This document shows positions 1 to 64,000 of a stretch of 64,000 bases of DNA, piece after piece; position 1 is the stretch's first letter, and each line of letters begins with the position of its first letter. The stretch spans positions 1 through 64,000 of IMG/VR virus record IMGVR_UViG_651324045_000004; one strand, written 5' to 3'. This DNA comes from a virus. Below the pieces are notes generated by a model. That model was not told where the DNA came from and made no database searches. It saw nothing but the letters and a program-made list of their open reading frames with translations. Both the position numbers and the translations under genes were made by a program.

Positions 1-116
1 AAAGGGCCGACCGCTAAGATTCTTATGGAATGGTGATTAAGCAAAACAAAATAATACAAGGCGAGAAAGAATATACATCAATAAGTATTTACTTATCAAG
101 GCATAATTCATCTTTT

Positions 117-983
117 TTAGAAAAAGTGACGCCCGATTACTGAGTCAATTGCCATATCAACGAATTTTGACAAATCAGCCGACTCATAAGTTGGCGACTT
201 CAGGATTTTGCCATCGGAAATTCGATATCCGATCATACCATCCCGACCTTCAGCAACACGGAATGCCAGGTCATCTTTGTCGTATTTGCACTTCGCAACC
301 AACTTCATGCGCAGTTCGGCGTCAGCCGGCCAAAGTTTCGTCATATTGCTGCGATGGACTTCGGCCACCAGATCAACGACAGGGACATTCATCAAATCCG
401 CCAGGTGATAAACCATCTGTGACGCCACGTAGATGCGATTCATTGCGCCACGCAAATCCACGGCTAAACTGGTGGAGTCTGCATACCCAGAGCGGATTTT
501 GGCCGCAATAACCTCAAGCTCTTCTGCGGCCACCCCAAACTGAGACAGCCCGAGGATGATATCTTCCTGCGGCTTTTTGCTATGAGCGTGGACGTAGCTG
601 GTGTAAATATCTTCGCTCTGTTCTTTTGTGAAGTGAGCCATGGCGTTAACCACACCGCCACGCACGCTGATCAATGTGCCAATACCAACGTATAAACCAT
701 CGGCCATAGCATCCAGAACTTTATCCATGTCCAGATGTTCAACAGCTTCGGCAGCTTCGTCTACAGCCTCTTCACGGATGAGACCAGCACGAAGCTCTAA
801 AAGCTCAGGCGTGATGTCGGCTGCGATCGGATGTTGAAATAGTTCGTGAAACTCTGACACCATCTCGCCGATTTTCATCGTAATGTCGGAGCCACCAGGG
901 TAGATCTCGTAAAGCGTGTCTATTTTTGCGCCATTTTTGGCTTCAGATTTCAGGCGAGATTTCTCTAATACTTTCTTTAACAT
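117..983 (-). CDS. MazG-like nucleoside triphosphate pyrophosphohydrolase (tandem MazG repeats). The likely true start is the internal Met (MLKKVLEK), not the ORF-track start at 1106, which would overlap nrdB.
   Basis: Two EExxE/ADL-type helical repeats (EEAVDEAAEAVEHLD...; EELEVIAAKI...HLADLM) typical of MazG/HisE-like NTP-PPases. The position next to nrdAB is consistent with nucleotide metabolism. Confidence 0.45.
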   Translation of the reverse strand: MLKKVLEKSRLKSEAKNGAKIDTLYEIYPGGSDITMKIGEMVSEFHELFQHPIAADITPELLELRAGLIREEAVDEAAEAVEHLDMDKVLDAMADGLYVGIGTLISVRGGVVNAMAHFTKEQSEDIYTSYVHAHSKKPQEDIILGLSQFGVAAEELEVIAAKIRSGYADSTSLAVDLRGAMNRIYVASQMVYHLADLMNVPVVDLVAEVHRSNMTKLWPADAELRMKLVAKCKYDKDDLAFRVAEGRDGMIGYRISDGKILKSPTYESADLSKFVDMAIDSVIGRHFF

Positions 984-1056
984 TTTTAATTCCGTGCATT
1001 TGAATGATGTGATTATTGTGACCCAGAGAGCCAGGCCACAAAATAAATCAAAAGGC

Positions 1057-2199
1057 TTACAGGTCGCCAAATCCGCCAAGCATTGATGTATCAACGGCTG
1101 CGTCAATTTGCCCCACCAGATACGAAGGGATCTCCGTTTCCTGCGGCGCCACCTGAACGTTGTCGGTGAACAGCCAGCTGTTCATCCACGGCAGCGGATC
1201 GAAAGTGACATCGTCAAACAGAGGGTTGAGATGAAGTCGCTTCATCGCCAGATTTGTGCGGTACTTCACGTACTGTTTCAGGATCTTCGCATTCAGACCA
1301 ATCATCGAGCCGTCTTTGAACAGATAATCAGCCCAACGCATTTCCTGCTCGGCCACGTCGAGCATCGTCTGGTAGACAAACGGCTCTTCTTCTTCGGCGA
1401 TCTGCTTCCACAGCAAACCTTCGCGACCATTTCGCATATTTCGCAACATGCGCTCAGTGCCTTCGCAGTGTAGCGCCTCGTCACGCGCAATCAGTCGCAT
1501 AATCTTCGCGTTGCCTTCCAGCAGCTTTCGCTCGCCAAACGCGAACGTGCAGGCAAAACTGACATAAAAACGAATCGCTTCCAGCGCGTTTACAGACACG
1601 AGAGTACGGAACAGCTGGCGTTGCATCGGGTATGGCTTCCCGTCGAACTCAGACGCGTACAGACGCTCAAATTCATCTTCCCCGAGATGCTCGCGAGCGC
1701 AGACCATTTGATAAAGCTTGTCGTACTCTGCCGATACGCTCGATGCGCGGCTGATAATCTGTTCATCAGTTACGATGCCGTCGAAAATCTCGCTTGGATC
1801 ATCAACCATGCCTCGAATGATATGGGTGTAGCTGCGGCTGTGAATGGTCTCGGAGAAGGCCCAGGTTTCAATCCACGTTTCAAGCTCCGGGATGGAAGCC
1901 AGCGGCAGCAGCGTAACGTTAGGGCTACGGCCTTGAACGCTGTCTAATAGTGTCTGGTAGCGCAGGTTACTGTTGAAGATATGCCGCTCATGATCGGCCA
2001 ATTTCGTCATGTAGTCGATTCGGTCTTGCGAGATATCCACCTCTTCCGGGCGCCAGAAGAATGACAGCTGTTTCTCGATCAGCTTCTCAAATTCACGGTA
2101 TTTCTGGATGTCATACCGTGAAACGTTGACTGAATTGCCGAGGAACATCGGCTCTTTCGTCGCGTCGTTTGCGCCGAGACGGAAAGTTGAATAAGACAT
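1057..2199 (-). CDS. nrdB: Ribonucleotide reductase class Ia small (beta) subunit
   Basis: Diiron/tyrosyl-radical motifs ([18 protein letters not shown]-terminal acidic tail). The conserved RBS CATGTGTTTCCC is at the start. Confidence 0.95.
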
Positions 2200-2318
2200 G
2201 TGTTTCCCTTTGTTATTTAATAAATTCTATGCCACTTCAGCTATCGATAACGCCATGATATGTGGACTTAACAGGCTCTCAAACGGAGAAGAAAGGTGGG
2301 CTTTCGCCCACCTGGTTA

Positions 2319-4658
2319 TCAAATTTTGCAAGCGCCACCGCACTCGTCTTCCTCCTCGATAAATTCGGTCGACGATGGAAGATGGGCCTGATGTGTGATC
2401 TTGTCGTCTTCGCGAGAGCCGGCACCATCGCGGGTGTTGTGGTAATAAAGCGTCTTCACACCCATGCGATACGCATCCAACAAATCAGTCAGCATCTTTT
2501 GCATTGGCACGCGACCGGAAGCAAAGCGCGCCGGGTCATAGTTGGTATTGGCAGAAATAGACTGGTCGATGAACTTCTGCATGATCGCTACTTTTGTCAG
2601 ATAGCCAAAGTTATCCTCGATGTCCCACAGGTACTCGTAAGCGTCGCCGATGCGAGAAAATTCCGGCACGACCATCTTCACAACACCATCTTTGGACGAC
2701 TTCACGGATACCGGGCCACGCGGTGGCTCAATGCCATTGGTGGAGTTGGTGATCTGACTGGACGTCTCGCAAGGCATTTGGGCGGACAGAGTGGAGTTGC
2801 GTAGACCGTATCGCTCAATATCTTTTCGCAACCCATCCCAATCCAGAAGAAGAGGGTGGTTGGCATTCAGTTCTGAGGCGTCCAGCTGCTTGCGGTAGTG
2901 ATCGATAGGCAGCAAGCCTTTCGCATATTTCGTCTGACCAAACCATTCACATGCTCCCTTATCTGATGCAAGCAGGTTACTGGCCTTCAGCAAATAGAAC
3001 TGAACCGCTTCAAATGTTTCGTGAACCAGTTTGTTTCCATCAACGCCGGAATACTTCGCGCCGTTCTTAGCCAGCCAGTAAGCGAAGTTGGTTACACCAA
3101 TCCCTAAGCTACGACGCGCCTTGGCTGGTGTTTCCGCTGCAAACATCGGATAGTCCTGATAATCAAGCAGACAGTCCAGCGCAGAGACAGCGTAGAAGGC
3201 TACTTCTTCCAGATCTGCCAGAGACTCAAGGGCGCCAAGATTGAATGCGGACAGAGTACACAGCGCGATTTCGCCGTTCGGATCGTCAGTAAATGCCAGC
3301 GGCTTAGTCGGCAGGGCAATTTCGGCGCAAAGGTTCGATTGCTTAATGGGTGCCACAGCCTCATCAAAAGCGCCATGCGTATTCATATGGTCGATGTTGG
3401 CGATGTAGATGCGACCGGTCGATGCACGTTCCTGCATAAGCGAAGAGAACAGATCCACTGCAGGCACAGACTCTTTGCGGATTGACGGGTCATTTTCGTA
3501 CTGAACATACAGACGCTCAAACTCATCCTGGTCAGCATAGAAGGCATTCAGAAGACCGGGGACATCGTGAGGGCTAAACAGCGTGATAGCCCCACCCTCG
3601 ATCAAACGACGGTACATTAAGCGGTTCAATTCAACACCGTAGTCCATGTGACGCACGCGGTTACTGTCAACGCCGCGGTTGTTCTTCAGTACCAGCAGAC
3701 TATTTGCTTCCAGGTGCCACAGTGGATAGTAAGCCGTTGCCGCCCCGCCACGGACACCGCCTTGAGAGCAGGACTTCACTGCCGCCTGAAACAGCTTCAG
3801 GAACGGAATAACACCCGTATGGGTCGCTTCACCGTTGCGAATAGGACTACCCAGCGCACGGATGGAACCGAAGTTAACGCCAATGCCGGCACGCTGGGAG
3901 ATGTACTCCACAATGGCCGAGGTCGTTGCGTTGATGGACTTCAGTGAATCACCGGACTCGATCAGAACGCAGCTTGAGAACTGGCGAGTAGGGGTGCGAA
4001 CGCCAGCCATGATCGGGGTGGGCAATGACAGCTTGAACGTACTGGTTACGTCATAGAAACCTTTGACCATTTCCAGACGGGTTTTGCCCATATCGCCATT
4101 ATTCCAGTCCTGATATAGACACATGCCCACCAGCATGTAGATATGTTGAGGTGACTCATAAATTTCCCCGTTTACTCGATGTTGTACCAAATATTTGCCG
4201 CGCAGCTGGGTCGTTGCTGCATAGCCGAAATTATCGTCACGTTCAGGTTTCATGTACGCGCCCAGCTCGTCGATCTCTTCGCAGCTGTATTTATGCATGA
4301 TTTCGCTATCATAAACGCCGCGAGTAACGTTCTTCAGGATGTGCTCGTAGAAGTCCGGGTATTCGTATTGGCCGTGAGCATCTTTGCGAATTTTGAAAAT
4401 ACTCAGACGCGCTGCAACCTGGCTGTAGTTAGGGGAGTCGGCACTGATAAGATCGGCGGCAGCTTTGATTAGAGCGTCGTGTACCTGGCTAGTCGTCATA
4501 CCGTCAACGATACTCGCCGCGGCCCCCATGGCGACGGCAGAGGCGCTTACGCCATCAACGCCGTCCGTTGCCCACATAACGACGCGGTTATACTTCTCTT
4601 CAGACAGTGCTTCGGCACTGCCATTCCGTTTGATGATTCGAATCATGTTGTTGTCCAA
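2319..4658 (-). CDS. nrdA: Ribonucleotide reductase class Ia large (alpha) subunit with N-terminal ATP-cone
   Basis: 779 aa. Active-site signatures NLCAEIALPT and CVLIESGDSL, and a C-terminal Cys pair (EDECGGACKI). Confidence 0.95.
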   Translation of the reverse strand: MDNNMIRIIKRNGSAEALSEEKYNRVVMWATDGVDGVSASAVAMGAAASIVDGMTTSQVHDALIKAAADLISADSPNYSQVAARLSIFKIRKDAHGQYEYPDFYEHILKNVTRGVYDSEIMHKYSCEEIDELGAYMKPERDDNFGYAATTQLRGKYLVQHRVNGEIYESPQHIYMLVGMCLYQDWNNGDMGKTRLEMVKGFYDVTSTFKLSLPTPIMAGVRTPTRQFSSCVLIESGDSLKSINATTSAIVEYISQRAGIGVNFGSIRALGSPIRNGEATHTGVIPFLKLFQAAVKSCSQGGVRGGAATAYYPLWHLEANSLLVLKNNRGVDSNRVRHMDYGVELNRLMYRRLIEGGAITLFSPHDVPGLLNAFYADQDEFERLYVQYENDPSIRKESVPAVDLFSSLMQERASTGRIYIANIDHMNTHGAFDEAVAPIKQSNLCAEIALPTKPLAFTDDPNGEIALCTLSAFNLGALESLADLEEVAFYAVSALDCLLDYQDYPMFAAETPAKARRSLGIGVTNFAYWLAKNGAKYSGVDGNKLVHETFEAVQFYLLKASNLLASDKGACEWFGQTKYAKGLLPIDHYRKQLDASELNANHPLLLDWDGLRKDIERYGLRNSTLSAQMPCETSSQITNSTNGIEPPRGPVSVKSSKDGVVKMVVPEFSRIGDAYEYLWDIEDNFGYLTKVAIMQKFIDQSISANTNYDPARFASGRVPMQKMLTDLLDAYRMGVKTLYYHNTRDGAGSREDDKITHQAHLPSSTEFIEEEDECGGACKI

Positions 4659-4726
4659 AAGAAAAAAGCCACTAAATGTAGTGGCCTATAGTAATAAGTA
4701 AATGTTTACTTATCAATGAAGCAAAC

Positions 4727-5299
4727 TTAAAAGAATGCTCTCATCATAGAAACAGCTTGGCGGTATTGATCTGTTTCCAGTCCGGTGTAAACAGCAGCCA
4801 ATGCGTCAGCCGGGTGCTCGTTTTTACTGACAATGCTCACTTCACCTTTAACCTTCTTCGTAAACCAGCCAGCATCCGGGTGTTTAGATACTGCCCACTC
4901 AATGATGGTATTTTTGGAGGTGTCTTTTTTTCCGCCGATATGCATTTTGATGTCATTTGGTGTCAACTGAATAATAGGTTTATCGATACACGCCAGAACA
5001 CCGAGGCACAGGCCGTAGGATGTTTGGGCGCGGGAGGACTGGCTACCCACTGGCAGCTCCGCAAACACGATATTTACGCTATCAACGATGGGCTTAATGC
5101 CGCGCCAGATTTCGTTTGCTCGACGCAGATCGTCGCTATTGGTTCGAACAGTTTTTTTTGCTGAAGTTGCCTCTGTTTCAATCAGTTTAATTGACACGTC
5201 GGTCACTTCAGCAGTATCCAGATTCAGCGAACCAGTGACGATCCCAAAGTTACGCAGACTTGGGTCAAACCCTGCGAATTTAATAATTTTATTACTCAT
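4727..5299 (-). CDS. RuvC-like Holliday junction resolvase
   Basis: N-terminal FAGFDPSLRNFGIVTG (RuvC catalytic Asp motif) and C-terminal HPADALAAVYTG (RuvC HxxDA motif). Conserved RBS present. Confidence 0.7.
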   Translation of the reverse strand: MSNKIIKFAGFDPSLRNFGIVTGSLNLDTAEVTDVSIKLIETEATSAKKTVRTNSDDLRRANEIWRGIKPIVDSVNIVFAELPVGSQSSRAQTSYGLCLGVLACIDKPIIQLTPNDIKMHIGGKKDTSKNTIIEWAVSKHPDAGWFTKKVKGEVSIVSKNEHPADALAAVYTGLETDQYRQAVSMMRAFF

Positions 5300-5315
5300 G
5301 TGCTTTCCTTTGTTG

Positions 5316-6014
5316 TTACCACGTTCCCCAAATGGGGTTAGCTTTGCGAAGCTCTATCACCTCGCTAAATTCATCAAGTTCGCATCCCGATGCCTGAATC
5401 TCTGAGAAACCGGCAATGACATCGGGCCACATTTCAGCGATGCAAACGGCCAGTTTTTTCATAGTTTCACTGGCGTACTGAAGGCTCTCTTTTGCGTCAT
5501 CTGGGACGGCAGTCGACACGATGAAACCTGTTTCAACTTTGTCATCGAAGCGTATGCCGAAGTGAAGAACACCATCGCCAATCAGCGTTACCGGCATTTC
5601 CACCTTCGAAAATGCCTTTGATTTATGTCGTTGCCCAAATCGAGCCATGTCATTCTGAACGCGACGAACAGCCATCCTCGCGCTCATATGCTGGATACGG
5701 TCAGACAAATGGGCAGACTTCACCTGGTTAAAAACAATATCAGTATCTTCCTTGCTCGAAACGATTATGCCGCCACCCATATGATCGGCACCAAATACAT
5801 TCCCCATGTAGACAAGCGCTGAATCACCTATCCACTGAGCATCAAACAAGGCTTCGCTTGCCTCAATAATGCGCTGGCGTGTCAGCTCGTCTTTGTAATG
5901 GCTTGTGAAAGAGCCAAAATCTACAATACCGCCAAAGCGCATAGCCATTACCCGCGCTGCAGCAACGCAGGTAACGATCTGACCAAACTGATTGCCAGTC
6001 GGATTAAACGACAT
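5316..6014 (-). CDS. hypothetical protein
   Basis: 232-aa ORF sitting between the resolvase and the SbcC-like gene, with a start overlap to sbcC. No recognisable motif. Confidence 0.5.
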   Translation of the reverse strand: MSFNPTGNQFGQIVTCVAAARVMAMRFGGIVDFGSFTSHYKDELTRQRIIEASEALFDAQWIGDSALVYMGNVFGADHMGGGIIVSSKEDTDIVFNQVKSAHLSDRIQHMSARMAVRRVQNDMARFGQRHKSKAFSKVEMPVTLIGDGVLHFGIRFDDKVETGFIVSTAVPDDAKESLQYASETMKKLAVCIAEMWPDVIAGFSEIQASGCELDEFSEVIELRKANPIWGTW

Positions 6015-7920
6015 AGCTGCGACCCTCTTTGATCTCCAGCGTCACCGTTTCGCGGAACCACGACTTCATCTCCTTGTGCGAGACAATCATCACCGTGCCA
6101 CGCTCACGTGCCTTCGCCTCCAGAATCCCCATTAGACGCTCAAGTCCTGCCGAATCCAGCGCATCGTCGATCTCATCGCCGATAAACAACTGAATGCTTT
6201 TGCTGGCCCGGTTCGCGACCATATCCTGAAGCGCCAGCGCACAAGCCAGACGCACTTTCCGCTTTTCACCACCGGACAGACCACGGAAGTCTTTGCTGAA
6301 CCCAGCCTTCTCAACGGCAATGTTGAACTTGTCGCGGATCTCTCCTTTCTTCGTGGTGTCCATCGTTGACCATACCGCAGAGATATTGCCATCCGACATC
6401 GTACTCAGGTACTCCGCCGTTCTGTCGTTCAGGAATGGTGTTACTGCCGTCAGAATGTGCGAGCGAACGCCGGATGGGGAGTAAATCTGACGTGCCTTCT
6501 CAAGCAAAAGCGCCTGATCTTTCATCCCTTCGATTTCGCGTCGGATCTCTTTCAGCTTCTCTTTGTGGATTGCCAGATTTTCGCGATGACGGGAAATGGC
6601 TGCATTGTGAGGGTTAACTTCTTCCGAGATCGCTTTCACTTGTGCGTTTGCGCGAGCCAGAGCACTCTCTGCCGCTTTTATTTCGACTTGCCGTGACTTT
6701 ACGTTACCCAGACTGCGGGTAAGCTCAGAAATGCGCTCAGTGATTGCGGAGACGTCGGGGGTCGAGGCGACAAGACGATCACGCAGCACGACGATTTTAT
6801 CGTGACGCTCCGTTTTGGCCGCTAAATCCGCTGTTAGTGATTTAGCTTCGTCTACATACTTACGGACTTCGCCGACGTAGTTGTCATGAACGTGAGACAG
6901 ATCACCGCTAGTGTATGGCTTACCGCACGTCGAGCATGGCTTGCCTACGCTTGAATTGACATTATCCGCATTCAGCTTGGCTTTTTTTGCTGCGCTAACG
7001 GCTCTGTCGCGGGCTGATTCAGTCGCTCGGATCTCCGCCGCTGCATCAGCCACCATTGTGTTCGCTGCCTGAACTTTCTTATCATGTTCAGCCCTGCCGG
7101 AAAGCTTTTTCTTTTCATCCGTGATTTGGTTCTCAATTTTGTTGATGGTGGCCGGGATGTCGGCCATTTCCATGCTGGCCTCCGTTACCTTGACTTCGAT
7201 CAGCGTCGCTTCGGCTCGTGCTTCATCGAGCCTAACGGAACGTGTTCTCTCCCACGCCTCGGCAGCGGCTGTACTGGTCTCAATCTCCGTCTCTGTTGAA
7301 GTGATAAGCGATACTGTGCTTTCAGCCTGAGCGTTGGCTCTGTCGAGTCGAGCGCTCATCGCATTAGCTCTGTCGCGGGCGATAGCATAAGCCTTTGTCA
7401 GACGGTCGATGCCAGCTGCTTCTTCAACAATCGCCTTCAGGTTTTTATCCGTCATACCTGGCAAATCCGGCATGGCTTCCTGACTGGCATAGATGGATGC
7501 CATGAATACTTCTTTCGAAGAGCCGATCAGCCGCTCAACCAGTTCCTGAGTCAGCGTGTCCTTGCCTTTGGTCAAATCACCGTCTTCACTGCGGACAATG
7601 AGACGATTTTTGAATTCTTTGTGAGCACGGTGACGAATTACCGCATATTGCTTACCTTCGTCTTCAATGGTCACGGAAACGCGGCAGTTCTTTGGCGTCG
7701 TTGAGTTTAGAACGTCATCGCCCTTGTATCCAGTGGCTGTTTCCCCGTACAAACACCACATCAAAGCATTCATCAGCGTTGATTTGCCGGCGCCATTACT
7801 CGCTGCACTGGAGTCCGCGGCGTTAATGCCCTGAATCAGAACCAAGCCTCGGCTATCCAAATCAACGCTGGCCTCAGCAATGACCATAAAGTTTTCAACT
7901 TTCAGATTTAGGAATTTCAT
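6004..7920 (-). CDS. SbcC/Rad50-like recombination ATPase (T4 gp46-like)
   Basis: Walker A GAGKSTLMNALMWCLYG, long coiled coil with CxxC zinc-hook-like CSTCGKP, ABC signature LSGGEKRKVRLACALAL, Walker B/D-loop LFIGDEIDDALD. Confidence 0.85.
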   Translation of the reverse strand: MKFLNLKVENFMVIAEASVDLDSRGLVLIQGINAADSSAASNGAGKSTLMNALMWCLYGETATGYKGDDVLNSTTPKNCRVSVTIEDEGKQYAVIRHRAHKEFKNRLIVRSEDGDLTKGKDTLTQELVERLIGSSKEVFMASIYASQEAMPDLPGMTDKNLKAIVEEAAGIDRLTKAYAIARDRANAMSARLDRANAQAESTVSLITSTETEIETSTAAAEAWERTRSVRLDEARAEATLIEVKVTEASMEMADIPATINKIENQITDEKKKLSGRAEHDKKVQAANTMVADAAAEIRATESARDRAVSAAKKAKLNADNVNSSVGKPCSTCGKPYTSGDLSHVHDNYVGEVRKYVDEAKSLTADLAAKTERHDKIVVLRDRLVASTPDVSAITERISELTRSLGNVKSRQVEIKAAESALARANAQVKAISEEVNPHNAAISRHRENLAIHKEKLKEIRREIEGMKDQALLLEKARQIYSPSGVRSHILTAVTPFLNDRTAEYLSTMSDGNISAVWSTMDTTKKGEIRDKFNIAVEKAGFSKDFRGLSGGEKRKVRLACALALQDMVANRASKSIQLFIGDEIDDALDSAGLERLMGILEAKARERGTVMIVSHKEMKSWFRETVTLEIKEGRSYVV

Positions 7921-9002
7921 TCAGACGTCCCCGCGCTTTCCGCTTCTAATAGGATTTCGTTGCATAGTGAGTCGAGCTTAGCCAGATCGAAGCCGCCATC
8001 CGTATCGTGGACAACCTTGCAGTAGGCACTGATTGATTCAGAGAGACTGTCGATTTTGCTGGTGGATTCGGTGCTTGCAGTTCCAGCCATCATCGACGCT
8101 TTTTTGATGAGATTTGTCACAACACCCACGGCACCCAGCGTTGCCAGTTGCTCTTTTATTTGCACTGCCTCGGCGTCGTTCTCAATGACTGCGCGATAGC
8201 GAACATAATTGCCGCGAATGTCGTCTTCAGTCACATCGCCTTCCAGAGATACAAACTTCGGTGCCGATGTTTCGTGCTGCGTGAATGAACCGTCTTCCTG
8301 AACCAACATAAACCCGGCCAACGTACCAACGTCGCCCCAATTCTGGTGGGTTAACGCACCGACTGACACGACACCAGGGATTATCTCTTTGTGATTGTGA
8401 TAGTGGCCGGAAAGAACCAGACGGAAGCCGAGTTCCTTCAGATCGTTTGCCTCAATCCCTGCGTCTGGCATTGTCGGTATGGCTTTGTTGATGCCTGTGT
8501 GGATCACAATGTCGTGAATGCCTGGGCCAGCTTTCTCACGAAGAGATTTCATATCCGCCAGCAATTCGGCATGACTGTTACGCCAGCTGATAAAGTGGAC
8601 TGTTACATCATCAATTTTCACGCTCTGTGCCGGGCCACAGACGATATTTACGCCAATCGACTGCAATGATGCCGCCGCATTTGCCGAAAATACTGAGTCA
8701 TTGGTTTCCAGGTCGTGGTTGCCGGCCAGCATCCAGACTTCCAGACCGATTTCGTTAACAATGGTTTTGTACGTTTCAGTGACGAAGTGGAGCACGGAAG
8801 GGGTGATTGAGCCGCGCGTATGGAATGTGTCGCCAGCAACAAACATGTATTTTGCGCCAGAAGCTTTGATCGCTTTTGCCGCCTCGATGGTTGCATCGAG
8901 CTGAATTTTTAAACGAGAATTCAGACCGCTGACGCTGATTGTCGAGAACGCAGACCAGCTATGATAGTGTGGGTCTGAAATCACACCGTATATCGTTTTC
9001 AT
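7917..9002 (-). CDS. SbcD/Mre11-like nuclease (T4 gp47-like)
   Basis: Calcineurin-like phosphoesterase motifs (FVAGDTFH, GNHD, SGHYHN). ATGA start/stop overlap with the SbcC-like gene. Confidence 0.9.
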   Translation of the reverse strand: MKTIYGVISDPHYHSWSAFSTISVSGLNSRLKIQLDATIEAAKAIKASGAKYMFVAGDTFHTRGSITPSVLHFVTETYKTIVNEIGLEVWMLAGNHDLETNDSVFSANAAASLQSIGVNIVCGPAQSVKIDDVTVHFISWRNSHAELLADMKSLREKAGPGIHDIVIHTGINKAIPTMPDAGIEANDLKELGFRLVLSGHYHNHKEIIPGVVSVGALTHQNWGDVGTLAGFMLVQEDGSFTQHETSAPKFVSLEGDVTEDDIRGNYVRYRAVIENDAEAVQIKEQLATLGAVGVVTNLIKKASMMAGTASTESTSKIDSLSESISAYCKVVHDTDGGFDLAKLDSLCNEILLEAESAGTSE

Positions 9003-9210
9003 GTGTTTTCCTGTTGTTGTTTTATTCGATGATAGAGTGGGTTAACAGGCCACCAAGCGACTTCATCAGGTGCATATTAAACACCAACAATAAGTAACCA
9101 CTTATTTATCTAAGAGCATGATACCGAAGTGCGATAGGCTATGCTATATCTTTTGAGAGGGGGAGGTATGGCAAGGAGGTGGGTAGTCTATTGGCTACCC
9201 AGTTTGAATT

Positions 9211-9591
9211 TTAACCTCTGTGGATAATAGCTTCGTTGAGGTGGTGGATAACGCTATCGATGTAGCTTTTATCCGTACTGGTTAAGGCTTGGGACTCACC
9301 AGAAGCGCTATTTAAAAAGACAAGATATTCTGTTTTGAGGCCCTTGAACCAGAAGATGGCAAAGAGAACGACCAGTACACCGATTGCTTTAAACATCAGC
9401 GTAGCTGCTAAGAAAATCATTAAGATACCAATGATGCCAGTAATAATTGGGCCAACCTTGGATGGAATCTTTTCTCCGCGCTTTACTGACGTAACACCAT
9501 GCATAGCGTAAGTCGTGCTGCCTACCATAAAACGAGCGTTAGTGATACTCACATTACCATTACGATAAAACTCTATTTCTTTATCTTCCAT
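9211..9591 (-). CDS. hypothetical membrane protein
   Basis: 126 aa with two adjacent hydrophobic helices (PIITGIIGILMIFLAATLMFKAIGVLVVLFAIFWF). Confidence 0.5.
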   Translation of the reverse strand: MEDKEIEFYRNGNVSITNARFMVGSTTYAMHGVTSVKRGEKIPSKVGPIITGIIGILMIFLAATLMFKAIGVLVVLFAIFWFKGLKTEYLVFLNSASGESQALTSTDKSYIDSVIHHLNEAIIHRG

Positions 9592-9813
9592 TGTTTATAC
9601 CTATGTGCATACATGTACATTAGAAACAAATTGTAATTGTATTACGATAATAAGTGAATTTTTAAGATGTGCAATGTATGCCGTTGTTTTTTTGAAGATA
9701 CACAATAAGAAAGCCCCTAAAACGCTCCCCTGAGAGATTTAGTGGTTACTTTGGGCGAGTTGGGGGTTAGAGAGAAGGCCCCTCAGAATAGCGGAGGGGC
9801 TGAATATGCGCGG

Positions 9814-10461
9814 TTAAATCTTCTCTTCGAATCTACGTCTTAACTCATCGAGACTCACGACGTTATCTGGCGGGGTGACGTCCTCCATCATTCGAATTTC
9901 TTCTTCGGTGTGATATTCCCAATCGTGCTCGTGCTTTAGACTCTTCAGGTAGATTACCGTCAGCAAGCTGTCTTCTTTCAGGAAGTGGCCGTATGACTTT
10001 TGGATAACGGTTTTTACCTCGTCCTGAGTTTTTCCGCCGAGACATAGATGGTTGAACCTGGCGTTTATCTTGAGCATTTTGTCGACGGGGCCAGAGAACA
10101 CCTTTGCGACGCGCGCAAAGCGTATGATCTCACCGTTCTCAGCACCAACCAGGCAAACAATAGAATTTTCACTAACGCGGTTGACCCAGGTTACGCCGCT
10201 GCGCATTGTGTTGAAGTATGCCTCCTTTAAACCAAGATAAGGTTTTCTGAAGGAGATGAGCGGGACGTATCGTTTGCATGTATTGATTTCAAATGACGCT
10301 CCCTGTTCCAGCAGTGATGCCCGAGTCTTGTAGATCGGGCAGGCGGTTTTGATGCCGCAAACCTCACACATGTCCCTGGAAGCAACCAGTTTAGAGTCAG
10401 GCTTGATGGTGTAAGTCCCATCTTCAAGTCTTCTGATGTAACGCGACTGTTTGATATTCAT
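9814..10461 (-). CDS. hypothetical protein
   Basis: 215-aa ORF. A hairpin/terminator-like element lies downstream (9777-9805). Confidence 0.5.
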   Translation of the reverse strand: MNIKQSRYIRRLEDGTYTIKPDSKLVASRDMCEVCGIKTACPIYKTRASLLEQGASFEINTCKRYVPLISFRKPYLGLKEAYFNTMRSGVTWVNRVSENSIVCLVGAENGEIIRFARVAKVFSGPVDKMLKINARFNHLCLGGKTQDEVKTVIQKSYGHFLKEDSLLTVIYLKSLKHEHDWEYHTEEEIRMMEDVTPPDNVVSLDELRRRFEEKI

Positions 10462-10534
10462 TTGATGCTTGGCCTTGTATTTTTTATCACATTAAACCAA
10501 AAACAAGGCTCACGTACTAAAATGCCTTGAAAAG

Positions 10535-10615
10535 TTATCCACATATCAACTGGATAGATCCCAATAATAAGATCCCTATATAGATCATACATTAGATCAA
10601 AAGAGATCCCCGATC
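10535..10615. promoter_or_regulatory. Replication-origin control region: consensus DnaA box (TTATCCACA, 10535-10543) followed by six GATC (Dam) sites within 59 bp
   Basis: Read directly from the sequence. This is the same architecture as the P1 oriR and oriC methylation-sensitive origins, immediately upstream of the iterons and repA. Confidence 0.7.
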
Positions 10616-10656
10616 CTCGCAACCCGCGCCACGCCTGCTCTGAAAGACCATTGGCG

Positions 10657-10756
10657 TATGCTGTCAGCGGAAAAATATATGCTGCGAGCGGCGTGCGATA
10701 TGCTGTGGACTGTTTTGTGTATGCTGCTAACGGTAAATGAAGTATGCTACCAGCGG
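10657..10756. repeat. Five direct 14-bp iterons (consensus TATGCTGYCAGCGG, about 20-bp periodicity) upstream of repA (origin iterons)
   Basis: Copies at about 10657, 10678, 10699, 10719 and 10743. Confidence 0.8.
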
Positions 10757-10777
10757 TTTAAGCAATGAGGTGTCCAC

Positions 10778-11890
10778 ATGTCCACAGGCAAAAAAAAGAA
10801 GAAAGAAAACATACCGTTAATCGATGATGATGACGCGATCGACGAAAGTGTTCCGGCGTTATTCACAGGCGACCTCACCCCTAACAGCAACAATACCGTA
10901 CAACCCATTGCGTTGATGAGACTTGGATTGTTCGTTCCCACGCTCAAAGGCACGAAGAATAGTAAACGAAATAACTCCAACCAGATAGACGCCTCAAAAG
11001 AACTGGTGCAACTGGAGGTTGCGAGATCTGAGGGTTATTCCGATATCAAAATAACCGGCCCACGTCTCGATATGGATCACGACTTCAAGACGTGGGTTGG
11101 TGTCGTCCGATCACTTGCCGAGTATGGGGAGGCCAGTGGGCGCGTTGAGCTAAGCATCACGAAGTTTGCCAAGTTCTGTGGGTATCCATCTTCCCAGATA
11201 CGCAAGACGCTGCGAGACAGGATTACGAACAGCCTGCTGAAGATAATGCGCACAACGCTTTCGTTCCAGCGCACATACGAAGAGAAGAACGTGGACGGCT
11301 CGAACAAGATATCTCTGCTCATGGTTCATCTGGTGAATAGCGTGGATTACAATGAGAAAAATGACACCATCATATTTCACGCCGAACCAAAGCTGTCAGA
11401 GCTATACCGGTTTGACCACAAAGTTCTTCTCCAACTGAAGGTCATCAACAAACTTCCACGTAAAGAAACCGCCCAGGCGCTATACACCTTCATTGAAAGT
11501 CTTCCGGCGCGGCCGGCGCCAATATCTCTGGCTCGTTTGCGTGCGAGGTTGAATCTGAATAGCTCAAGCATCAGCTCCCAAAATCAGACCATTCGAAACG
11601 GTCTGAAGTCTCTTAAAGAGCTTGGCTACCTCGATTACTCAGAGGTGAAGCGTGGTCGCTCTGTATTTATTCAGATTCATGGACGCAACCCGAAACTTAA
11701 AGTCATTGGTGAAGAGAAGCCGTCGAAGCCTGAGAAGCCTGCAGAGCAAGTGGAAGGGCCACAAGAGAACGGCGAGCTGGAAGTCGTAAAACAAAACATG
11801 ATCAAGAAGATAGCTGAACTTTCTGCGGATTTGACGCCTGAGAATATAAAGCTAATTGAGATACTTAGTAACGGTCTGAAGTTGCTTTGA
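10778..11890 (+). CDS. repA: Iteron-binding plasmid replication initiator (RepA-like, P1/RepFIB-type architecture)
   Basis: 370-aa plus-strand gene flanked by iteron arrays on both sides, with a DnaA box and GATC cluster upstream. A terminator follows inside the downstream iterons. Confidence 0.75.
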   Translation: MSTGKKKKKENIPLIDDDDAIDESVPALFTGDLTPNSNNTVQPIALMRLGLFVPTLKGTKNSKRNNSNQIDASKELVQLEVARSEGYSDIKITGPRLDMDHDFKTWVGVVRSLAEYGEASGRVELSITKFAKFCGYPSSQIRKTLRDRITNSLLKIMRTTLSFQRTYEEKNVDGSNKISLLMVHLVNSVDYNEKNDTIIFHAEPKLSELYRFDHKVLLQLKVINKLPRKETAQALYTFIESLPARPAPISLARLRARLNLNSSSISSQNQTIRNGLKSLKELGYLDYSEVKRGRSVFIQIHGRNPKLKVIGEEKPSKPEKPAEQVEGPQENGELEVVKQNMIKKIAELSADLTPENIKLIEILSNGLKLL

Positions 11891-12142
11891 TATGCTCTGA
11901 GCGGTGCAATATATGCTGTGAACGGCAAATGGTATGCTGCCAGCGGTGATTTGACTATTAGATATGCTGTCAGCGGTGATTAGGAAGGTCTGGAATCGTT
12001 TATTCACACCAAATTTAAGCCCTCGAATAGAGGGCTTTTTTATTTCGTATGCTGTCAGCGGTTGTGGATATGCTGTCAGCGGCTCAATGTATGTTGCCAG
12101 CGGTAATTGATATGCTGTCAGCGGTACGCTATGCCGCCAGCG
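11891..12142. repeat. Nine direct copies of the same 14-bp iteron downstream of repA (incA-like copy-control array)
   Basis: Copies at about 11891, 11913, 11933, 11963, 12048, 12068, 12089, 12110 and 12129. Two are slightly degenerate (TATGTTGCCAGCGG, TATGCCGCCAGCGG). Confidence 0.8.
12017..12041 (+). terminator. Rho-independent terminator for repA
   Basis: Hairpin AAGCCCTC-GAATA-GAGGGCTT followed by TTTTTTATTT. Confidence 0.65.
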
Positions 12143-12188
12143 GTGACTTCGATCAGGAGTCATTTTTAGAGGGTTCCATTTAGCCCCC

Positions 12189-12239
12189 TAGTGGTTACTA
12201 ACCTGTGAGACGTTGATATCAAAGGGTTAGTAACCACTA
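12189..12239. repeat. Perfect 15-bp inverted repeat (TAGTGGTTACTAACC / GGTTAGTAACCACTA) separated by 21 bp
   Basis: Seen directly in the sequence, just distal to the incA-like iterons. Function unknown (protein-binding site or long hairpin). Confidence 0.5.
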
Positions 12240-12253
12240 ACATTTATCTAATG

Positions 12254-12469
12254 TCAGGTGATCGATGAGAGAAGATTGTAGAGACGATGTGATTTAGCCT
12301 TCGCCTTCGTCTCACCATTTTCAATCATCTGCCACGAGCGGTAGCGATACACAATCTGGCAGTCGTCACGCTCCAGTCTTGTTGAGAAGTCTTCCGGGCG
12401 AGTAAATCCTTTTGCACGCCAGTATGGTCTAATTTTTTCAATTTCCATGCTGTTAGCGATGTTGTTCAT
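12254..12469 (-). CDS. hypothetical protein
   Basis: 71-aa ORF. Its start overlaps the stop of the upstream ORF (ATGA). Confidence 0.4.
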   Translation of the reverse strand: MNNIANSMEIEKIRPYWRAKGFTRPEDFSTRLERDDCQIVYRYRSWQMIENGETKAKAKSHRLYNLLSSIT

Positions 12470-12807
12470 TACGCAACCTTTTCACATTCATCAAACACAT
12501 ATCCGAAGTCATCGTAAATAACACCAAAGGTGTCTTTACGCATAAAGTAAGCGGCGCCAGAATGGTAAGCGGCCAAATTGCCTTTGTTCTCCGATAGTAT
12601 AGGTGAGCTGATTATTCTCTCACCTACAACAGCGTAGAACTGGTGAGCATCTGCCGTCAGGATAGCTTCAGCAACACGATGTGGCGTGCCTGACATTTCG
12701 CCATTTTCTATGCGCATAATGTTCATCTGGCATTTCATCACGGCTGAGTTGCCTGCATTCGGTAGTGCAATCAGGATAGCCAGGGTAGCTGCAAAAATCG
12801 TTTTCAT
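12469..12807 (-). CDS. hypothetical secreted protein (N-terminal signal peptide)
   Basis: MKTIFAATLAILIALPNAGNSAV signal-like N-terminus. 112 aa. Confidence 0.5.
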   Translation of the reverse strand: MKTIFAATLAILIALPNAGNSAVMKCQMNIMRIENGEMSGTPHRVAEAILTADAHQFYAVVGERIISSPILSENKGNLAAYHSGAAYFMRKDTFGVIYDDFGYVFDECEKVA

Positions 12808-12996
12808 GATTAGAAGAGCTTCCCAAGAGTGATAGCCAGAAACACGCCCACCAAAACATCTACAATCCGACCATTAACCGGCGCTAATGCTTTTCTAAAA
12901 CTGCCAACGAATACGCTATCAAAGAGCAAAAAAACTGATGTAGCTAAATACAGGAACGGCATAATACACCTTATTAGATAAATGTCTACTTATCAA

Positions 12997-13269
12997 TTAG
13001 AACGAGGAAAGACCAAGGATGCGGGTCAAATGTGCCGCATCTTCGTCGCTAATAAAGCGTAAGTCCTCGATATACCAGCATTCGCCGTTACTCCAGCAAA
13101 CACCATCCTCGTCAACCGTAACGGTATCTTCGCTACCATAAAGCGATGGCAGGATCTGATTAGCGATTACCTGCAGGTCATCATCGCTCGTTCCTTCAGG
13201 CACGTCTAAAATAGAATAAGGTGAATATGACGTATTAAGTGATGCGCAAACTTGTAATAAAGCCTTCAT
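12997..13269 (-). CDS. hypothetical acidic protein
   Basis: 90-aa ORF with the conserved RBS CATGTGCTTTCCTTTG at its start and the AAACAAGTTGTT operator-like palindrome upstream. Confidence 0.5.
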   Translation of the reverse strand: MKALLQVCASLNTSYSPYSILDVPEGTSDDDLQVIANQILPSLYGSEDTVTVDEDGVCWSNGECWYIEDLRFISDEDAAHLTRILGLSSF

Positions 13270-13370
13270 GTGCTTTCCTTTGTTGTAATAAACAAGTTGT
13301 TATCTTATGTGTCTAAATGAGGTTGCAAAAATAAGTGACACGGTCACAGAATTATCTTTCTACTCACCTA

Positions 13371-13568
13371 TTACTCTGTAATGTCACTGTTTTTTACCTC
13401 TGTGAATGTGCCATGAAGGGACGCAGCAAAAAAGACGAACGTATCGCGACCGAAGTCGTCTTTCGTGTGTATAGCCTGCCCATCAGCGTCTGAGTAACCG
13501 GAGTATGTTTTCCCCGGAGTAAACCAGTTGATGCCTGGGCGTGTGCCGGTGCATTCGATAGTGATCAT
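13371..13568 (-). CDS. hypothetical protein
   Basis: 65-aa ORF in the minus-strand gene series. Confidence 0.35.
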   Translation of the reverse strand: MITIECTGTRPGINWFTPGKTYSGYSDADGQAIHTKDDFGRDTFVFFAASLHGTFTEVKNSDITE

Positions 13569-13613
13569 GTTTTGCCTTTTATAGTTACAACATACTTTTA
13601 GGTAAGAGCTACA

Positions 13614-13766
13614 TCACGCAGCAGCCGCGGATTTTTCTTGGCGTTGCTTTAGCACGCATTCGGCGTGAATGACTCGGAATCGACCTGCGAAGCGTTCAAA
13701 ATGGCCTTCACCTTTGGCGACCCAATTTTTGCAGTAGTAGCAGCAACCTGGATATTTGTTACGCAT
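13614..13766 (-). CDS. small Cys-rich (zinc-ribbon-like) protein, 50 aa, below the ORF-track length cutoff
   Basis: My own translation: MRNKYPGCCYYCKNWVAKGEGHFERFAGRFRVIHAECVLKQRQEKSAAAA. It is preceded by AAAGGACACCAAATG, which resembles the window-wide conserved RBS. Confidence 0.35.
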   Translation of the reverse strand: MRNKYPGCCYYCKNWVAKGEGHFERFAGRFRVIHAECVLKQRQEKSAAAA

Positions 13767-13849
13767 TTGGTGTCCTTTCGTGCTTAGTGGAGAACGTGTT
13801 TAAAAAGGCTTCCTGCTGGTGGGCGCTCAACTCGCCGTTGAGCTGGATA

Positions 13850-14587
13850 TTAGGCGTCATCACGAGCCTCCAGCATAAGTCTGATTGACTCGTTGAGATC
13901 GATGTCTGGCGCTGAAGTTATTTGCTCAAGACCCAGACGCATCGCGGCACCAGCCACATACGCCTCAACCTCTGCTTTGCCAGCTGAGACGATGTTATCG
14001 ACAGCTTCCTGCGTGAGTTCCGCGCCGAACGCCATATTGCCTGGAAGATTGATTACCGCTCTGGACAGTGATTCGTAAATGGCGCGGAGATCGCGCTTGC
14101 CAGCCTTACCGGTAGCAATCAACGCACCGAGCTGGTCGACGAGATTCTCGATGTCGGCAACGTCTTTCCGAACCCGTGCAGCAATATCTTTAGAGAACCG
14201 CTCGTGCATCGTCTCAGCCTTCTCTATTTCGGGAAGGTGAACCAGCTTTCCGTCGCGGATCGATGAAAGAGTACATGGGACGCCCTCGCCAACGCCGAAA
14301 CTGGACACCATCGCCGCCCACTGTGCTGCGCTGAGTTGAACCACCATAAGAGCGCTACGGTCTTCTGACTTTGTGATCCGGTAGCTGTAGCCATCTCGTT
14401 CGATAGCCGCTCGATGGAACGTTAATTCAATCAGCTCACTATGATCGATGTCTGAGTCGAACAGATTTGTACCGGACGAACTGACCCGGCCAACACGCAC
14501 CAGGCCAAACGCTGGGTGCGTCACCATATCCCGGCCTTTGAACGATTCGCCGCTTCTCTCTTCAGGCTTCTGTTTAATTCTCGCCAT
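13850..14587 (-). CDS. hypothetical protein (the ORF-track start at 14602 is a GTG; the ATG at 14587, MARIKQ, is more likely)
   Basis: About 245-aa ORF immediately downstream of the HUH Rep-like gene and a small zinc-ribbon ORF. No motif recognised. Confidence 0.5.
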   Translation of the reverse strand: MARIKQKPEERSGESFKGRDMVTHPAFGLVRVGRVSSSGTNLFDSDIDHSELIELTFHRAAIERDGYSYRITKSEDRSALMVVQLSAAQWAAMVSSFGVGEGVPCTLSSIRDGKLVHLPEIEKAETMHERFSKDIAARVRKDVADIENLVDQLGALIATGKAGKRDLRAIYESLSRAVINLPGNMAFGAELTQEAVDNIVSAGKAEVEAYVAGAAMRLGLEQITSAPDIDLNESIRLMLEARDDA

Positions 14588-14723
14588 TGTCTTCTCCTTC
14601 ACACATTACGGGGTTTGAATCAGGCTCTGAGTAGTCGTAAGTTTCAGAGTCTGCATTGGGGCAGTGGATGACTCTCTGGTAGCCGTCACCCTCCATGGTT
14701 TCACCACAGTTCTTACAGACCAT
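14574..14723 (-). CDS. small CxxC...HC...C zinc-ribbon protein, 49 aa, translationally coupled to the upstream HUH gene
   Basis: My own translation: MVCKNCGETMEGDGYQRVIHCPNADSETYDYSEPDSNPVMCEGEDNGEN. Its ATG is embedded in the last codons of the upstream gene (TATGGTCTGTAA) and its stop overlaps the next gene. Confidence 0.35.
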   Translation of the reverse strand: MVCKNCGETMEGDGYQRVIHCPNADSETYDYSEPDSNPVMCEGEDNGEN

Positions 14724-15426
14724 AAAAATCTCTGCTCACCTCTGCGGTATCAAACTTGGACTCCACCCAACCTCTTGAACAACCTGTGACGCTAATTACT
14801 GACCAATCCTTGCCCGTTGCTATTGTTCTGGCGTTGAACTCGTCCGGCGTCTGTTTCGACATGTAGTTAAATAGCCCGTGGGCATCGTAGACGGGTCTGG
14901 CGTCATGCTTGATTCTGGCGTTGGGGTTCTTCGGCGTTTTCTTTAGCCAATAACGGATAACCCCCTCTGCAAATGCCTCCACCTCTGCGGGCGTATTTCC
15001 GGGGATATTGGCGACAAGGTGAATATGCGGCATCCTCTCGTGCTCTGCCCATTCCAGCGCGTAGATATATTCTGCGCTGGCGGTTCTTAGACGCTTTATT
15101 AACCCTGTCATTGCCTCGTTGAAATATTCCGGTTCAATGTCGCACAAAGGCTTCAGCGTGAAGAAGTAAGGCGTGCCGGGTGTTTTGTTCAGATCGATAA
15201 GGCGGGCGTTTTTCCTGAACGTTATACGCTTTGCCGCGCTGTGCGAGAGCCGTCTGGCTTTTCTTTCGGCTTTGCCTGCTTCCATTAATGCCCGATGCTC
15301 CGCTGTAATGGTATGTCCTTTTCTGAACGCACCCACGCGAGCCACGCGGCCAGTTTTGGGTGTAGATACTTCCTCAATCGGTACGGCAATCAGGTTTTTG
15401 TCGATCCACGATTTATTCATACACAC
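14713..15426 (-). CDS. HUH-superfamily rolling-circle replication initiator-like protein (pC194/Rep_trans-like motifs)
   Basis: Motif I YFFTLKP, motif II (HUH) MPHIHLVANI, motif III Tyr/Lys NYMSKQ. The AAACAAGTTGTT palindrome lies upstream and a bidirectional terminator beyond it. Confidence 0.55.
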   Translation of the reverse strand: MCMNKSWIDKNLIAVPIEEVSTPKTGRVARVGAFRKGHTITAEHRALMEAGKAERKARRLSHSAAKRITFRKNARLIDLNKTPGTPYFFTLKPLCDIEPEYFNEAMTGLIKRLRTASAEYIYALEWAEHERMPHIHLVANIPGNTPAEVEAFAEGVIRYWLKKTPKNPNARIKHDARPVYDAHGLFNYMSKQTPDEFNARTIATGKDWSVISVTGCSRGWVESKFDTAEVSRDFYGL

Positions 15427-15465
15427 TCTCTAAACAAGTTGTTTTCTTATGGCTGATATTTTACG

Positions 15466-15500
15466 GAGAAAGAAAAGGCGCCAGAAGTGGCGCCTTTGGG
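15466..15500. terminator. Bidirectional rho-independent terminator (AAAAGGCGCCAGAAGTGGCGCCTTT)
   Basis: Perfect GC-rich hairpin flanked by A- and T-tracts between the SPFH and HUH transcription units. Confidence 0.6.
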
Positions 15501-15509
15501 ACTGTTCGA

Positions 15510-16337
15510 TTACTTGACGGTAACGAATGGGGTACTGGTCCCTGCGGTCATATACTGCGGTAGGGTGCCATTCCACTTATTGATGGCCTCCAGCTGCATA
15601 ACTTCCGGGTTCTGGCGGAGAGCCTCGCCGCGGATGCGGATAGATTCAGCATCAGCCTTAGCCAGAGTTTCCTTGGCGTCAGCTTCACCCGCTGCCTGAG
15701 CGCGAACCATGTTTGCTTCAGCTTCTTTTTGCTTAACCTGCTGCTCACGTTGCAGCGTGGTCTGGTTCGCCGTTACTTTGGCGTTAATGGACTCGATAAC
15801 GCTCGGCGGGTACTCCGGTTTACCCATCCAAGACAGACTGAGAACCTGAATTCCAACCGGCCCCATTTCGGTCTGAATAGCTTTCAGTGAATTATCCAAA
15901 AGTTCAGTTTTGCCGCCGTCGATAAAGCGGTCAGTGGTCATGCGACTGGCCTGTTTAATCAGTACGTCTGCGATCTTCTGCTTCAGATCGGTTTCGGTGA
16001 TATCGTCGACGCCTTTACGGTAGGTCTGGAAGATGGTGGTGACTTTGGTCGGGTCTACTTTGTAAGTTACACCAATGTGGTAGCCGATCGCTGTACCATC
16101 GCTCATTTGGAAGTTGAAGGCGTCTTCATACGACTTCATCTGCTTGAAGGTAGGGAAGGTGTACAGAGTGGTATTCCAGCCAATCCATTGACGGCCAACG
16201 CCAACAACTTCACCAACACCTTTGTCGTCACCTAATTTGTTGACCTTGATACCCACTTCACCAGGCTTAACGTACTCACAGCCGGTCAGCATGGTCATTG
16301 AGGCTACGATAGCCAGTGCGATAATTCCCTTTTTCAT
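15510..16337 (-). CDS. SPFH/band-7 (stomatin/HflC-like) lipoprotein
   Basis: Lipobox LTGC after the signal peptide. SPFH-like core followed by an E/A/Q-rich coiled coil. Confidence 0.8.
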   Translation of the reverse strand: MKKGIIALAIVASMTMLTGCEYVKPGEVGIKVNKLGDDKGVGEVVGVGRQWIGWNTTLYTFPTFKQMKSYEDAFNFQMSDGTAIGYHIGVTYKVDPTKVTTIFQTYRKGVDDITETDLKQKIADVLIKQASRMTTDRFIDGGKTELLDNSLKAIQTEMGPVGIQVLSLSWMGKPEYPPSVIESINAKVTANQTTLQREQQVKQKEAEANMVRAQAAGEADAKETLAKADAESIRIRGEALRQNPEVMQLEAINKWNGTLPQYMTAGTSTPFVTVK

Positions 16338-16537
16338 TTTGTTTTTCCTGTAATTAGTTGATGGATAATGCTTTTAGCCGCTTTATAGGAAGCGAAGGGG
16401 GTTGCGAACATCAGCACGAAGCCAATCAGGACAGTGATGTCGCTTTTTTGAGAGATGAGATAGGGGATAACTAACCCTACCATCGTCATCGCAAACCCGA
16501 TCGTGACGCAGATTTTCAAATACAGTTTTGTGGTCAT
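16334..16537 (-). CDS. small two-TM membrane protein, putative NfeD-like partner of the SPFH protein (start placed at the internal Met with the conserved RBS)
   Basis: MTTKLYLKICVTIGFAMTMVGLVIPYL...VLIGFVLMFATPF. The conserved CATGTGTTTTCTCTTG lies at 16535. Its stop overlaps the SPFH start (ATGA). Confidence 0.45.
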   Translation of the reverse strand: MTTKLYLKICVTIGFAMTMVGLVIPYLISQKSDITVLIGFVLMFATPFASYKAAKSIIHQLITGKTK

Positions 16538-16659
16538 GTGTTTTCTCTTGTTGAAAAGCTTACACATAATAGATAAGCACTTACTTATCATCAAGCAAAA
16601 CATATTGAACCCAGTTTTTATCCTGCATAACATGGTCTTTTTAGCGGCCGGGAAGACGA

Positions 16660-17385
16660 ATGACAGACAGAGAGTTGGCGGGGTTAAAAGCCATTGAGCT
16701 ATGGGAGAATGGGGCCTTTGATGCTGACATGATCCTTATGGTGTTAGGAAAACGAATGGGCATGAGTTCTTCAGCTGAACTCGTTCATTGGCTTTCATCA
16801 CAAGGCACGATCCGAGGCTCCAAGTCCAAAGAAAAAATTAATGAAAACAGGCATAAAGCTGCCGCGTTATGGATTTCAGGTCTGTATAGCGCTCCCGAAT
16901 TACTTGAAATGTTTAAAGGCCGTCTGGGTATACAGCGCAAGGGATCTCTTCTTTTCTGGTTCCGGCAAAATGGATACGTAAGAAACTCGGAGTCGCCCGA
17001 CGCTCCGAAGAATCCGCGAGCAACTTTGAGAGAAAGAGCCGTGGAGTTAAGGAAAGCCGGCCAGCACACAACCCGACAAATCTTTGATGAACTCTCTCCC
17101 GAGTTAGGTATGAAAAACGTCGGCGCACTTAGACGCTGGTTTAAGAAAAATGGCATCGTACCTGAGCATCCGAGAAAACCTCGTGAGAAGCCCCCTAAAC
17201 CGAAACCGGTAAATCCTCGTGTTCAACTTAGAGCTGTATGTACTGATATGTGGGCATCTGGCGAATATACAGGTAAGGACATTCGGTCTCAAATGGGCGA
17301 AAAATTTCCATTTGCCAGCCTTGGCGCAATGTATGGTCATTTCTCTAAAGTTGGTGTTAGAAAGGGAAGTAAAGAGAGCGACTGA
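16660..17385 (+). CDS. hypothetical protein with tandem basic helix-turn-helix-like repeats (WFxxNGxV)
   Basis: Plus-strand gene convergent with recA. The terminator hairpin GAGAGCGAC-TGAG-GTCGCTCTC at 17376-17399 closes both units. Confidence 0.5.
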   Translation: MTDRELAGLKAIELWENGAFDADMILMVLGKRMGMSSSAELVHWLSSQGTIRGSKSKEKINENRHKAAALWISGLYSAPELLEMFKGRLGIQRKGSLLFWFRQNGYVRNSESPDAPKNPRATLRERAVELRKAGQHTTRQIFDELSPELGMKNVGALRRWFKKNGIVPEHPRKPREKPPKPKPVNPRVQLRAVCTDMWASGEYTGKDIRSQMGEKFPFASLGAMYGHFSKVGVRKGSKESD

Positions 17386-17402
17386 GGTCGCTCTCTAGTG
17401 AT

Positions 17403-18470
17403 TTACGCGTCAGCTGGCTCTAATTCGTCCTTTGACTTCATCTTCGCCTGAATCGACTTAATAGCCTTCACGATTTCGCCCAAATCCTTCTCGCGGTACA
17501 TATCGACGATCTGGGACTTTGTATACTTCTTATCGCCAATCTCGATGCGCCCGGTGGACGTCTTCGGAATGTATCCCTTATCAAGCATGTACTCTACAAG
17601 CGATTCTACGACGTCCAGACCACGCGAAGGGTCGAAGTAGAAGTTCCATTCACATTTCTGGAACGGTGGCGCCACTTTGTTTTTGACGCACTCTGCTTTA
17701 ACCAACTGACCAACACGATCGCCGCCTTCTTTCAACTGACCGCCACCCAGCTTGATGCGGACGGAAGCGTAGAATTTCGGAGAGTCGCCGCCTGGGGAAG
17801 TGGTAGGGTCTCCGAACATTACGCCCATTTTTGTACGAACTTGGTTCAGGAAAATGAGACAGGCATTGTATTTCTGCGCCCACTTAGCCAGCGTTGGTAG
17901 ATTTGCCGAAGTCGCGCGAGCCAGTGCCGTGTTGTCGTTCATATTCAGCTCGTCTTTCTCTTTGGCCGTGCCATCCGCCATCTTCTCGAACTTCTCGAAC
18001 TTCTGGCGCGGAACCATTGAGGCCAGCGAGTCATAGACAATGACGATGGGCGCTTCAGCTGGGATCAGACTCTCCTTGCGAACCAGAGACAAGATTTGCC
18101 CGGTCAAGTCGATGGCGTCCTCAAAGGTGTCTGGCTGCTTATAGACCCAATTACCTTCATCTTCATCAGATTGAAGTCCCATAACTTCAGCCAGACCAAC
18201 GTCAAAACTGTTTTCATGATCGAGGAATACGGCGATACCTCCGACCTTCTGCGCTGCAATCATCGCGCGGGTTGCGAGGAAAGTTTTGCCTGCAGACGGA
18301 GGTCCAAAAATCTCCACAATACGCCCACAAGGAAGACCGCCTTCCAGATCACCAGAAACGGCTTCGTTTAACGGGGGAAAACCGGTGTCCAGCCATTGCT
18401 CGACTTTCTGGATCTCATCATTTCCGCCGATACGTTTTTTCATGGCTACTGCTAATGGTGACTTTTTCAT
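17403..18470 (-). CDS. RecA/UvsX-family recombinase
   Basis: Walker A GPPSAGKT, RecA core, KNKVAPPF motif. Conserved RBS at the start. Confidence 0.85.
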   Translation of the reverse strand: MKKSPLAVAMKKRIGGNDEIQKVEQWLDTGFPPLNEAVSGDLEGGLPCGRIVEIFGPPSAGKTFLATRAMIAAQKVGGIAVFLDHENSFDVGLAEVMGLQSDEDEGNWVYKQPDTFEDAIDLTGQILSLVRKESLIPAEAPIVIVYDSLASMVPRQKFEKFEKMADGTAKEKDELNMNDNTALARATSANLPTLAKWAQKYNACLIFLNQVRTKMGVMFGDPTTSPGGDSPKFYASVRIKLGGGQLKEGGDRVGQLVKAECVKNKVAPPFQKCEWNFYFDPSRGLDVVESLVEYMLDKGYIPKTSTGRIEIGDKKYTKSQIVDMYREKDLGEIVKAIKSIQAKMKSKDELEPADA

Positions 18471-18486
18471 GTGTTTTCCTTTGGTT

Positions 18487-18747
18487 TTATTTAGTTATGC
18501 CGATTTCTTTCTCGGCTTGTTCACGATTAAACGTGATGGTGTCGCAGTTCATCATTTTTGCGGATCGCTCAATGATGGTGAGAATATGGCCTTTCACGAT
18601 ATCTACTTCACGTGCTGTCAGAGCGATTTTGTGACCGACGATGCACGCGTTAAAATCAGACACAACATACTCGCCATAGGTGAAGACTAACTCCTTCGCC
18701 AGCGCGGTCGGCGTAGTGGATTTTCCAGTAATAATTGACGCAATCAT
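18487..18747 (-). CDS. hypothetical protein
   Basis: 86-aa ORF between the FEN and recA genes. Confidence 0.4.
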   Translation of the reverse strand: MIASIITGKSTTPTALAKELVFTYGEYVVSDFNACIVGHKIALTAREVDIVKGHILTIIERSAKMMNCDTITFNREQAEKEIGITK

Positions 18748-19721
18748 TCAGCCACCAACCCGCAGCGCTTAACGAACGGCACGACAAAAACATCCATATC
18801 GCTGATGATTGACTGGAAACTTAACTGCATACAGATTTGCTTAAATGTTTCCAGGCTTTGCTCACCGCGAATAATCTCCAGCTTCTCCGGGGCGAATTTG
18901 GTGTCGATGAGATCCATCAACTTAATATTCCGCATAAACGCTTCAAGCATCCGACAGCCGGTTTTCTCATTGAAAGCGTTCTTTGCCAGGTTATTCACTG
19001 CCGTTTTGTTGCGACCTTTGTCCATGACAATAGATCCATCGCAAATCCCCTTAACCAGCGTAACAATGGAGCCATACTCGTTAATCAGATCCATCGCGCC
19101 TTTGTCGCCAATACCGCCGACTTGCTGAATGTTGTCCGACTTATCACCCTGCAGCGCTTTACCTTCCAGATAGCCGCGTGGTGTTGGGTAGCCGGTTAAC
19201 TCAGAAAACGCCTCGATATTGATGCGCTTATGCTTAGCATCCTCGCGCAAACTGACCCATGTTACCTTTTCGTCAACCAGCTGAATCCAGTCGGAGTCCG
19301 CGGTTAACAGGTAGATGTGCTCGACGTCTTTCGACGCAACATAACGCTTCTTCAGAATTCCGGCTAAATCGTCAGCTTCACCGTCGATTGCAGTAATCTG
19401 ATCAACACCCAGCGAGGTGATTGCTTTTTTGATGAAGGGCTTTTGGACTGCAAAACCTTCTTTCATCTGTTTCATTTCTGCGTTGTCGTCACGATTGGCT
19501 TTGTAGTCCGGGTAAAACTCGCGACGCTTGTCGCTGAAACCATCCCACAGAACTATTGGTCGAGCCTTCAGAAGCGAAGCATAGCGGCGCATGTTGGTGA
19601 TAAAACCAAACACTGCGTGGGTCTCCATATCGCCGCTATGGAGTTTTTTTGGTTGCTGCTGGTGGTAGTAACCGAGGCTATTTCCGTCGATTATTAAAAT
19701 GTTCACGGCATTGTTCTCCAC
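18744..19721 (-). CDS. 5'-3' exonuclease / flap endonuclease (T4 RNase H / T5 D15-like)
   Basis: PIN-like motifs IIDGNSL, YKANR, EADD, GDKSDNI. H3TH element GIGDKGA. Confidence 0.85.
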   Translation of the reverse strand: MENNAVNILIIDGNSLGYYHQQQPKKLHSGDMETHAVFGFITNMRRYASLLKARPIVLWDGFSDKRREFYPDYKANRDDNAEMKQMKEGFAVQKPFIKKAITSLGVDQITAIDGEADDLAGILKKRYVASKDVEHIYLLTADSDWIQLVDEKVTWVSLREDAKHKRINIEAFSELTGYPTPRGYLEGKALQGDKSDNIQQVGGIGDKGAMDLINEYGSIVTLVKGICDGSIVMDKGRNKTAVNNLAKNAFNEKTGCRMLEAFMRNIKLMDLIDTKFAPEKLEIIRGEQSLETFKQICMQLSFQSIISDMDVFVVPFVKRCGLVAE

Positions 19722-19766
19722 GAATAAATAAGGCGTCCGAAGACGCCTTTAAAATCAACGGCTGGC

Positions 19767-20744
19767 TTACATTGAAAGCGCGTTAAGTTGCGCGTAAATG
19801 TCATCCAGATCTTCGTTTTCCGGCTCAGCTGCTGGCTCGCTTGCTGGCGCTTCTTTTACTTCTTTTACCTCTTTCTCTTCTGGTTCGAATACGGTTTCTT
19901 TCGCGTATTCAACTTCTTTATCCAGTAAAGAGGCTTCGGCAGTTGAGTCATCTACGCCAGTAATGGACATGCCTGGAAGAGATGCAGCTGCTTTGCCGGT
20001 TGGGGTTGGCAGAGCGCCGGCGCTTGAACCCATAGACGCTGGCAGTGCGATTCCGGTCGCGCGAGCAATCATTTTGGAGGTCGCCATCAGTTTTGTCGGA
20101 TCGGTCTGGTTTACAAACTGTTCCAGAGACGGCTGGTTGTCCCAGAACTTAGCCGGAACGGCTGTTTTGTTTTTACGCATCGGTTTGACTTTGTAGTCAG
20201 TATCCAGACCAGATCCGGTGCGAGTAATTTGATACGCGTAACCTTTTTCGCGGCTCAGCGGTTCGCCGATCTCATCGTTCATATCCTGCATAATGGCGTC
20301 CATCAGGTCGTCAAACACGGACATAGGCATATCGATGAGAGAAGTCTTGTCGGTGTCGCTGAAGTCTTCTTTCTGAGACCACATGCCGACAACAGCCATG
20401 CGCGGAGAGGCACGCATATCGTCAATGACTTTTTCCATGGCTTTGTTGCCTTTGTACTTCGCTTTAGCTTCCATAACCATTTCGCACATTTCGCACGGCT
20501 TATCATGGGTATGCTGAAAGCACAGATGAGCGCTGTATACGTCCTTCCCATCTTCGCCTTTAGATTTGGCATAGTGAATGCCGTACTTGTGGGAGAATGG
20601 AATATTGTCAGGGTCGTCTTTGTTCAGGATGATGCGAACGTAGTTTTCGCCTGGTTGCATCTTTTGCAGATCGTTCCCGCGATTGCCGCGTGCGTTTTTC
20701 GCAACTTCTTGGCTTTTCTTCAGAAGGTTCATTAAAGCGGACAT
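19767..20744 (-). CDS. gp32-like single-stranded DNA-binding protein (zinc-binding, acidic C-terminal tail)
   Basis: His-Cys3-type cluster HLCFQHTHDKPCEMCE reminiscent of the T4 gp32 zinc site. Acidic C-terminus EPENEDLDDIYAQLNAL. Conserved RBS present. Confidence 0.6.
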   Translation of the reverse strand: MSALMNLLKKSQEVAKNARGNRGNDLQKMQPGENYVRIILNKDDPDNIPFSHKYGIHYAKSKGEDGKDVYSAHLCFQHTHDKPCEMCEMVMEAKAKYKGNKAMEKVIDDMRASPRMAVVGMWSQKEDFSDTDKTSLIDMPMSVFDDLMDAIMQDMNDEIGEPLSREKGYAYQITRTGSGLDTDYKVKPMRKNKTAVPAKFWDNQPSLEQFVNQTDPTKLMATSKMIARATGIALPASMGSSAGALPTPTGKAAASLPGMSITGVDDSTAEASLLDKEVEYAKETVFEPEEKEVKEVKEAPASEPAAEPENEDLDDIYAQLNALSM

Positions 20745-20810
20745 GTGTTTTCCTTTATTGTTAATGGCTTTTATTGCACTTGGTTATGATAGATAAGCGA
20801 TCACTTATTA

Positions 20811-21251
20811 TCAAGATACATTTTTAGGGGCGTTAAATCGTTCAACACCTGTTCTTTCGTATTCGGAAATTGCCTTTTTAGACGCCTGAACGATCATGTC
20901 TCGACGGTGTCCGAGTGCGTTTACAACCTGCTTGTAAAACTCAGCGAGATACTTCGCGTCATCGTACTTTTGGCGAGCCGAAAGATACGCCGGAGACGAC
21001 TTTATTTTGGCTTCAATCGTCGATTCGCTGATCTTCACACCGTCGAAACTCAGACCGGCACGCGTCGTCGAATAGAGACGTGCTTCGATGGATTCTAAAT
21101 CTCGCTTTGCAGCATTCGCGGCGCTTTCAGCCTCAACCTGTTTAAAACCATAAATGGCGACAAGCTCCGGCTGACGACGCCAGACAGCGTCCAAATCATG
21201 CGTATCAAGCCTGATGTCATCCATCACTTCTTTGATGATCGCCTTATCCAT
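20811..21251 (-). CDS. hypothetical protein
   Basis: 146-aa ORF whose start codon overlaps the stop of the small membrane ORF upstream (TAATG). Confidence 0.5.
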   Translation of the reverse strand: MDKAIIKEVMDDIRLDTHDLDAVWRRQPELVAIYGFKQVEAESAANAAKRDLESIEARLYSTTRAGLSFDGVKISESTIEAKIKSSPAYLSARQKYDDAKYLAEFYKQVVNALGHRRDMIVQASKKAISEYERTGVERFNAPKNVS

Positions 21252-21415
21252 TACCAGCTCCAGAAAGCGCTAACAAACAGTCCAATCGGCCAGAAGATGC
21301 AGCCGATTATCTTCAGCTCAACATCACCGCAACTCGCCGCTTCAGACCAGATTTTCGCGAAACCGATGCCAGCGATTAAGTAGGCTAAAACGAACATTGG
21401 AATGGTTAAATCCAT
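21251..21415 (-). CDS. small hydrophobic membrane protein (54 aa, below the ORF-track cutoff)
   Basis: My own translation: MDLTIPMFVLAYLIAGIGFAKIWSEAASCGDVELKIIGCIFWPIGLFVSAFWSW. Stop/start overlap with the downstream gene. Confidence 0.35.
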   Translation of the reverse strand: MDLTIPMFVLAYLIAGIGFAKIWSEAASCGDVELKIIGCIFWPIGLFVSAFWSW

Positions 21416-21460
21416 AGTAAATCCTTACTTATCTTTGAGCTTAAATATTAACACGAACAA

Positions 21461-21883
21461 TTAGGCTACGTACATTTCTGCCAGCGTTCTTTTTCCGACT
21501 CCCCGCCCGGTAATGGCTATACGCTGAGCACGCTGGAGACGGTAGTCTTTGACGCTGGCCGCTTTACCTACCTCGACAAATTCCTCCGCAACCTTTGATA
21601 TCAGTCGGTCTCGATAAGCCTCAAACTCAGCAAGATGTTTTTTGACATTGCTTGATTTAGCTATCACAGCGACATAATCTCGAACCATCGGGTCGCGCAC
21701 GCGCTTCAGAATTATCTTTGCTGCGCTACGTGCTGCGCTATTCGCTCGGCGCCCATCAAGCTCCGCCTGCCGCATAGCGAGACGAATGGTGACGGGACAG
21801 TCTGCGAACTCCCAGAATGCTGACTTATTTAGAGCGATAATGGCCTTATCGATATACTCCTGTGACACTGTAACCTCGCTCAT
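21461..21883 (-). CDS. hypothetical protein
   Basis: 140-aa ORF. Its start overlaps the stop of the dnaE C-terminal part. Confidence 0.5.
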   Translation of the reverse strand: MSEVTVSQEYIDKAIIALNKSAFWEFADCPVTIRLAMRQAELDGRRANSAARSAAKIILKRVRDPMVRDYVAVIAKSSNVKKHLAEFEAYRDRLISKVAEEFVEVGKAASVKDYRLQRAQRIAITGRGVGKRTLAEMYVA

Positions 21884-23042
21884 GACAATGCTTCCTTAAT
21901 GTCTTCCATAATAAGTTCCAATTTCTCACCTTCTTCCGGTCTGAAGTGAAGTATGCCCGGATTGAATCCGTAAAACACGGTCAAGTCCATTGCGCCAAAG
22001 TATTCCTTGCGTCCGACCAAATCCGTTGCCTTGGTTTTGTCGTTGAAGAGACTGGCCGATAGGCGACCACACGTCAGGACGTAGGTTGGTTTAACCAGCT
22101 CAAGCTCTTTCTTCATAAACTCGATGTAGGTGTTCTCTGCGTCGCGGGACAGTGGCAACTTCTTATCTTGCTTAATGACGCCGGTAACGTACACCTCGCT
22201 CATGCGCAGATCGCCATTAACGAGCATTTTCGCCTTAAAATCTTCGTAGCCGTTCTCCATGAAGATCCCCGTCCTGATATCGTTGCCGTTTGCTGTGTCG
22301 AGGATAATCATTATTTTTGGCGATACGCCGATATGCGGAGTAACCAGATCTTCGCCCACCCCGACCTCTTTACGCAGCTCTTCCATCAACATCGATACTT
22401 CTGCCTGGCGTTTCGGATTCATCTCGAACGGGCGACTCACTTTTACCGCATCGATAATGAGGCTTCCCATCAGCTCTGATTGAGCCTTGCGGCGGGATTC
22501 CGCCATCGCTGGTTCGCTGCCAGGCTCAATACTGGCAAATGCACCAACGGCGTCCAGCGCTTCCTGTACACGGATATTGCACAGTCTGGCTTCGATCGCC
22601 TCTTTGAATTGTGCTCTGGACTCAAACTTACCACCTACACGCTCGCGAGCACGCATAATGGCTAAGCTGCCTTTTTCAGAACAACCTTTGACAGCTGAGA
22701 AGGGGGCATATAGCGCCGCCCGGCCATCCTTCAGTTCGACTATTTCGATGCGGTCAGTTGAGAGATTGATGTCTGGCGGCATCACGATAACGCCGCGTGC
22801 CAGTGCATCCTTTACAACAGCTCGGTGTTTTTCATCATCCTGAATTGTCAGTGCGGCGGCGAAGAATGCAGCCGGATGGTGAGTCTTCAGATACATTGCC
22901 TGGTAGCTGATTGCGGTATAGGCCACGGCGTGTGATTTGTTAAAGCCATACGACCCGAATTTCTCGAAAGCATCCCAGACCTCTTTTGCTTTTGATTCGC
23001 TGAGTCCGGGCTTCTCTGAGATGATTTTAGTAATCTTCATGT
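21880..23042 (-). CDS. dnaE: DNA polymerase III alpha (DnaE-type) C-terminal part, encoded as a separate gene
   Basis: GSYGFNKSHAVAYTAISYQAMYLKTHHPAAFFAA (DnaE fingers/HhH region) and an OB-like tail. Its own conserved RBS CATGTGTTTTCCTTTG is at 23040, so the start is MKITKIISEK, not the ORF-track start at 23100. Confidence 0.8.
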
Positions 23043-23110
23043 GTTTTCCTTTGTCATTAAACAAGTTGTTTTCAGAAACTAAAAAACAACTTGTTTTCAC
23101 ATTTTACTTA

Positions 23111-25483
23111 TTACTTAGAGGTGTCAAATTCAATAATGTCGGCATCTTCTTTCATGGCTTGCTCGACAGTGCGCTTCTTACCATCAGAGCACGGATGAAG
23201 CGCGGCGCGATGAACAGTGACAATCTGGCCGTCGTCAGTCTGGACTTCCAACCAACCAAGCTGCGCACGATCTGAAAAGTCGGCGCCAATCTTTTTCATC
23301 TTCTCGATGTCTTTTTTACCAATCGCCTTCCTTACCATATCTGCTTCCGACAGAGAGAAGCCGGCGAGGATCTGCGACGCTTTCATGATTTGTTCCTGAT
23401 AGACCAAAACCCCGTTGGTTTCTTTGGTCAATTCGTCAAGGCTTGGGTGAAGTGAGTGAGCGTCCTCATAACCACGCGCAACGCTGACGTAGGTGTCCAT
23501 CATGCCGGACTGCATTGGGCCTGGGCGATATAGCGCGGTAGTTGCGACGGCCATTTCAAACGACATTGGTTTGATGCCGCTTCCAAGGTTTTTAAGCAGG
23601 TTTCTCATGCCGCCAGACTCGAACTGGAACACGCCAGTTGTTTCACCCAACGCCATACCCTCAAGGACGCGTTTATCATCGAGAGGGATTGCGTCGAGGT
23701 TAACGTCGATCCCCTCGTTCTCTTTGATGTAGCGTTTAGCGAGAGCCAGTAGATCGAGCGTAGCCAGCCCTAACACGTCCAGCTTGATAAGCCCCATTGA
23801 TTCACAGAAACGCTTGTCAAACGCGATACAGCGCACCCCGTTGCGTAACTCGACTGGTGTTCGCTCAGTCAGTGGTACGCCAGAAACGATGACACCCGCG
23901 GCGTGCTTACCATAGCTGCGCATCAGTGACTGGAGTTTGCACGCGGCGTCGAATGCTTCCGGGTTTGCTTTCGCGTATTTGTCGAGGGCGCCCAGCTGCT
24001 CGCGCGTCTCTTCGAGAGTTAATCCCTCATCATCGAATGGCTTCAGCTGCTTAGATACCGCCATATCTTCCGTTGACACGCCGTAGATACGCGCTGTGTC
24101 TCGGAGTGCCGACGCCATACCCAGATAAGAGAAGTTAGGAATGCCGGCCACGTATTTTTCGCCGTAGTGCTCTTCGAGATATTCAAGTACCCGAGGTCGT
24201 TGCGCCTGACTGAAGTCCAGATCCGCGTCAGGCAAGTCCAGACGTTCAGGGTTGATGAAACGCTCAAACAGGAGACCGTGGCGTAGCGGGTCGATGTTGG
24301 TGATCCCAATCGCCCACGCAACAAGTGAACCGGCGGACGATCCGCGACCCGGCCCGACCGGGATATCCTGTTTACGCGCCCATGACAGTAGATTTTCAAC
24401 CATCAGGAAGTAGCCGCAAAATCCCAGCTTTTTCAGAACACTCAACTCATAACGTAAACGGTTGATGTAAACCTGATACTGCTCTGCTGGTGGCTTCCAA
24501 CCAAATTCAAGCGTTGTTAAACGACGCTTCAATCCTTCTGCCGCCATTCGCGTCAACGTATCACCCTCATCTTCCGCCATAACTGGCAGACTGACCGGCA
24601 TCTCATGCCAGCGCCAGCTGCACGCCGCAATGATTTCGTCCTGAGTCTCGTTAACCATCGCGGAACTAATACCCTCGATACCCATGCGTTTCGAGAATTC
24701 CATCAAGCGAACCAGCAAATGCTTGCGGTTCTGGATAGAGTTGTCGCGCTGGTGTGGGATGTGAAAACGATATGGCTGATCCGTTTTGATGTTATTGATA
24801 ACCATATGCGCAATGTCGCGCAGGTCTGCGTCCTCTTCTTTCTCGTAATAAGCTGGATAGAACGCAACAGGGGCGATTTTAAGCGCATTAGCCACCTTCA
24901 TCGCCTTCATGTTCAACTGATCGTAGAGAGGCGTAGCAATCGGATACACAACGCTGTAGAAGTTGTCACGCCCACCAACCTCCAGCAATTTAGTCAGGAT
25001 TTTAACGAAGTCCTGCCGATGAAATATGCTATCGCGATCAGACGTCAGTAGAAGGATGTTGCCCTTTGAATACGTTTCGGCCAGCTGCTCCAACGAGATG
25101 CGCGGGAAAAAGTGAAACTGCTCGCGGCGGTTGCCCAACGTCATCAGCTCACAGAGATCTTTGTATCCTTCATCGTTCTTTATCAGCGCGGTGAAGCTGT
25201 ACAGGCGCCCAAGTTTGCATACCGGGATCTCTGAACCTTCCTCTTTGGCTTTTCTGACCGCTGCTTCATAAAAAGGATTGTCACTAATGACCAGACGGAC
25301 GCCGCAAATAACAGCCAGGTCATCGCCAGCCGACTGCTGCAGCGGGATGATTGAAGCCAGACTCATTGTGTCTGCGCTGATAATGGCTGAATAACCTAAC
25401 TCTTTCGCAGCCTTCGCTACGCGGCTTGCTTTCAGCGCCGATTCACCAAGAGAAAAATCGGTGCGTACCATTAATGCCTTCAT
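23111..25483 (-). CDS. dnaE: DNA polymerase III alpha (DnaE-type) N-terminal part: PHP domain plus palm/thumb/fingers
   Basis: PHP N-terminus (MKALMVRTDFSLGESAL), polymerase core (GFCGYFLMVENLLSWARKQDIPVGPGRGSSAGSLVAWAIGIT). It ends with TAA 65 bp before the C-terminal part. Confidence 0.85.
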   Translation of the reverse strand: MKALMVRTDFSLGESALKASRVAKAAKELGYSAIISADTMSLASIIPLQQSAGDDLAVICGVRLVISDNPFYEAAVRKAKEEGSEIPVCKLGRLYSFTALIKNDEGYKDLCELMTLGNRREQFHFFPRISLEQLAETYSKGNILLLTSDRDSIFHRQDFVKILTKLLEVGGRDNFYSVVYPIATPLYDQLNMKAMKVANALKIAPVAFYPAYYEKEEDADLRDIAHMVINNIKTDQPYRFHIPHQRDNSIQNRKHLLVRLMEFSKRMGIEGISSAMVNETQDEIIAACSWRWHEMPVSLPVMAEDEGDTLTRMAAEGLKRRLTTLEFGWKPPAEQYQVYINRLRYELSVLKKLGFCGYFLMVENLLSWARKQDIPVGPGRGSSAGSLVAWAIGITNIDPLRHGLLFERFINPERLDLPDADLDFSQAQRPRVLEYLEEHYGEKYVAGIPNFSYLGMASALRDTARIYGVSTEDMAVSKQLKPFDDEGLTLEETREQLGALDKYAKANPEAFDAACKLQSLMRSYGKHAAGVIVSGVPLTERTPVELRNGVRCIAFDKRFCESMGLIKLDVLGLATLDLLALAKRYIKENEGIDVNLDAIPLDDKRVLEGMALGETTGVFQFESGGMRNLLKNLGSGIKPMSFEMAVATTALYRPGPMQSGMMDTYVSVARGYEDAHSLHPSLDELTKETNGVLVYQEQIMKASQILAGFSLSEADMVRKAIGKKDIEKMKKIGADFSDRAQLGWLEVQTDDGQIVTVHRAALHPCSDGKKRTVEQAMKEDADIIEFDTSK

Positions 25484-25674
25484 GTGCTTTCCTTCGTGGT
25501 TCTTTTTTTATTTTTAACGCTGTCAATCGGGAATCCGATAAACTTCCCAAACATAGCCTCAATGTTTTTACGGGCTTCATCATGACAGCGAGATCTGTCA
25601 CCACATCGGGCGCAGATCTCGCTTTTTTCTGAGGCTGTCAATGCTGAGCCAAAGCAACCTTTATTCATCACCAA
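25480..25674 (-). CDS. small Cys-containing hypothetical protein
   Basis: 64-aa ORF (CARCGDRSRCH). Its stop overlaps the dnaE start. Confidence 0.3.
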   Translation of the reverse strand: MVMNKGCFGSALTASEKSEICARCGDRSRCHDEARKNIEAMFGKFIGFPIDSVKNKKRTTKEST

Positions 25675-26911
25675 AGACGCGCTGCGCTATCTCGGTTGCG
25701 GATACCGCACTGGTGGACGGTAATTTATTGATGAAAGACTTCGTAACGCCTTTCTTGAAGTTTTTGTGCGCCATCCCGATCATTGCTGCATTGCGCAGTT
25801 CACGCGGCCCGATGGGTTGGCTAATATTTCCTGCCTCATACCCGCTACGGATTCGGGTTGCGAAATCGATAAGCATGGTTGCGTACACTTTCGGCAAACC
25901 CATTTTCTCAAGCATCGCGGACTCATGAGACCTATCCATGTACTTGACGTGTGAGACGATACCGAAACGAGAGAAGTTCGCTGCGTTCTGGATATTCGTA
26001 CCCTGGTACAATCCAGTTTCATCACCGGAGCCATTGGTGTTGCCGGTTCCGATGAAAGCGAATCGTTTATGTGGCTCGACGTAGCGCCACTCCGGGGTTG
26101 CTTCTTTGATGATCAGTGGTTCACCTTCCAGCACTGGCTGGTAAACGCCAAGGATTTGCGGGAATGCGAAATCATATTCATCGGCCAGATAAACCCACCC
26201 GTTACGCATTGCACTTGCCAGAAGACCTGGCTCGAAATAAGTTGCACCACCACGCACAAGAATCTGGCCGCAGATGTGCGACTCTTCAGTGGACGCGGTG
26301 TGCTGCGCACGGATGATCGGTCGGTTTAGTCGAGCGCAAAGCTGAGTTGGTAGCGTACTCTTGCCGGTTCCTGCGTGACCCCACAGATATCCAGGGATAC
26401 GCATCTCGATCATCATAAGCACGTCTTTAAGCAGCTCGATGTCGCCGAACACATAGTCAGGGTTTACTTTTGGCACAAACTCCGGGAATGGCTTATTGAT
26501 GTTTACGGTGATGCGCAGCGGCTCGCCAGATGCCGTCTTCAGTAAGTCAGCATCGAGACCGAGTATTTCATGTACTGCGACCTTTTCGACCATATAGTCT
26601 TCGAAGCCGGCGTACCCAACGTGAACTGCAGCCGGTTCTTCTTTCTTTTTGGCCTGATGTTCTTTTAGACGTTTGGCGGCAGCGGCGGACATAGTCGGCG
26701 CTTCAGGAAATGCAGCAACATAGATTTTCATCAATTCATTAGGCGTCTTGTCTTCGTGTTCTTTCGGGATGCCAGAGCATTTTTTGCCAATAAAATGAGA
26801 ACCGACATGATGGGTCTCGCCGCCACACCATTTGCACGAAATAGGCGTTTCTTCGATCTCGCGAGATTTTTCTTGTTCAGCGACTGTTTTGTTCTGCATT
26901 TCGACCGACAT
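25661..26911 (-). CDS. CobS-like AAA+ (MoxR-family) ATPase
   Basis: Walker A GHAGTGKST, Walker B VYLADEYDF, and an N-terminal CxxC/HH zinc-like segment. Paired with the downstream vWA protein. Confidence 0.75.
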   Translation of the reverse strand: MSVEMQNKTVAEQEKSREIEETPISCKWCGGETHHVGSHFIGKKCSGIPKEHEDKTPNELMKIYVAAFPEAPTMSAAAAKRLKEHQAKKKEEPAAVHVGYAGFEDYMVEKVAVHEILGLDADLLKTASGEPLRITVNINKPFPEFVPKVNPDYVFGDIELLKDVLMMIEMRIPGYLWGHAGTGKSTLPTQLCARLNRPIIRAQHTASTEESHICGQILVRGGATYFEPGLLASAMRNGWVYLADEYDFAFPQILGVYQPVLEGEPLIIKEATPEWRYVEPHKRFAFIGTGNTNGSGDETGLYQGTNIQNAANFSRFGIVSHVKYMDRSHESAMLEKMGLPKVYATMLIDFATRIRSGYEAGNISQPIGPRELRNAAMIGMAHKNFKKGVTKSFINKLPSTSAVSATEIAQRVFGDE

Positions 26912-27009
26912 GTGTTTTCCTTTTGAAGTAGTTCTGATGTGTCAATGATACTTATATATAACAGGCAAGGAAATAAGTATTTACTTATCATCCTTGCCCA
27001 AAAAAACGG

Positions 27010-29022
27010 CTACGAAAGTAGGCGTTGCATTTGCTTGATGAGCGTTTCGGCTAAATCACCAACATTGTTCAGACAGATGTTGTCGCGGTAGAAGTGACGC
27101 GGAGCGTCTGTCAAAATCCCGATCCCCAGAAGATGGATATCGGTATCCTGCTCAATCTGTTTTGTGACCATTTTCAGGTGGCCAGTCAAACCACGCCCCT
27201 GAGCCGCTGGACTTCCGTCACTAAGCACAATCATGATTTTGCGATCTTCCTGGCGGCCAGAGAAATGTTGAAGCAAGGCCAGTATGCTTTCTCCATCGAT
27301 ATTTTCAGCCAGTATCATCGTACCTGCGAGAGCGCCAAGGTTGCATATCGTTTGTTTGCTGGATATCGGCGTCTCCCACCCCTTGATAATTGGCAGAAAA
27401 AGCGCTTCAGAGCGGTTAAACTCGGACTTCCCAGGCATCGCCAGAGAAGATGTTGTGAAGCCGGTTATCATAGTTTTCACGTTGATACGCGCCAATGCAT
27501 CCGCCAGTGTGTAGGCTGCTGCACAAGCTGTCTTGATTTTTTGCCCTCTCATGGAGCCAGACATATCAATAACAATCTGCACGCATGAGTTGACCGCGCG
27601 TTTGACCTCCAGCTTGCGAAAAACTCGGTCATCATCGACGGACAGGCGATACAGACTTGGGCCATGCAGTCGGCCGCGACGCTGACCTGGGACAAACTGA
27701 TTGCGGTTCTGGCTGGCTATCGTTCGCTCAAGATCTTTAGCGAGTGTCGCGACGATGTCATCGCCAATTAGAGGCTTAATATTCTTATTGAAGACGGCCT
27801 CATGTTTTGGGATCACCATGTAGTTATCAGCGTCACCGTACATGTGGAACCCTTTCGGCGAAGTGGCCAGAACGTTTCTGAAGAACTCCGATGCGTGCTC
27901 AAGCCTCCCCATAAAGTCGTAAGTGCGCTCATACGGACGATAGCCGGTCGACAATTCGGATTCGCTGGAAATAATCATCTTCATTGCCCCTTCCATAGAC
28001 ATATCCATGGCGCCTTTTGGTAGTTTGGTCGACTCCAGCTTTTCCAGATCGCCTTTTGTTGGTTTGGGAATATCACCCGTTCCGCTTTCTGCATCGCTCG
28101 GTTCGTCCCCGATACCATCTGACTTTTTGTCTTCTTCGGATTCAGCAGAACCGCCATCTCCTGCATCGGCCGATGCAGCTTCACTTCCTTCGCTCTCGGA
28201 TGATTCCGGGGAACCATTTTCCTCCCCATCTCCAGGTGCGTCTGATTGTTCTTGCTCGTCAGACTCATCATGCCAGGGCAGATCGCTGCCACTACCACAA
28301 TCGTCTTCGGACGGTTCGCTTGACGATTTCCCTTTTCCTTTTTCTTTGCTATCTGAACCGTCAGGTTCTTTGCTTTCCATTGGCTTGTCGACCAGCAGTC
28401 GGACAATTAGCGCGGCCACTGCCACACTGTCGCTCGTGCTGCTTATTTTGGGGATCATCTTATCGACACCATGTTTAATCAGGATTGATACCGGCTCTTT
28501 AACGCTTTCCCAGCGGTCTTCCATGTAGTCGATGAACGGCGTTTGATCATTCCAAGCACGCAGCACGGGAACCAGATAGAACTCCATAAACATGCGGGTC
28601 TGATCGCCCAGCTTTTCAGCAATGGCCTCCATTTCTTTAGGAATGAAAACCGTATCGATGACATGCTTTTGTGTGTTGATGAGGTTTGCTCTGGAGCCTT
28701 TGAACATCTCCCCCATTTTTCGCTCAATGAAGGTGTCTTCTACGGCGTTCCAGACGAAGCTGGTGGCTTTCGTACTGTCTGTGAAAAGGACGTGAGCGAC
28801 TTCGTGATCGATGAATCCGCGTACCGCCATCAGGAACTTGTCGCTGGCGTCGTCGGGTATTGATGGTATGCAGATGCAGAGAGGTTCGCCGGCTTTGTTG
28901 TATTCAACATATGCCTTATCTCCACGTTCTATGACGGGGATGTTGCGTGCTACCAGCATTGAAACGACGTTTTTAATCGCCTCGCGAAACTTAGTGATAT
29001 CTTTAACTGAAGTCTTTTTCAT
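27010..29022 (-). CDS. CobT-like protein with a central poly-acidic S/E/D-rich region and a C-terminal von Willebrand A domain
   Basis: MIDAS motif QIVIDMSGSM. A roughly 100-aa acidic low-complexity segment. It is the partner of the CobS-like ATPase. Confidence 0.7.
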   Translation of the reverse strand: MKKTSVKDITKFREAIKNVVSMLVARNIPVIERGDKAYVEYNKAGEPLCICIPSIPDDASDKFLMAVRGFIDHEVAHVLFTDSTKATSFVWNAVEDTFIERKMGEMFKGSRANLINTQKHVIDTVFIPKEMEAIAEKLGDQTRMFMEFYLVPVLRAWNDQTPFIDYMEDRWESVKEPVSILIKHGVDKMIPKISSTSDSVAVAALIVRLLVDKPMESKEPDGSDSKEKGKGKSSSEPSEDDCGSGSDLPWHDESDEQEQSDAPGDGEENGSPESSESEGSEAASADAGDGGSAESEEDKKSDGIGDEPSDAESGTGDIPKPTKGDLEKLESTKLPKGAMDMSMEGAMKMIISSESELSTGYRPYERTYDFMGRLEHASEFFRNVLATSPKGFHMYGDADNYMVIPKHEAVFNKNIKPLIGDDIVATLAKDLERTIASQNRNQFVPGQRRGRLHGPSLYRLSVDDDRVFRKLEVKRAVNSCVQIVIDMSGSMRGQKIKTACAAAYTLADALARINVKTMITGFTTSSLAMPGKSEFNRSEALFLPIIKGWETPISSKQTICNLGALAGTMILAENIDGESILALLQHFSGRQEDRKIMIVLSDGSPAAQGRGLTGHLKMVTKQIEQDTDIHLLGIGILTDAPRHFYRDNICLNNVGDLAETLIKQMQRLLS

Positions 29023-29108
29023 GACATACCCATAAATAAATGCTTATTATTTATGGGTATGATAATCACAATCAATGAAAGTATAAAGCCAAAAAGGAAG
29101 GGTAAATC

Positions 29109-29327
29109 TTAGTTGGTGTGAATGCAAATGAGAGTGTAGTTCGAAATTCCCTGTACTAAAGCGAAATCCTTATCTAGATGATTAATATGGAAAAAAAGAT
29201 CATCGGAGCCTGCTATGTGTCCATCTTTCGCGCCCAGTTCGCAAATGATGTCGGCTCCGATCTGGTCACTCAAAGATATTGCTGATAGTTTTGTCGCCGT
29301 CGACATCCAGTTCAAAATTGCATTCAT
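29109..29327 (-). CDS. hypothetical protein
   Basis: 72-aa ORF at the edge of an AT-rich regulatory region. Confidence 0.35.
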   Translation of the reverse strand: MNAILNWMSTATKLSAISLSDQIGADIICELGAKDGHIAGSDDLFFHINHLDKDFALVQGISNYTLICIHTN

Positions 29328-29548
29328 GTTAATACCATTAAATAGTTTATTGCTTATTAGTATGTCTTAAATGATTCATGTCAAAGTTACTATTATTTTT
29401 TTAAGATTACAACAAATTTGCACCAAAAAAGCAGACTTAGCCTATTGATTTTTATTCTATTTTGTGGTTATTTAGCGCCGTCACCCAAAGTTGGCGGTGT
29501 GTATTTACATTTTTGGTTCAGTGGTTTAGTCTTGAACAATACGTAAAT

Positions 29549-29610
29549 ATGTGATTACTTACTAAAATGATTTAATAGTATGTGGTTACTTACTAAAATA
29601 ATTCAATACA
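29549..29610. repeat. Two tandem 31-bp direct repeats (ATGTGRTTACTTACTAAAATRATTYAATA) in the promoter region of the XRE-family gene
   Basis: Seen directly: 29549-29579 and 29580-29610. Confidence 0.6.
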
Positions 29611-29625
29611 AGGCAGACTATAACA

Positions 29626-29930
29626 TGTACGAACCCAAAGGGCGTTACCGTCCGTTTATGACCGCAGCGATGCTCACCTGTGGCAAAACACAAGCTCAGA
29701 TTGCAAAAGAAGTTGGATTTGAGAACGCTAACAACATTTCTCTCATCAAATCTGGCCGTGCTCATCTTTCGTTAGACAAGGTCATCCCATTCGCGAGAGC
29801 TGTTGGTGCGCCGCCAGACGATTTTATGATGATGTACTTATCCGAGAGATTTCCCGAAATATATGAATTTGTTAAAAAAATAAAGAATGAAAATGATGCT
29901 CTGAAGAGCAAGTTAGGCATTACTGATTGA
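29626..29930 (+). CDS. XRE/Cro-C1-type helix-turn-helix transcriptional regulator
   Basis: HTH segment CGKTQAQIAKEVGFENANNISLIKSGR. Start set at ATG 29626 (MYEPKG) with an AAGG SD, not the ORF-track start inside the repeat. Confidence 0.6.
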
Positions 29931-30954
29931 TCTTACATGTTTCAATTAAGAATTCAGAGTATGCTGACATTGCCTCGGACATCCGGTCAAGATAGTCGTG
30001 TCTGTCATAGACGCGATCTATTCCCTCAAGACTGTGGTTCATGATTTTACGAGCCACGTCTTGCTCTACACCGAGTCGAGAGAGTGTACTTCTGGCCGTC
30101 CTTCGTAAATCTCTGATTTCGAAGGGTGCCGGAAGGTTATCGGAAAGATAACCTCTACTCATAATTCTTCTTGATGCCTGAGCTATCAGAACCTTAGATG
30201 CAGGCTTCATTGCATTCTTTGGGGAGGGAACCAGCCAATCGCTGTTCCCGGCTGCGGCCATCATTTTATTAATGCACAGCTTCATTATGGGGCTAATGGG
30301 TAGTGAATGTTCACGACCAGACTTATTCCTACTACCCTGATTCCATACATCATTATTGAGATCGAATTCAGCTCGTTTAGCCCGGAGCACTTCATCCGGC
30401 CGTCTGGCTGAGCAGAGCACGAAACGCGCGGCCCAACGCGTGCTCTCTGAAACATCGGCAAAGTCCCACATGTGCCAAAATTTTTCCAGCTCATCATCCG
30501 ACAACACACGCTCCCGCGGTCTTGGCTTCAGTCCACCGGCTACTTTGTTAAGAGACATCGCTCCAAGTGGGGAAGTCTCGATCACACCCTGGAACTCACA
30601 CCACCCAAGGAACTGTTTTAAAACAGAAAAAACGCGCCGGCTTTGTACTAACTTGCCATCCAACACCAGGGCATTAATTAGTCTGTTAACTGTGAGGCGG
30701 TTGATGTCCGAAACTTTTTTGTTGCCGATCGCCGGCATTGCGTGAACGAGAATACAGTGAACACCTAGCTCTGGGCGCCGGCGCGTCACAAGGAGTGATA
30801 AGCGCGTGAAAAACATAAAGGCTTCACTGAATTTCGAATCGGCATCCATGGTCATCATTTGCGAACCGGTCATGGCTTGGCAGCGCTGGAGATATTGAAC
30901 TGTTTCAGCAGAACAATTTTCCAAAGCTTTATCGATTTCGAACGAATTTAACAT
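29920..30954 (-). CDS. int: Tyrosine recombinase / phage integrase (P4-like family)
   Basis: C-terminal catalytic residues (R...HDLRRT...RVYDRHDY). Start chosen at MLNSFEIDKA, preceded by GGAGG. The ORF-track N-terminal extension is unlikely. Confidence 0.9.
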   Translation of the reverse strand: MLNSFEIDKALENCSAETVQYLQRCQAMTGSQMMTMDADSKFSEAFMFFTRLSLLVTRRRPELGVHCILVHAMPAIGNKKVSDINRLTVNRLINALVLDGKLVQSRRVFSVLKQFLGWCEFQGVIETSPLGAMSLNKVAGGLKPRPRERVLSDDELEKFWHMWDFADVSESTRWAARFVLCSARRPDEVLRAKRAEFDLNNDVWNQGSRNKSGREHSLPISPIMKLCINKMMAAAGNSDWLVPSPKNAMKPASKVLIAQASRRIMSRGYLSDNLPAPFEIRDLRRTARSTLSRLGVEQDVARKIMNHSLEGIDRVYDRHDYLDRMSEAMSAYSEFLIETCKINQ

Positions 30955-31038
30955 CGCTGCCTCCATGTAACTGTATGCATATACAGTATTTAACGGTATT
31001 TTAGTTATAAGGTCAACCAAAGATAACTGGTTTTTTAC

Positions 31039-31071
31039 TGTGATTCCATACCTATAGAGTATGGAATCACA
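31039..31071. promoter_or_regulatory. Perfect 13-bp-arm palindrome TGTGATTCCATAC-ctataga-GTATGGAATCACA upstream of int. A second palindrome, ACTGTATGCATATACAGT, lies at 30970-30987.
   Basis: Seen directly. The position between the divergent int and cargo genes suggests an operator or recombination (att core-type) site. Confidence 0.5.
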
Positions 31072-31131
31072 AAAGGGCGATTTGAATAAATTTAGAGGCT
31101 GTAGCACAATGGTTGTACATAACATTGGAGA

Positions 31132-31722
31132 ATGCATATGGGCCTTGTGTCACCCATTGAAGAAGATGTTTATCTTGAGGAATCGGGATTCCGACGGAAA
31201 AAGTTTGTCTATGACAAGCGCGTTCATCATAGTTATATCTTTGTTGCCGGCGGTGAGGTTTACACCGTAGTTTTCGGGAGCATTAAAGATGAGAAGACGT
31301 TTCAGAAAATTGGCTACAGCTTAGAGCCTGGCATGGCTTTCCCTCACAATGGGATGTCAGAGGTTTACTTCGATATTTGGATTGATCGTGAGTCTTTCGG
31401 AGATTTCCGGCACGTAAAATTCAAAGGGTTGGCGGGTGGTGTTGTATTGGAACAAGTAGCTTTAGCAATGCTTCAACATTATCAAACCTTTGATATTGGA
31501 GGGTTTGTTTTCCAAGCTGCTTCCGGTGGCGTAGCCGATATTGATAGGAAAACTTCCCTCGAAGAGACATACGATTATATTCTTGGGTTAAAACACGAAC
31601 AACGTTATAATAAGAAAACAGGATTACCTAAAGGTAAACCCAGGAAGCTCCTTCCAGACTTCCTGAAAGTTTACAAAGATGACTCAACCGGGAGGGCTTG
31701 TTATGCCGTTACGTCGCAATAA
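31132..31722 (+). CDS. hypothetical protein (integrase-adjacent cargo)
   Basis: 196-aa plus-strand ORF. Confidence 0.45.
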   Translation: MHMGLVSPIEEDVYLEESGFRRKKFVYDKRVHHSYIFVAGGEVYTVVFGSIKDEKTFQKIGYSLEPGMAFPHNGMSEVYFDIWIDRESFGDFRHVKFKGLAGGVVLEQVALAMLQHYQTFDIGGFVFQAASGGVADIDRKTSLEETYDYILGLKHEQRYNKKTGLPKGKPRKLLPDFLKVYKDDSTGRACYAVTSQ

Positions 31723-31996
31723 ACAGAAGCGTGCACTGGTGCAGAATGGTGAGAAACACCTGCTGCAAAGCCTTGCTGCGGCTACTGCAGCGACCCGCAA
31801 CGAACAAGTTCTGGTCTTAACGCCAGAAGGTGTTAAATATTGCAACATCATTAGAGAAGGTGGCAATGTTTCAACTACCTCATCCATGGAAGCTTTACAC
31901 AATAGCTTTGCCCAAAGACAGAAGAAATCCTCTGCTACCATGTTGCGTCGAAAACTGAGCCAGGTATCTCTCAAACGAGAATTCCAGGAAATATAA
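31679..31996 (+). CDS. hypothetical basic protein
   Basis: Plus-strand ORF ending at the bidirectional terminator. The true start is possibly the internal MPLRRNKQ. Confidence 0.35.
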   Translation: MTQPGGLVMPLRRNKQKRALVQNGEKHLLQSLAAATAATRNEQVLVLTPEGVKYCNIIREGGNVSTTSSMEALHNSFAQRQKKSSATMLRRKLSQVSLKREFQEI

Positions 31997-32022
31997 ACAA
32001 AGGCCCTGTTCGGGCCTTTGTT
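31996..32022. terminator. Bidirectional terminator (AAAGGCCCTGTTCGGGCCTTT)
   Basis: GC hairpin with flanking A/T runs between convergent gene sets. Confidence 0.6.
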
Positions 32023-32026
32023 GTTT

Positions 32027-32350
32027 CTACCATTTATTGAATCCAAACTCATCCTTTTCACGCAGCAGTGGTTCGCCACGATACCGGTGTCCTTTCAATG
32101 AATCGCGCTTAGTTGGCACTTCATCATAATCAACAGCTGTCTCGAAAAAGTGATGCGCCTCACTCGGATCAGCAAAACACCAGCGATACCGGAATGGGGA
32201 GACCTCGTCAATATCCATACAGACTGACGTCGTGAATGCCAGTTTCAGCACGCCAATCCAGCTATCGTCGGCCAGCTGCCGCACTCTCAAAAAACCTTGC
32301 TGTAAAAGGTATTCATGCATCTCTTCGGGTGTCATTCGTTTAAAGCTCAT
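32027..32350 (-). CDS. hypothetical protein
   Basis: 107-aa ORF. Confidence 0.45.
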   Translation of the reverse strand: MSFKRMTPEEMHEYLLQQGFLRVRQLADDSWIGVLKLAFTTSVCMDIDEVSPFRYRWCFADPSEAHHFFETAVDYDEVPTKRDSLKGHRYRGEPLLREKDEFGFNKW

Positions 32351-32439
32351 TACGTGATCTCATTGGTTTGTGTCGTTTAATTTTAAGCGACTCAAAAAGG
32401 TTGACCATGAAAGAAGAGAGGGGCCAAGCGGCCCCTTTC

Positions 32440-32700
32440 TTAAAGGATGGATGCGATGGTCGCCAGTTCGGTGTATCCGCCAATCGGCTCGCCCTCGACG
32501 AAGATCTGCGGAACCGTTCGCACCGGCTTCCCGACCAGCTCGCCCAGAGCGACAGCGTCAATGCCGGCTTCGACAATGTCGATATACTCATAGTCACCAT
32601 GACCCTGAGATTTTAACTGCTTAGCCAGCTCTACCGCACGTTTGCAGTAAGAGCAGCTGTCCTTTCCATAAATAACGATTTTCATGCTTTCCCTTAGCAA
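32440..32700 (-). CDS. Glutaredoxin (NrdC/NrdH-like)
   Basis: CSYC active site, TVPQIF, GGY motif. 86 aa. Confidence 0.75.
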   Translation of the reverse strand: MLRESMKIVIYGKDSCSYCKRAVELAKQLKSQGHGDYEYIDIVEAGIDAVALGELVGKPVRTVPQIFVEGEPIGGYTELATIASIL

Positions 32701-32903
32701 GATAAAGATGTGATGCTTTGACCAATGGGGCCACCACGCATTGACGCCAGTACGCCGATACTAGACGTCTGAACAGGCGGGGTCACTTTTTCAAACACCG
32801 TTTTCAGGTGATCTTTAATGCTATCCCACTGCGCTTCCGTTGGGATCTGACCGCCCAGCTCGACGAATCCCTGAAGCCAATATGCAAATTGCTCTGATGT
32901 CAT
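32694..32903 (-). CDS. hypothetical protein
   Basis: 69-aa ORF coupled to the flanking genes. Confidence 0.35.
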   Translation of the reverse strand: MTSEQFAYWLQGFVELGGQIPTEAQWDSIKDHLKTVFEKVTPPVQTSSIGVLASMRGGPIGQSITSLSC

Positions 32904-32910
32904 ATCAGCC

Positions 32911-33180
32911 TCAAAAAGTGGTCGGTTTTGCGATGCTGCGGATCACGGCCATAAAGCCTTTCTGCAGGTCAGTTTTACCGATAGCCAGCCAGCGTTTATC
33001 CGGCAGCTGAAGTGAGTTTTTGGCAAACTCCGCACGTTCCAGTTTCTCGACGAACTCACCCACTTTCTGGGCCAGCTCTTTGCCTTCGTTCATCAGAGCG
33101 ATTTCTTCGGCCGACAGGTCGCGATAGCCTTTAATTTTGGTGTGCTGATCTTTCACGGCACCATCTCCACAATTACCCAA
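32911..33180 (-). CDS. hypothetical protein
   Basis: 89-aa ORF. Confidence 0.4.
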   Translation of the reverse strand: MGNCGDGAVKDQHTKIKGYRDLSAEEIALMNEGKELAQKVGEFVEKLERAEFAKNSLQLPDKRWLAIGKTDLQKGFMAVIRSIAKPTTF

Positions 33181-33698
33181 TCCTCGGCCAGCATGTCAGT
33201 CTGGGATGCCAGCCATGGCACAAATTTGCCGTCAGCTGTTTTCATACCAATCCAGGGCGCCAGCTCCAGATCGCGAGCAATGCCGCAAGCGACGTCGTAT
33301 TGTTTGCCGGACACCATGCGCAAGAACATACCTTTGCCGTTCCAACCTTTGCGAGCTACGCGATGGCCATCTTTCAGCATCTCGATTGCGATGCCAAAAG
33401 ATGCACCTACCCTGGCGGCGTGAATAGTGGTTTCGACTGACAAATAGCCCGATTCAAACGGCCCTTTTGGCGAGTAGGACTCATAACCGTTTTCATAGCG
33501 GACGAAATATCCACCAACTTGAGGCTGGTGCTTGTCGAGATAAGTCTGATCTACTTCGACTTTTGCCACATGCTTGCGGAAGGATAACAGCATTGTCTGC
33601 CCCTCGATTTTCGCAATCTCAGCAGCTTCCACGATTTTAATGCTTTGGTACTGCGGTAATTTAACTTTTGTCATTTCAATATCCCTATTGATAGGCAT
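33153..33698 (-). CDS. hypothetical phage protein (DGHRVARKGWNGKG motif, possibly a DUF2829-like domain)
   Basis: 181-aa ORF directly downstream of phoH. Confidence 0.45.
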   Translation of the reverse strand: MPINRDIEMTKVKLPQYQSIKIVEAAEIAKIEGQTMLLSFRKHVAKVEVDQTYLDKHQPQVGGYFVRYENGYESYSPKGPFESGYLSVETTIHAARVGASFGIAIEMLKDGHRVARKGWNGKGMFLRMVSGKQYDVACGIARDLELAPWIGMKTADGKFVPWLASQTDMLAEDWVIVEMVP

Positions 33699-34515
33699 TT
33701 AAAGCCACTTTGCAGAGTTCAGAGCGGACGCAATCGTCGGCTTCAAACTCAATCAACCCAACGTGCGCGTTTGGTTTAAAGCGGCGCAGTGCGTCGGATA
33801 GCCCGGACTCTTTATTACCAGGCAGGTCACACTGCGTCACATCGCCGTTCACGATAACCGTAACGTTCTCACCCATGCGGGTCAGGAACATCTTCATCTG
33901 TGACGGTGTAACGTTTTGCGCTTCATCCAGAATAACCACTGCGTTTTCGAACGTCCGGCCACGCATGTAAGCGAACGGGGCGATTTCTACTTTGGCAATC
34001 TCTGGCTTGAGACAGTATTCGAGGAAGGATGCGCCCAGACGCTTCTGGAGAACGTCATAGACGGGGCGGAAGTATGGGGCGAACTTCTCACCCACATCTC
34101 CCGGAAGGAAGCCCAGATCTTCGTCAGCTTGCAATACGGGGCGAGTGACGATGATTTTGCGGACGTCTTTATCCAACAGCTTCTGCGCGGCGACAGCCGT
34201 GGCAAGGAACGTTTTGCCGCAGCCGGCTTCACCGGTGGCGAACGTCAGAGGCTTGTTTTCGATGCTGATAAGATAATGCGCCTGAGCCTCGTTACGAGCC
34301 TCAACTGGCGTATTGTCTCGCTTTGGTCGTGGGGTCTGAGCGTCGGTCAGCTCATCGACAATAACGTAATCAACACGACGGCCGCGGAACGCACGATTCT
34401 CTTTTACTGCTTTACGCGCTACCTTACGCGCATGTTTGCGTGATGTACCCATTTTGATTCCTTTCAAATGGTTAGGTGTCGCAATAAATATAACTGCATT
34501 GGATAAGTAAATCAT
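33685..34515 (-). CDS. phoH: PhoH-like ATPase
   Basis: Walker A GEAGCGKTFLA and PhoH core VILDEAQNVTPSQMKMFLTRMGENVTVIVNGDVTQCDL. Confidence 0.85.
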   Translation of the reverse strand: MIYLSNAVIFIATPNHLKGIKMGTSRKHARKVARKAVKENRAFRGRRVDYVIVDELTDAQTPRPKRDNTPVEARNEAQAHYLISIENKPLTFATGEAGCGKTFLATAVAAQKLLDKDVRKIIVTRPVLQADEDLGFLPGDVGEKFAPYFRPVYDVLQKRLGASFLEYCLKPEIAKVEIAPFAYMRGRTFENAVVILDEAQNVTPSQMKMFLTRMGENVTVIVNGDVTQCDLPGNKESGLSDALRRFKPNAHVGLIEFEADDCVRSELCKVALNAYQ

Positions 34516-34681
34516 TACTTATTTTTGAAATAACAAAAAGGAGCCGCGAGGCTCCTTTGATTATTTGCGCTAAAAGTGTCTATCGTGATGCTCAATGGTC
34601 GCTGTGGGTCGAAGTACAGCTTAAAGGCCAATGTCGCCATCAGTCTTTAAGCTGTAGCCTCCGAAGAGGCTACGGCCACAA

Positions 34682-35293
34682 TCAGTTCTTACCGGCGTTA
34701 ACCACAACACCTGCACGACCGGCATCAGCTTTGGCGATTTCGAGGCGGGTTTCGCGCTCTGCGGTAATCTGTCCACGCAGCTCTGCAACTTGCGCTTCCA
34801 GATCGGAGATGCGTTGGTTTTTAGCAGTAGCCTGGGCTTTGTGCTCCGCCAGCTCAACTTTATGCTGGGATACCAGATCGCGGTTCTCAGCGCCAAATTT
34901 AGCAGCAGCAGCCTGATAACCAGCTTCACGCGCTTCGGATACTGCGTACTCGTTGTCGGTTTTGGCCGCGACCAGGTCGGAGTTTAGTGCATCCAGATCA
35001 GCGTGAGTGATAACGGCATAACCGCGTGCTTTCATCAGCTCGGCCAGAACCTTGTCTTCGTTTTCGATTACACGCAGACGCAGCTGGGCTTTGGATTCGC
35101 GCTCGGAGGCAGCGATCTGGTTTTCGATATCAGCCAACTGGCCCTGCTTAAATTCGATTTCTTCAGTCAGAGTTACGGTTGACTGAGACAGAGCGGCCAG
35201 ATCAGCGAACAGCTTTTGGCCGTCGGCAACAACTTTAACCAGTGCTTTAGTAGAACGCTCAGCTACGGTAATAATCTTTTTGACTTCAGACAT
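34682..35293 (-). CDS. hypothetical coiled-coil protein
   Basis: 203 aa, A/E/Q-rich heptad-like sequence. Conserved RBS at the start. Confidence 0.5.
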   Translation of the reverse strand: MSEVKKIITVAERSTKALVKVVADGQKLFADLAALSQSTVTLTEEIEFKQGQLADIENQIAASERESKAQLRLRVIENEDKVLAELMKARGYAVITHADLDALNSDLVAAKTDNEYAVSEAREAGYQAAAAKFGAENRDLVSQHKVELAEHKAQATAKNQRISDLEAQVAELRGQITAERETRLEIAKADAGRAGVVVNAGKN

Positions 35294-35493
35294 GTGTTTT
35301 CTCTTTGTAGTTTATTTGTATGGTTCGCAGCGTTACTTTTCTGACCGTACAGTCTGAATTTCACGCTACTTGCACTTTACGTTAGTGCCAGACGAGGCTT
35401 GTGGCTCGGGCCTAATGGCTGTTTATGCGGTTGATGGCCGCACCATTTTGGCCTCGACACTAAGAGATGTATGGAATCACATCATCTTAGATT

Positions 35494-35569
35494 TGGTGCC
35501 CAAGCAGGTGTTGAACCTGCATCATCGGACTCAGCATCCTCTCGACTTACCGTTTTGTCGCATTGGGCA
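35494..35569 (-). tRNA. tRNA-like element 1: 7-bp acceptor stem (TGCCCAA/TTGGGCA), D-stem CGAC/GTCG, T-arm GCAGG-TTCAACA-CCTGC. The anticodon arm is imperfect.
   Basis: Folded by hand. The anticodon stem has mismatches, so this may be a degenerate or unusual tRNA. Confidence 0.35.
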
Positions 35570-35605
35570 TTCAATCTGAAGGACTCTCGAAAAAGCCCTT
35601 TAGGT

Positions 35606-35688
35606 TGGCGCAAACAAGCGGAATCGAACCACTCTCTACCGGATAAGACGTCTTCCTCGGTCGCAGTCAACCAGACTGCTTTGTTTGC
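35606..35688 (-). tRNA. tRNA-like element 2: perfect acceptor (GCAAACA/TGTTTGC) plus GCCA 3' end, D-arm GCAG-TCTGGTTGA-CTGC, T-arm AGTGG-TTCGATT-CCGCT. The central region contains the palindrome GAAGACGTCTT instead of a clean anticodon arm.
   Basis: Folded by hand. About 83 nt, so it could be a class-II-like or aberrant tRNA. Confidence 0.35.
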
Positions 35689-36094
35689 TTGCACCTCTTT
35701 TATCGTTAAGAGGAAACGGACTGAGCCTGTCACCAAACAGCGGAGGCATATTTGATGGCCTGGAGTAAAGATCGAGGCGATGAAAAAACCTCTTCAATCG
35801 ACTAACATCTCAGTCTGCCGGTGTTCGCCACCTCCGGCTGGGCTATGGCCTACATATCAAGCTCTAAACGAGTCTATCAATAGCAGAAGAAAGTCCGATC
35901 GTTAGCACGCACTTTCTCAAAACCTTCTGCACGCTTTGAGAAAGGCGCTGCGTCGCAATTTCAAATTAACCCAAGATGAAATGAGACATTAAGTAATCAC
36001 ACACGACGCAGCTGTTTGGGCGGTCAGTTGCGGACTGAAACCGGGATATGGTTATTGAAAATGCTCCTAACCACCCAAACAGCTGAAACGTGGG

Positions 36095-36125
36095 AGAGTG
36101 ACGCGGGAATCGAACCCGCAATCCT
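36095..36125 (-). other. Isolated tRNA 3'-half-like element: perfect T-arm GCGGG-TTCGATT-CCCGC plus acceptor-like 3' strand. No matching 5' half was found.
   Basis: Seen directly. It resembles the tRNA 3' fragment typical of att sites or tRNA remnants. Confidence 0.3.
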
Positions 36126-36534
36126 CAGCCTCAAATATGCTATTTGCATTTCACACATCAGGCATCGGAATAAACCTTTAAGTCACCAGACTTCGCTCGC
36201 CGACGCTATGCACAGCTAATCGACAAACTAAAAGGCCATCACCCATGTTCGCAGAGACTCGCCGTCTGACTCTATCGCGTGGTTAAGGGTACGTGGGTCA
36301 GTATCGCCTATTCACCAGCAAGTCTCTGCTATCCATTAGTAATCACACCGGATCAGTGCGCCGAATTTTTTAATGAGGAATCGGAAGACCTCACTGACTT
36401 ATAGGCTGTTAAGCCGCCATCAGAACTACATCATCGTTTGCATTTACTTTGTTGGTCAGTTTCTAAAAAACCGCAAAGCCGCTTAACGTCGAAAACGAGT
36501 TAATCTTAGTGAAAACTTATAAATAAGTAAACAC

Positions 36535-36786
36535 TTATTTATCTTTGTTTTTATTTTTTTTGACGGTTACGATGTAACCCTTTGTTGTTACTGTGTAACT
36601 TCTATCGTCTCGAATCCCATCCCAGCGGAGAGATGTTAAGCTAATCAACCTCGATACGACGTTTTCCATCATGTCGTCATTAACGAAAAACTTAACCGTC
36701 ACCATATCGACGATCCGAGATACAGCTCTCGTCACGGTGTAAAAAACACAAACTAGAATAAATGCGAGCAAAATATAGTCTGTCAT
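36535..36786 (-). CDS. hypothetical membrane protein
   Basis: 83 aa with an N-terminal TM helix. Confidence 0.4.
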   Translation of the reverse strand: MTDYILLAFILVCVFYTVTRAVSRIVDMVTVKFFVNDDMMENVVSRLISLTSLRWDGIRDDRSYTVTTKGYIVTVKKNKNKDK

Positions 36787-36937
36787 TTAACATTCCTTAT
36801 GTCAGTTGAGTGAACCACTCGATATACGCGCCGCCCAAAGCAAATGACGCCAGTTTTAATTTCCTGCTTAATCAAATCGTGGGTAACAACTACGCCGAGT
36901 AGAAACCCGGCGATAGCTCCCATCAAAAGATATGGGA

Positions 36938-37153
36938 TCAACTAAAAGCTCCTGCGTTGACAAGTTCAGCCAGAACAACCCTGCCTCTGGTCGTCAGCTG
37001 AAAATTCTTTTGCTTCCCTTCAGGGGAGATATTTTCAACGAATCCCATCCGCTCCAGTTTTGCACGAGTCTTCGGGCGCCAGTGTTCGTAGAATCTCTCC
37101 CACTGGCTTATTTCTCGAAGCGTGCTTTTTTCCAACTTACTTAACTGGATCAT
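36938..37153 (-). CDS. small putative winged-helix DNA-binding protein
   Basis: 71 aa, basic, with helix-rich sequence. Confidence 0.35.
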   Translation of the reverse strand: MIQLSKLEKSTLREISQWERFYEHWRPKTRAKLERMGFVENISPEGKQKNFQLTTRGRVVLAELVNAGAFS

Positions 37154-37337
37154 CTACACCTCCCACAGCTAATCCCTTTGCCTCAGAGGTCACATCGACG
37201 ATTCGGTAGATTCGACCTCTGAACTCCATAACCCCAGCCTTGATACTGTCCTTCTTTATCGACACAAAAAACATTCCACCCAAAACAAAGCCCAGCAAAA
37301 AGGTCGACAGACCAAAGCCAATAAGGTCACTTATCAT
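37137..37337 (-). CDS. small membrane protein
   Basis: 66 aa with a TM segment. Stop/start coupling with the neighbouring genes. Confidence 0.35.
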   Translation of the reverse strand: MISDLIGFGLSTFLLGFVLGGMFFVSIKKDSIKAGVMEFRGRIYRIVDVTSEAKGLAVGGVDDPVK

Positions 37338-38662
37338 TCCTTATCCCCTATGCGGTCTTCAGTGTCACGCAGACAGGACGGCCATTTCAGACGAGGGTGA
37401 CGCAAACTGCCGTCTGGCGTCTCTTCGTGGGCATTGACCTTCACGATGCGCCCGATGTACTTGTCCTGGTTGTTCCAGATCTCATCCAGGTACATGTGCT
37501 TAATGCCCGATGCCTCGACCTCAACACCGTTCTCCAGGCGAATAGTTACCGAGCCGAGAGTGTGGGCGAATGCCGAATCCTCTTTACCTGGCTTGAAGCC
37601 GATAATCTCACCGTCAGCTTCGATCTCGTCCTTCATCTTCCACCAGCTCTTGGTGCGCTTAAACTCGTAAACGGAGAACGGATCTTTCGCCATATAGCCT
37701 TCTTCGTTGGCGTCCAGAGCCGCCATGAACAAGTCGATAAACTCTTTATGGCTATGTACTAACTGGAAGTCATGCAAACGCACGTCGCCTTTGTACTGAC
37801 TGTCCGGGCGGCTCTTCCAGTTTGTCCAGCTGCACAAGTCGATATGGCGGTCTTTTAACTTGCGGCCTTCTTTCTTGTACTCCTTGGTTTTGGCAATGGC
37901 TTTCCATTCCGGCAAGAAGTAATCGAAGACGTGGAATACGGCGCCAATAGCTGATACGCCTTTTTTACGCAGTGCTGAGATGGAATCGTTGAACGAACCG
38001 GCCGTCGCTTCGCCATCAAAGAAGATGTGCTTATGCGGCGTCATACGCGCCAAATCTAATACCGCTGGCTTCAGATGGTCGAGAGACGTTACCGGGTTGC
38101 CGGTACGAGACAGGAAGTTAACCTCTGCCTCGTCAACGATGACTTCGGCAATGACGCGCATCCCGTCCAGCTTGAGGCTGGCAATCATCGGGAACTTGGC
38201 TTTCGGGTTTTCCTTGAACGGGTACTTGTCGCCTTTTTCTTTGTACGACGTCGCCAGCTGAACCTCGAACACCGGAATCGGGTTGTCGAAGATTTTATTG
38301 CACAGGCTAATACCGATGCCGGCCTTCGGATCTTTAATCAGGAAGCGGCGGAACACGTCTTGCCCTTCCTCTGTCATGTCTGAAATAGCCTGCTCCACCA
38401 TCGCAATAGCGCTGTTACCAGTGAGCTTACGGCTGGCCAAGGAGTTGAGAATATCGATAGCGTCTTCATCAGAGATTTTATTCTCAAGCGCAGGCTCCGC
38501 GACGCTGTATTTCTTCACCCCGAATCGGATGAATGGGTTAAGCATCAGTGACACCATGCTTTGTTCGAATGCGTCCAGCTCAGCCAGGGCTACTTTCTTG
38601 GCATTGGTTCCCATAGCTTTAATGGCGTCTAGTTTTCCACGCAGAGCAATCAACTTTTCCAT
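37334..38662 (-). CDS. ATP-dependent DNA ligase
   Basis: Adenylation motif I ASLKLDGMR (KxDG) and further NTase/OB-fold motifs. 442 aa. Confidence 0.85.
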   Translation of the reverse strand: MEKLIALRGKLDAIKAMGTNAKKVALAELDAFEQSMVSLMLNPFIRFGVKKYSVAEPALENKISDEDAIDILNSLASRKLTGNSAIAMVEQAISDMTEEGQDVFRRFLIKDPKAGIGISLCNKIFDNPIPVFEVQLATSYKEKGDKYPFKENPKAKFPMIASLKLDGMRVIAEVIVDEAEVNFLSRTGNPVTSLDHLKPAVLDLARMTPHKHIFFDGEATAGSFNDSISALRKKGVSAIGAVFHVFDYFLPEWKAIAKTKEYKKEGRKLKDRHIDLCSWTNWKSRPDSQYKGDVRLHDFQLVHSHKEFIDLFMAALDANEEGYMAKDPFSVYEFKRTKSWWKMKDEIEADGEIIGFKPGKEDSAFAHTLGSVTIRLENGVEVEASGIKHMYLDEIWNNQDKYIGRIVKVNAHEETPDGSLRHPRLKWPSCLRDTEDRIGDKE

Positions 38663-39132
38663 TATTGAAGCTCTCCCGCAACAACGACAGGCTCATCCTG
38701 AGAATCGAGGATGTCGCACTGTTCCCTTTGCTCTACCATCGGTAGATCACTCGGTTTTGGTTCGTAGGCATCAAGAAAATCGACGGCGTCCATGGAGAAA
38801 ATCTCATTGTCTTTGTTTTTGAAAATGACAGTCAAAGGGAAACCGGGCTTGGCGGTAAGCACGTTGCTAAGGCACACCATCTCGTAGACGTCGTCAGAGT
38901 CCTTAGCGGCCCACAGCTTACATTCAGGAACGATCGGGCGGAAAACGATGTTGCGGTTAATCTGGAAGCTGTCGAACCAGAGTGTTCTTTCACCTTCGTT
39001 GACAATGTCAATGCTCACGGCAATACCATGAGACGATGCTGCCTTTGGCAAGCAATTAATCCATTGCGGAACGTCCGCGGTAGTGTAGATCATCTGGCAT
39101 ACTTGGCCTACTTGTGGCTCGAACTGACTCAT
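38662..39132 (-). CDS. hypothetical protein
   Basis: 156 aa. Conserved RBS at the start. Confidence 0.5.
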   Translation of the reverse strand: MSQFEPQVGQVCQMIYTTADVPQWINCLPKAASSHGIAVSIDIVNEGERTLWFDSFQINRNIVFRPIVPECKLWAAKDSDDVYEMVCLSNVLTAKPGFPLTVIFKNKDNEIFSMDAVDFLDAYEPKPSDLPMVEQREQCDILDSQDEPVVVAGELQ

Positions 39133-39584
39133 GTGTTTTCCTCTGTTTTATTAACTTCTGCGTTTACCGCTTCGGCGTAAATGTCGACGAGAACGGTTGG
39201 TTTTTTGATTTCCGGCTTTGGCGTCACTCTTGAGCCAAACGTCGCAGCACGCTTGTTGCGCGTTGCGCTTTTAGCTGCACGACTCTCAATTTCCTCTCTC
39301 AGCTTACGCATCTCTTCGAGGCCATCGATGAAGTAAATCCGCTCGCCTGTTTTAACTTCTTCCAACATCATCTTGACCGCACGACACTTGCCGGCACGAA
39401 TGGCTGTCGCGCACGAATCGAATGAACCAGGCGGGAGTCGATTCTCTTTAAATGCCAGTACGGTGTGCTGACACACCGTATAGGAAGAGCGCGTCGGCGA
39501 TCCGTTGATTAGAAGTTCCTCGCACAGCATCGAATAGCTATTACTGCCGCTAATTGACGGAAATTTGCTAAAGTTGGTTTTCAT
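39129..39584 (-). CDS. hypothetical protein
   Basis: 151 aa. Confidence 0.4.
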   Translation of the reverse strand: MKTNFSKFPSISGSNSYSMLCEELLINGSPTRSSYTVCQHTVLAFKENRLPPGSFDSCATAIRAGKCRAVKMMLEEVKTGERIYFIDGLEEMRKLREEIESRAAKSATRNKRAATFGSRVTPKPEIKKPTVLVDIYAEAVNAEVNKTEENT

Positions 39585-39668
39585 AGATACTTATAGTAAA
39601 TGTTTACTTATCATTGCGCCAGTCTAATGCTCTGGCGCAGGCTTGAAAGATTTTTTACGAGGGGATTG

Positions 39669-40586
39669 TTACCAAGAACCCCAAAGAGGGTTTTCCGCGA
39701 CGAGGCTGTGTACTTCTGCATGTTTTATCGCTTCACGGACGTGAGCGAGAGCGTAGCTTTTGCCTTCTGAGAGCATGGCAGCTTTGTCATAACCAAGACG
39801 GGTAATCATTTCACCAGGTCTTGCGAAAAGACCGCCGAAGCACTTCGACACGGCCTTAACCGACTCAATCTCATCCATTTCCCCGTCGTATTCGCTGAAG
39901 AGCTGCATTTCAATGCTTTCATTGAAACGGTTTTTTGCCAGAGACGACTTCTGGTCTAGGATCGCGTCAATGATGCCGCCAGGTGCTTTAAGTGAAAAGG
40001 CACGAGAATAGCCTGGCGTCTCGAATGCGCTCGAATGCACGGCAGACAAAGCCATTGCCCCGGTCATTGATACATCATCTACAACTTTAGGGATGTCCGG
40101 CATTGAAACAACTTCTGTCGTCATCGTAGCCCTAAGTGAGCGCAGGACGCGATCAAACTCTGGAGCCTGCAGGACGCCGCTTTCCAGCATATAGTTAGCG
40201 AAGTTTTTTACCGCTGCAGGGCCGACGTATGATTCATAATCCTCGGCTTTTATCATTATCGACTTCTCGTAGAGTGACATCGCCGGCCGCGGGCTTCCTG
40301 CATAAAAAATACCTTGGAACACCTTCGCCTTCAGATAGTCCTCGGCGACGTCAGTAAGGTTGACGATGACGAACAGCTCGAAGTTCCGATCAGCCGTTAA
40401 AGTTGACGAAATGTAAATCCAAGGCTCGTTAGGGGTGGATATGGTGACAGGCATCTTAATGCTGATGCGTTGATTCGCCTTTTCACAAGCCTCTTTAACT
40501 ATCCGTTCTACATCTCCATCTTTAAAGATGTGCGCCGCTTCGCTAATGGCTTTTCTGACGGCTTCGTCGATGCTCTTGATATACAT
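39669..40586 (-). CDS. hypothetical protein
   Basis: 305 aa. Confidence 0.5.
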   Translation of the reverse strand: MYIKSIDEAVRKAISEAAHIFKDGDVERIVKEACEKANQRISIKMPVTISTPNEPWIYISSTLTADRNFELFVIVNLTDVAEDYLKAKVFQGIFYAGSPRPAMSLYEKSIMIKAEDYESYVGPAAVKNFANYMLESGVLQAPEFDRVLRSLRATMTTEVVSMPDIPKVVDDVSMTGAMALSAVHSSAFETPGYSRAFSLKAPGGIIDAILDQKSSLAKNRFNESIEMQLFSEYDGEMDEIESVKAVSKCFGGLFARPGEMITRLGYDKAAMLSEGKSYALAHVREAIKHAEVHSLVAENPLWGSW

Positions 40587-40648
40587 GTGCTCTCCTTTTT
40601 TTATGAATCTTATACAAAATGATAAGTAAGTGCTTATCTTTTTTACGG

Positions 40649-41812
40649 TCAGAGAAGTGCTTTAATACCGTGTAGTTTCGCCATCATTTCGAGCATCTTG
40701 GTGTATGGCTTCGCTCGATAGTAGGCTTTCAGAACCTGCTCGATTGTCGCATCGCCTGGGTCTAAGCCTTCCTCTCCGAGACACGCGATTTTCACACGTA
40801 ACCCGATGCCGGCTAATCGCTTGGCTGCACCAAACGTGTTGTGTATTGCCTGTTTTTCGGAGTCCCACATCATGACGACCGTCTCTAATCCCTTTTGCTT
40901 CAATCTCAAGAATGCGCCAAGCTGATCCTCGGTTTCACCATCCAGCGTGCCGGACAAGTGCATACCGAACGTTCCTATCGGCTCCACATACTCTCTCAGC
41001 GATTCCTCAGCAAAAAGAGCACGCTTTATGCCCATAACGTCAAAAGCGCCCTCAGAAACGATTACAGTGCGCTTCCCGATGGCATTGTGTCCGTTGTAGA
41101 GGAACTTGCCAGATGCCGGCAGTGATATTGGAAAGAGATAACGACGATCTGACTCACCAGTAACGTCGCGCCCCTGAAACGTCCGCATTTTGCCGTCCAA
41201 ATCGTAAATGGGGATCAAGATGCGCATATCGAAAGACTGGACGTGCGGTCGTCCATTTCGCTCATCGAGATAAACGTGCGTACCCTCGACGCAGTACCGC
41301 AGATCAAAGTAGGTCGCCAGCTCCGGGGAGATGTCACGATCAACAAGATACGTTGGAAGTTGGCCTTCAATTGGCAGCTGATAATGTGGAGGCAGGATAA
41401 CTTCAGACGTCAGCTCAACATCCGACTTTAGCTCAATCTCTTCTTCTTTTGGGCGCCAGCCTTGCTGCATCAGTTCGTTGCGGATGTAACGCTGCAATCC
41501 GCGCCATGATTCGCCGGTATGGTATTTGATGAAGTTCAGCTTGTTAAACTGCACCTCCTCCGGGTGATCACCGGCGAAACACTTGCCAAGGCCAGTAGTC
41601 AGGTTGAAGTAAACCTTCCACTTACTACTTTTGCAGCACGGACATTCACGGATGTTGACTTCACGCCCCTTTGAAGTCCTTGAGCCACGACGATACGAGA
41701 TCCCCTCTGTATCAAGCCACTGCTCAAAGTCGAATTCTTCCATTAGTTCTTTTAATTCTGACATTTGATAAACCTTGCATTTAGCCGGCCATAGATTAAT
41801 ATGGCAGTACAT
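40649..41812 (-). CDS. DnaG-like DNA primase (zinc-binding domain plus TOPRIM)
   Basis: CPCC...C zinc ribbon near the N-terminus. TOPRIM acidic motifs (VIVSEGAFDVMG, MMWDSE). Conserved RBS at the start. Confidence 0.8.
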   Translation of the reverse strand: MYCHINLWPAKCKVYQMSELKELMEEFDFEQWLDTEGISYRRGSRTSKGREVNIRECPCCKSSKWKVYFNLTTGLGKCFAGDHPEEVQFNKLNFIKYHTGESWRGLQRYIRNELMQQGWRPKEEEIELKSDVELTSEVILPPHYQLPIEGQLPTYLVDRDISPELATYFDLRYCVEGTHVYLDERNGRPHVQSFDMRILIPIYDLDGKMRTFQGRDVTGESDRRYLFPISLPASGKFLYNGHNAIGKRTVIVSEGAFDVMGIKRALFAEESLREYVEPIGTFGMHLSGTLDGETEDQLGAFLRLKQKGLETVVMMWDSEKQAIHNTFGAAKRLAGIGLRVKIACLGEEGLDPGDATIEQVLKAYYRAKPYTKMLEMMAKLHGIKALL

Positions 41813-41902
41813 GTGTTTTCTTTTGTGGTTTTATTAGCAAAAGAAAGCTTGAATTTCTGTATTGAAATTAAGGCGTTCCGCTTTGGAGCGCCTTCATTTT
41901 TC

Positions 41903-43264
41903 CTACATAACGTCAATGATTCGCTTAATAAATCGCATCTGTTCCAGATCCTGAAGCACTCGCAGACTTACCCCGCCTTTCTGGTTACGAGAACCAGCAA
42001 AATACAGACGCGCCTCGCCTTTAGCTTCTTCCTCTTCGGTCTTGTTGATTGAGATAATCAGGTCACAGATACGCACCTTCTCGATGTTGTCCGCGGCGTG
42101 CATCATCGTCGCAACTTCAGAGGAACCACCTTCACGGTTGGTCTGGGACGCTGTCATACCCGCCACATCGTGCTTATCCATGACAGCACGTAAGTCGGTG
42201 TAGATATCCTTCACATCATTGCGCGGGTCTTTGGTTGGCGTGGTGGCACGCATCAGATCCGCATAGTCGACAATGACCATGTCAGGTATCATGCCATTCA
42301 CTTTCATGTTGCTGAGTAAGCGGTCAAGGTCTGCAGGTGAAAATGTATTGGCGCGACGCTCAACAATCCACATGCTTCCGATTTTCCCATCAGCACCCAC
42401 AGAGCGAAGCTTTTCCGCAATATCATCGCGGCGCTCAATAAGTTTTGACATTTCTGTTTCGGAGATACGGGCGTCCCAGCGATCTGACAGGATGTCTTTA
42501 TGTACCTCCAGTGAGACATACAGGACGTTGTAGCCTTTCAGCGTGGCATTGATGCCGAACTCACCCATGGCCGTCGATTTGCCCGATTTTGCGAAGCCCA
42601 TGAACAGAACCAGTTCTTTACGCCCCCAGCCTTTTTGGTGAAGCATTTTGTCCAGTAACGGAATGCCTGTTGTTACGCTGTTAGGCACGAAGTCATCGGA
42701 CGCCTCGTATTCGCGACGCTCATGTCGTTCGCCGGAACGTTCATAGAAGCTGTACACGTCATCCATATCGGATGCGCCGACCATGTCCACCTTCTGCATG
42801 ACCTGCATCGCACGCTCAAACTCGCCTTTCTCCTTCAGCTCCGCCGCCTTGATGAACGCATCATCAAAAGCAACCGAACGCGCAAAAGTCACGACGCGGT
42901 CAATCATGTAGCCGGTGTCTTCCAGCTTCTCGGTCAAAATACGCTTCATCGCATTAACGACTTCAGGCACGAACTCTTCTCGAATCTTTCCGCGCTTCTT
43001 CGCCTCCTTAATCATGTCGATGATGAACTCTTTCGACGGGGAGCTTTTGTACGAGCGGAAATAGCCGGCCACAATGCTGACCAGGTATCCATTTGCCTTG
43101 TTGGAGAATTGCTCAGGGAGAACCAGATCGCCGGCTCTGATCAGAAACTCTCTGTCTCGGCAGTAGTACGCAGTCAGGCGATCTTCAAACCCAGCGTCAA
43201 ATTCTTCCGATAGCGGTCGTCCTGTGTGAACAGGCGTCTCAAGCGCTGAAGAGGTAGTGGTCAT
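41903..43264 (-). CDS. DnaB-family replicative DNA helicase
   Basis: Walker A GFAKSGKST, Walker B MVIVDYADLM, and a DnaB N-terminal domain. Conserved RBS and AAACAACTTGTTT palindrome upstream. Confidence 0.9.
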   Translation of the reverse strand: MTTTSSALETPVHTGRPLSEEFDAGFEDRLTAYYCRDREFLIRAGDLVLPEQFSNKANGYLVSIVAGYFRSYKSSPSKEFIIDMIKEAKKRGKIREEFVPEVVNAMKRILTEKLEDTGYMIDRVVTFARSVAFDDAFIKAAELKEKGEFERAMQVMQKVDMVGASDMDDVYSFYERSGERHERREYEASDDFVPNSVTTGIPLLDKMLHQKGWGRKELVLFMGFAKSGKSTAMGEFGINATLKGYNVLYVSLEVHKDILSDRWDARISETEMSKLIERRDDIAEKLRSVGADGKIGSMWIVERRANTFSPADLDRLLSNMKVNGMIPDMVIVDYADLMRATTPTKDPRNDVKDIYTDLRAVMDKHDVAGMTASQTNREGGSSEVATMMHAADNIEKVRICDLIISINKTEEEEAKGEARLYFAGSRNQKGGVSLRVLQDLEQMRFIKRIIDVM

Positions 43265-43308
43265 GTGCTTTCCTTATTGTTTTAAACAACTTGTTTTCTT
43301 AATTATGT

Positions 43309-44049
43309 TCAATCTTCGCAGGCGCTCAAATACAAGCCTTGAGCATCCTGAATAAGCTTTGGATACCGCTTTGCTGCCACAGCTTCCGGGATAAGACGAC
43401 GGAGATAGACGGCTGACAGGACACCATTGACACGCAACGAAGGCTTCATCGCGTCAATGTGCTTAATGACCCACATGCAGTAATCTTTCTGCATTTCCGG
43501 GGCCACCAACTGCGGCATGTTGTGGTAGCTGAAGATGCTGTCATCGATGCGGATCTGAGAGCGGCGGGAAAGCTTCTGCTCAAATATCTCAACAAGATCG
43601 TCTTGCCAAAGATGCTGGGGGCGAGGGAGATTAGCCCACAGGCGCTGCGCCGCGATGCTCAGTATCGTTGAGATGTAATACTCATACGAACAGCAATACT
43701 TGTCCGCAAACTGGCGAGCACGCCACAGCGAGGTTTTTACCCCCATTCCGTGATCCTGATAGGCGACGCGCTTTAGTCCGGTACGATACGGAGCACGCTG
43801 GAAGTCGTCGCGACCGTGAGTCAGCATGATGCGTGCGTACTCGATCTTATAGATTTCAGAGAAAAGACAGGTGGCCACCAGCGGATGCATATTGCGGTAA
43901 TCGAACCACTTTGTCGCAAACAACTCCGTCTCACCTGAGCAGCGAGAGAGACCAATGTTTTCGGATACCCATCTGTCCATGTCTGAGGTCGTCATCTCCT
44001 GCATGAACGCGTACTTTTCGCCGTCTGGTGTGTTTAATAATCTGTCCAT
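43309..44049 (-). CDS. hypothetical protein
   Basis: 246 aa. Confidence 0.5.
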   Translation of the reverse strand: MDRLLNTPDGEKYAFMQEMTTSDMDRWVSENIGLSRCSGETELFATKWFDYRNMHPLVATCLFSEIYKIEYARIMLTHGRDDFQRAPYRTGLKRVAYQDHGMGVKTSLWRARQFADKYCCSYEYYISTILSIAAQRLWANLPRPQHLWQDDLVEIFEQKLSRRSQIRIDDSIFSYHNMPQLVAPEMQKDYCMWVIKHIDAMKPSLRVNGVLSAVYLRRLIPEAVAAKRYPKLIQDAQGLYLSACED

Positions 44050-44377
44050 ACCTAAATAAGCTCTTACTTACTTTTTGGGGAGATGATAAACGCTGGCGTG
44101 GGGTTTTGAAAGCGGAAAAGACAGGTTGTTTGCTTGAGGCCCAAGGCGGTGATTCTGGCTTCCGTCATACCCCTTTATGTTTTAAAAACAAAGAAGAGAT
44201 ATATAATAACTACCAGAGCAAGGCTTTTAAATAACACCCCAGACACAAAGAATAAGGCGCTGGAAGCGCCTGATTCTTTCAGTATTCTGGGAGTTTTAGG
44301 AACCAAAACAGTGCCTGGCTCCTATATTATTTAATAGCTTTTTAAAGTCTTTAAAAGATAAAGGGGGGATCGCCGAT

Positions 44378-44749
44378 CTACTGCTTCTGCTCCAGCTCAC
44401 GGCGGATTTGTTCGCCGCGCATTTCTGCTTCAGACGCTGGAGTCTCGCGAAGCACGGCAATGGTTTCCGCAATACGCTCAGGCGATTCGCTGGCCAGATT
44501 CATGATGGCGGCACGAATAACGTCTGAACGCGTGAAGCGATTCCAGCGGTCAACGTTCTCCATGACAGAGATAAGGCTGATGAACTCATCCTCGATGCTC
44601 ATCGTCCGGCTCTTGATACTGGACTTCCCACGAGTAGGTCTTCCCTGTGGTCGAGTCGGGGAGCGCATCGGTTGTTTTACTTCTGACTCCGTGGATTGCG
44701 AAACTTCTTCCGCGGCTTGTGGCTTTTTAGCCAGATCACCCATTTTCAT
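44378..44749 (-). CDS. putative centromere-binding partition protein (ParG/ParB-like, RHH-like C-terminus)
   Basis: Small basic protein immediately downstream of parA, with a 1-bp gap. Confidence 0.45.
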   Translation of the reverse strand: MKMGDLAKKPQAAEEVSQSTESEVKQPMRSPTRPQGRPTRGKSSIKSRTMSIEDEFISLISVMENVDRWNRFTRSDVIRAAIMNLASESPERIAETIAVLRETPASEAEMRGEQIRRELEQKQ

Positions 44750-44750
44750 T

Positions 44751-45419
44751 TTACTGCGCCTCCAGACTCATCAAATAATCAACCAACTCTTCAATCTCCG
44801 ACTCCGCCTTTTTATCGCGGTCTTTTCCTTTCATTTCGAAGATAGACCGTCCAGCCTCTTCTGCATCGTCATACACGTTACGAGTGTAGATATTGGTTGG
44901 AACACATTTAATGCCGAAAGACTCGATAATATCTTTGGACGAAAGGATACGAGACACCTGAGACGGCAGTGACGGGCACTGATTCAAGACGGCACGAATT
45001 TGAACTTCCGGGTTTGATGATTTTACGCTTTCGAGCACAGTGTCCAGATCTCGCAGTGACTTCAGATCGCGCCGCTTTGGTCTGAGCGGTAGCAGAACGA
45101 TGTCGGCAATAAGCATGGCCTCACGCTGAATTTCTGAGTCGAAGCCGCCAGCATCAACAACGATGTACTCATACCGGCCATTCAAAGACTGAAGGTGCTT
45201 TACAATGTCATTCTCAATGTAAGAAAAGGCGATGAGATCGAGATTTTTATTATTGCGGCGCTCTTCGCACCATGAGGTTGTCGTCTGCTGGATGTCGATG
45301 TCGGTAATGTGAACCTTTTTACCTCTCTTCAGTTGCAGACCTGCTGCTACCTGCTGGGCGACCGTAGACTTACCCGGCCCACCCTTCGTCCCGCCGACGA
45401 TGATGAGTTTGGTTTCCAT
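44751..45419 (-). CDS. parA: ParA-family partition ATPase (small type Ib)
   Basis: Deviant Walker A GGTKGGPGKST. ParA fold. Imperfect inverted repeats upstream (45425-45480). Confidence 0.9.
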   Translation of the reverse strand: METKLIIVGGTKGGPGKSTVAQQVAAGLQLKRGKKVHITDIDIQQTTTSWCEERRNNKNLDLIAFSYIENDIVKHLQSLNGRYEYIVVDAGGFDSEIQREAMLIADIVLLPLRPKRRDLKSLRDLDTVLESVKSSNPEVQIRAVLNQCPSLPSQVSRILSSKDIIESFGIKCVPTNIYTRNVYDDAEEAGRSIFEMKGKDRDKKAESEIEELVDYLMSLEAQ

Positions 45420-45582
45420 GATTATGCCTTGTAGTTTGTTTATTTTGAAAACAAGATGTTTTCTTATGTTTCTTATAGCCTAAAACAAACAAGGTATAGT
45501 GACAACAAAAACCATTCAACTAACTGGACGTATACTGGTCTATGTTAAAAACGCCCCTAAGCGATTTTGGGGCGTTTTCTCT

Positions 45583-45816
45583 TTAACTGGTGTGATTGCT
45601 TCTCCCCCATCCACAAACACGCTCACCGACGACGTCATGCGCCAGAATCTGTCTTTTGGTCTCCTGAGTCAGTACATCGTCTCGGGAAATGTATATCGGA
45701 CTGGCCGTCTCACAGAATGAAAGGCTTTGATGTTGCTTAATCACGCATCCAGTTAGCAGAAAGCTCATCGTCCACAGCGCCATCACCCATGCGCCTGATC
45801 TTATCAGTCGTTTCAT
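45583..45816 (-). CDS. o-spanin (Rz1-like outer-membrane lipoprotein), partially overlapping the i-spanin gene in another frame
   Basis: Signal peptide plus lipobox LLTGC. Small Cys-containing mature part. Overlaps 45737-45816 with the Rz-like gene. A terminator lies at 45547-45580. Confidence 0.6.
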   Translation of the reverse strand: MKRLIRSGAWVMALWTMSFLLTGCVIKQHQSLSFCETASPIYISRDDVLTQETKRQILAHDVVGERVCGWGRSNHTS

Positions 45817-45988
45817 TTTTTACCTCAATAGTCGTGCTTAGCCGCTTATTCTCTTCACGTTGATTTTTAATCTCCGCCGATCGACGAGCTGCGCGGCCAC
45901 CCAAAATATACGCCCCAAAAAGTACCGCAATGACGGCCGAAGCCGTCATTACGAACGCTTTGATACGGGCAATTAAGCCTTCAATCAT
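45737..45988 (-). CDS. i-spanin (Rz-like; N-terminal TM plus coiled coil)
   Basis: TM helix TASAVIAVLFGAYILG followed by a charged helical region. Position in the lysis cassette. Confidence 0.55.
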   Translation of the reverse strand: MIEGLIARIKAFVMTASAVIAVLFGAYILGGRAARRSAEIKNQREENKRLSTTIEVKNETTDKIRRMGDGAVDDELSANWMRD

Positions 45989-46698
45989 TGCGCAACACCT
46001 CGCTGATACTTCCGCACCTGGGCTATGGCGATGAATACCGCTACGGCGATTGTCGCGATCCCAAAGACAATGCGAACAGTATCCCCGCTCGAAATATTGC
46101 CCTGAGCCTTATCCATTGCCGCACTGATCTGCGGAGCAACGTCGGCCAGTTGCGCCAGACCGATACCTGCCGTGACGGTTGCGCCGGCCGTTTCCTTAGT
46201 GACCGGAATGGATGCGGTGGTCTTCACGGGCTTAACGACACCAGCCCGGCGCAACCCTTCGTCAATGACGTCGATGTTGTACCAGGTGTTATCAGTTCGC
46301 AGCGGGCCTTTGCCGTTCTCATGGCGAATGATTGCCTCAACGGTCGGTCGCATAATCTCGTACTGATGCAGATCGATTTCCATATCAGGAGAAACGCCTA
46401 CCGCTTTGGCGACAGTCTGAACATACGCCTCGGTGTCGTTTTCACTCGGCGGCGCCCAGCGTTCGATGACTTCGCGGATCGTGTCGATTCGTGAGCCGTC
46501 TTTTGCTTTGCGCTTGTCGTGATAGGTAATGAGCGTAACGGCCAGCGCACGCACACCCCACGTCGGATCTTTAAAGGTGGCAAAACGAGGCTCTGTCGGG
46601 TTTGTCACCAGACCTTGCCACGGATTCGTGTTATCCAGATTGCCTGGGTTGTTGTTGCGTATTCCTCTTGGAGTCATCCTTTTCCCCTTAGTTTCCAA
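45985..46698 (-). CDS. putative endolysin / cell-wall hydrolase with a C-terminal hydrophobic segment (assigned mainly by position)
   Basis: It sits between the holin-like and spanin genes. Conserved N-terminal motif RGIRNNNPGNL. The enzymatic class was not determined. Confidence 0.35.
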   Translation of the reverse strand: METKGKRMTPRGIRNNNPGNLDNTNPWQGLVTNPTEPRFATFKDPTWGVRALAVTLITYHDKRKAKDGSRIDTIREVIERWAPPSENDTEAYVQTVAKAVGVSPDMEIDLHQYEIMRPTVEAIIRHENGKGPLRTDNTWYNIDVIDEGLRRAGVVKPVKTTASIPVTKETAGATVTAGIGLAQLADVAPQISAAMDKAQGNISSGDTVRIVFGIATIAVAVFIAIAQVRKYQRGVAQ

Positions 46699-47002
46699 TG
46701 CCGCTTTTTACGCCATACGCTGCCAGTCCCAGCAGCAAGGCGGTGATCAGGAAAGAAGTAACTTTGGACACGACACCGCCGAAGAACCCACTTGAGATGG
46801 CGTCCATTCGGTTTAGTAACTTGTCCAGATTGGCGTGCTGAATACTGTGCTGGGTCGCGGTCATATCTCCCAGGTACGCTTTCAGTCGCTTATCAACTTC
46901 TTCCCCAACCTCGTCGCGGAGACCTTGCAAGACCTCTCTCGCGACAATTTGAGCGATGCGCTCCACCTCCTTGTGGCTCACACCGGGTGTTTCGTTTGAC
47001 AT
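46688..47002 (-). CDS. putative holin / lysis-timing membrane protein
   Basis: 104 aa with a single C-terminal TM (VTSFLITALLLGLAAYGV). First gene of the lysis cassette. Confidence 0.3.
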   Translation of the reverse strand: MSNETPGVSHKEVERIAQIVAREVLQGLRDEVGEEVDKRLKAYLGDMTATQHSIQHANLDKLLNRMDAISSGFFGGVVSKVTSFLITALLLGLAAYGVKSGIGN

Positions 47003-47084
47003 TGTTAGCCCTCCATGACTGTCAAACCAAAATTCACCCGGTTATACCATATTCCTTAGATTAAGGTAAGTAAATGCTTACTAA

Positions 47085-48626
47085 CTATTTAAGCGTAAGT
47101 AAATTGCGAAGCTCTGTATTCTCTCGTCTGATTTCTTCCATCTCACGTGACAGCACCTGGATAGCGCCAATAGCGTCCATCATCAAGGGGTTAGTGTCTA
47201 GTACAAGTTTTTCAATTGTCTCTATACGTTCTGGCTCAATCTCATTACCACTTTCATCCAAGATGGCAGGATGGTTTATTACTCCTTTGCTAACCTTCAC
47301 ATAACATGGGTCAATTTTCTGAATTTGTTGAGCAATAACACCTCGACGCAGACGCTGGCGTTCATCGTCGTTATAGATAAATGTAACCAGATCCATAGCG
47401 TTGATATTCTGCAATGACTGTAAACCATCAGTGGGTTTAATATCACGCTTGAAATTTTTATCTGAAGTTGCTGCCCATGCCACATCCCCACGTTGACTAT
47501 TCCAAATCATCCCATCGCTGCGATGATGCCAATACTGAACCGCCGCACCATATCCCTTGACCTGAGTTACTAAACGGTGGTTATAACCTATGTGTTCCTC
47601 AAACCAAAAATTCGCGCCAGCGTTCCCGTTTCCATCAGAGCCTACAGTTGCGAATTGGCTACACAAGATTGGGGCAACTCGAATATCACCGATATTTCCG
47701 CCGGGGTCACTGTCATATTGCGCAATTAAACCAGCCCTACTCGCAGCGCGTACATACTTATCGGCTTTGATACCCTCCTGCGCGCGAATATTTTTGGAAA
47801 CTCGAAGACTGCACTCGAACCCTAATGCGACCGGGTCATCCGCAATAATTCGGTGAGTATAGTCTGCCGTGCTATTCCCATAATGGAAGTCGATATACGG
47901 TGTTGTATAGGAAAGCTCGATACTTTGCGATCTAACCTGATAATCACTTTGTATAATACCTTTAGCATAAAGTGAATTCGCGACTTTGACGTCACCGTTA
48001 GCTTCAACGCCAAAAATTTCAGTCTGCCCATCAGTTGCCGATATCCGGTCTTGATCACTTCGAACGACTGAGAATCGAGATGATTTTCCCACCATAACCT
48101 TCCCATAGGTTCCGCTTTTCTTGATAAGACCTATGTCGCCATTTTTTCCGAGGATAAAACCGGAGTCGTCACTGTCGAGACTTTGTGTGCCGGTGTAATT
48201 ATTACCTCCGGCAAGCTTCGCCATTCCCTTAATAGCAGGAACAGTAACTGACGTTCCGGTAATAGGATCAGTCATTGTAATGTTGCCTGTCGACGTCAGC
48301 GCGGTCGACCATCCTTCAACAACACTCCGCCACAGAGAAAAGGCGCTGGCGAGTTGGTTTGCAAATGCGGAGGTGCTGGCTGTCTCTGATGTGATAATGC
48401 CATAGGACGCCCCAGAGAACGCTGTCGTGATGTCTCGGGTAAGGGTCAGCTGCGTGTCACTGTCGACGGATTTAATCGCGTACAAGTCCGCGCTCCCGTT
48501 CCGATACACGACAAGAATGGAACCCTGTTGAACGCCAAGAGCGGTCTGCGACCACTTAGTCGTTACACCGGTCACTTTCGCCTGATTTGCAGCACCAGTT
48601 ACGGTGCCTACTTCATACATACTCAT
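47085..48626 (-). CDS. Tail fiber / side fiber protein with a C-terminal peptidase S74 intramolecular chaperone (autoproteolytic) domain
   Basis: C-terminal SDKNFKRDIKP...LVTFIYNDDE (Ser/Lys dyad module), preceded by a Gly/Ser/Thr-rich fibrous region. Confidence 0.8.
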   Translation of the reverse strand: MSMYEVGTVTGAANQAKVTGVTTKWSQTALGVQQGSILVVYRNGSADLYAIKSVDSDTQLTLTRDITTAFSGASYGIITSETASTSAFANQLASAFSLWRSVVEGWSTALTSTGNITMTDPITGTSVTVPAIKGMAKLAGGNNYTGTQSLDSDDSGFILGKNGDIGLIKKSGTYGKVMVGKSSRFSVVRSDQDRISATDGQTEIFGVEANGDVKVANSLYAKGIIQSDYQVRSQSIELSYTTPYIDFHYGNSTADYTHRIIADDPVALGFECSLRVSKNIRAQEGIKADKYVRAASRAGLIAQYDSDPGGNIGDIRVAPILCSQFATVGSDGNGNAGANFWFEEHIGYNHRLVTQVKGYGAAVQYWHHRSDGMIWNSQRGDVAWAATSDKNFKRDIKPTDGLQSLQNINAMDLVTFIYNDDERQRLRRGVIAQQIQKIDPCYVKVSKGVINHPAILDESGNEIEPERIETIEKLVLDTNPLMMDAIGAIQVLSREMEEIRRENTELRNLLTLK

Positions 48627-48673
48627 TATCTCTTCCTTGAGATGCCGCCCACTTCCTGTAGGCGGCTTTAGTT

Positions 48674-51600
48674 TTAGAAAATCCCCATCCTCACACGGAG
48701 ACGGTTGTTTGAATCATAGACTTCGATTTTACCGTTTGTAATTACCGTTCTGGAACTACCCGGCCCTGAGCCATTTATATTCATCGTTCCATCGCGAGAG
48801 ATTCGCCAACCTCTAACGTTTTCTTGGAAACCCGAACTCATCAAATCACCGACCTTGGCGCTACCTATTGACCCATCCTTGATGAAAGCCGCGTTCATAT
48901 AGGTTACACCATTATCAATCACAAACGGAGTCGTCGTATTGCCGTTCGATGTATTAATTAGCGCGAAGCGGTCTGCCTGAACCAAGAACTGGCTCTGCAT
49001 ATTTTTACCATCAACACCGAGAGCGATACCCGCCGCATACTTCTGCCCGTTGTTGTTGGTTTGCATTTTCACCATCCAGGTACTGTTCAGCGCGTCATTG
49101 TTTGAAACAGCCTCTTGCAGCGTCTGGATAGATGCAGATTGACTATTCAATGATGCGGTCATGTCAGTCTGCGTTTTTGCCATTGCGCTAATCTGAGTCG
49201 CCTGAGTCGCCTGAGTCGATTTGATAGACGCGATACTCGTTGTCGCCGAGTTCAGATCAGCCTGGTTTTTGATGTTGGCCGAAGCCTGGGCATCAATCTG
49301 AGACTGAAGACTGGTGTTCAACGATGCCTGAGTGCTCTGACTGTCCGAAATGGTCTTAGACAGCTGATCCACTTTCGAAGAAGACGCGTCTACCTTCGAC
49401 TGCATGGAAGACAGTTGCGACGTTTGGGCAGTCACTTTCCCATCGATGTCGCTGACCTTCGTCTGCAACGATGAGATTGCTGTTGCGTTTGCATCCGCCG
49501 TAGCCTGTGCATCCGCAGCATCAGTGATATCGGTAATGACGAAATCATCAATGTACACCGCGTATCCAGGTGTGTTGGAGCCACTCTGACCACGAGTAGA
49601 AATCCATACATGGCTACGGGTAACGCTCGGACTCACTTTCACTACACCAGTAAACTTAACCCACTGGTCGCGACCGCCAAGACCAGCCTCGTTGAACGTA
49701 ATGCCCTGCCAGTCATTCCCACCATCTTTGTTGATGGAGTGCAGACCAACGACCACAGTCCAGCCAGACGGCGGGGCTTCACTTGCCGGCATCATAGCCC
49801 AAAACTCAACGCGATATTTCGCGCTCTGGCGTACCGCAGAATAAGAGCCGATCGTCTTGTCGGAATTCCCACTGGTATTGGCCGGGCGAGTAACCTTCAG
49901 ACATTTGTTGCCGCTGCTCTTGAAGTCCGTCGTAACAATCGCAGTGCTGCCGCCCAACTGCTGATTGTTGTCATAGGTTTCGAAAGTACCGTCGATCCAC
50001 GGGTTACTCTGGACCTTCAGCGTATTCAGGCTACTCTTCAGGTCAGTGACACTGTCGCTCGCAGAAGACAAGTCTTTGCCTTGCTGCGTAACCGTGTTCT
50101 GCAGTGACTGAAGTGCCGAAGCGTCGGCCTTGCCAGAAACCGTGTTATTCAACGAATTAAGGCTATTGCTCAGATTCGTGATGCTTCCGGTGTGACTGGA
50201 AACAGTACCTTCTGCACTGGTAACTCGCGAAGTCAGACTAGCAACCGCATTGCTCGTCGCGTTGATGTTCACTATGTCAGTGATATCGATGAAGTAAAAA
50301 TCATCGAAATACTGATTACCTGATTTGAGGGACGAGTTGATAGAGACATCAACACTACCAGATACCGTCGCCTTCCAAGTCCCGGAGATCTCCTTCCAGG
50401 TCGAGCCAGTAGGAAGGTCTGTCGGCTTAAACATGAAATCAGCGAGCAGAGACGAGTTGCCGATACGCAGTTTGTTATTGCTCTGATTATCGACAACGGT
50501 GCCAGACTGACAGCGAGCAAACACGCCGATTTTGTAGGTGCGATCTTTCGTCACTGCGATGCTTTGGGAGACTGTCCCCGTACCGGCCCCACATGACAGG
50601 ATCTTACTTCCCGAATTTGGCGACTGAGCATCAATAACCTTTATAAATGACGCGCCGCCGCTGAAACCTTCCAGACCGCGCTCAAACGATGAGTTGGTCA
50701 GAAGGTTTCCAATGATTTTTTTCGACGCGTCACTGTCCGCAACCAGATTGGCAAGTCCGGTATTCGTGGCACTCAGGCTGTTCTGCAGGTTGGTGACATT
50801 ACCGCTCTGCGTGGAAATATCCTTACCTTGCTGTGTTACCGTGTTCTGGAGTGACTGAAGCGCCGTTGCGTCAGCTTTCTTGTCGATGTTGCTGTTCGCT
50901 GCTACCAGTCCATTCTGGAGACTCGTGATTGCGCTACTGGACGAGGTAATATCTTTACCTTGCTGCGTTACTGTGTTCTGGAGTGTGGTAATCGCCGATG
51001 CGTTTGCATCTGCTTTCATCATCACGCCACCAGCTGCTCCAAGCCCCATCATTACGCCGTTCACGAACTCGACTGAGGTCGAAATGTGGGCGGTGCCGTC
51101 GCCACCGGTTGGCGCACGCAGTTCCAGACCATCGCCCGGTTTCATGCCTTTGCGGCCAAGGAGGATATAGGCACCACGATACGGCAGAGAGTTGACTACT
51201 TCGGATGTACCACCAAGAGATTCCAGAGCAGACAATATCTTACCTCGGTTGCCAGATGGCTCATCGAATGTCAGGACGCAAACGTAAGTGCCACTAGCCA
51301 ACGCCTCGATATCAGCCGACATCGTGGCGCCATTATTCGCGCTACCAAAGACATCGTATGTTTTGGAGGTCGCAATCACCGTTGATCCGTCGCTTTGTTT
51401 TGCAAAAGTGACCAACGCCCAGCTGCGACCAGGGGTAAACAGGTTCTTGCCGCTTTCATCAAAAACCCCAGGAGTTACGCTGTTGCCATTCCCTTTCGCC
51501 GTTACCGTAAATACAGTGCGACGAGTCAGTGACGCTTGCATGGAGGTAATGTTAGTGCCAGCGGCAGAAATGTCTTTTCCCTGCTGCGTGACGGTGTTCT

Positions 51601-54600
51601 GAAGTGTCTGAACCGTAGTGGAATCAGCCTTCTTAGACACGTTGTCATTCGTCGTCTTCAGACTGTTTTCCAGAGATGTCGTCCGACCGCCCACAGAGCT
51701 GATTGCATCACCCTGCGTCTGAACCGTACTGGTCAGCGAATCAATAGCGGAACTATTGGCCATAGTTCCTGCGTCTCGACGAGTGACGACGACGTTATAG
51801 ACTGTCAGACTCGCGGTAGCGCCAGTGTTCGGTTGCAGCCTTGCTGTGGTCGCGCCGACAGGAACGACAAACGTACCGCTTACAGCCTTCTTCTCACCAG
51901 CTTGATAACTCAAGTTGCTTGCGTAGATGGTGGCGTTAGAGAGACTAGGGCCGTCAAAACGCAACCCCCATCCCACAGTAATTGCCTGACCCGCAAGACA
52001 CATCATGCTTAAATCCAGTGTATCACCCGGTGTCACTTCAAACAGTGGTGAGACTGGCTGCCATCCAGCTGAACTATTTACAGCCGCGTAACCGTCGACA
52101 GTTGTCGCCGCCCCACCCCAGCCCTGTGCGCCGTTGAGCATCTTGGCGTTAGGGATGAGGTTGGCGCCAGACGTCAGACTATTCTCGATGGACGTCACAC
52201 GAGTTCCCTGGCTGGAAATATCTTTGCCCTGCTGCGTCACCGAGTTCTGTAGCGTCTGAAGCGCAGCTGAATCAGCCTTTGTCGAAACCAGATTGTTAGT
52301 GGTCGACAAATCACCCTGAAGCTTAGTGATCGCGGTATTCTGCGTGGAGATATTGTCTTCAGTTTTCTGGACACGAGAGGTCACAGACTGAATGGAGCTG
52401 CTATTCGCATCAACCGTAGTCTTCAGCGATGACAGATCGTTAGACGATGCCATATCGCTCGGCGCCGGAGACCACTCTGTAGGCATATTGCCAACTTCCA
52501 GCTTAGGGCTGGTGATAGAGACAGTCTGATCTTTCGTCGAAGATGCTTGGATGCGTGCAAGGATTATTCTCTTAGATCCAGTTCCCGGCTTCTGTTTCCA
52601 CTTAACCCAATAACGAACCCACTCAGTTGTCAAAGTGAATGACATACGACCATCAACACTGCCGTCTGACACACCTTGACTACTAACCCCAGATGTCGTC
52701 GAGTTAGGGTTGTAGAAGTAAGCGGTCATGCTTTGACCGTTCTCACCACCTTTTGCAAAGAAACTGTAAACGTACTCTGCATTGTCGACTGGAGCGTCGA
52801 GAGTAATCTCCTTGAGATCTCGGTAGGAACTGCCCGCTTTAGTAGTCGCGCTAATCACCGCATTGCCACGGAAGATTTCATTGGTTTTACCAGACCACCC
52901 GGCCATGTCGCCTGAGTTTTTGATCAGGTTGACGCCACCAATAGAAACGTTACTTAGTGCGTTGCTGAGATTCGTAACACTGTCGCTTTGGCTTGCAATA
53001 TCCTTACCTTGCTGAGTAACCGTGTTTTGCAGCGTCTGAAGAGCCGAAGCGTCCGCTTTCTTAGCCACAGCAGAGTCGGTATCACTCAGACTGTTCTTCA
53101 GAGAGGTGATCGCCGCGCTGTTGCTTGAAGTCTGATCTCCAACCTTATTGACATTCGAGTTGATCGAATTAATTGCCGTAGACAGAGAAGAAACACCCAG
53201 ACCGGAATATAGTTCGGCAACTTTGTCACCCAGCTTGAAGCCCAGATTAATATAGGCGTTTCCCGTCCACTGATTCACCAAAAATTCAACGGTGTTCCAG
53301 CCCGAAGACAGTACAAAGCCAAGAGTAGCGGTGCCTGATATAGCGACTGCCTGACGCACGCCATTAACGTACACAGCGCCAGAATCATCAAATACGCGAG
53401 AACCCGGAGACACCGAGATGGTGGTATCCGCAGCAACACGAACCATTGCCTTGTAGTGCGCAACTACATATGAACCTGCACCCGAGAAATCCAGTTTTGC
53501 GGCGTCGGCAACTTCATCCATGAATACCGGGGAAAGTCCCTGAATATCGCTAAATGTAGGCTCAGCAGCGGCGCTGGATAACTGGCATTTATAGATGCGG
53601 CGTGACCAGGTGCCTTGCTTGCCGTTAACAATCTGATTAGACAGAGCGGTGATATTGCTGGTGTTAGAAGCAACATCTTTTCCCTGCTGATTGACGGCAT
53701 TTTGCAACGTTTGCAGTGCTGATGCATCGGCCTTTGTGCCAATGGCTTTGTTTGCCGTAGCCAGGCCATTATTCAGGGTTGTGATGCTGTCGCCCTGCGA
53801 GGTGATGCTGTCACCTTGCTTGGACACGGTCGTCTGTAGCGTCGACACCGCACTCGCCGTCGCATCGGCTGTCTGCTGCGCATTGTAGGCATCAGTGACA
53901 TCGGTGATGACGAGATCGTCGATCAGGAAGGAGTTTCCAGCCTTAACGCTGCTAACGTTAGGAATAGAAATACGCGCCATCGCCTGCTTGATGCCGCTCT
54001 TACTACTTTTCAGATAGCCACTGACTTTCGTCCAAGAGTCGGCGGACAGATCTTTCGCCGACTTAATGAGCGCCGGCCACTGCCACGAGTTGTCCTGGTA
54101 CTGCAACGACATCCCGATCGCAATCTGAACTGCCCCGTCCATCGTCGTGCTCTTAGCATCCAACTTCACCCAGCACTCAACATAAAACACCGCATTATCT
54201 CGAACCTGGAATCCGCTGAAAATGTGGTTATCACTGTTGTCGGTCGCATTGGCATTGTAGTCGTTCGGACGCGTCACACGGATACATTTGTTTCCGCCGT
54301 GAGAATCGTCAGTAGTCACGATGACGCGACCATTGGTGATATTGTACCCGCTCGAATAGCTCTCGAACGTCCCGTCTGGCAGGATGTTTGCGCCGCGCTT
54401 AGACTGCTGATTCAGCGAGCTGTTCAACGAAGTGATGGCGTCACTGCTGCTGCTAATCTTATCTTCGGCATTACTAACCCGAGTGGAGAGGTTATTTAAA
54501 GCTGTCGCATCCGCTTTCTTAGCCACATCACCCTTTACAGTGTCAACGGTGTTGGTCAGAGTCGTGATTGCATTGCCTTGGCTGATCAGCGTTTTACCCT

Positions 54601-57600
54601 GATCAGTAACGGTGTTCTGCAACGTCTGCAACGCAGAGGCGTCTGCCTTTTTCGACACATCGGTCTTCGTAGAAGTCAGATCGTTTTGTAGCTTGGTGAT
54701 CGACGTTCCCTGAGAACTAACCGTGTCACCTTGCTTGGTCACTTTCGTTGACAGATCGCTCAACGCGCTGGCCGTTGCATCGTTATTGACTGCATCAGTA
54801 ATATCGAACACCTGGAATGAATCAATCCAGATTTCCGCGTTACTTGGGTGGCAGTAGATACCAAAAGCCTGACCATCCGCGCCAGTTCTCGGAGAGAAAG
54901 ACGTATCCCATGTAATAGTCTGCCAGTCGCTCGTTAGCGTGACGTTTTTATCTTCGTAATTACCCTCAGCAGACCCATTGAAGTTCCAGCGGCGCAGAAG
55001 CATGTTCATCGAACCCGACACACCCTTGGCGCGAACGATATAGCGGAATTTGCGAGAGCCATTTACCGGGGTTGGTTTTTTACCATTGGCAAAAAGACCC
55101 GGAGAGGTTGCATTCACTTTCAGCATTCGAGCGCCAGCCGAGTTTTCACCGTATGCACCAAATGCAACAATGCTGCCTGTCGTGCCGCTGTTCTGCTGCG
55201 TCCTGAACGCTGAGCCATCACCTTCAAGATTGGCATCCTGAATCAGATTGTCGCCCATGTTCGTCATGGCGCCGACGCTGTTGTTCAGACTGGTGATCGC
55301 GTCACTGGCTGAAGTGATGTCCTTACCCTGCTGCGTTACTGTATTCTGGAGGGTATCCACCGCAGATGCGTCTGCCTTCTTCGAGACGTTCGCGTCTGTG
55401 GTCTTGAGATTGTTTTCCAGGTTCGTTGTGCGATTACCAACGCTGCTCAAATCTTTGCCCTGCTGCGTCACCGTACTCTGTAACGAAGACAGCGCAGAAG
55501 AGTCCGCTTTTTTAGCAACGTTTGCATCAGTTGTCGCCAGACTATTCTTCAGTAAAGAAATATCGCTGGACGCCGACGTTATATCCTTGCCCTGCTGAGT
55601 CACTGTGTTCTGCAGCGAGGCCAGTGCAGAGGCATCCGCCTTCTTGCTAACGTTAGCATTCGTCGCGGTCAGCTCATTCTGAAGCTGGGTGATGCTGTTG
55701 CCTTGAGACGTGATTGAGCCTTCGGCTTTAGTCACACGGCTATCAAGACTACTCAGCGCCTGACTATTGCCAGAAATCGCGTCAGACAGATCCTCGGAAG
55801 CCGGCGACCACGAGGTGCCCTTATTCCCTTCTTCCAGTTTCACCTGGTAGATCTGACAACCGGTCTTCTGGGACTTATCTTCAAACAGGAATCGCAATCC
55901 GGCAACGCCTACGAAAAGCGTCGAACCAGATTCAGCTGTAATTGTTCCAACCCATTTGTACAAGTCACCATCACGCGTAACGATGCCGTTCTGCGAATAG
56001 TAACGCAGAGACCATGAGTCAGTCCCGACAGCGGAACGACCGATGACTGCAGAAGTGAACGGCTTAGTTGTTCCGAAGCCATCCGCGTACTCTTTAAACC
56101 AAAGAGTCATCGTGTACTGAGTTTTAACAGCGATATTTTTACCAACCAGACCCGTAATCGCTTTCAGCTCATAACTGGTGAAGCCGGAAGTCGGAGACAG
56201 ACACAGAGCCGGGGCGCCGCTCTTATCGGAGTTACGAAGAAGGTTGCTCGCGCCAATAGACAAGCTATCAACGTCGTTTTTAAGCTGGGTGATACTGTTA
56301 CCCTGAGACGAAATGGAGCTACCCTGCTGCGTCACGGTGTTCTGGAGAGCGTTCAGCGCCGTCGCATCAGCTTTCTTTGCAACGTTGGCATTGGTGGTGC
56401 TCAGGTTGTTCTGCAGGCTTGCAATGCTGCTTGAGGCTGAAGCAATGTCTTTGCCCTGCTGGGTAACCGTATTTTGCAGCGTAGACAGCGCCTGTGCATC
56501 TGCCTTATTCGCTAGATTAGCGTTGGTCTGTTCGAGGCTGTTTCGCAGATCAGTAACGCTCTGCGAGGTGCTCGTGACGCGATCACCTACGGTGCTGACG
56601 TTTGAGGTGACGGCGCTAATGGCATTCGAAAGCGCGTTCATCCCAAGAGCAGAATTCAGCTGGGCTACCTTCTCGGACAGTTTAAAGCCGAGGTTAATGT
56701 AAGCCTGACCAGTCCATTGGTTTACCAGGAACTCAACCGTGCTCCAGCCAGCTTTCAGATCAAAGCTAACCGTATTCCAGCCTGCATTACCAAAGGCAAC
56801 CCTAACACCGTTCACGTACACGGCGCCCGTATCATCAAAAACACGGGACCCTGGTGCCATAGTGATGGTGGTATCAGCATTAACCTTCACGAAGGCTTTG
56901 TAATGCGCGATCACGTAACTGCCGGCGCTCGCAAAGTCCAGTTTTGCCGCGTCAGGAACCTCATCGATCGAGATTGGCGCCTTACCGTTGATATCGCTAA
57001 AAGTCGGCTCGGTGGTATTGTTCGCCAGTTGTACGCTGTATACGCTACGCACCCACATGTTCTGGCGGCCGTTAACCATCTGGTTTGACAGCGAAGTGAT
57101 GCTGGTGGACTGCGACGCAATATCTTTACCCTGCTGGGTTACAGTATTCTGGAGAGAAGACAATGCGGAGGCGTTGGCGTCGATTTTGACACTATCTGTC
57201 ACATCGATGACATAGAAATCATCAAAGCAACGACTCCCGGCTGTCAAATAGTTACTCAGCGTAACCGGAAGCTTGGCTGTCTCCGTAGCCTTCCAGCGAC
57301 CGGAAATCAGCGTCCAGTCGGAACCGATCGTCCCGCTATTGTACGGTCGCTCAAACACCGGCTGACCAGCGGAGTTACCGATCCGCAGTTTGTTGTTGCC
57401 TGCTCCGTTATCAGTGGTCGCTCCGAGATCCTTAACCCATACCCCGATTTCATACGTCCGACCCTGTACAAAGCTTACATACTGTCCCGGTGACACATTA
57501 CCAGCATCAACCTTCAGCGCCCGTGTCCCACCATGTGGAGTGGAAATCTCAACCACACTGGTTGCCGCTGACCGTCCGGTATAACCATCCAGTCCTCGCT

Positions 57601-60600
57601 CAAACGACGGGTTTACGATGAGGTTATTCGGCATCGCGGCGGACGCGTCAGTATCGGCGATCGCGTTGTTCAGTGAGTTGTTCAGTTGAACGATGCTGTC
57701 CGCCTGGCTGGATGCTTTATCCTCGGTTGCGCTAACACGAGATGTCAGATCATTGACCGCAGTCGCGTCCGCCTTCTTCGCCACATTGCTGTTTGTGGTG
57801 TCGAGAGACGTTTTGAGATTGGTGATGCTGCTATTCGCGGCGGAAATGTCTTTACCCTGCTGCGTCACTGTTCCCTGCAGTGCGGTCAGCGCTGTCTGGT
57901 CGGCCTTTTTACTAACATTGGCGTTGGTAGTGCTCAGGTCATTTTGCAGTTTGGTGATCGACTGACCCTGAGTCGAAATGCTCGAACCCTGCTGATCCAC
58001 TGACGTCTTCAGAGTCTGCAATGCAGAAGCGTCAGCCTTGTCCTTCAGGGATGATTTAAGACCGGTGATGTCCGACGCCATCGCTTTATCCTGAGTGTTC
58101 AGGGTGTCGAGGGACTTGTTGATGTTAGAGACGCTGTCGTCCACCTTTGTCTCAAGAGACTGGCGAGCCATGGCCTCTGCCTTATCCGCGGTGACACGCG
58201 CCAGCTGCTCCTGGAAGATAAGACCGGAACCCACTTTAGAAAGATCATTGCCTTCGTAAGATCCGCGCATCTGGACGGCCAAGGCATTGCGGTTCGCAGC
58301 TTCAGCGGCATCAGCGTCCACACGAGCGGACTTCTCATCCTGCAGAGCGGCCATGCCGGCGCCAGGCGTCGGGCGCCCTACTGCAACCCAGTCAATCAAC
58401 AGGTTGTTTGTGTCGCTCTGGTTCTTCAGGAAATCAAACCGGAAACGGCGAATGGTCGTGGAAGCCCGCCAGTCAATGTCGTGAATGGTCAGCGTGGCAA
58501 CGCCATTAGCATCATATTCTGGCTCGTCGATAACGAGAGAGCGAGACTCACTCCAGCCCTGCTCTGATGCCCCGATCCAGTACAGTTTGCCTGACCATGT
58601 CGGTTTACCTACTTTCTTGATGCGCAGCTTTAGGAAACGATAGGCATTGGCGTCGATAACCATGTTATTTGGCGAGCGGCAAGAAGCTGTGCTGTTTGAA
58701 GACTTCAACCAACCATCATCGGTAACGGACATTGGGACAGTGCCACCGTCGTCTTCTGTCCATCCCTCACTGTTGGTATCAAAGTACCAAATTTTCAGGC
58801 TATCGAACTGTTCACCGGTGCCAGCGGCAATCTGGGAAATTTGCTGAGCCAGAGATTCGTTAACCGTCTGCACCTGCGTAGACAAGTTGCTAATCTCGGA
58901 CTGGCGATTATTCTTCTCTTGAAGAAGAGCGTCAGCACGGGCGCGTGCTTCGTCCTCAATGCTCGAAATTCGATTTAAGGTTTCGGTATTGATTGCGTTT
59001 GCAGTTTTGATGTCCAGTGCGGAAACGGCCGACGCACGATCTCTGGCTTCTTTGCTGATTTTTGCATCGAGTGCGGCTGTTGCGTCCGAGACAGCCTTCG
59101 CACGGTTACTTGCTTCAACCGCAACGGAGTCTGTAATCGCTGAGGCACGAGCAATCGCTTCATCGGAGACAGCTTTCGCGCGCGCGGTCGCTTCATCGGC
59201 AACGGCTTTGGTTCGAGCCTCCACTTCCGCCGCAATCGCATTGGTACGCGCGGTTACTTCGTTTGAGATGGCAGTGGCGCGTATAGACGCCTCATCTGCG
59301 ATAGCTTTATTACGTGCGGTCGTTTCATTAGCAATGGCTTGTGCGCGATCCTTAGTCTCTTTGTCGATGGCGGTGCTTAGCGCTTCCTTGGCCGACTTGA
59401 CAGCGTTAGCCGCCTCAGTGCGAGCGTCATCAACCTGGGCCTTAGTCTCACTTTTCGCTTCATCTATGGCCGCGTCCACCTCCGTCGCCACAGCCTTGCT
59501 GTTAATGTCAGCAATCAGATCCTGACCCAGCTCGGACTCGGTGATTTTATTTTGCAGGAACGAAAGAACGTCGCGCGTCGTTGCGACCGTCGCTAGTGGA
59601 GAGTTCAGCGCACTGAGCATTCCACGTTTGTTGGCTGCACGTACCCAATAATACCAGGTGACAGAGTCTTCAAGACCGTTGTGACTGAAGGTTGTGCCAG
59701 ATACCTTGGCAATCAGCTGCGCTTTAGACTTATCGTTGGTCTTGGATGCCAGAACCTCGATGTGATCCAAGTCAACGGAAGCCGGGTTTACCCAATTCAG
59801 AACAATTGAACGATAATCGCCTACCGCAGTTAGACCGGTCGGGGCATCAGGCGCCGTCATGGTTCCCAGAACTTTGTAGGTGATGCTGATAGGATCAGTT
59901 TTGCGACCACCAACAGAAACAGCGTACACCTGGAAGTCGTACTGGCCGTTCTCCGCTACTCCACGAAGTTCGAACTGTTCTTCAGTTACGCGCTCAGATT
60001 TCCAGTTTGAAACATTCCCGGCATCGGAGCGGCGCCAGCTGATGTAATACTGAGCCGACTTGCCCTGCCATGTAGCGGTCAGAGAAACGGACAAGTTACC
60101 CGGAGAGGACAGATAAGTGCCTTCGGTAATCGCCAGACCTGACGGCTTTGAGAACGTTGGGTCAAGAACGGTCGTATTTTGCGGGATCAGCTGTGCGCCG
60201 CTATCAATAGCTTCGTATTTGGTCGGGTTGTTCTGAATAGCCGTGATATTGAACGACGTACCATCGTCACCCTCAGCAACGCTCACAACGCGTGCTTGTA
60301 GCGGAGTTAAGTCTGGTTGAGCAATGACCCACACTGCATCGCTTACCGGCGTCTCATTGGAGCTGAGAGCGGTTTTAAACGTGACGGTGGTGATGTTCTT
60401 CCCATTCTCCAAAATATCACGCCCAACCATTTTCCCTTCTGCGCTGAGGAAGGTGATATGGTTTCCAACTGAAGTCAGATCAACCGGAGCGTCCAGCTTG
60501 ATGCTATTGGAGGTGTAGCCGATAATACGACCACTGTTGCGACGGCCAGCGCGGAATTTATCTGCGATCAGCACGATGTCGCCAGGCATCAGGAATACAG

Positions 60601-62107
60601 AGTCCATACCTACTGCAAAGGTGATGACGTCAGATTCCATGCGAGATGTGTAGAGCGTCCAGAGACCAACACGATGCGCCTGGCCGCGTGAAGTACAGCC
60701 GAATGCGACTGACTCAGTTTTGCGGATGCCATAGCGTTTAATCGCTTCCTGATCTTCTACATACTCGACGCTCTGCTTGTAACCGTCCTCTTTGTTGTTG
60801 TAGGTGATAAGAGCAACGGAATAGCGATCTTTACGCGCCGAACCTTTGTATGCAAATGAGCCATTTACCACGTTGCTGTTGGAGAACAGCATCACAGGGT
60901 CTGCTGGAGAATCCTGCGTGATGTGAACCATGCCACCAGCCCAATAAACCATGCCACGGAATGCCCCTGCGATGTCCTGCACGACGCGATAAGCATCTTG
61001 GCGACTGGTAATCTGGGTGTTGATTGCGAAGCGCTTCTCTTTGCCACCGAAGCCATCATCAACGAACGCATCACAGTAGCGACCAATCTGATACAGCTCG
61101 CCGATGTTAATCATCGACTCCTGAACAAACTGACCCAGACCGTAACGAGTGTTCGTCAGCAAGTCGAAGAGAATCCACGCCGGGTTGGAGGATGATGCCA
61201 GCTTAAATGTACCGTCCCAATTGCCGTCGTAGGAGTTCGTGTCAGCGTTATAGTTTGACGGGACACGAATTTTCAAACCTTTAATCAGGTATGAACGAGT
61301 CGGCATTGAAGAACCGAACTGCTCTGAGTTGATTTTCAGGCCAACGAGCGCAGAGTTCGGATAGTTCAGGCTGGTATTGACAATCTCACCGATCGAATCG
61401 ATGTAGGTGTCATCGTAGAGATAGCTGTTATCGGTATGATCTTCAGTCAGACGAATGGCACGCAGAGTATATGCCTTTGCCGGCTTCGGTAAGTCCAGAA
61501 CATAACTACGGTAATAAACACCTGTCTTTTTCGCGGTCAGAGAAATGGTTGCGTTGGATTCTCCCTCTGCAACAACGTCAACAAAGCCGCCGCCATTACC
61601 TGCGTCGATCTGGAATTTAAACTGGACTGTCGTACCGTTAGTATCGCCGCTCTTTTTATCGATGCTGCGAAGTGAAGGAAACTTCATCACCACACGAACG
61701 CGATCGCTGTCCGCAGAATCCAGAGACACGTTAACCTGGCTCGTTTGCTTCAATTGACGCCCTACTGATTTCGGCGTTTCAATGAAGTCAAAACCATCGA
61801 TGACACTTTGATCCTGAGAACCGTCGCGGAACCACCAGGTTACACCGCTGAAGTTGTAGGAATTGTCGCTATTCTGGAGCGGCGTGTCGTTCAGGAAGAT
61901 GGATTTTGCCCCATCAATCAGACCACCGATAACACCCTCACCCAGCAAATCCAATACAGAAGCCATAGCGCGGCTGTTTACCGTGTCATTAGCCTCCACT
62001 GGCGTCCTTGAGCTACCGCCACCCTTACTGCCGCCGCGTCCTGAGATAATCAGGCCGTGCGCGACTAATTGCGAGAGACGGCTTTTTTTGAAATTTGGAA
62101 CTTCCAT
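48674..62107 (-). CDS. Giant central tail fiber / tail tip protein. It is a homolog of lambda gpJ, with about 3000 aa of inserted repetitive fibrous and carbohydrate-binding-like modules (4477 aa).
   Basis: Collinear with lambda J over the N-terminal roughly 1150 aa (LNDTPLQ...GVTWWF, NSALVGLKINSEQFGS, PSNYN...WDGTF, FGCTSRGQAHRVGLW). The C-terminal roughly 150 aa is also J-like. The interior has dozens of about 33-aa repeats (QNTVTQQGKDI...TTNANVAKKADA) and repeated NPSFE...FDDFYVIDVTD modules. Confidence 0.95.
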   Translation of the reverse strand: MEVPNFKKSRLSQLVAHGLIISGRGGSKGGGSSRTPVEANDTVNSRAMASVLDLLGEGVIGGLIDGAKSIFLNDTPLQNSDNSYNFSGVTWWFRDGSQDQSVIDGFDFIETPKSVGRQLKQTSQVNVSLDSADSDRVRVVMKFPSLRSIDKKSGDTNGTTVQFKFQIDAGNGGGFVDVVAEGESNATISLTAKKTGVYYRSYVLDLPKPAKAYTLRAIRLTEDHTDNSYLYDDTYIDSIGEIVNTSLNYPNSALVGLKINSEQFGSSMPTRSYLIKGLKIRVPSNYNADTNSYDGNWDGTFKLASSSNPAWILFDLLTNTRYGLGQFVQESMINIGELYQIGRYCDAFVDDGFGGKEKRFAINTQITSRQDAYRVVQDIAGAFRGMVYWAGGMVHITQDSPADPVMLFSNSNVVNGSFAYKGSARKDRYSVALITYNNKEDGYKQSVEYVEDQEAIKRYGIRKTESVAFGCTSRGQAHRVGLWTLYTSRMESDVITFAVGMDSVFLMPGDIVLIADKFRAGRRNSGRIIGYTSNSIKLDAPVDLTSVGNHITFLSAEGKMVGRDILENGKNITTVTFKTALSSNETPVSDAVWVIAQPDLTPLQARVVSVAEGDDGTSFNITAIQNNPTKYEAIDSGAQLIPQNTTVLDPTFSKPSGLAITEGTYLSSPGNLSVSLTATWQGKSAQYYISWRRSDAGNVSNWKSERVTEEQFELRGVAENGQYDFQVYAVSVGGRKTDPISITYKVLGTMTAPDAPTGLTAVGDYRSIVLNWVNPASVDLDHIEVLASKTNDKSKAQLIAKVSGTTFSHNGLEDSVTWYYWVRAANKRGMLSALNSPLATVATTRDVLSFLQNKITESELGQDLIADINSKAVATEVDAAIDEAKSETKAQVDDARTEAANAVKSAKEALSTAIDKETKDRAQAIANETTARNKAIADEASIRATAISNEVTARTNAIAAEVEARTKAVADEATARAKAVSDEAIARASAITDSVAVEASNRAKAVSDATAALDAKISKEARDRASAVSALDIKTANAINTETLNRISSIEDEARARADALLQEKNNRQSEISNLSTQVQTVNESLAQQISQIAAGTGEQFDSLKIWYFDTNSEGWTEDDGGTVPMSVTDDGWLKSSNSTASCRSPNNMVIDANAYRFLKLRIKKVGKPTWSGKLYWIGASEQGWSESRSLVIDEPEYDANGVATLTIHDIDWRASTTIRRFRFDFLKNQSDTNNLLIDWVAVGRPTPGAGMAALQDEKSARVDADAAEAANRNALAVQMRGSYEGNDLSKVGSGLIFQEQLARVTADKAEAMARQSLETKVDDSVSNINKSLDTLNTQDKAMASDITGLKSSLKDKADASALQTLKTSVDQQGSSISTQGQSITKLQNDLSTTNANVSKKADQTALTALQGTVTQQGKDISAANSSITNLKTSLDTTNSNVAKKADATAVNDLTSRVSATEDKASSQADSIVQLNNSLNNAIADTDASAAMPNNLIVNPSFERGLDGYTGRSAATSVVEISTPHGGTRALKVDAGNVSPGQYVSFVQGRTYEIGVWVKDLGATTDNGAGNNKLRIGNSAGQPVFERPYNSGTIGSDWTLISGRWKATETAKLPVTLSNYLTAGSRCFDDFYVIDVTDSVKIDANASALSSLQNTVTQQGKDIASQSTSITSLSNQMVNGRQNMWVRSVYSVQLANNTTEPTFSDINGKAPISIDEVPDAAKLDFASAGSYVIAHYKAFVKVNADTTITMAPGSRVFDDTGAVYVNGVRVAFGNAGWNTVSFDLKAGWSTVEFLVNQWTGQAYINLGFKLSEKVAQLNSALGMNALSNAISAVTSNVSTVGDRVTSTSQSVTDLRNSLEQTNANLANKADAQALSTLQNTVTQQGKDIASASSSIASLQNNLSTTNANVAKKADATALNALQNTVTQQGSSISSQGNSITQLKNDVDSLSIGASNLLRNSDKSGAPALCLSPTSGFTSYELKAITGLVGKNIAVKTQYTMTLWFKEYADGFGTTKPFTSAVIGRSAVGTDSWSLRYYSQNGIVTRDGDLYKWVGTITAESGSTLFVGVAGLRFLFEDKSQKTGCQIYQVKLEEGNKGTSWSPASEDLSDAISGNSQALSSLDSRVTKAEGSITSQGNSITQLQNELTATNANVSKKADASALASLQNTVTQQGKDITSASSDISLLKNSLATTDANVAKKADSSALSSLQSTVTQQGKDLSSVGNRTTNLENNLKTTDANVSKKADASAVDTLQNTVTQQGKDITSASDAITSLNNSVGAMTNMGDNLIQDANLEGDGSAFRTQQNSGTTGSIVAFGAYGENSAGARMLKVNATSPGLFANGKKPTPVNGSRKFRYIVRAKGVSGSMNMLLRRWNFNGSAEGNYEDKNVTLTSDWQTITWDTSFSPRTGADGQAFGIYCHPSNAEIWIDSFQVFDITDAVNNDATASALSDLSTKVTKQGDTVSSQGTSITKLQNDLTSTKTDVSKKADASALQTLQNTVTDQGKTLISQGNAITTLTNTVDTVKGDVAKKADATALNNLSTRVSNAEDKISSSSDAITSLNSSLNQQSKRGANILPDGTFESYSSGYNITNGRVIVTTDDSHGGNKCIRVTRPNDYNANATDNSDNHIFSGFQVRDNAVFYVECWVKLDAKSTTMDGAVQIAIGMSLQYQDNSWQWPALIKSAKDLSADSWTKVSGYLKSSKSGIKQAMARISIPNVSSVKAGNSFLIDDLVITDVTDAYNAQQTADATASAVSTLQTTVSKQGDSITSQGDSITTLNNGLATANKAIGTKADASALQTLQNAVNQQGKDVASNTSNITALSNQIVNGKQGTWSRRIYKCQLSSAAAEPTFSDIQGLSPVFMDEVADAAKLDFSGAGSYVVAHYKAMVRVAADTTISVSPGSRVFDDSGAVYVNGVRQAVAISGTATLGFVLSSGWNTVEFLVNQWTGNAYINLGFKLGDKVAELYSGLGVSSLSTAINSINSNVNKVGDQTSSNSAAITSLKNSLSDTDSAVAKKADASALQTLQNTVTQQGKDIASQSDSVTNLSNALSNVSIGGVNLIKNSGDMAGWSGKTNEIFRGNAVISATTKAGSSYRDLKEITLDAPVDNAEYVYSFFAKGGENGQSMTAYFYNPNSTTSGVSSQGVSDGSVDGRMSFTLTTEWVRYWVKWKQKPGTGSKRIILARIQASSTKDQTVSITSPKLEVGNMPTEWSPAPSDMASSNDLSSLKTTVDANSSSIQSVTSRVQKTEDNISTQNTAITKLQGDLSTTNNLVSTKADSAALQTLQNSVTQQGKDISSQGTRVTSIENSLTSGANLIPNAKMLNGAQGWGGAATTVDGYAAVNSSAGWQPVSPLFEVTPGDTLDLSMMCLAGQAITVGWGLRFDGPSLSNATIYASNLSYQAGEKKAVSGTFVVPVGATTARLQPNTGATASLTVYNVVVTRRDAGTMANSSAIDSLTSTVQTQGDAISSVGGRTTSLENSLKTTNDNVSKKADSTTVQTLQNTVTQQGKDISAAGTNITSMQASLTRRTVFTVTAKGNGNSVTPGVFDESGKNLFTPGRSWALVTFAKQSDGSTVIATSKTYDVFGSANNGATMSADIEALASGTYVCVLTFDEPSGNRGKILSALESLGGTSEVVNSLPYRGAYILLGRKGMKPGDGLELRAPTGGDGTAHISTSVEFVNGVMMGLGAAGGVMMKADANASAITTLQNTVTQQGKDITSSSSAITSLQNGLVAANSNIDKKADATALQSLQNTVTQQGKDISTQSGNVTNLQNSLSATNTGLANLVADSDASKKIIGNLLTNSSFERGLEGFSGGASFIKVIDAQSPNSGSKILSCGAGTGTVSQSIAVTKDRTYKIGVFARCQSGTVVDNQSNNKLRIGNSSLLADFMFKPTDLPTGSTWKEISGTWKATVSGSVDVSINSSLKSGNQYFDDFYFIDITDIVNINATSNAVASLTSRVTSAEGTVSSHTGSITNLSNSLNSLNNTVSGKADASALQSLQNTVTQQGKDLSSASDSVTDLKSSLNTLKVQSNPWIDGTFETYDNNQQLGGSTAIVTTDFKSSGNKCLKVTRPANTSGNSDKTIGSYSAVRQSAKYRVEFWAMMPASEAPPSGWTVVVGLHSINKDGGNDWQGITFNEAGLGGRDQWVKFTGVVKVSPSVTRSHVWISTRGQSGSNTPGYAVYIDDFVITDITDAADAQATADANATAISSLQTKVSDIDGKVTAQTSQLSSMQSKVDASSSKVDQLSKTISDSQSTQASLNTSLQSQIDAQASANIKNQADLNSATTSIASIKSTQATQATQISAMAKTQTDMTASLNSQSASIQTLQEAVSNNDALNSTWMVKMQTNNNGQKYAAGIALGVDGKNMQSQFLVQADRFALINTSNGNTTTPFVIDNGVTYMNAAFIKDGSIGSAKVGDLMSSGFQENVRGWRISRDGTMNINGSGPGSSRTVITNGKIEVYDSNNRLRVRMGIF

Positions 62108-62118
62108 TTATCCCACCG

Positions 62119-62730
62119 TTAAATCTGGTCAATAGTGATAGAGGAACTTGCGATTTGCGAGCCAACGAGAATTTCTTCGCCGTAGTTCAGCTGAACCGGG
62201 TTTCCCTGATTAGTAGTGTTTTGAGGCCCGTCGAAATAAAACGAGTCGGAGTTATCCGCTTGTCTCACTTCCGGGTTTTTTGCTTGTGGGGATAGGATCT
62301 GAGCCAGACCGCCCATCATCATGCTCATGCCGGCCACAACCAGCGCCGAGGATGTGCCTGCAGTGAAGATTTCTGTGAATGCACCAATGACCACCATCGC
62401 GGCGCCAATCGCGACCTGAACGTAGCCAAGCGTCTTCCCGCCACGTCCCTTTGGTATTGGCGTGATGCGTATTTTCTCAACATCCTTACCGGCGCCTTTC
62501 ATCATGTATTCGGTTTCGTCAACCGACCATGTGGCTCCACTTTTGGTTGTGATTTGAATGTGATAACGGTCGTAAACCTTCGCATTACGACGAATCCAGG
62601 CATTTAAGCCTGGTTTGTTTGCGTCGATAAGGTTGATGGCCTGCGCCGCATTTGATGCGCGGAGACGCCAGTGTCGGCCGAAGCGGTTTGCAAGTGCGCC
62701 GCCCAGCTGGACATGAACTAATTCAGACAT
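62119..62730 (-). CDS. Tail assembly protein I (lambda gpI-like)
   Basis: Similarity to lambda I, including a Gly/Ala-rich hydrophobic middle and the C-terminal GNPVQLNYGEEILVGSQ. Confidence 0.85.
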   Translation of the reverse strand: MSELVHVQLGGALANRFGRHWRLRASNAAQAINLIDANKPGLNAWIRRNAKVYDRYHIQITTKSGATWSVDETEYMMKGAGKDVEKIRITPIPKGRGGKTLGYVQVAIGAAMVVIGAFTEIFTAGTSSALVVAGMSMMMGGLAQILSPQAKNPEVRQADNSDSFYFDGPQNTTNQGNPVQLNYGEEILVGSQIASSSITIDQI

Positions 62731-63521
62731 TTTTCCTTCCCTGTTAATAACGCCCGATGACGCAAATGATGCGTAGTATTTTTCTGGTACATACCGCCGT
62801 AAGTGGCGTGACTGCTTAGCCTGTCGATTTGGTGATGCAGGATGCGGTTGTCACCAACGTAAACAGCGCAGTGATCTGGCATCTTCCCGTACTGAATGAA
62901 GAAGATGTCGCCCTTCTGAGGCTCTTCGCCATGGGCAAGACGGACGAGATTTTCATTGCGATAATTCAGGTCGAGAATGTCGTCGTCGCCCAGATACCAC
63001 GACGGGATATGCAGGTGAGCGTTGGCGTTGATCTCGATATTGAATTCGCGTTTCAGATAGTCTCGACACAGCATCCAGCAGTCGAAGATGCCAAAGACAT
63101 ACGGTCGGCCGGTGTACGGCATTTCAAAGCCATTGGGCGTGATCACTTCCATCTCGCTTAAACGAAACTCGGCATCAATCTCCGGGTTAAGATTTTTCGT
63201 GACGGAGAGGATGAGCCAAGGTAGCTCCGTTGCCTCACAACCAGCGCGGTCGGCGTCAGAGGCCACTGGAGGGCGATCAGTGTGGCTATGCCAGATAGCC
63301 ACAACCTCGCCCTCGTCTTCGGCAGCAATTACGTCTTCGTGATGCATGACAAACTCATTGGCCGGGTCTTCAGAGACGTTTCGCGCCTCAATAAAGCGAT
63401 ATTTCTCCCCCGATGTCTGGACGATGAACCCGCACGCCTCATTTGGATAACGGGCAATAGCGCATTGATATAGCGACTGCGTCACCGCGGAGCCGGCAAT
63501 GGATTTAATATCACTGAACAC
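62718..63521 (-). CDS. Tail assembly protein K (lambda gpK-like; JAB/MPN plus NlpC/P60 domains). Start inferred at a GTG with a GGGGG SD, because the ORF-track N-terminus runs into gpL.
   Basis: JAMM motif AIWHSHTDRPPVASDADRAG. PNEACGFIVQ (equivalent to lambda PRECCGVIAQ). C-terminal NlpC/P60-like Cys/His. Confidence 0.85.
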   Translation of the reverse strand: MFSDIKSIAGSAVTQSLYQCAIARYPNEACGFIVQTSGEKYRFIEARNVSEDPANEFVMHHEDVIAAEDEGEVVAIWHSHTDRPPVASDADRAGCEATELPWLILSVTKNLNPEIDAEFRLSEMEVITPNGFEMPYTGRPYVFGIFDCWMLCRDYLKREFNIEINANAHLHIPSWYLGDDDILDLNYRNENLVRLAHGEEPQKGDIFFIQYGKMPDHCAVYVGDNRILHHQIDRLSSHATYGGMYQKNTTHHLRHRALLTGKEKCLN

Positions 63522-64000
63522 GCGTTGCCCCCGGAAAGCCGCCAAAAGCAATGATTCCGTTGGCGAAGAAGTTTCGCCTGGCCTTGCACGCATCGAGACG
63601 CTTGGTGCAGTAGTCGTCGCTGAGCGATGTGACCTGATTGTTGTTCTTGTCGAAGTACGGGCCTGAGTAGCCACACTCCGCTCCGCGGTATTTCCACGGG
63701 CAGCTGTTTTTGATGATCTGACGTGCAGGTAACTGAACGCCCATCAAATCAAATACACTGGACAGCTCGAACTCAACGCTATCTTTAGTTTCCAGTGTCT
63801 TCTGCTCAACGAACCAGATTTCATCAGGGAAGTGCTGAGAAGCGTCGGCGGTCGCGTTTCCAGATGGGAAGTTCGACGCGTCGAGGAAACGAGCCAGCGT
63901 GCGACGACGCGTGATTGTGCAACCAACCAGATCGTCATTTGCCGCGACTTCGGCTGAAATTGTGCCGCCATAGTTAGAGACGGTCATCTTTGGTCGAGGC
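63511..64000 (-). CDS. Minor tail protein L (lambda gpL-like), truncated by the window end
   Basis: CGYSGP and NGIIAFGGF motifs (equivalent to lambda CGYSGP, NFGGF). The N-terminus lies beyond position 64000. Confidence 0.85.
   Translation of the reverse strand, partial: PRPKMTVSNYGGTISAEVAANDDLVGCTITRRRTLARFLDASNFPSGNATADASQHFPDEIWFVEQKTLETKDSVEFELSSVFDLMGVQLPARQIIKNSCPWKYRGAECGYSGPYFDKNNNQVTSLSDDYCTKRLDACKARRNFFANGIIAFGGFPGATRVQ

Follow-up and report, generated by a model that had tools for sequence, protein, structure and literature searches.

The early region of an SSU5-like Klebsiella phage-plasmid contains a discrete class of translation starts that share a near-identical block of sequence locked to the AUG; the class consists essentially of DNA replication, recombination and nucleotide genes, its initiation regions are predicted to be unusually accessible, and its core is conserved in relatives and has spread to further genes in the Klebsiella lineage. 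We read this block, with about even confidence, as an RNA-level translation-initiation module specific to the SSU5-like family, which would act by remaining unstructured and loading ribosomes in the manner of ACA enhancers. The window, the 64,000-nt stretch of DNA analysed here, is part of such an element: its gene identities match those annotated in 99.5-99.6%-identical plasmids and in phage SSU5, and Pfam and PHROGs concur on them, assigning the single-stranded DNA-binding protein (SSB) as gp32-like and the 'resolvase' as RuvC-like. Genome-wide counts were taken from a complete relative that is 99.6% identical to the window and has 119 gene starts. SSU5-like phage-plasmids, which include pMT1 and pHCM2 and number ~385 related plasmids in PLSDB, are frequent in clinical Klebsiella, E. 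coli, Salmonella and Yersinia; to our knowledge, almost nothing is known of how they control their lytic genes.

Within the window, AAAGGAAARCACATG occurs 6 times without mismatch and 15 times when up to two mismatches are allowed, where dinucleotide-preserving shuffles gave an expectation of 0.00 and 0.39, respectively (maximum 2). All 15 lie on the minus strand, each closes with the start ATG of a long open reading frame (ORF) (Table 1), and a chance origin is rejected. An earlier note on this DNA had reported a start-site block recurring on the minus strand; the recurrence is confirmed and is stronger than was claimed, and all 14 sites then listed are real, although the start of the second dnaE part is at 23040 and not at 23042 as given there. 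A fifteenth site, absent from that list, opens a 305-aa ORF at 40586. The same note described a conserved 13-nt block of Shine-Dalgarno (SD) sequence and spacer, which is correct as to conservation but understates the length: the block spans −18 to +4. No Rfam family was found in the window at the gathering threshold, and full-text literature searches with the motif strings, and with SSU5 and ribosome-binding site, returned only unrelated primer matches. Among the matches listed in an exact-motif scan of IMG/VR, those outside SSU5-like contigs were mainly single and scattered, and were judged to be at about chance level.

Table 1. Start motifs in the window and the gene of the gp32-family protein (coordinates of the whole stretch).
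Feature	Position	Strand	Remarks
nrdB start motif AAAGGGAAACACATG	2197..2211	(-)	ATG 2199; nrdB by annotation; SSU5 nrdB keeps motif
RuvC-like resolvase start motif, exact	5297..5311	(-)	Within 16-nt gap after TAA of upstream gene
sbcD start motif ACAGGAAAACACATG	9000..9014	(-)	Heads translationally coupled sbcD-sbcC-232aa block
90-aa ORF start motif, exact	13267..13281	(-)	P1 palindrome upstream
67-aa membrane protein start motif, weak SD (AAGAGAAAACACATG)	16535..16549	(-)	Heads SPFH pair
recA start motif, exact	18468..18482	(-)	16-nt gap; gained in Klebsiella lineage only
gp32-family single-strand binding protein gene	19767..20744	(-)	Pfam PF08804, E = 3e-39
gp32-like SSB gene start motif, exact	20742..20756	(-)	
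Split dnaE, C-terminal part, start motif, exact	23038..23052	(-)	ATG 23040
dnaE N-terminal part start motif GAAGGAAAGCACATG	25481..25495	(-)	
cobS-like AAA ATPase gene start motif, exact	26909..26923	(-)	
203-aa coiled-coil ORF start motif, weak SD (AAGAGAAAACACATG)	35291..35305	(-)	
156-aa ORF start motif AGAGGAAAACACATG	39130..39144	(-)	Inside last codons of upstream gene (ATGA overlap); heads ligase block
305-aa ORF start motif AAAGGAGAGCACATG	40584..40598	(-)	New relative to the earlier list
Primase gene upstream-ATG motif, no SD (AAAAGAAAACACATG)	41810..41824	(-)	
DnaB-like helicase gene start motif TAAGGAAAGCACATG	43262..43276	(-)	P1 palindrome upstream

In the complete relative, 22 of the 119 starts, about one gene in five, bear the motif. 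Their leave-one-out motif scores run from +13 to +27 bits whereas all other genes score −5 or below, with none in between, making this a discrete class of starts. The block is G-depleted and A/C-rich, and its identity ends abruptly at both limits; it is laid out as an A/C-rich, G-free tract (−18 to −10), a modest AAGGA SD, an AAA(A/G) spacer, an invariant CAC (−3 to −1) that directly abuts the AUG, and A or U at +4. Across the 22 sites, G stands at −9 in 18 and at −8 in 20, A at −7 and at −6 in 21 each, and C at −1 in all 22, matching the invariant C at −3; AAA tracts occupy −12 to −10 and −7 to −5. G is excluded from −17 to −13 and from +4, a position at which T is over-represented (p = 1e-4) and neither G nor C occurs (p = 1e-3). 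The register with the ATG is exact in 22/22 sites, on the coding strand only, and the block is anchored on the AUG, not on the SD, whose distance differs between relatives. The other 97 annotated starts have a weak G preference at −11 to −8 and no information in the spacer, so that the motif is not, as the earlier note had allowed it might prove to be, the generic SD of every gene: the conservation of the class lies in the spacer and the CAC.

Two simple accounts, the genome's ordinary Shine-Dalgarno and a DNA-level signal such as a promoter or protein-binding site, draw on the AAGGA that forms part of the block and on the capacity of A/T-rich upstream sequence to mimic promoters; we regard both as scarcely credible. 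SD hybridisation in the class is −4.1 kcal/mol, no stronger than the −4.4/−5.4 kcal/mol of other genes, whose SDs are heterogeneous and come without spacer conservation. Within the module the SD takes the form GGA, is reduced to GAG alone at three sites and is missing at one (primase), while spacer and CAC are kept throughout, and an ordinary SD was rejected as the cause of the conservation on these grounds. Inspection of the motif found no pairing with the 3' tail of 16S rRNA beyond AAGGA. A promoter-type element is ruled out by the exact, zero-offset ATG register, the restriction to the coding strand, the 16-nt gaps and the one site that lies inside coding sequence; sigma70-like promoter matches are, moreover, not enriched over shuffles. 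Promoter- and operator-like palindromes do occur but are separate and further upstream: there are two such elements, TAAGTAAnnnCTTA, which sits inside promoter spacers, and AAGAAAACAAsTTGTTTA, both candidate operators for the element's HTH and Rha-type regulators, and through them the motif genes are probably also co-ordinated transcriptionally.

All 22 motif genes fall within the early/DNA-metabolism region, and none is among the virion, tail or lysis genes (virion genes, 0/36; p = 2e-4); the set takes in the helicase, the primase, both DnaE parts, SSB, RecA, SbcD, NrdB, the ligase block and the resolvase. An upstream gap of ≥16 nt precedes 21 of the 22 compared with 55 of 96 other genes (p = 4e-4), and many motif genes head translationally coupled blocks. 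At the ligase block, the motif site is followed by the 156-aa gene in Klebsiella; in SSU5 it drives instead a mini-ORF of 12 codons whose terminal TAATG lies at the ligase start, as one would expect if the motif were a ribosome entry site. In the annotations of relatives, both the primase gene and the cobS-like gene begin downstream of the motif ATG; in SSU5, as here, the primase gene has the SD-less form of the motif, together with a conserved N-terminal extension.

The initiation regions of the class (translation-initiation regions, TIRs) are predicted to be the most open in the genome, with a median opening energy over −18 to +12 of 3.8 kcal/mol compared with 8.0-9.2 kcal/mol for other genes (p < 1e-4), and the summed ΔG is ~4 kcal/mol more favourable for them. 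From −25 to −1 they are 57% A, 14% G and 11% T, where G reaches 26% in the others, and they contain 2.77 ACA triplets per TIR against 0.51 (p = 3e-13), or still 1.14 against 0.40 once the fixed ACA at −2 to +1 is subtracted. In Salmonella, experiments have proven that ACA motifs close to the SD enhance translation, with G as the most harmful substitution; such C/A-rich enhancers act in the yifK, dppA and gltI mRNAs and are also target sites of the small RNA GcvB (Yang, Figueroa-Bossi & Bossi 2014, PMC3879156), and GGA, an A-rich tract and ACA recur in ligands of ribosomal protein S1 (PMC1702504). The motif resembles these enhancers in being single-stranded, G-poor and ACA-bearing beside a modest SD in an enterobacterial host, with an ACA density 5x that of other genes. 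It differs from them in that the published enhancers vary in position and sequence, whereas here a near-identical block of ~20 nt is fixed to the AUG in 22 genes, and predicted GcvB pairing is not clearly above background.

On these grounds we infer that the motif raises initiation through S1/ACA-type enhancer contacts. The module would offer incoming ribosomes a single-stranded, ACA-rich stretch of about one S1/30S footprint, unusually free of structure, where they could load de novo and efficiently on genes that follow an intergenic gap and are often the first in a chain of translationally coupled genes; output would then be set by the strength of the embedded SD, in the order GGA > GAG > none (primase).

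The core has outlasted considerable protein divergence. AAACAC-AUG is retained at orthologous genes of SSU5, pMT1, Kluyvera and Buttiauxella whose products share just 35-66% identity; ACACATG at sbcD is kept in all four, and at the SSU5 helicase gene the motif is exact. When the window is compared with the L013 lineage, positions −15 to −1 are 92% identical and −40 to −16 only 67% (p = 4e-7), a pattern that points to purifying selection on −15 to −1. The class has also grown: recA, the SSB gene and others, about nine further genes, acquired the motif in the Klebsiella lineage only. In relatives the recA and SSB junctions are alignable A/C-rich spacers that seem to have reached the consensus by drift, through point changes. 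That about nine genes of this lineage reached the exact sequence looks like selection for a specific sequence.

This history bears on whether the motif might be a by-product of recombination, a 'linker' at module boundaries that was copied between genes or phages and has no function beyond that of an adequate ribosome-binding site. Motif genes do lie at block boundaries, dnaE is split by a 70-nt insert that bears the motif along with two copies of another repeat, and the switch between the SSU5 mini-ORF and the 156-aa gene occurs downstream of one site. A copied linker nevertheless fits poorly with identity that stops at about −18 and +4 between unrelated flanks, with no longer copied segment, and with a core far better conserved than its flanks over long divergence; identity of 18-22 nt is also short for homologous exchange, and the recA and SSB junctions appear to have changed by point substitutions. 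We consider this origin very unlikely.

Several features sit less easily with the cis-acting module. ACA enhancers are reported to be position-independent, yet the ACAC here is fixed to the AUG; many A/C-rich sequences could provide accessibility, yet the class is discrete, with a gap from −5 to +13 bits; and the Klebsiella lineage converged on one exact sequence. Nor is CAC a general optimum for enterobacterial ribosomes, which we ruled out because CAC at −3 to −1 was found at 0 of 65 annotated E. coli starts, including those of ribosomal proteins and EF-Tu, and at 0 of 116 candidate starts in the phage-plasmid P1.

A translational operator is a serious rival, which we entertain tentatively: a sequence-specific RNA-binding factor, either a protein or a small RNA of the phage-plasmid or the host, would read ~AAA(R)CACAUG(A/U) and, like RegA, co-ordinately repress or activate ~20 DNA-metabolism mRNAs. 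Such a factor would account for a class without intermediates, for an AUG-locked core that reaches +4 and stays intact while the SD degenerates or vanishes, for the functional coherence of the genes and the lack of virion members, for a family-specific motif that neither P1 nor highly expressed E. coli genes possess, and for lineage-specific expansion by point changes. The precedent is T4 RegA, which represses ~30 early/replication mRNAs by way of sites that take in the AUG, carry an A-tract on its 5' side and lack structure (PMC3014915). The likeness extends to the many early DNA-metabolism genes, to a site that overlaps the AUG behind a 5' A-tract with no secondary structure, and to inclusion of the regulator's own gene class; the T4 sites, by contrast, are A+U-rich with a loose consensus, whereas those here are A+C-rich, U-poor and near-invariant over a 15-mer.

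Against an operator stands the outcome of our search for its factor. The earlier note had proposed either an efficient TIR or an operator on RegA or gp32 lines, and had suggested looking for an RNA-binding repressor among the ORFs of unknown function. The first branch gains indirect support from the low opening energy, the ordinary SD and the ACA enrichment, so that the proposal is upheld in part; the search returned no member of the RegA (PF01818), RegB, CsrA, Hfq, FinO/ProQ, Com or MazF families among 50 hypothetical ORFs by Pfam and 20 of these by PHROGs. The ORFs screened were hypotheticals from the window and the remaining early region, and remote homologues could escape such scans; three small basic proteins had no match in a PDB sequence search. 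A plasmid-encoded antisense RNA acting in trans was rejected, since the best complement to the motif elsewhere on the plasmid reached only 14/18 with G-U pairs allowed and lay in coding or palindrome sequence. Host GcvB was set aside as repressor on an only marginal difference in pairing: against R1 of E. coli GcvB, the median duplex energy is −14.45 kcal/mol for motif genes and −12.9 kcal/mol for others (p = 0.014), and many non-motif genes pair better.

The only extended consensus of SD plus A-rich spacer across many phage early genes that we know to be well described is the target of T4 RegB and S1. It consists of 11 nt, GGAGRAYARAA, in early-gene TIRs (Durand et al. 2006, PMC1702504), and our motif shares with it the GGA, an A-rich single-stranded tract, a pyrimidine at position 7 (here the C at −3) and an extent of about one S1 footprint. 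The two part at position 4 (−6), which is A in 21/22 of our sites, whereas RegB prefers G, rarely U, and cuts GGAA poorly, and at position 9 (−1), which is C in 22/22 here and never C in RegB sites. By the T4 rules the motif sites would be RegB-resistant, and no match to the RegB endoribonuclease was obtained in the Pfam and PHROGs scans.

We also weighed a special case of the operator, in which SSB in excess over single-stranded DNA would coat whichever cellular RNAs have least structure, namely the motif TIRs, including its own, and so feed back on the replication and recombination set. By Pfam the SSB is a genuine member of the gp32 family, with PF08804 matching residues 32-227 of its 325 aa (E = 3.1e-39); its own gene bears the exact motif in an unstructured leader, and the TIRs it would coat are the most open in the genome. 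Of the encoded proteins it alone belongs to a family whose members are known to repress translation via unstructured TIR RNA, and it would be a candidate trans factor. In T4, gp32 acts on its own mRNA as a repressor, by way of a tract that is free of structure and overlaps the ribosome-binding site (PMC3014915). It requires in addition an RNA pseudoknot ~67 nt upstream, 5' of its operator, which nucleates cooperative binding. No nucleating pseudoknot is evident here: a predicted sigma70-like promoter (20814-20786) would leave a leader of ~35 nt, and the fold from −117 to +14 has z = −0.9 with a folding tool that does not model pseudoknots. The T4 tract is, in addition, A+U-rich, with UUAAA repeats over the ribosome-binding site, and unique to gene 32, whereas the motif TIRs are A+C-rich and U-poor and the motif is common to 21 other genes. 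Because gp32 binding is sequence-independent, it lacks the specificity needed for CAC, and the invariant CAC is left unexplained. We think SSB feedback improbable.

Whichever way it is read, the motif provides a simple sequence criterion that separates a DNA-metabolism translational class from the remainder of the genome, and it corrects start codons, as for the primase and cobS-like genes in the annotations of relatives. It also offers a compact, SD-independent-looking TIR that is a candidate portable expression part. Were the motif read by a dedicated factor, the system would amount to a regulon of the RegA type that uses an unrelated protein and has an operator with sharp limits. It is conceivable, though we would put it below an even chance, that the motif marks a new translational regulon of SSU5-like phage-plasmids, in which a factor dissimilar to RegA, RegB, CsrA and Hfq, which could be a conserved small unknown early protein or the divergent gp32-like SSB, reads AAA(R)CACAUG(A/U) on ~20 mRNAs, switching the lytic replication/recombination set post-transcriptionally, and that this regulon was recently enlarged in the Klebsiella lineage.

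In the window, AAAGGAAARCACATG occurs six times exactly and 15 times at ≤2 mismatches, on the minus strand in all cases, where shuffles give 0.39; the ATG at the end of every match is the start of a real gene. All 14 sites listed in an earlier note proved correct, and a fifteenth lies at 40586. Because a 10-kb piece of the window shares 99.6% identity with K. pneumoniae plasmids of about 108 kb, for example NZ_CP027801.1, and about 72% with Salmonella phage SSU5, the window is most of an SSU5-like phage-plasmid, with an early/DNA-metabolism region at about 1-45 kb and lysis and tail genes at about 46-64 kb. We viewed the rest of the genome through a complete close relative (loci L002-L004); the comparison set was SSU5 (L005, L006) together with the recA neighbourhoods of Yersinia pestis pMT1, Kluyvera, Buttiauxella, two IMG/VR lineages and a Photobacterium relative.

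Across the whole genome, the motif class accounts for 22 of 119 annotated starts, and CAC fills −3 to −1 at 23 starts when about 2 are expected (p ≈ 1e-18). Information in the class genes spans −18 to +4, from a G-free A/C stretch (−17 to −13) through AAA, GG, AAA, A/G, CAC and ATG to A or T at +4; at this last position T is over-represented (10/22 versus 8/97 other genes), while G or C is found in none of the 22 and in 30 of the 97. With leave-one-out PWMs the class genes score +13 to +27 bits, and since a PWM built from −18 to −4 by itself still gives its top 20 places to CAC genes, the two halves of the motif co-occur. The earlier note had asked whether the motif is simply the generic Shine-Dalgarno (SD) sequence of every gene; the remaining 97 starts carry a weak G preference at −11 to −8 and nothing more, and all score ≤ −5 bits. 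The motif genes are a discrete class, not the tail of an SD distribution, and this discreteness favours a reading in which the motif is an operator, recognised by a sequence-specific RNA-binding factor on ~20 mRNAs.

The class takes in the helicase and primase genes, the two parts of the split dnaE, and the genes for a gp32-like SSB, RecA, a RuvC-like resolvase, SbcD (which heads SbcC) and NrdB; it further includes a ligase-containing block, an NfeD/SPFH pair, a cobS-like ATPase and some nine early ORFs of no assigned function. The motif is found in 0 of 36 virion, tail and lysis genes (p = 2e-4) and is absent from genes of plasmid maintenance and lysogeny (repA, parA/B, integrase, and the HTH and Rha regulators). 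The dnaE gene is a single 1172-aa gene in SSU5, Kluyvera and pMT1-type relatives and is split in the L015 lineage too; the spacer of the window's split gene holds two AAACAAsTTGTTT palindrome copies as well as the motif. Elsewhere in the window, the adjoining Acb2/Tad1 and Tad2-like genes are anti-defence genes, and the long tail ORF has a counterpart annotated as two overlapping CDSs in NZ_CP027801.1. The 1.2-kb non-coding gap looks like a decayed tRNA array and contains several T-arm-like remnants (ggttcgattcc); ARAGORN calls a tRNA-Gln(CUG) at 35495-35569 (minus), which Rfam does not confirm, and at the corresponding position SSU5 carries a tRNA-Asn.

Features of the window outside the motif sites
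Feature	Position	Strand	Details
Split dnaE	21880-25483	minus	ORFs of 790 aa and 386 aa, 70-nt spacer between
Acb2/Tad1 hairpin-domain protein	32914-33156	minus	PF24729, E = 1.5e-16
Tad2-like protein	33156-33674	minus	PF11195, E = 4.5e-26
Non-coding gap	35294-36534		1.2 kb
Tail protein ORF, DUF1983-type	48674-62107	minus	4477 aa, single
(GA)TAAGTAAnnnCTTA(TC) palindrome	95, 4712, 9104, 16587, 20807, 26987, 34521, 36537, 44070, also 40623, 47067	minus
ATAAGAAAACAA(C/G)TTGTTTA palindrome	13302, 15444, 23071, 23096, 43296, 45461	minus

An intergenic gap of ≥16 nt precedes 21 of the 22 class genes, and the genes that follow many of them begin at ATGA- or TAATG-type overlaps with ordinary SDs. The offset between motif and ATG is zero in all cases, a strict registration that also favours an operator; the recA and resolvase copies sit within 16-nt gaps straight after a TAA, and the copy at 39132 falls within the final codons of the gene before it. 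The orthologous SSU5 copy (L005 39590-39631) drives a mini-ORF of 12 codons, MKTPERPMEVKH, with a stop that overlaps the start codon of the ligase gene (TAATG), just as a ribosome entry site behaves; the Klebsiella element has a 156-aa gene at this place instead. With these arrangements, the motif acts at the RNA or translation level. It also bears on annotation: in OW968253.1 and NZ_CP027801.1 the primase starts 16-18 codons downstream of the motif ATG at 41812, and in one of the two the cobS-like gene starts 4 codons downstream of that at 26911. As the primase N-terminal extension is kept at protein level in SSU5, the motif ATG is probably the true primase start.

Promoter- and operator-like elements are separate from the motif and further upstream, where two other repeat families, both palindromic, probably provide transcriptional co-ordination. 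In sigma70-like TTGAyr/TAtnAT promoters, among them those at 99-70, 4716-4688, 16594-16566 and 20814-20786, the 17-18-nt spacer is taken up by a TAAGTAAnnnCTTA palindrome; palindromes of this family precede the motif genes sbcD, NfeD-like, SSB and cobS, the non-motif genes nrdA and phoH, and others; these are likely repressor-controlled early promoters. Members of the second family, AAGAAAACAAsTTGTTTA, are found 8-25 nt before the SD of the helicase, parA-like gene, dnaE C-part (twice) and two ORFs; the palindrome has many SSU5 copies (L005/L006), conserved there at other genes, and is a candidate operator or activator site. Strong terminator-like hairpins with T-runs stand directly before the start codons of two early genes lacking the motif, nrdA (4687-4666, minus) and the 5'-3' exonuclease (19749-19730, minus), where read-through or attenuation control is possible.

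Against a lineage with 90% RecA identity, −15 to −1 is 92% identical and −40 to −16 only 67% (p = 4e-7). The AAACAC-ATG core is kept at the sbcD, 90-aa ORF, NfeD-like, dnaE, cobS, nrdB, primase and helicase orthologues of SSU5, pMT1, Kluyvera and Buttiauxella, where protein identity is only 35-66% and both the SD sequence and the SD-CAC distance vary; by our own pairing of start contexts, about 11 of the 13 CACATG starts in SSU5 have a Klebsiella motif site as their orthologue. Such conservation points to selection on the motif. The recA, SSB and resolvase genes and about six others have an ordinary translation-initiation region (TIR) in those relatives and the motif solely in the Klebsiella lineage. 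Because the recA junctions are alignable across relatives, with A/C-rich spacers, the motif there would have been gained by point changes, suggesting convergence, which includes loss of a G-starting Ala codon at +4 (MAK→MKK). In an annotation-free count of −3 to −1 triplets, CAC ranks 1 or 2 in enterobacterial SSU5-like elements and 4 in the L015 lineage, and is absent in the Photobacterium relative; its count is zero both for 50 kb of phage-plasmid P1 and for the E. coli ribosomal-protein/EF-Tu region, so that the motif is family-specific and not a host-wide optimum. Both its lineage-specific spread and its absence from host genes again favour an operator.

The accessibility data pull the other way, toward a purely cis-acting element. 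The SD-anti-SD energy of the class (−4.1 kcal/mol) compares with −4.4 for other early and −5.4 for late genes, three motif sites have just GAG as their SD, and the primase motif lacks an SD in Klebsiella and SSU5 alike. Predicted opening of −18 to +12 costs the class a median of 3.8 kcal/mol versus 8.0-9.2 for other genes (p < 1e-4), so a simple thermodynamic sum favours the class by about 4 kcal/mol; by these predictions its SD is ordinary and its accessibility is not. A makes up 57% of the class TIRs and G only 14%, and each has 2.77 ACA triplets versus 0.51 in other genes. In Salmonella, ACA triplets next to the SD have been demonstrated to enhance translation, G being the worst substitution, and the enhancers are said to work independently of position (PMC3879156). 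For an SD-plus-spacer consensus common to phage early genes, the closest precedent is the 11-nt T4 RegB/S1 site, GGAGRAYARAA; those who described it point out that S1 ligands repeatedly contain GGA, A-rich tracts and ACA. Our motif differs at positions 4 and 9, where it has A and C respectively, each of them disfavoured there for RegB (PMC1702504). T4 RegA sites overlap the AUG and are unstructured, A+U-rich and loosely defined, with a 5' A-tract (PMC3014915). The motif resembles all three in several respects and is a member of none; our full-text literature searches turned up no account of it.

Searches for a trans factor likewise pull to cis. No RegA, RegB, CsrA, Hfq, Com or MazF family match was found in 50 hypothetical ORFs (Pfam) or 20 (PHROGs), nor did three basic small proteins match PDB sequences; Rfam gave no hit in the window, no anti-motif sequence was found elsewhere on the plasmid, and host GcvB R1 pairs only marginally better with the class than with other genes. 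The SSB, which truly belongs to the gp32 family (PF08804, E = 3e-39), has an exact motif at its own gene, and a folding tool without a pseudoknot model indicated no pseudoknot-type nucleation site in its predicted leader of ~35 nt; we consider it unlikely to be the operator's factor. Counting that small share, an operator read by a specific factor is possible, at rather less than an even chance. The motif is real, discrete, under selection and family-specific, and we give an even chance that it would serve this family as a purely cis-acting, open, ACA-type ribosome-loading module.

Follow-up and report, generated by a model that had tools for sequence, protein, structure and literature searches.

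The region at 10.5-12.15 kb of the window, by which we mean the whole stretch of 64,000 nucleotides (64 kb) of viral DNA analyzed here, is very probably the plasmid-mode (prophage-state) replicon of a Klebsiella phage-plasmid of the SSU5 type, orthologous to the oriR-repA-incA module of P1 and to the RepFIB basic replicon. Both the element type (SSU5-like Klebsiella phage-plasmids) and the replicon family (P1 RepA/RepFIB) are already known, and near-identical sequences have been deposited and annotated. The practical value of the present analysis lies in mapping precisely the parts of the origin in a lineage of Klebsiella phage-plasmids that is clinically widespread (Table 1), and no such map was found in the phage-plasmid papers searched, where no description of the iterons of this replicon was found and the word "iteron" is absent. 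Such a map could guide incompatibility-based curing, vector construction, and studies of copy number.

At least 22 circular, non-mobilizable plasmids of K. pneumoniae of approximately 108-112 kb match the region at 99-99.9% identity; they are annotated with a "RepB family/RepFIB RepA", contain genes for tail, capsid, terminase, and lysis, and therefore belong to the SSU5 supercommunity, an established group of phage-plasmids. The preliminary description had read the element as a phage-plasmid and proposed checking for a circular, extrachromosomal state, and this reading was borne out, since the near-identical elements are circular Klebsiella plasmids that are not integrated and combine a plasmid replicon and partition genes with the complete gene complement of a tailed phage (tail, tape measure, capsid, portal, terminase, and endolysin) in the size range of the supercommunity (approximately 100-115 kb). 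Moreover, related replicons in complete E. coli genomes were located at 1039 places on plasmids versus 11 on chromosomes. Approximately 24 records of the rep region in PLSDB reached at least 95% identity versus 137 at 60-80%, and the Rep allele and backbone of the window form a smaller sub-lineage within the SSU5 supercommunity. Relatives from Klebsiella and E. coli whose Rep is about 80% identical to that of the window (77-79% by tblastn) have been deposited as phages. Relatives have been described as SSU5-type phage-plasmids (PMC7969092, PMC9241755, PMC8969562) and are typed by PlasmidFinder as IncFIB or IncFIB(pKPHS1) (PMC9241755, PMC8969562, 10.1101/2025.09.12.675607), while one Klebsiella SSU5-like plasmid was reported not to be inducible as a phage (PMC8969562).

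The protein encoded by the 370-aa rep gene is a true homologue of P1 RepA and a predicted iteron-binding initiator. A profile search had been suggested as a check of its initiator homology, and the sequence scored above the gathering cut-off of the Pfam family Rep3_N (37.6 bits versus 22.4, E 3.5e-9), matched PHROG 775 (E 1.9e-130), and shared 48% identity with P1 RepA in BLASTP (E 2e-89) over P1 residues 20-284, which is nearly all of P1 RepA, while tblastn with the same query recovered the RepA proteins of P1, P7, and SSU5. The WH2 family Rep3_C remained below threshold (14.1 bits versus a cut-off of 21.1), which is the pattern also given by P1 RepA, where Rep3_C is likewise sub-threshold at 20.5. 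No family was assigned in the NCBIfam scan, and a sequence search against PDB chains returned chance matches only. Among the 471 homologues, those listed with a source name were mostly RepB-family or RepFIB RepA proteins, and those bearing the names "RepFIB replication protein A" or RepB family were approximately 50-56% identical to Rep.

Structural comparison was based on an alignment-based AF2 model (pLDDT 72), as the single-sequence AlphaFold model (pLDDT 45) was too poor. The model displays two alpha/beta winged-helix-like units, so that the WH1 plus WH2 architecture is indicated by the Rep3_N match together with the model, Rep3_C being sub-threshold. The WH1-WH2 core spans approximately residues 68-303 and is followed by a Pro/Glu/Lys linker that is disordered (309-331) and by a C-terminal tail of two helices (332-369). 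This tail was considered as a possible novelty and rejected, since a comparable linker and helical tail are general in RepFIB-type RepA, and it is P1 RepA that lacks one. The top 14 PDB matches of the model are all iteron initiators or their WH1 domains (RctB, RepE, and the WH1 domain of MSBI1.176), with pi, the WH1 domain of pPS10 RepA, and TrfA ranking lower; probabilities for RctB domains 2-3, RepE, pi, pPS10 RepA WH1, and TrfA ranged from 0.92 to 1.00, with modest TM-scores to the solved initiators (0.24-0.45).

TABLE 1. Positions of the replicon parts and partition genes in the 64-kb window.
Feature	Position	Strand	Basis or remarks
Consensus DnaA box TTATCCACA	10535-10543	+	Left edge of origin; aligns with annotated DnaA-binding site of P1 (K02380 729-746)
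Degenerate remnant of second tandem DnaA box of P1, ATATCAACT	10544-10552	+	Three mismatches; position in P1 alignment
Cluster of six GATC (Dam) sites	10555-10617	+	Sites at 10557, 10571, 10583, 10595, 10605, 10612; five in AGATC(C/A)N heptamers; stretch of 36% G+C
G+C-rich block CCGCGCCACGCCTG	10624-10637	+	Between GATC repeats and iterons; conserved in P1 and relatives
Five direct origin iterons (P1 incC equivalent)	10657-10756	+	Starts 10657, 10678, 10699 (degenerate), 10720, 10743
Two tandem TGTCCACA motifs (gtgtccacATGtccaca)	10767-10785	+	Overlap repA ribosome-binding site and start codon; read from sequence
repA, predicted iteron-binding initiator of the P1 RepA/RepFIB family (370 aa)	10778-11890	+	ORF, Pfam, PHROG, BLASTP, AF2 model
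First four downstream control iterons (incA equivalent)	11891-11976	+	Starts 11891, 11912, 11933, 11963; begin directly after repA stop codon, before terminator
Intrinsic repA terminator	12017-12043	+	8-bp G+C-rich stem (12017-12037), 5-nt loop, T-run
Last five downstream control iterons	12048-12143	+	Starts 12048, 12069, 12090, 12111, 12130; spacing 21/21/21/19 bp, all direct
123-aa gene, presumed centromere-binding partner	44378-44749	-	Position only, immediately downstream of parA; PHROG 5111
Small ParA-like Walker ATPase (222 aa), partition ATPase of the element	44751-45419	-	Pfam AAA_31, MipZ, CbiA, ParA; PHROG 164 "ParA-like partition protein", E 3.6e-48

The origin DNA upstream of repA can be aligned with P1 oriR, and the alignment takes in the experimentally annotated features of K02380. 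With one mismatch allowed, DnaA boxes occurred 20 times in the window versus 11.9 expected, and lone 9-mers of this kind are not significant by themselves; the consensus box of the origin is placed exactly where the tandem boxes of P1 stand. The GATC cluster next to it, with six sites within 59 bp where the window averages 4.2 per kb, is the only spot in the 64 kb with at least four GATC in 62 bp (Poisson P for six or more approximately 2.6e-7 per position, which corresponds to about 0.02 expected occurrences per window), which confirmed the claim that a consensus DnaA box and a dense Dam cluster precede the iterons. The cluster matches the annotated Dam sites of P1 column for column, the heptamer form of five of its six sites recurs in P1, and it is presumed to be the region of unwinding and SeqA sequestration. 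Within the G+C-rich block that follows, the window, p4727, PhiR41_1, and P1 all have the same CCGCGCCACG.

Determination of the iterons considered both sequence and helical phase. Four of the five upstream copies match TATGCTGYCAGCGG with at most two mismatches, and the third, TATGCTGTGGACTG, has four mismatches and was recognized by its phase and by an equivalent degenerate third copy in relatives; thus, the five 14-bp iterons proposed earlier hold as five in-phase copies, one of them degenerate. Their spacing is 21/21/21/23 bp, the array ends 21 bp before the rep start codon, and five upstream iterons at 21/21/21/22-23 bp are also found in P1, p4727, and PhiR41_1. The nine further iterons that had been placed after the rep gene were all recovered in the same orientation. 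At up to two mismatches the motif matched 13 times in the window, always within 10657-12143, and no such match occurred in the other 49 kb of the reference plasmid; 10 three-mismatch matches elsewhere in the window are at chance level, while the total of 23 was reached in none of 100 shuffles. Besides, the arrangement of 5+9 direct iterons with the same core is kept in two diverged relatives (p4727 and PhiR41_1) whose Rep is only 80% identical, and mutual incompatibility is predicted for such Klebsiella and E. coli elements, which share an iteron core despite the divergence of their Rep alleles.

By analogy with P1, the repA promoter is expected inside the five origin iterons, where a consensus scan of the replicon region gave no sigma-70 promoter reaching threshold and the best candidates of a relaxed scan matched only 7 of 12 positions, the best being TTGGCG-16-AAATAT across iteron 1; the annotated repA promoter of P1 (TTGCTA / TAGGAT) is weak too. 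The tandem TGTCCACA motifs over the repA start are conserved in p4727 (GTATCCACATGTCCACA) and PhiR41_1, and their location at the position of the right-hand DnaA boxes of P1 makes them candidate weak DnaA sites. The terminator described as embedded among the downstream iterons was identified between the fourth and the fifth, in a gap of 85 bp, and its fold of -14.4 kcal/mol (z = -5.0) was equaled by none of 200 shuffles. The p4727 lineage has no such terminator in the corresponding gap, and the embedded terminator was therefore rejected as a conserved feature of the replicon. Control by antisense RNA, as in the IncFII and ColE1 types, was also rejected, as an Rfam scan of 9800-12800 (E up to 1) yielded only three unrelated sub-threshold matches and no countertranscript RNA family at threshold.

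Taking P1 and RepFIB biology as the source of analogy, we infer dependence on DnaA and Dam/SeqA, autoregulation, handcuffing, and a low copy number for this replicon. RepA monomers would bind the five in-phase iterons, host DnaA would occupy the left-edge box and perhaps the weak boxes at the repA start as well, and host DnaB helicase would then be loaded. RepA would repress its own promoter within the origin iterons, and the nine downstream iterons would bind RepA and keep the copy number low through pairing with the origin iterons (handcuffing) combined with titration. An unlikely variant retains the same replicon and has the downstream iterons control copy number mainly as a sink that titrates RepA. 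All nine are oriented like the origin iterons, unlike the 3+6 arrangement of P1, and the first four precede the terminator and are therefore transcribed with repA; this uniform orientation and transcription could both disfavor a stable paired complex. Against this, pairing is reportedly the accepted main mechanism in P1, the closest characterized relative, and titration is buffered where the initiator is autoregulated. Titration and handcuffing have both been considered for iteron systems (PMC6090056); they are not mutually exclusive and are not told apart by the sequence.

Read-through from repA could additionally tune the binding of RepA to the first four control iterons and couple negative control to repA expression, a suggestion that we regard as improbable. 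It has a precedent in chromosome 2 of V. cholerae, where transcription of rctA relieves the binding of RctB to an inhibitory 39-mer (PMC6090056), and, if true, read-through combined with all-direct control iterons would give a copy-control geometry unlike that of P1. The terminator at 12017-12043 that underlies this idea is lineage-specific.

It is very unlikely that the rep-iteron module survives as a relic or is used for lytic instead of prophage replication, with the element being maintained from another origin by its own helicase, polymerase, and recombination genes. These genes could support replication independent of RepA, as they include a DnaB-like helicase, a polymerase that related plasmid records annotate as Pol III alpha subunit, a UvsX-like recombinase, and an SbcCD-like nuclease. 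The earlier label of a T4-like replication gene set is only loosely right: the set contains this recombinase and nuclease as well as a ligase and NrdAB, but its polymerase and helicase are of the types just named. However, the rep reading frame is intact and at least 99% conserved in at least 22 plasmids, and the 5+9 layout and iteron core are kept across lineages with an 80% identical Rep. In addition, the near-identical record H1, the only one examined in full, has a single typed replicon (rep_cluster_2469), and no other annotated rep gene or plasmid-type initiator was found in the rest of the element, nor a second iteron cluster in the window and the other 49 kb of the reference plasmid. 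The homologous module of P1 replicates the prophage, and lytic replication there uses an origin of its own.

The replicon of the prophage state is accompanied by a partition system that is not physically linked to it, since parA lies 32 kb from rep. The genes at 44378-45419 had been described as ParA/ParB-like, which stands for the small ParA-like ATPase; its presumed partner is a 123-aa protein for which no Pfam family was found, and the pair is not P1 ParA/ParB. In type Ia systems of the P1 kind, the genes adjoin the replicon and encode a ParA of approximately 400 aa, with a DNA-binding domain at its N-terminus, together with a ParB whose N-terminal domain belongs to the ParB/Srx family. The pair of the window departs from this and has a type Ib-like layout; separate ParB/Srx-family genes lie elsewhere in the reference plasmid, outside the window. 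A repeat search in the flank of the parA operon found no clear centromere repeat array, only short two-copy repeats and an A+T-rich inverted repeat (44170-44366). Although centromeres of type Ib consist of short direct repeats in arrays and no clear array stands beside parA, it is hardly credible that the downstream repeats of the replicon are the centromere of the ParA system and not a replication control locus, because they share their sequence with the origin iterons flanking rep, lie 32 kb from parA, and stand, in equal number, where P1 has incA, the A+T-rich inverted repeat by the par genes being a better candidate.

The best structural match of the Rep model was to domains 2-3 of RctB, the initiator of Vibrio cholerae chromosome 2, and ori2 is also iteron-based, with a DnaA box, involvement of Dam and SeqA, and separate sites of negative control (PMC6090056). 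However, RctB is much larger and only approximately 15% identical in sequence, and ori2, unlike the window, has its GATC sites within the iterons and uses 39-mers for negative control. The RepFIB basic replicon of IncF plasmids has an initiator of the same protein family, including the C-terminal linker and short helical tail, and direct repeats on both sides of rep as in the window, a likeness judged on the protein and on these flanking repeats; its host is the conjugative F plasmid, whereas the host here is a phage-plasmid.

SSU5, whose supercommunity comprises the SSU5/pHCM2, pKpn, and related groups (Pfeifer et al. 2021), shares backbone genes with the element, a RepA 47% identical to the window Rep, and synteny on both sides of rep (an upstream 215-aa gene with 51% identity and a downstream 71-aa gene with 42%). 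It differs in its iteron (AACCACTGTAGAGAG), in the tandem duplication of its origin module, and in having downstream iterons in both orientations, whereas those of the window are all direct.

P1 likewise belongs to a phage living as a plasmid, and it presents the same order of parts: DnaA box(es), five AGATCC-type Dam heptamers, the CCGCGCCACG block, five iterons at 21-bp phase, repA, and nine iterons. The proposed resemblance of the 5-plus-9 iterons and Dam cluster to P1 incC/oriR-repA-incA was thus upheld, with alignable origin DNA, equal counts, and a RepA 48% identical. As with SSU5, whose Rep stands at a similar distance (47-48% for the two), the iteron sequences differ (TATGCTGYCAGCGG in the window, TGTGCTGGAGGG in P1). 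Moreover, the window has a single good DnaA box on the left-hand side, compared with two in P1, and two weak TGTCCACA motifs over the start codon in place of the right-hand boxes. Its nine control iterons are all direct, in contrast to the three direct and six inverted copies of P1, and the pairing geometry may therefore differ; unlike P1, it also has a terminator embedded in the control array. The window Rep carries an N-terminal extension of approximately 12 aa and a C-terminal linker and helical tail of approximately 60 aa, both missing from P1 RepA, and the partition genes, unlike those of P1, are neither adjacent to the replicon nor of the P1 type. Overall, these differences from P1 are minor.

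At least 22 Klebsiella plasmid records of approximately 108-112 kb matched the 1.9-kb replicon region at 99-99.9% identity. In these, rep is annotated either as "RepB family plasmid replication initiator protein" or as "RepFIB replication protein A", and collinearity with the plasmids extended over 16 kb more of the window, at 98-99.6% identity. Matching plasmid records were typed as non-mobilizable in 167 of 170 cases, and the one record examined in detail, the near-identical pfekpn2511-2, is circular. Across complete E. coli genomes, 1039 occurrences of related replicons were on plasmids and 11 on chromosomes, and therefore the replicon is not restricted to chromosomally integrated elements. 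The phage genes claimed in the preliminary description were also recovered: the window carries an endolysin-family gene (PHROG 873) along with a ParA-like ATPase, and the near-identical reference plasmid NZ_CP068974 encodes tail components (fibre, tape measure and a 12.9-kb tail protein), the major capsid, the portal and the large terminase; its other genes include those for a tyrosine integrase and for an N6-adenine methyltransferase. Relatives with a Rep 77-79% identical (tblastn) were deposited as Klebsiella and E. coli phages, while SSU5 RepA was 47% identical and the genes flanking rep on both sides were syntenic with SSU5. SSU5-supercommunity phage-plasmids are the published class for such elements (PMC7969092), and their rep is typed by PlasmidFinder as IncFIB or IncFIB(pKPHS1)-like (PMC9241755; PMC8969562; 10.1101/2025.09.12.675607). 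Comparison of window positions 10400-12300 with PLSDB separated two Rep/origin allele classes among Klebsiella phage-plasmids, that of the window (about 24 records at ≥95% identity) and a commoner one (137 records at 60-80% DNA identity); since the iteron core is common to both, cross-incompatibility is predicted. The sequence, element type and replicon family were all already known and annotated, and the fine origin map of this lineage was the sole item without a match in print in the phage-plasmid literature searched.

The reading of the replicon in the preliminary description is correct. The DnaA box, GATC cluster, five plus nine iterons, 370-aa rep and embedded terminator were all present within 10200-12600. 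The origin was the sole spot in the 64 kb scanned with at least four GATC sites in 62 bp, at a window mean of 4.2 per kb, and about 0.02 such clusters would be expected per window (Poisson). With up to two mismatches, the iteron motif TATGCTGYCAGCGG occurred 13 times in the window, always on the + strand and from 10657 to 12143; matches with three mismatches outside the replicon were at chance level, and no match was found in the other 49 kb of the reference plasmid. The upstream copy at 10699 has four mismatches and was counted by phase. The terminator sits within the 85-bp gap separating downstream iterons 4 and 5, and a consensus search of the sequence located no repA promoter. Two tandem TGTCCACA motifs, kept in relatives, overlap the repA Shine-Dalgarno and start codon (gtgtccacATGtccaca) at the position of the P1 right-hand DnaA boxes; putative DnaA binding there could link origin function with repA translation or transcription.

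Coordinates of the replicon and other features of the element
Feature	Position	Strand	Remarks
215-aa protein	9814-10461	-	Cys-rich N-terminus; PHROG 2105; diverges from origin
DnaA box TTATCCACA	10535-10543		match to consensus
Six GATC sites	10557, 10571, 10583, 10595, 10605, 10612		within 59 bp
Upstream iterons (5)	10657-10756	+	spacing 21/21/21/23 bp; copy at 10699 degenerate
Tandem TGTCCACA motifs	10767-10785		
rep ORF	10778-11890	+	370 aa
Downstream iterons (9)	11891, 11912, 11933, 11963, 12048, 12069, 12090, 12111, 12130	+	motif match
Intrinsic terminator	stem 12017-12037		strong; stem followed by T-run; -14.4 kcal/mol, z = -5.0
DNA polymerase	21880-25483	-	adjacent ORFs, 790 aa and 406 aa, both PHROG 405
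31-bp tandem repeat	29548-29608		2 copies, 90% identity
tRNA-Gln	35495-35569	-	anticodon CTG
Inverted repeat	44170-44366		A+T-rich, imperfect; 40-nt arms, 75% complementary
Partition pair	44378-45419		small ParA and unclassified 123-aa protein
ParB/Srx-family genes	reference plasmid 61114-62485		outside window
Phage N6-adenine methyltransferase	L007 (part of NZ_CP068974) 39289-39903 = NZ_CP068974 82288-82902		outside window

The initiator affiliation of Rep was supported by Pfam, with Rep3_N (WH1) above and Rep3_C (WH2) below the gathering score, a pattern shared by P1 RepA, to which Rep was 48% identical (BLASTP, P1 residues 20-284, E 2e-89; translated from K02380, the annotated P1 replicon). 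A database search returned 471 homologues, and among the 120 listed those with a named source were all from Enterobacterales, mostly named RepB family or RepFIB RepA. An alignment-based AlphaFold model (pLDDT 72) shows a pair of winged-helix-like units, with residues 309-331 as a disordered linker and a pair of helices at the C-terminus. Its best 14 PDB matches were iteron initiators or WH1 domains (RctB domains 2-3, RepE, MSBI1.176 WH1), followed at lower rank by Pi, pPS10 RepA WH1 and TrfA, with modest TM-scores (0.24-0.45). Residues 310-370 (window 11705-11887) form a Pro/Glu/Lys-rich disordered linker and two confidently predicted helices (332-348 and 354-369); this tail was rejected as a novelty, being common in RepFIB-type RepA, and P1 RepA is the one without it.

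The anatomy, homology, conservation and extrachromosomal state are supported directly, as is the presence of a sole typed replicon in the one record examined in full. How the origin would operate is extrapolated from the P1/RepFIB model, reportedly drawn from work of Abeles, Austin and Chattoraj. By this analogy, the five origin iterons would be bound by RepA monomers and the left box by DnaA; the region of methylated GATC heptamers would open and, once the origin has fired, be sequestered by SeqA. RepA would also repress its own gene at a promoter within the iterons, and copy number would be held back by the nine downstream copies through handcuffing and titration, in line with iteron control in general (PMC6090056). 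The phage methyltransferase, an enzyme type that both the element and P1 encode, could methylate the GATC cluster without host Dam.

Two other attributions held in part. The pair described as ParA/ParB-like includes a small ParA, but its partner is unclassified and the layout is type Ib-like, unlike P1 ParA/ParB. The inverted repeat just downstream of the 123-aa partner gene is a candidate partition site, and ParB/Srx-family genes occur elsewhere on the reference plasmid. Of the T4-like replication set, UvsX-like, SbcCD-like, ligase and NrdAB functions were found near the replicon, but "T4-like" is only loosely apt because the polymerase is annotated as Pol III alpha subunit in related plasmid records and the helicase is DnaB-like. 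The polymerase ORFs cover the first part (positions 47-773; 790 aa) and the last part (760-1172; 406 aa) of the PHROG 405 profile, and may represent a split gene or a frameshift. The 31-bp repeat is flanked by a 670-aa CobT-like ORF (27010-29022) and a 405-aa ORF (29920-31137), and its offset from the reference plasmid places it near the genes for the HTH regulator and the integrase; it may serve as an operator or as a site of recombination. The 215-aa protein matched no Pfam family; it shares 51% identity with SSU5_070, and in SSU5-type elements it always adjoins the replicon.

Alignment of the window origin with three relatives and with P1, for which K02380 annotates the DnaA site and Dam sites as well as the incC repeats, promoter and incA, shows that it is homologous to P1 oriR. 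Every aligned origin presents the same series: DnaA box(es), GGATAGATCC, AGATCC-type heptamers, GATCCCCGATC, the block CCGCGCCACG and five iterons at 21-bp phase. Klebsiella phage p4727 and E. coli phage PhiR41_1 have a Rep 80% identical to that of the window, with its iteron core and all-direct 5+9 layout, although p4727 retains two DnaA boxes whereas the window has one consensus box and a degenerate second. In SSU5 (JQ965645) the whole module (DnaA-box-like sequence, GATC heptamers, five iterons) is tandemly duplicated at 795-1050 and 1185-1445, in contrast to the single module of the window; the copies are 79% column-identical, and the rep-proximal one has lost most GATC sites (GAACC/GACCC). 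SSU5 and P1, with Rep 47-48% identical, carry different iterons. The P1-like arrangement proposed from the sequence is borne out, since P1 also has 5+9 iterons with a Dam cluster, but its nine are three direct and six inverted whereas those of the window are all direct, and a terminator embedded among the control iterons is peculiar to the lineage of the window.

Follow-up and report, generated by a model that had tools for sequence, protein, structure and literature searches.

The 64,000-nucleotide stretch of DNA analysed here (the window; IMG/VR record IMGVR_UViG_651324045_000004) carries a 237-residue open reading frame (ORF) that is probably a recombination relic, in which a recently captured internal fragment of a foreign rep gene is joined in frame to the start of a native gene. 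The fragment spans an HUH nuclease core with its motifs, and to this extent the description of the protein in the initial annotation, as a rolling-circle HUH Rep homolog, stands; an intact initiator it is not, as the C-terminal 152 residues are missing and no cognate origin was found. The further suggestion that an integrative-element initiator had been captured comes close as to the source, a rep gene of islands and small plasmids, but only an internal fragment of that gene was taken up.

Host phage-plasmid and organisation of the locus

The window derives from a Klebsiella SSU5-like phage-plasmid of theta type (Rep3_N RepA), confirming the earlier view of the host as a theta-replicon phage. 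It combines a plasmid RepA with the synteny of the SSU5 group and with similarity in the replication and recombination genes: the region from RecA to Pol III has the gene order of SSU5, Cyrano and pJN2-26 and ~68% nucleotide identity to these and their relatives, and the backbone is about 68-70% identical to that of SSU5. Encoded in the window are RepA, Pol III alpha, a 5'-3' exonuclease, a gp32-like SSB and a RecA-like recombinase. The locus is common to 29 Klebsiella plasmids of ~110 kb in the plasmid database, and the insertion lies in a variable region of it, bordered by an SPFH lipoprotein gene on one side and repA on the other. The features of the locus are as follows.

10778..11890, plus strand: RepA (Rep3_N), the phage-plasmid's own plasmid initiator
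13614..13766, minus strand: 50-aa CCxxC...H..C ORF, a small phage protein
13759..13863, minus strand: 34-aa ORF between the 246-aa gene and the 50-aa ORF
13850..14590, minus strand: 246-aa protein (phrog_6452) from ATG 14590, or 250 aa from GTG 14602
14574..14723, minus strand: 49-aa CxxC...HC...C zinc-ribbon ORF, a small accessory gene
14630..14733, minus strand: 3' end of the native 85-aa gene and 5' two-thirds of the 49-aa zinc-ribbon ORF, present in L015-type relatives and absent from L017
14713..15426, minus strand: chimeric 237-aa ORF with GTG start, made of 29 native N-terminal codons, ~201 Rep codons and a 5-residue tail
14734..15338, minus strand: rep fragment of 605 nt (codons 25-226 of 378) with the whole HUH nuclease core, 94.2% identical in nucleotides to L002
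15339..15426, minus strand: 5' end, start codon and upstream signals of the native 85-aa gene (phrog_13902), which is intact in L015, L019 and L020
15474..15497, minus strand: terminator-like hairpin, 3' of the SPFH lipoprotein gene and just upstream of the chimeric ORF

All four ORFs named in the initial annotation are present on the minus strand with the coordinates given there, and the reported overlaps are real: the 49-aa ORF begins with an ATG inside the last codons of the 237-aa ORF, and its own stop codon overlaps the start of the 246-aa gene (ATG 14590). The 34-aa ORF had gone unmentioned. In relatives the NCBI annotation begins the chimeric ORF at ATG 15420, giving 235 aa. Its tail, DFYGL, is out of frame. 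No promoter-like site was found directly upstream of the chimeric ORF.

The HUH nuclease core

The three motifs recognised in the initial annotation, YFFTLKP (residues 87-93), MPHIHLVAN (132-140) and NYMSKQ (187-192), are present and are conserved in homologs. Eight residues (T90, L91, P133, H134, H136, W160, Y188 and K191) are invariant in family alignments that reach down to ~20% identity, so the motifs are no chance matches. Motif I has the FTLT-like form, hydrophobic-T-hydrophobic, with T90 and L91 unchanged even in the most distant of these relatives; the His-hydrophobic-His metal site of motif II (P133-H134-I-H136) is invariant in both alignments; and in motif III (YxxK, with the catalytic Tyr) Y188 and K191 do not vary within the family, and the window copy has both.

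The link to a curated Rep family runs through distant relatives. When the 237-aa protein was scanned against Pfam (hmmscan, E ≤ 1) the sole match was PF23343 (REP_ORF2-G2P) at 22.7 bits, below the cut-off of 27.8, and a PHROGs search gave a weak match to a 'replication initiation protein' family. Three distant relatives (P0031, P0034 and P0037) exceed the PF23343 cut-off, P0034 also matches the PHROG family 'rolling circle DNA replication initiation', and comparison of the close-family alignment with that of PF23343-positive Reps (hhalign) gives 99.85% probability (E 9.5e-31) over residues 61-234 of the window protein. Membership of the pC194 (Rep_1, PF01446), Rep_trans (PF02486) or Phage_CRI (PF05144) families, with which the protein had been associated, finds no support, as none of the three is matched even at E ≤ 1 in the Pfam scan; with the pC194, pT181 (Rep_trans) and Phage_CRI initiators it has in common the logic of a nicking initiator and the catalytic tyrosine, but not a Pfam profile. 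From Reps of the PF23343 type it is set apart by its sub-threshold score, by being a truncated chimera, and by belonging to a family that is itself narrow and unnamed.

The narrowness of this family is evident from an exhaustive profile search of 1.84 billion representatives, which returned only 19 clusters; among 5.8 billion proteins searched there were 21 homologs, all from Klebsiella or related enterobacteria. The family is named in none of the libraries searched (Pfam, NCBIfam and PHROGs). Nucleotide and protein searches of 50,697 phage records gave no match to the 237-aa ORF, nor did megablast of complete E. coli genomes. The AlphaFold2 model of the protein is poor (pLDDT 48), with its secondary structure elements in the order expected for HUH, β-α-β-β-α-β-α, and its best Foldseek matches, all with weak E-values, are IS200/IS608 transposases and the Rep nuclease domains of parvoviruses and geminiviruses; the Rep-family profile returned noise only against the sequences of solved structures. 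Judged by its conserved motifs and profile alignments, the 237-aa protein holds, as a domain, a genuine HUH Rep nuclease core.

Extent and source of the rep fragment

Full-length homologs of the protein have 367-390 residues. The match to them ends at 'EVSR', about 150 residues short, and the first ~30 residues of the window protein are unrelated to theirs. At the nucleotide level, positions 15338..14734 (605 nt) are 94.2% identical to codons 25-226 of the 378-codon rep gene of a Klebsiella chromosomal island (L002); the Rep's first 24 and last 152 residues are missing from the window copy, which thus falls short of the full-length initiator of a rolling-circle replicon. All differences from the island gene lie in the flanks of the fragment. 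Over codons 98-218, the central 363 nt, the phage-plasmid consensus and the island gene are identical in every nucleotide, which indicates that the capture was very recent and drew on an allele near but not identical to those sampled. Set against this 94.2%, the ~70% identity of the backbone to SSU5 is low. No further similarity of the 64-kb window to the source islands or plasmids was found beyond the rep piece.

The rep gene is located on small Klebsiella islands together with a P4-type integrase, AlpA and three small ORFs, to which a serine recombinase and cargo genes are often added. A closer relative (P0018, 59% identical) is found on a contig of 5.6 kb that also encodes a resolvase and an HTH protein, and more distant Reps (~27% identical, with the same motifs) on complete circular Klebsiella plasmids of 5.3-6.3 kb. 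Two of the small plasmids were examined in detail: both encode a serine recombinase and an HTH protein, and neither has been assigned a replicon type; the Rep is the sole annotated candidate replication protein in these plasmids, which supports its role there as initiator.

With an integrase, AlpA and a replication gene on a small island, the source has the layout of a phage satellite. Scans with Pfam and PHROGs found no capsid- or packaging-related family among the island genes, a simple exact-repeat scan found no attachment-site repeats, and as possible satellites of SSU5-like phages the islands share only the rep piece with the window in sequence. Related reps are also carried by small plasmids that encode a serine recombinase, so the source could be no more than an integrative plasmid. 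An origin of the fragment in Pseudomonadota integrative mobilizable elements (PIMEs) was weighed and rejected, as these are ~22 kb long and defined by repA plus trbJ/trbL (bioRxiv 10.64898/2026.01.12.698999), features that are absent here. Literature searches on PF23343, and on SSU5 with 'satellite', found no papers.

The initial annotation had proposed looking for a nick site or origin hairpin near the ORF. Sequence and hairpin searches of the window revealed no double-strand origin in cis that would suit the Rep, and within 13300-15700 there was neither a notable hairpin nor an iteron. The candidate hairpin TGGCGGTGAAACCGCC, which is common to the small plasmids downstream of rep and does not occur in the islands, has no counterpart in the window even when up to 3 mismatches are allowed. 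An origin may lie within the retained 605 nt. With the Rep's first 24 and C-terminal 152 residues and its cognate origin missing, the captured fragment would be unable to initiate a rolling-circle replicon here.

Formation of the chimera

At the same place as the chimera, three relatives (L015, L019 and L020) carry the intact 85-aa gene (phrog_13902). The chimeric ORF has the first 29 codons of this gene on one flank and its last few nucleotides on the other; the middle 157 nt of the gene are replaced in the window by the rep piece. Microhomologies of 4-5 nt mark the junctions, GCGTG on the left and GAGC on the right, the left junction reading …GGCTCGCGTG on one side and GGTGCGTTCAG… on the other. 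Of the 29 related plasmids in the database, only 5 have the rep piece. In a sister lineage, made up of L016, L001 and two further plasmids, the left junction is identical to that of the window; the L016/L001 type retains 21-24 more nucleotides of rep, after which a deletion joins rep in frame to the middle of a 103-aa gene. Because the left junction is shared and the 3' junctions are of two kinds, we infer that the piece was acquired once and that two different illegitimate events then reshaped its 3' side. In L017 (K. michiganensis) the 85-aa gene, the rep piece and the 5' part of the zinc-ribbon ORF are all lacking.

In the order of events that we propose, an internal stretch of rep from a small element resident in the same cell would have entered the native 85-aa gene of the phage-plasmid, apparently by illegitimate recombination at the 4-5 nt microhomologies. 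Comparison of the sister lineages shows that the insert was longer at first and that two different deletions trimmed it; the resulting fusion protein begins at the native start and keeps the whole HUH nickase core. The fragment would most likely be a neutral or nearly neutral passenger in which decay is beginning. Five copies differ at 10 sites, with 6 nonsynonymous changes and 4 synonymous ones; one copy (L014) has lost the lysine of motif III (K191N), and the substitutions of the window copy include T170A and, at nearly invariant family sites, Q174H and A201T. These differences lean towards relaxed constraint, with a 6:4 ratio that has no statistical power at ~10 substitutions.

Possible activity of the captured core

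Some features run against the view of the ORF as a relic. It is open in all seven copies examined and begins in frame at a native start, and is thus probably translated. The window copy keeps every catalytic residue and the whole of the domain that distant Reps share (residues 61-234), so a soluble active nickase is possible. Many rolling-circle Reps of small plasmids are, moreover, no longer than 237 aa.

The complete core and the in-frame fusion to a native start would also suit a domesticated truncated nickase, which would nick the origin of the source element without full initiation and thereby interfere with, or mobilise, a competing or parasitic co-resident element. This we consider unlikely, though there is more to be said for it. 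The very recent transfer implies co-residence with the source element in Klebsiella, the source islands are satellite-like (int-alpA-rep) and carry cargo genes, and capture of part of a satellite's initiator by a phage has been described before (PMC8263062). In that case Odn, a nuclease of the phage ICP1, has a DNA-binding domain borrowed from RepA of the satellite PLE, is conserved, and was shown experimentally to cut the satellite origin (PMC8263062). The window ORF is, like Odn, a phage-borne chimeric ORF that includes part of the initiator of another mobile element, but it shows signs of decay. Against a truncated nickase there further stand the restriction of the fragment to 5 of the 29 relatives, the K191N substitution in motif III of one copy, the different, fused 3' end in another lineage, the terminator-like hairpin and the lack of a promoter-like site directly upstream, the absence of a PADLOC match, and the fact that the islands share no sequence with the phage-plasmid except the rep piece. 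As the retained core is complete and probably translated, a role in trans against or for the donor element, comparable to that of Odn, keeps a low probability, and we are more doubtful still of a captured core that would act as an initiation-incompetent weapon or hijacker, nicking or occupying the donor origin in a conflict between phage-plasmid and mini integrative element.

Neighbouring ORFs

The initial annotation had treated the rep-like ORF, the two zinc-ribbon ORFs and the 246-aa gene as a cassette, and had considered a nuclease-based defence or anti-defence module. It is very unlikely that these products act together as a known system of that kind. Their ORFs do overlap tightly in a variable accessory region, but the parts differ in history and distribution: the four genes do not co-vary across relatives, the last three occurring in relatives without the rep piece, and the overlap of chimera and zinc-ribbon ORF is inherited from the native 85-aa gene, which in L015 ends in TGATG. 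Searches with NCBIfam gave no match for any protein of the locus, and searches with PADLOC no match to a known defence model.

The 49-aa ORF is found in 15 Klebsiella phage-plasmids, some of which have the rep piece and some of which do not, and has homologs (50-54% identity) in 11 Aeromonas plasmids of 103-135 kb; its codon changes among relatives are 3 synonymous and 1 conservative. In the 50-aa ORF, annotated by NCBI in L020, about 17 of the codon changes between eight relatives are synonymous and 4 nonsynonymous, and there are homologs at 44-62% identity in unrelated phages of Klebsiella, Enterococcus, Brevundimonas and Acinetobacter. By these codon changes it is a small phage protein under purifying selection. 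The 246-aa protein (phrog_6452) is encoded on contigs of ~104-116 kb, the size of SSU5-like phage-plasmids, from Klebsiella, E. coli, Salmonella, Enterobacter and Citrobacter. Its model (pLDDT 68) has a beta-rich N-terminal domain and a long coiled coil, and comparison with solved structures gave coiled-coil noise only, with no fold match. The 34-aa ORF corresponds to the C-terminal third of a 103-aa protein (phrog_1603) of other relatives, and the short allele is also present in L017. Judged from their relatives, the 49-aa, 50-aa and 246-aa genes are conserved phage-plasmid genes independent of rep, and their adjacency to the insertion is incidental.

Least credible is the second replication mode raised in the initial annotation, sigma or rolling-circle replication of the phage-plasmid itself, for example to form concatemers for packaging: the HUH motifs are intact and the gene sits in the replication/recombination region of the genome, but most close relatives, as well as SSU5 and Cyrano, lack the piece, its sequence is foreign, very recently acquired and truncated, no cognate origin-like sequence was found in the window, and relatives without the ORF exist as complete circular plasmids, which suggests normal replication and packaging.

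Implications

The most probable reading, that of a relic of a captured rep fragment, has a direct consequence for annotation pipelines, which should not label the ORF a phage replication initiator; it is a piece of foreign DNA and no second replicon. That plasmids and phage-plasmids exchange genes is well documented (Pfeifer and Rocha; PMC10879196, PMC7969092), and the present case resembles those described in that the variable, plasmid-like region of a phage-plasmid of the SSU5 group took up DNA of a co-resident element. What sets it apart is that both junctions with their microhomologies, the interrupted recipient gene and the deletions that followed are legible at single-base resolution. 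Its first value is therefore as a cleanly resolved and very recent microhomology-mediated capture from a co-resident element, followed by stepwise deletion. Were a truncated nickase active on the donor element after all, this would be a new case of initiator capture in the conflicts of mobile elements. The second value of the fragment is that it points to an uncharacterised, narrow family of HUH Reps on mini-islands with a P4 integrase, with relatives on Klebsiella plasmids of 5-6 kb.

Accessory locus of the window

The variable accessory region of the window begins directly past a strong terminator-like hairpin, which follows an SPFH/Band 7 lipoprotein gene kept in the phage relatives SSU5 and Cyrano.

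Window features
15510..16337, minus strand: SPFH/Band 7 lipoprotein gene
15474..15497: strong terminator-like hairpin
14574..14723, minus strand: 49-aa zinc-ribbon protein
13850..14590, minus strand: 246-aa gene
13759..13863, minus strand: adjoining ORF
13614..13766, minus strand: 50-aa CCxxC...H..C protein

Comparison among related phage-plasmids reveals two allelic forms of the 246-aa gene 3' end and the ORF that follows it, one having a 103-aa protein (phrog_1603) downstream and the other, seen in the window and its K. michiganensis relative L017, a 33/34-aa ORF corresponding to the final third of that protein. This locus is a mosaic generated by several recombination events. Homologs of the 49-aa zinc-ribbon protein, at 50-54% identity, occur in Aeromonas plasmids of 103-135 kb (mostly ~110 kb), which are probably SSU5-like phage-plasmids of that genus. 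The 50-aa protein belongs to a small-protein family whose members occur in phages as different as ~58-kb Klebsiella siphophages, ~150-kb Enterococcus myophages and phages of Brevundimonas and Acinetobacter; its genes are frequently missing from annotations. Elsewhere in the window, 48674..62107 (minus strand) is a single 4477-aa ORF.

Miniature Klebsiella elements carrying HUH Rep

An HUH Rep of ~375 aa and three small ORFs form a conserved block of Klebsiella chromosomal islands with a P4-type integrase and AlpA; in one island, yicC and dinD flank the block. A 5.6-kb contig carries a close relative of the island Rep, and more divergent Reps are found, together with a serine recombinase, on 5-6 kb circular plasmids of no assigned replicon type.

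Miniature elements
L002 (chromosomal island locus), 7710-12900
L011, 4519-10431
L013, 4485-10637
L010 and L021 (small plasmid-like elements), entire

All three small plasmid-like elements (L010, L021 and L022) keep the hairpin TGGCGGTGAAACCGCC, a candidate double-strand origin, at L010 5057-5072, at L022 187-202 and in two copies in L021 (3889-3904 and 3977-3992). It lies downstream of rep in L010 and L021, the elements in which rep was located; when sought in the islands and in the window, it was absent from both. The miniature Klebsiella elements with HUH Rep constitute an uncharacterised family, whose members may be integrative plasmids or elements resembling satellites.

Follow-up and report, generated by a model that had tools for sequence, protein, structure and literature searches.

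A two-piece DnaE-type polymerase in a Klebsiella phage-plasmid, with broken ends that resemble a decayed split intein

The split DnaE of cyanobacteria (Ssp, Npu) is broken immediately before the CFNKSH motif, with its two genes at distant loci and an active intein. In the Aeromonas phages 25 and 44RR, gene 43, which specifies a B-family replicative polymerase, is divided into 43A and 43B. What separates them is either a seg-like endonuclease gene or a short intercistronic stretch that is not translated, and the resulting proteins, which co-purify, are active (reviewed in PMC2988022). The nrdA gene of Aeh1 is split by mobE; the two NrdA parts come together through tails that the mobile element supplied, and these tails are essential for activity (Crona et al. 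2011, PMC3045599). In "fractured genes", which include three metagenomic DnaE loci, split intein halves lie on either side of a free-standing endonuclease gene; each of these DnaE loci has a different insertion site, none of them that of cyanobacteria (Dassa et al. 2009, PMC2677866). These inteins are complete, with an IntN of 88-105 aa, a separate and shorter C-terminal fragment, the six motifs and every catalytic residue, and splicing is expected of them; the fractured gene was proposed as an intermediate of gene fission (PMC2677866).

The DNA analysed here, referred to as the window, is a 64,000-nucleotide stretch of an SSU5-like phage-plasmid of Klebsiella. Its DnaE-type polymerase is encoded by two minus-strand ORFs, the N-terminal piece ORF1 (25483..23111, 790 aa plus stop; ORF list, Pfam and dN/dS) and the C-terminal piece ORF2 (23040..21880, 386 aa plus stop; ORF list, Pfam, SSU5 alignment and dN/dS). 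A preliminary description, made from the sequence alone, had proposed a polymerase in two adjacent genes with different frames and separate starts, and the ORF list, the sequence and the recurrence of the junction in 29 Klebsiella plasmids uphold this. ORF1 ended as described, at 790 aa and a TAA, its final residues ...EFDTSK being followed by the tandem in-frame stops TAA TAA (23108..23113, minus strand). ORF2, given as 387 aa, runs for 386 from the ATG at 23040 to 21880, and the intercistronic spacer, given as 65 or 68 bp, is 70 nt long (23041..23110, minus strand; the position of the HNH gene in relatives).

ORF1 contained a PHP domain (PF02811, 5.6e-11, residues 6-152), the palm (Pol III alpha NTPase domain; PF07733, 4.8e-73, full-length profile covered), the thumb and most of the fingers (PF17657, 7.4e-50, residues 575-740), in agreement with the earlier assignment. 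PDADLDF, with the palm aspartates, and KLDVLGL are both visible in the translation, and from knowledge of E. coli alpha we take them to represent the palm catalytic triad. The fingers domain is shared out between the ORFs, the palm lying in ORF1 and the nearly invariant FNKSH fingers motif in ORF2. Along with these remaining fingers ORF2 held a helix-hairpin-helix domain (HHH_6, PF14579, 2.6e-12, residues 83-172), as had been expected, and a C-terminal domain of the uracil-DNA-glycosylase (UDG) superfamily fold (21883..22314, minus strand; Pfam, Foldseek). The "OB region" formerly assigned to ORF2 was a misidentification of this domain. Pfam found no match to the OB fold of cellular DnaE (PF01336) in either ORF; its UDG match on ORF2 was weak (0.0029), PF03167 is precomputed on many ORF2 homologues, and Foldseek matched the domain to the family-4 UDGs 4zbx, 1l9g and 1ui0 (TM(target) ~0.75, E 1e-7 to 1e-8). 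It occupies the place of the OB and tau-binding region in cellular DnaE, and the polymerase belongs to a phage-type DnaE-UDG subfamily and is not an orthologue of cellular DnaE. Phage SSU5 encodes the enzyme as one 1172-aa chain along which ORF1 and then ORF2 align in order, ORF2 with residues 787-1171. An AlphaFold model of the two pieces as one concatenated chain had a mean pLDDT of 90.1 and matched Pol III alpha 2hpi (E 1e-59, TM 0.63-0.66), and also 2hnh and 3e0d.

The start of ORF2 carries its own initiation signals. An SD-like AAAGGA (23047-23052) lies 6 nt ahead of the ATG within the box CAAAGGAAAACACATG, of which the window has 12 copies (0.05 expected), all ending in ATG; among the matches listed, 9 of 9 were at ORF starts, and the claim that ORF2 has its own copy of a conserved ribosome-binding site stands. 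The ribosome-binding box with the ORF2 ATG, CAAAGGAAAACAC, spans 23038..23053 (minus strand) and is conserved in K. oxytoca, where a GTG located upstream, at 23100 in the window, gives no usable start. The spacer also contains an inverted repeat, GAAAACAAGTTGTTTT / AAAACAACTTGTTT (23059..23096, minus strand; arms at 23082-23096 and 23059-23073), predicted to fold into a 15-bp RNA hairpin (-20.8 kcal/mol, z = -3.0) with no match to an Rfam family. Each arm is a copy of the palindrome AAACAA-N-TTGTTT, for which the window has 15 matches against 2.1 expected. The two copies previously noted in the spacer thus exist, but they are inverted relative to each other, and the motif recurs upstream of other genes, so that it is a recurring intergenic motif of the replicon and not peculiar to the break. 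In K. oxytoca, which has the same 70-nt spacer length, the first arm is conserved and pairing of the second is preserved via G-U; two palindrome copies are also present in the spacer of the relative L012. The hairpin may have a role of its own.

In 25 independent plasmid assemblies from Klebsiella the junction showed no or almost no differences, and four K. oxytoca plasmids showed matching architecture at ~80% identity. Because of this recurrence, a sequencing error at the junction was ruled out. Between the window and K. oxytoca pCAV1752-111, dN/dS was 0.036 for ORF1 and 0.030 for ORF2 at a dS of ~1.6, with values of 0.07 for the ORF1 tail and 0.03 for the ORF2 head region, and the stops, spacer length, ribosome-binding site and ATG were all preserved. 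With both pieces under strong purifying selection and the architecture kept across this distance, the split is genuine, as the preliminary description had suspected. Clustering at 90% identity placed 383 member sequences with ORF1 and 247 with ORF2.

While SSU5 is fused, many relatives were split at the identical residue, with the gap usually filled by an HNH homing endonuclease gene. Cluster representatives comprised ~43 fused and ~29 stand-alone forms; all stand-alone ORF2 representatives in the alignment had the identical start point, and the break position was identical in dozens of diverged lineages. Split and fused forms were interleaved on a tree (neighbour-joining, and crude). The interval from RKAMGKK through FNKSH measured 52-53 aa in 33 of 33 diverse canonical fused representatives and 104-110 aa both in the concatenated window pieces and in certain fused relatives that keep an insertion, in frame, of only ~55 aa. 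What the 33 canonical forms lack is a 47-aa tail on ORF1 (residues ~744-790, WLEVQTDDGQ...ADIIEFDTSK; 23114..23254, minus strand) and a ~10-aa head on ORF2 (MKITKIISEKP; 23008..23040, minus strand). The insertion-keeping fused forms may be re-fusions or ancestors.

The HNH genes, of 0.7 kb, occupied the gap in Enterobacter asburiae (L004) and in L006, L008, L009, L011 and L015/16; they fall into two unrelated families, of which family 1 was present in 25 plasmids. The polymerases of E. asburiae and SSU5 were 93-100% identical but only 54-81% identical across ~470 nt flanking the HNH gene, a stretch that in the alignment looks like a co-conversion tract. The gap of the window holds no homing endonuclease gene, only the 70-nt spacer, and short spacers without an endonuclease also occurred in L012, L013, L014 and L017. 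We infer that the endonuclease gene was lost in the window's lineage rather than never gained, although the short-spacer form may be older than the endonuclease form. The earlier suggestion of a past intein or homing-element site is supported by the HNH genes in exactly this gap and by the likeness of the cut ends to split-intein halves; a genuine split and such a site are compatible, not exclusive.

The predicted structures and profile comparisons suggest that tail and head are the relic of a split intein. In the predicted model of this one small domain, on which the evidence for an intein fold is based, the top 13 Foldseek matches were all inteins, led by Npu DnaE (probability 1.0, TM(query) 0.57). 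An HMM of the region matched 13 DnaE split-intein chains at marginal E values (0.0035-0.26), with a spurious repeat protein as the best-scoring match; profile positions 15-54 aligned with intein residues ~61-101. The Pfam Hint and intein models detected nothing in the region. The head, proposed as the first strand of the intein C-fragment, is a beta-strand (793-800 in concatenated numbering, pLDDT ~85) in the AlphaFold prediction and is predicted to complete the small domain built by the ORF1 tail; its pattern M(K)I..I persisted in ~60 homologues of ORF2 that stand alone, the most distant of them at 31% identity. The region covers only about half of a Hint domain (~57 aa). The first relic residue is W, N, H or Y instead of Cys or Ser, a C-terminal His-Asn is absent, the +1 residue is Gly (PGLSE), and a conserved His falls, in an ungapped HMMER alignment, at the Thr position of block B and not at its His position. 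With 47 and ~10 aa against the published IntN of 88-105 aa, the fragment sizes are outside the fractured-gene range. No intact intein was found among relatives at exactly the break site of the window; P0144 has a full intein ~20 residues upstream of it, and true split inteins exist elsewhere in the DnaE-UDG polymerase family. The proposal of a split DnaE lacking an intein does not hold in its original form, in that an apparent intein relic is present and its splicing residues are missing.

The best reading of these data, to which we give a probability of about 0.7, is a fractured gene in which what was a split intein has degenerated and, unable to splice, now serves as an association module. 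ORF1 and ORF2 would be translated separately, as indicated by the tandem stops on ORF1 and the strong Shine-Dalgarno sequence and ATG of ORF2. They are probably read from one transcript, and the two products would assemble non-covalently into one enzyme. The break would have been made by a mobile cassette aimed at one loop of the fingers domain, which in relatives consists of the 47-aa tail, a free-standing HNH homing endonuclease gene and the ~10-aa head; the window carries the same tail and head, with the spacer in place of the endonuclease gene. The tail would correspond to roughly residues 50-102, the C-terminal half, of a DnaE-type intein N-fragment and the head to the first C-fragment strand, which would make ORF1 end at the break point of natural split inteins. 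Since the blocks with the splicing nucleophiles are missing, the pieces are presumably not ligated. The decayed halves instead probably keep the two proteins associated but unjoined: complementation of strands from tail and head, like that between split-intein halves, would dock the pieces and rebuild the fingers domain, and it is for this docking, we propose, that the relic has been kept. A further proposition, which we judge evenly balanced, makes the tail-gap-head unit a distinct kind of selfish element: having given up splicing, the former intein would still spread by endonuclease-driven homing and would survive because its remaining central strands re-dock the enzyme halves non-covalently. 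Present in roughly 40% of the lineages of the large phage and phage-plasmid DnaE-UDG family, it would represent the end-state of the fractured-gene pathway, permanent fission of a replicative polymerase.

The chief competitor, unlikely in our estimate, accepts a gene split by an endonuclease cassette and regards tail and head as new sequence born of the insertion, as in Aeh1 NrdA, with the intein likeness a convergence of a generic small beta-domain. This is opposed by three independent methods that rank inteins first, and specifically DnaE-type split inteins, by an alignment that stops at the natural split site, and by an endonuclease gene placed where inteins carry theirs. The converse proposal, that the relic is a working if very atypical split intein that trans-splices the two pieces, draws on the split-intein fold and profile similarity and on the true split inteins elsewhere in the polymerase family. 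It is very improbable given half a Hint fold, a first residue of Trp, Asn, His or Tyr, and no C-terminal His-Asn before the +1 Gly; moreover, the insertion that fused relatives retain in frame is too short for a self-excising intein.

Three other accounts dispense with a docked two-piece enzyme. The UDG fold of the C-terminal domain and the GenBank records that name ORF2 "uracil-DNA glycosylase" would suit an independent accessory protein beside a shortened but self-sufficient polymerase in ORF1. This is improbable, as ORF2 opens with ~200 residues that make up the remaining fingers (FNKSH) and HhH domain of Pol III alpha, and these follow the ORF1 part without a break in SSU5 and some 43 fused cluster representatives. 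We consider it barely credible that a single polypeptide arises by translational bypass of a 76-nt gap, as in T4 gene 60, with take-off at AAG 23116-23114 and landing at AAG 23037-23035. Matching AAG codons on either side, a stop after the take-off codon and a hairpin in the gap do recall such a system, and in the junction region the product would exceed the SSU5 protein by just 4 aa. However, the codon match is not conserved (AAA/AAG in K. oxytoca; GCC, TCC or CAT against AAG/AAA in L012-L014), the gap is filled in relatives by endonuclease genes of 0.7 kb, the stops are tandem, and ORF2 always retains its own Met and SD. Equally remote is a broken polymerase, whether through misassembly or as a pseudogene that a frameshift or insertion left behind, in a plasmid that uses the host enzyme. 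In its favour, RefSeq-derived rows lacked a CDS under the junction in 22 Klebsiella plasmids, possibly because the genes were called as pseudogenes, which the table leaves out. Against it stand the near-identical junction in 25 assemblies, the dN/dS of 0.03-0.04 for both halves at a dS of ~1.6 with spacer, stops, RBS and ATG unchanged, and a break common to dozens of diverged lineages; the pseudogene reading is refuted as far as sequence evidence allows.

A decayed split intein at this locus would document how an intein can lead to permanent gene fission, a step for which Dassa et al. offered a proposal but no example, and no description of such a decayed-intein two-piece polymerase was found in the searchable literature. 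The example would be a replicative polymerase common among phage-plasmids of clinical Klebsiella, E. coli and Enterobacter, of which databases contain hundreds to thousands of copies. Four natural kinds of allele exist side by side (fused without insertion, fused with insertion, split with an endonuclease gene, split without one), and for this reason the question of assembly can be tested in a tractable system. If the reading is correct, the relic is a natural and very small (47 + 10 aa) heterodimerisation pair, and protein engineers could use it as a compact docking module if it binds tightly. For annotation, the product labelled "uracil-DNA glycosylase" or "hypothetical protein" in some records is really the C-terminal third of a replicative polymerase. 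In RefSeq-derived gene tables the ORF1/ORF2 pair was missing altogether.

Among the known systems, gene 43 is likewise a phage replicative polymerase in two adjacent genes with an endonuclease gene or a short spacer in the gap among related genomes; the window shows the endonuclease-free, short-spacer state, as does phage 44RR. It differs in that the enzyme is of family C and not B, no intein-like relic has been reported at the gene 43 break, and the present case is found in Enterobacterales phage-plasmids and spread across a very large family. As in T4 gene 60 and the 50-nt bypass cassette with mobA, a short untranslated insert linked to a homing endonuclease cassette interrupts the gene of a replication enzyme, whereas at the break in the window take-off and landing codons are not conserved as a pair and ORF2 carries initiation signals itself. 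Aeh1 nrdA shares the splitting of an essential replication-related gene by a free-standing HNH endonuclease and the break tails missing from contiguous homologues; the Aeh1 tails have no recognised origin, whereas those of the window appear, from sequence profiles and predicted models, to be intein-derived. Cyanobacterial DnaE is also broken in the fingers region, and the best sequence and Foldseek matches of the relic were Ssp/Npu-type DnaE inteins, but the window has its break about 27 residues ahead of FNKSH, its two genes side by side and a relic devoid of splicing residues. The fractured genes, which in phages are replication genes with DnaE among them, have the same order of N-piece with intein-N, endonuclease gene, and intein-C with C-piece; from that arrangement the window departs in the ~47 + ~10 aa that are left, in the missing nucleophiles and in the absence of the endonuclease gene itself.

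The N-terminal piece of the DnaE-type polymerase (ORF1, 790 aa; 25483..23111, minus strand) ended in ...ADIIEFDTSK followed by TAA TAA, and the C-terminal piece (ORF2, 386 aa, minus strand) extended from an ATG at 23040 to 21880. The preliminary description of two ORFs in different frames, the second with its own start, was borne out by the ORF coordinates and by the Shine-Dalgarno sequence and ATG, although its ORF2 length of 387 aa and its spacer of 65 or 68 nt were slightly off; the actual separation is 70 nt. The sequence AAAGGA lies 6 nt before the ORF2 ATG within the box CAAAGGAAAACACATG, a uniform translation-initiation box present in 12 copies in the window at ≤2 mismatches compared with 0.05 expected (minus strand; for example 18468-18483, 20742-20757, 23038-23053 and 26909-26924). 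Every copy ends in ATG, and the nine sites displayed are ORF starts. K. oxytoca has no open start corresponding to the upstream GTG (23100), which supports initiation of ORF2 at ATG 23040.

Pfam assigned PHP, Pol III alpha NTPase and fingers domains to ORF1, and HHH_6 with a weak uracil-DNA glycosylase (UDG) match to ORF2. Both fused and split arrangements were found among homologous phage-plasmids. In phage SSU5 the polymerase is a single 1172-aa protein collinear with ORF1 and ORF2. When SSU5 was aligned with full-length Taq Pol III alpha, SSU5 residues 315-739 corresponded to Taq 363-788 and SSU5 793-954 to Taq 790-947. Approximately 53 residues therefore constitute an insertion in the fingers loop, and the break in the window falls inside this insertion. 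An AlphaFold model of the concatenated ORF1 and ORF2, generated from an alignment of 104 family members without templates, had a mean pLDDT of 90.1 and matched Pol III alpha structures at E 1e-59 (TM 0.63-0.66). The last ~145 residues of the model matched family-4 uracil-DNA glycosylases (TM(target) ~0.75), and not the OB region proposed from the sequence alone. This predicted UDG-fold domain (21883-22314, minus strand) would replace the OB and tau-binding region of cellular DnaE and explains the GenBank name "uracil-DNA glycosylase" for ORF2. Two ORFs, P0321 (1075 aa) and P0359 (950 aa), join the polymerase N-terminal part to RecA-like sequence and probably represent chimeras formed by deletion in certain E. 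coli phage-plasmids.

The split region matched 234 Enterobacterales plasmids and phage SSU5, and the source of the window is therefore an SSU5-like phage-plasmid of Klebsiella. The same junction was found in 29 Klebsiella plasmids, 25 at ≥96% identity and four from K. oxytoca at ~80%, and K. oxytoca pCAV1752-111 retained the 790-aa and 386-aa ORFs and the 70-nt spacer. Compared with pCAV1752-111, ORF1 had a dN/dS of 0.036 and ORF2 one of 0.030 at dS ~1.6; the values were 0.07 over the final 60 codons of ORF1 and 0.03 over the opening 40 of ORF2. A sequencing error and a pseudogene were both rejected on the basis of the concordant plasmids and the dN/dS of 0.03-0.04. ORF2 as an independent glycosylase, the reading its GenBank name would suggest, was rejected because polymerase fingers and the HhH domain make up its first ~200 residues. 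In 22 Klebsiella plasmids, RefSeq-derived rows, from a table that omits pseudogenes, held no protein-coding feature under the junction, and GenBank submitter annotations placed two CDS there; the RefSeq pipeline probably treats the two genes as a pseudogene.

The spacer contains an inverted repeat (arms 23082-23096 and 23059-23073, minus strand) that would fold as RNA into a 15-bp hairpin with a predicted energy of -20.8 kcal/mol (z = -3.0). Both arms are copies of the palindrome AAACAA-N-TTGTTT (wider consensus about CATAAGAAAACAAsTTGTTTA), which matched 15 times in the window compared with 2.1 expected. Copies at 13290-13302, 15432-15444, 43284-43296 and 45449-45461 lie 10-40 nt upstream of the start codons of minus-strand genes. 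The palindrome also precedes the endonuclease gene of Enterobacter asburiae described below, and two copies occupy the spacer of another split relative (L012). It probably acts as an operator or promoter in the phage-plasmid. An Rfam search of the spacer returned no known RNA element, and a terminator and promoter scan found no site within the spacer, terminator-like sites included, and no regional excess. One copy of the palindrome directly follows a terminator-like hairpin.

E. asburiae pMB2617_2 (L004) shares the polymerase break point of the window to the residue, and its gap is occupied by a gene for a 244-aa HNH endonuclease whose stop overlaps the ORF2 start; this HNH type was present in 25 plasmids. 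More distant relatives (ORF2 identity 31-51%) had the same break with differing gap contents. HNH genes of 238 aa (L006 and L011), 235 aa (L009), 190 aa (L008, Acinetobacter brisouii) and 233 aa (L015/L016) were found, and the gap of L010 (3613-4986) held three ORFs of 172, 95 and 184 aa with no Pfam match and no HNH gene. The HNH proteins of the gap belong to two unrelated families. Like the window, L012, L013, L014 and L017 are split without an endonuclease, these splits having spacers of 56-84 nt. The E. asburiae and SSU5 polymerase genes were 93-100% identical in nucleotide sequence except for ~470 nt flanking the HNH gene (SSU5 gene nt ~1981-2447), where identity fell sharply to 54-81%. 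This mosaic looks like the outcome of a homing event in which the flanks were co-converted. A resemblance between the ~25 nt before ORF2 in the window (TTTAATGACAAAGGAAAACACATG) and the stretch of L015 that separates its HNH gene from ORF2 (GCTAATGACGGGAAAAACACATG) lends modest support to loss of an endonuclease gene in the window lineage.

The break is bordered by a tail at the end of ORF1 (residues ~744-790) and a head of ~10-11 residues at the start of ORF2 (MKITKIISEKP). To assess their distribution, 101 matches at E < 1e-30 from an ORF2 search of 1.84 billion cluster representatives were examined; ~43 were fused proteins (1077-1172 aa) and ~29 were stand-alone proteins (372-420 aa) aligned from residue 1. 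The interval from RKAMGKK through FNKSH had the canonical 52-53 residues in 33 of 33 diverse fused representatives that have neither tail nor head, compared with 104-108 in the SSU5 group and 110 in the concatenated window pieces. All stand-alone ORF2 proteins in the alignment start 28-37 residues before FNKSH, typically with M-K-I-x-x-I, and the ORF1 tails are homologous in all split forms (G-W-x-x-V-x-x-x-D-G...H...C-x-D-G...R-T-x-E-x-A...D-I-x-x-F). As a homologue query, the 114-aa C-terminal region of ORF1 returned only eight short fragments. Fused proteins that keep the insertion had at least three junction types, namely E. coli 1168-aa (P0270), SSU5 1172-aa (P0354-P0356) and Xenorhabdus 1176-1178-aa (P0366, P0368 and P0369), which suggests that in-frame fusion followed loss of the endonuclease gene on several separate occasions. 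In a neighbour-joining tree built on the C-terminal region, split forms are intermixed with canonical fused ones, indicating that the cassette has been gained or lost many times.

The conserved pattern of the tail recalls intein block B and the strands that follow it, a likeness treated as a lead only. Pfam found no Hint domain in the junction peptides or in 24 of 24 members of alignment A4, and three other tests, Foldseek and a sequence profile among them, supported the likeness to inteins. The top 13 Foldseek matches were inteins, the first being Npu DnaE (E 0.019, probability 1.0, TM(query) 0.57). An HMM built from the 24-sequence alignment A4 and searched against PDB sequences ranked one spurious repeat protein first and then eight DnaE split-intein chains; DnaE split-intein chains made up 13 of the 19 matches listed, at marginal E-values (7qil 0.0035, Npu 0.03-0.05, Ssp 0.14-0.26). 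In all of these, profile positions 15-54 (or 9-55) aligned to intein residues ~61-101. The Npu N-fragment is 102 aa long, and the natural split point of DnaE inteins is also where inteins carry endonuclease domains. Since ORF1 residues 748-787 aligned with residues 61-100 of the Npu N-fragment, the end of ORF1 (residue 790) corresponds to this split point. In both predicted models the ORF2 head formed a strand (793-800) beside tail strands 744-749, 754-758 and 763-765 and helix 773-778, with low confidence only at the junction loop (781-790, pLDDT 64). From these predicted structures and marginal sequence statistics we infer an intein origin of the tail and head.

Active trans-splicing would restore a continuous polymerase from the two pieces. 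The tail and head lack the first ~50 residues of an intein, among them the nucleophile, and everything after the first C-fragment strand, including His-Asn and the +1 nucleophile. The first residue of the putative relic is Trp, Asn, His or Tyr, and P-G-L-S-E follows it. With the required residues missing, splicing is very unlikely, and the trans-splicing reading was rejected. A bypass like that of T4 gene 60 was considered in view of the AAG at both ends of the gap in the window, and was rejected since this codon pair is not kept in relatives and ORF2 retains its own start everywhere.

No intact intein was found at exactly the break site of the window. A full-size intein with an endonuclease domain (LRK|C...HN|CMGKK) occupies residues ~713-1133 of homologue P0144, ~20 residues upstream of that site, and the N-termini of P0194 and P0125 are intein C-fragments before the GMRKLL motif, at another site. 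In A. brisouii (BKFY01000005.1, 691-6254 and 9517-11046) the polymerase is in three pieces. At the palm-region break the N-terminal piece ends ...ISCTKDHKFYSKTRGWIRADEI..., the next piece starts ...KGKVYDLTVANTHSY and a 308-aa ORF lies between; this break has the look of a genuine split intein. The other break, in the fingers, is the gap that holds the HNH gene, and a nearby recA carries an intein.

These data are best explained by a proposed model in which the locus is what Dassa et al. (PMC2677866) call a fractured gene, here one whose split intein has decayed. Homing of an endonuclease cassette into an uninterrupted allele would split the polymerase gene, and the enzyme would survive through docking of the two polypeptides by the leftover intein strands; the window would represent the short-spacer state. 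Three parts of this model are inferred, namely that both pieces assemble, that they are not spliced and in what order the events took place. Split replicative polymerases, genes in pieces made by endonucleases and fractured genes with split inteins are already known. The literature, covered incompletely in full text, yielded no account of a C-family polymerase split at this site, of the wide spread of this split in enterobacterial phage-plasmids or of a break that has retained the relic of a decayed intein unable to splice. The proposed docking of tail and head is analogous to the split NrdA of phage Aeh1, which is assembled by tails derived from a mobile element (PMC3045599). Likewise, the split in the window parallels the gp43A/B polymerases of Aeromonas phages 25 and 44RR, whose two parts are separated by an endonuclease gene or by no more than a short untranslated spacer (PMC2988022), the window corresponding to the latter arrangement.
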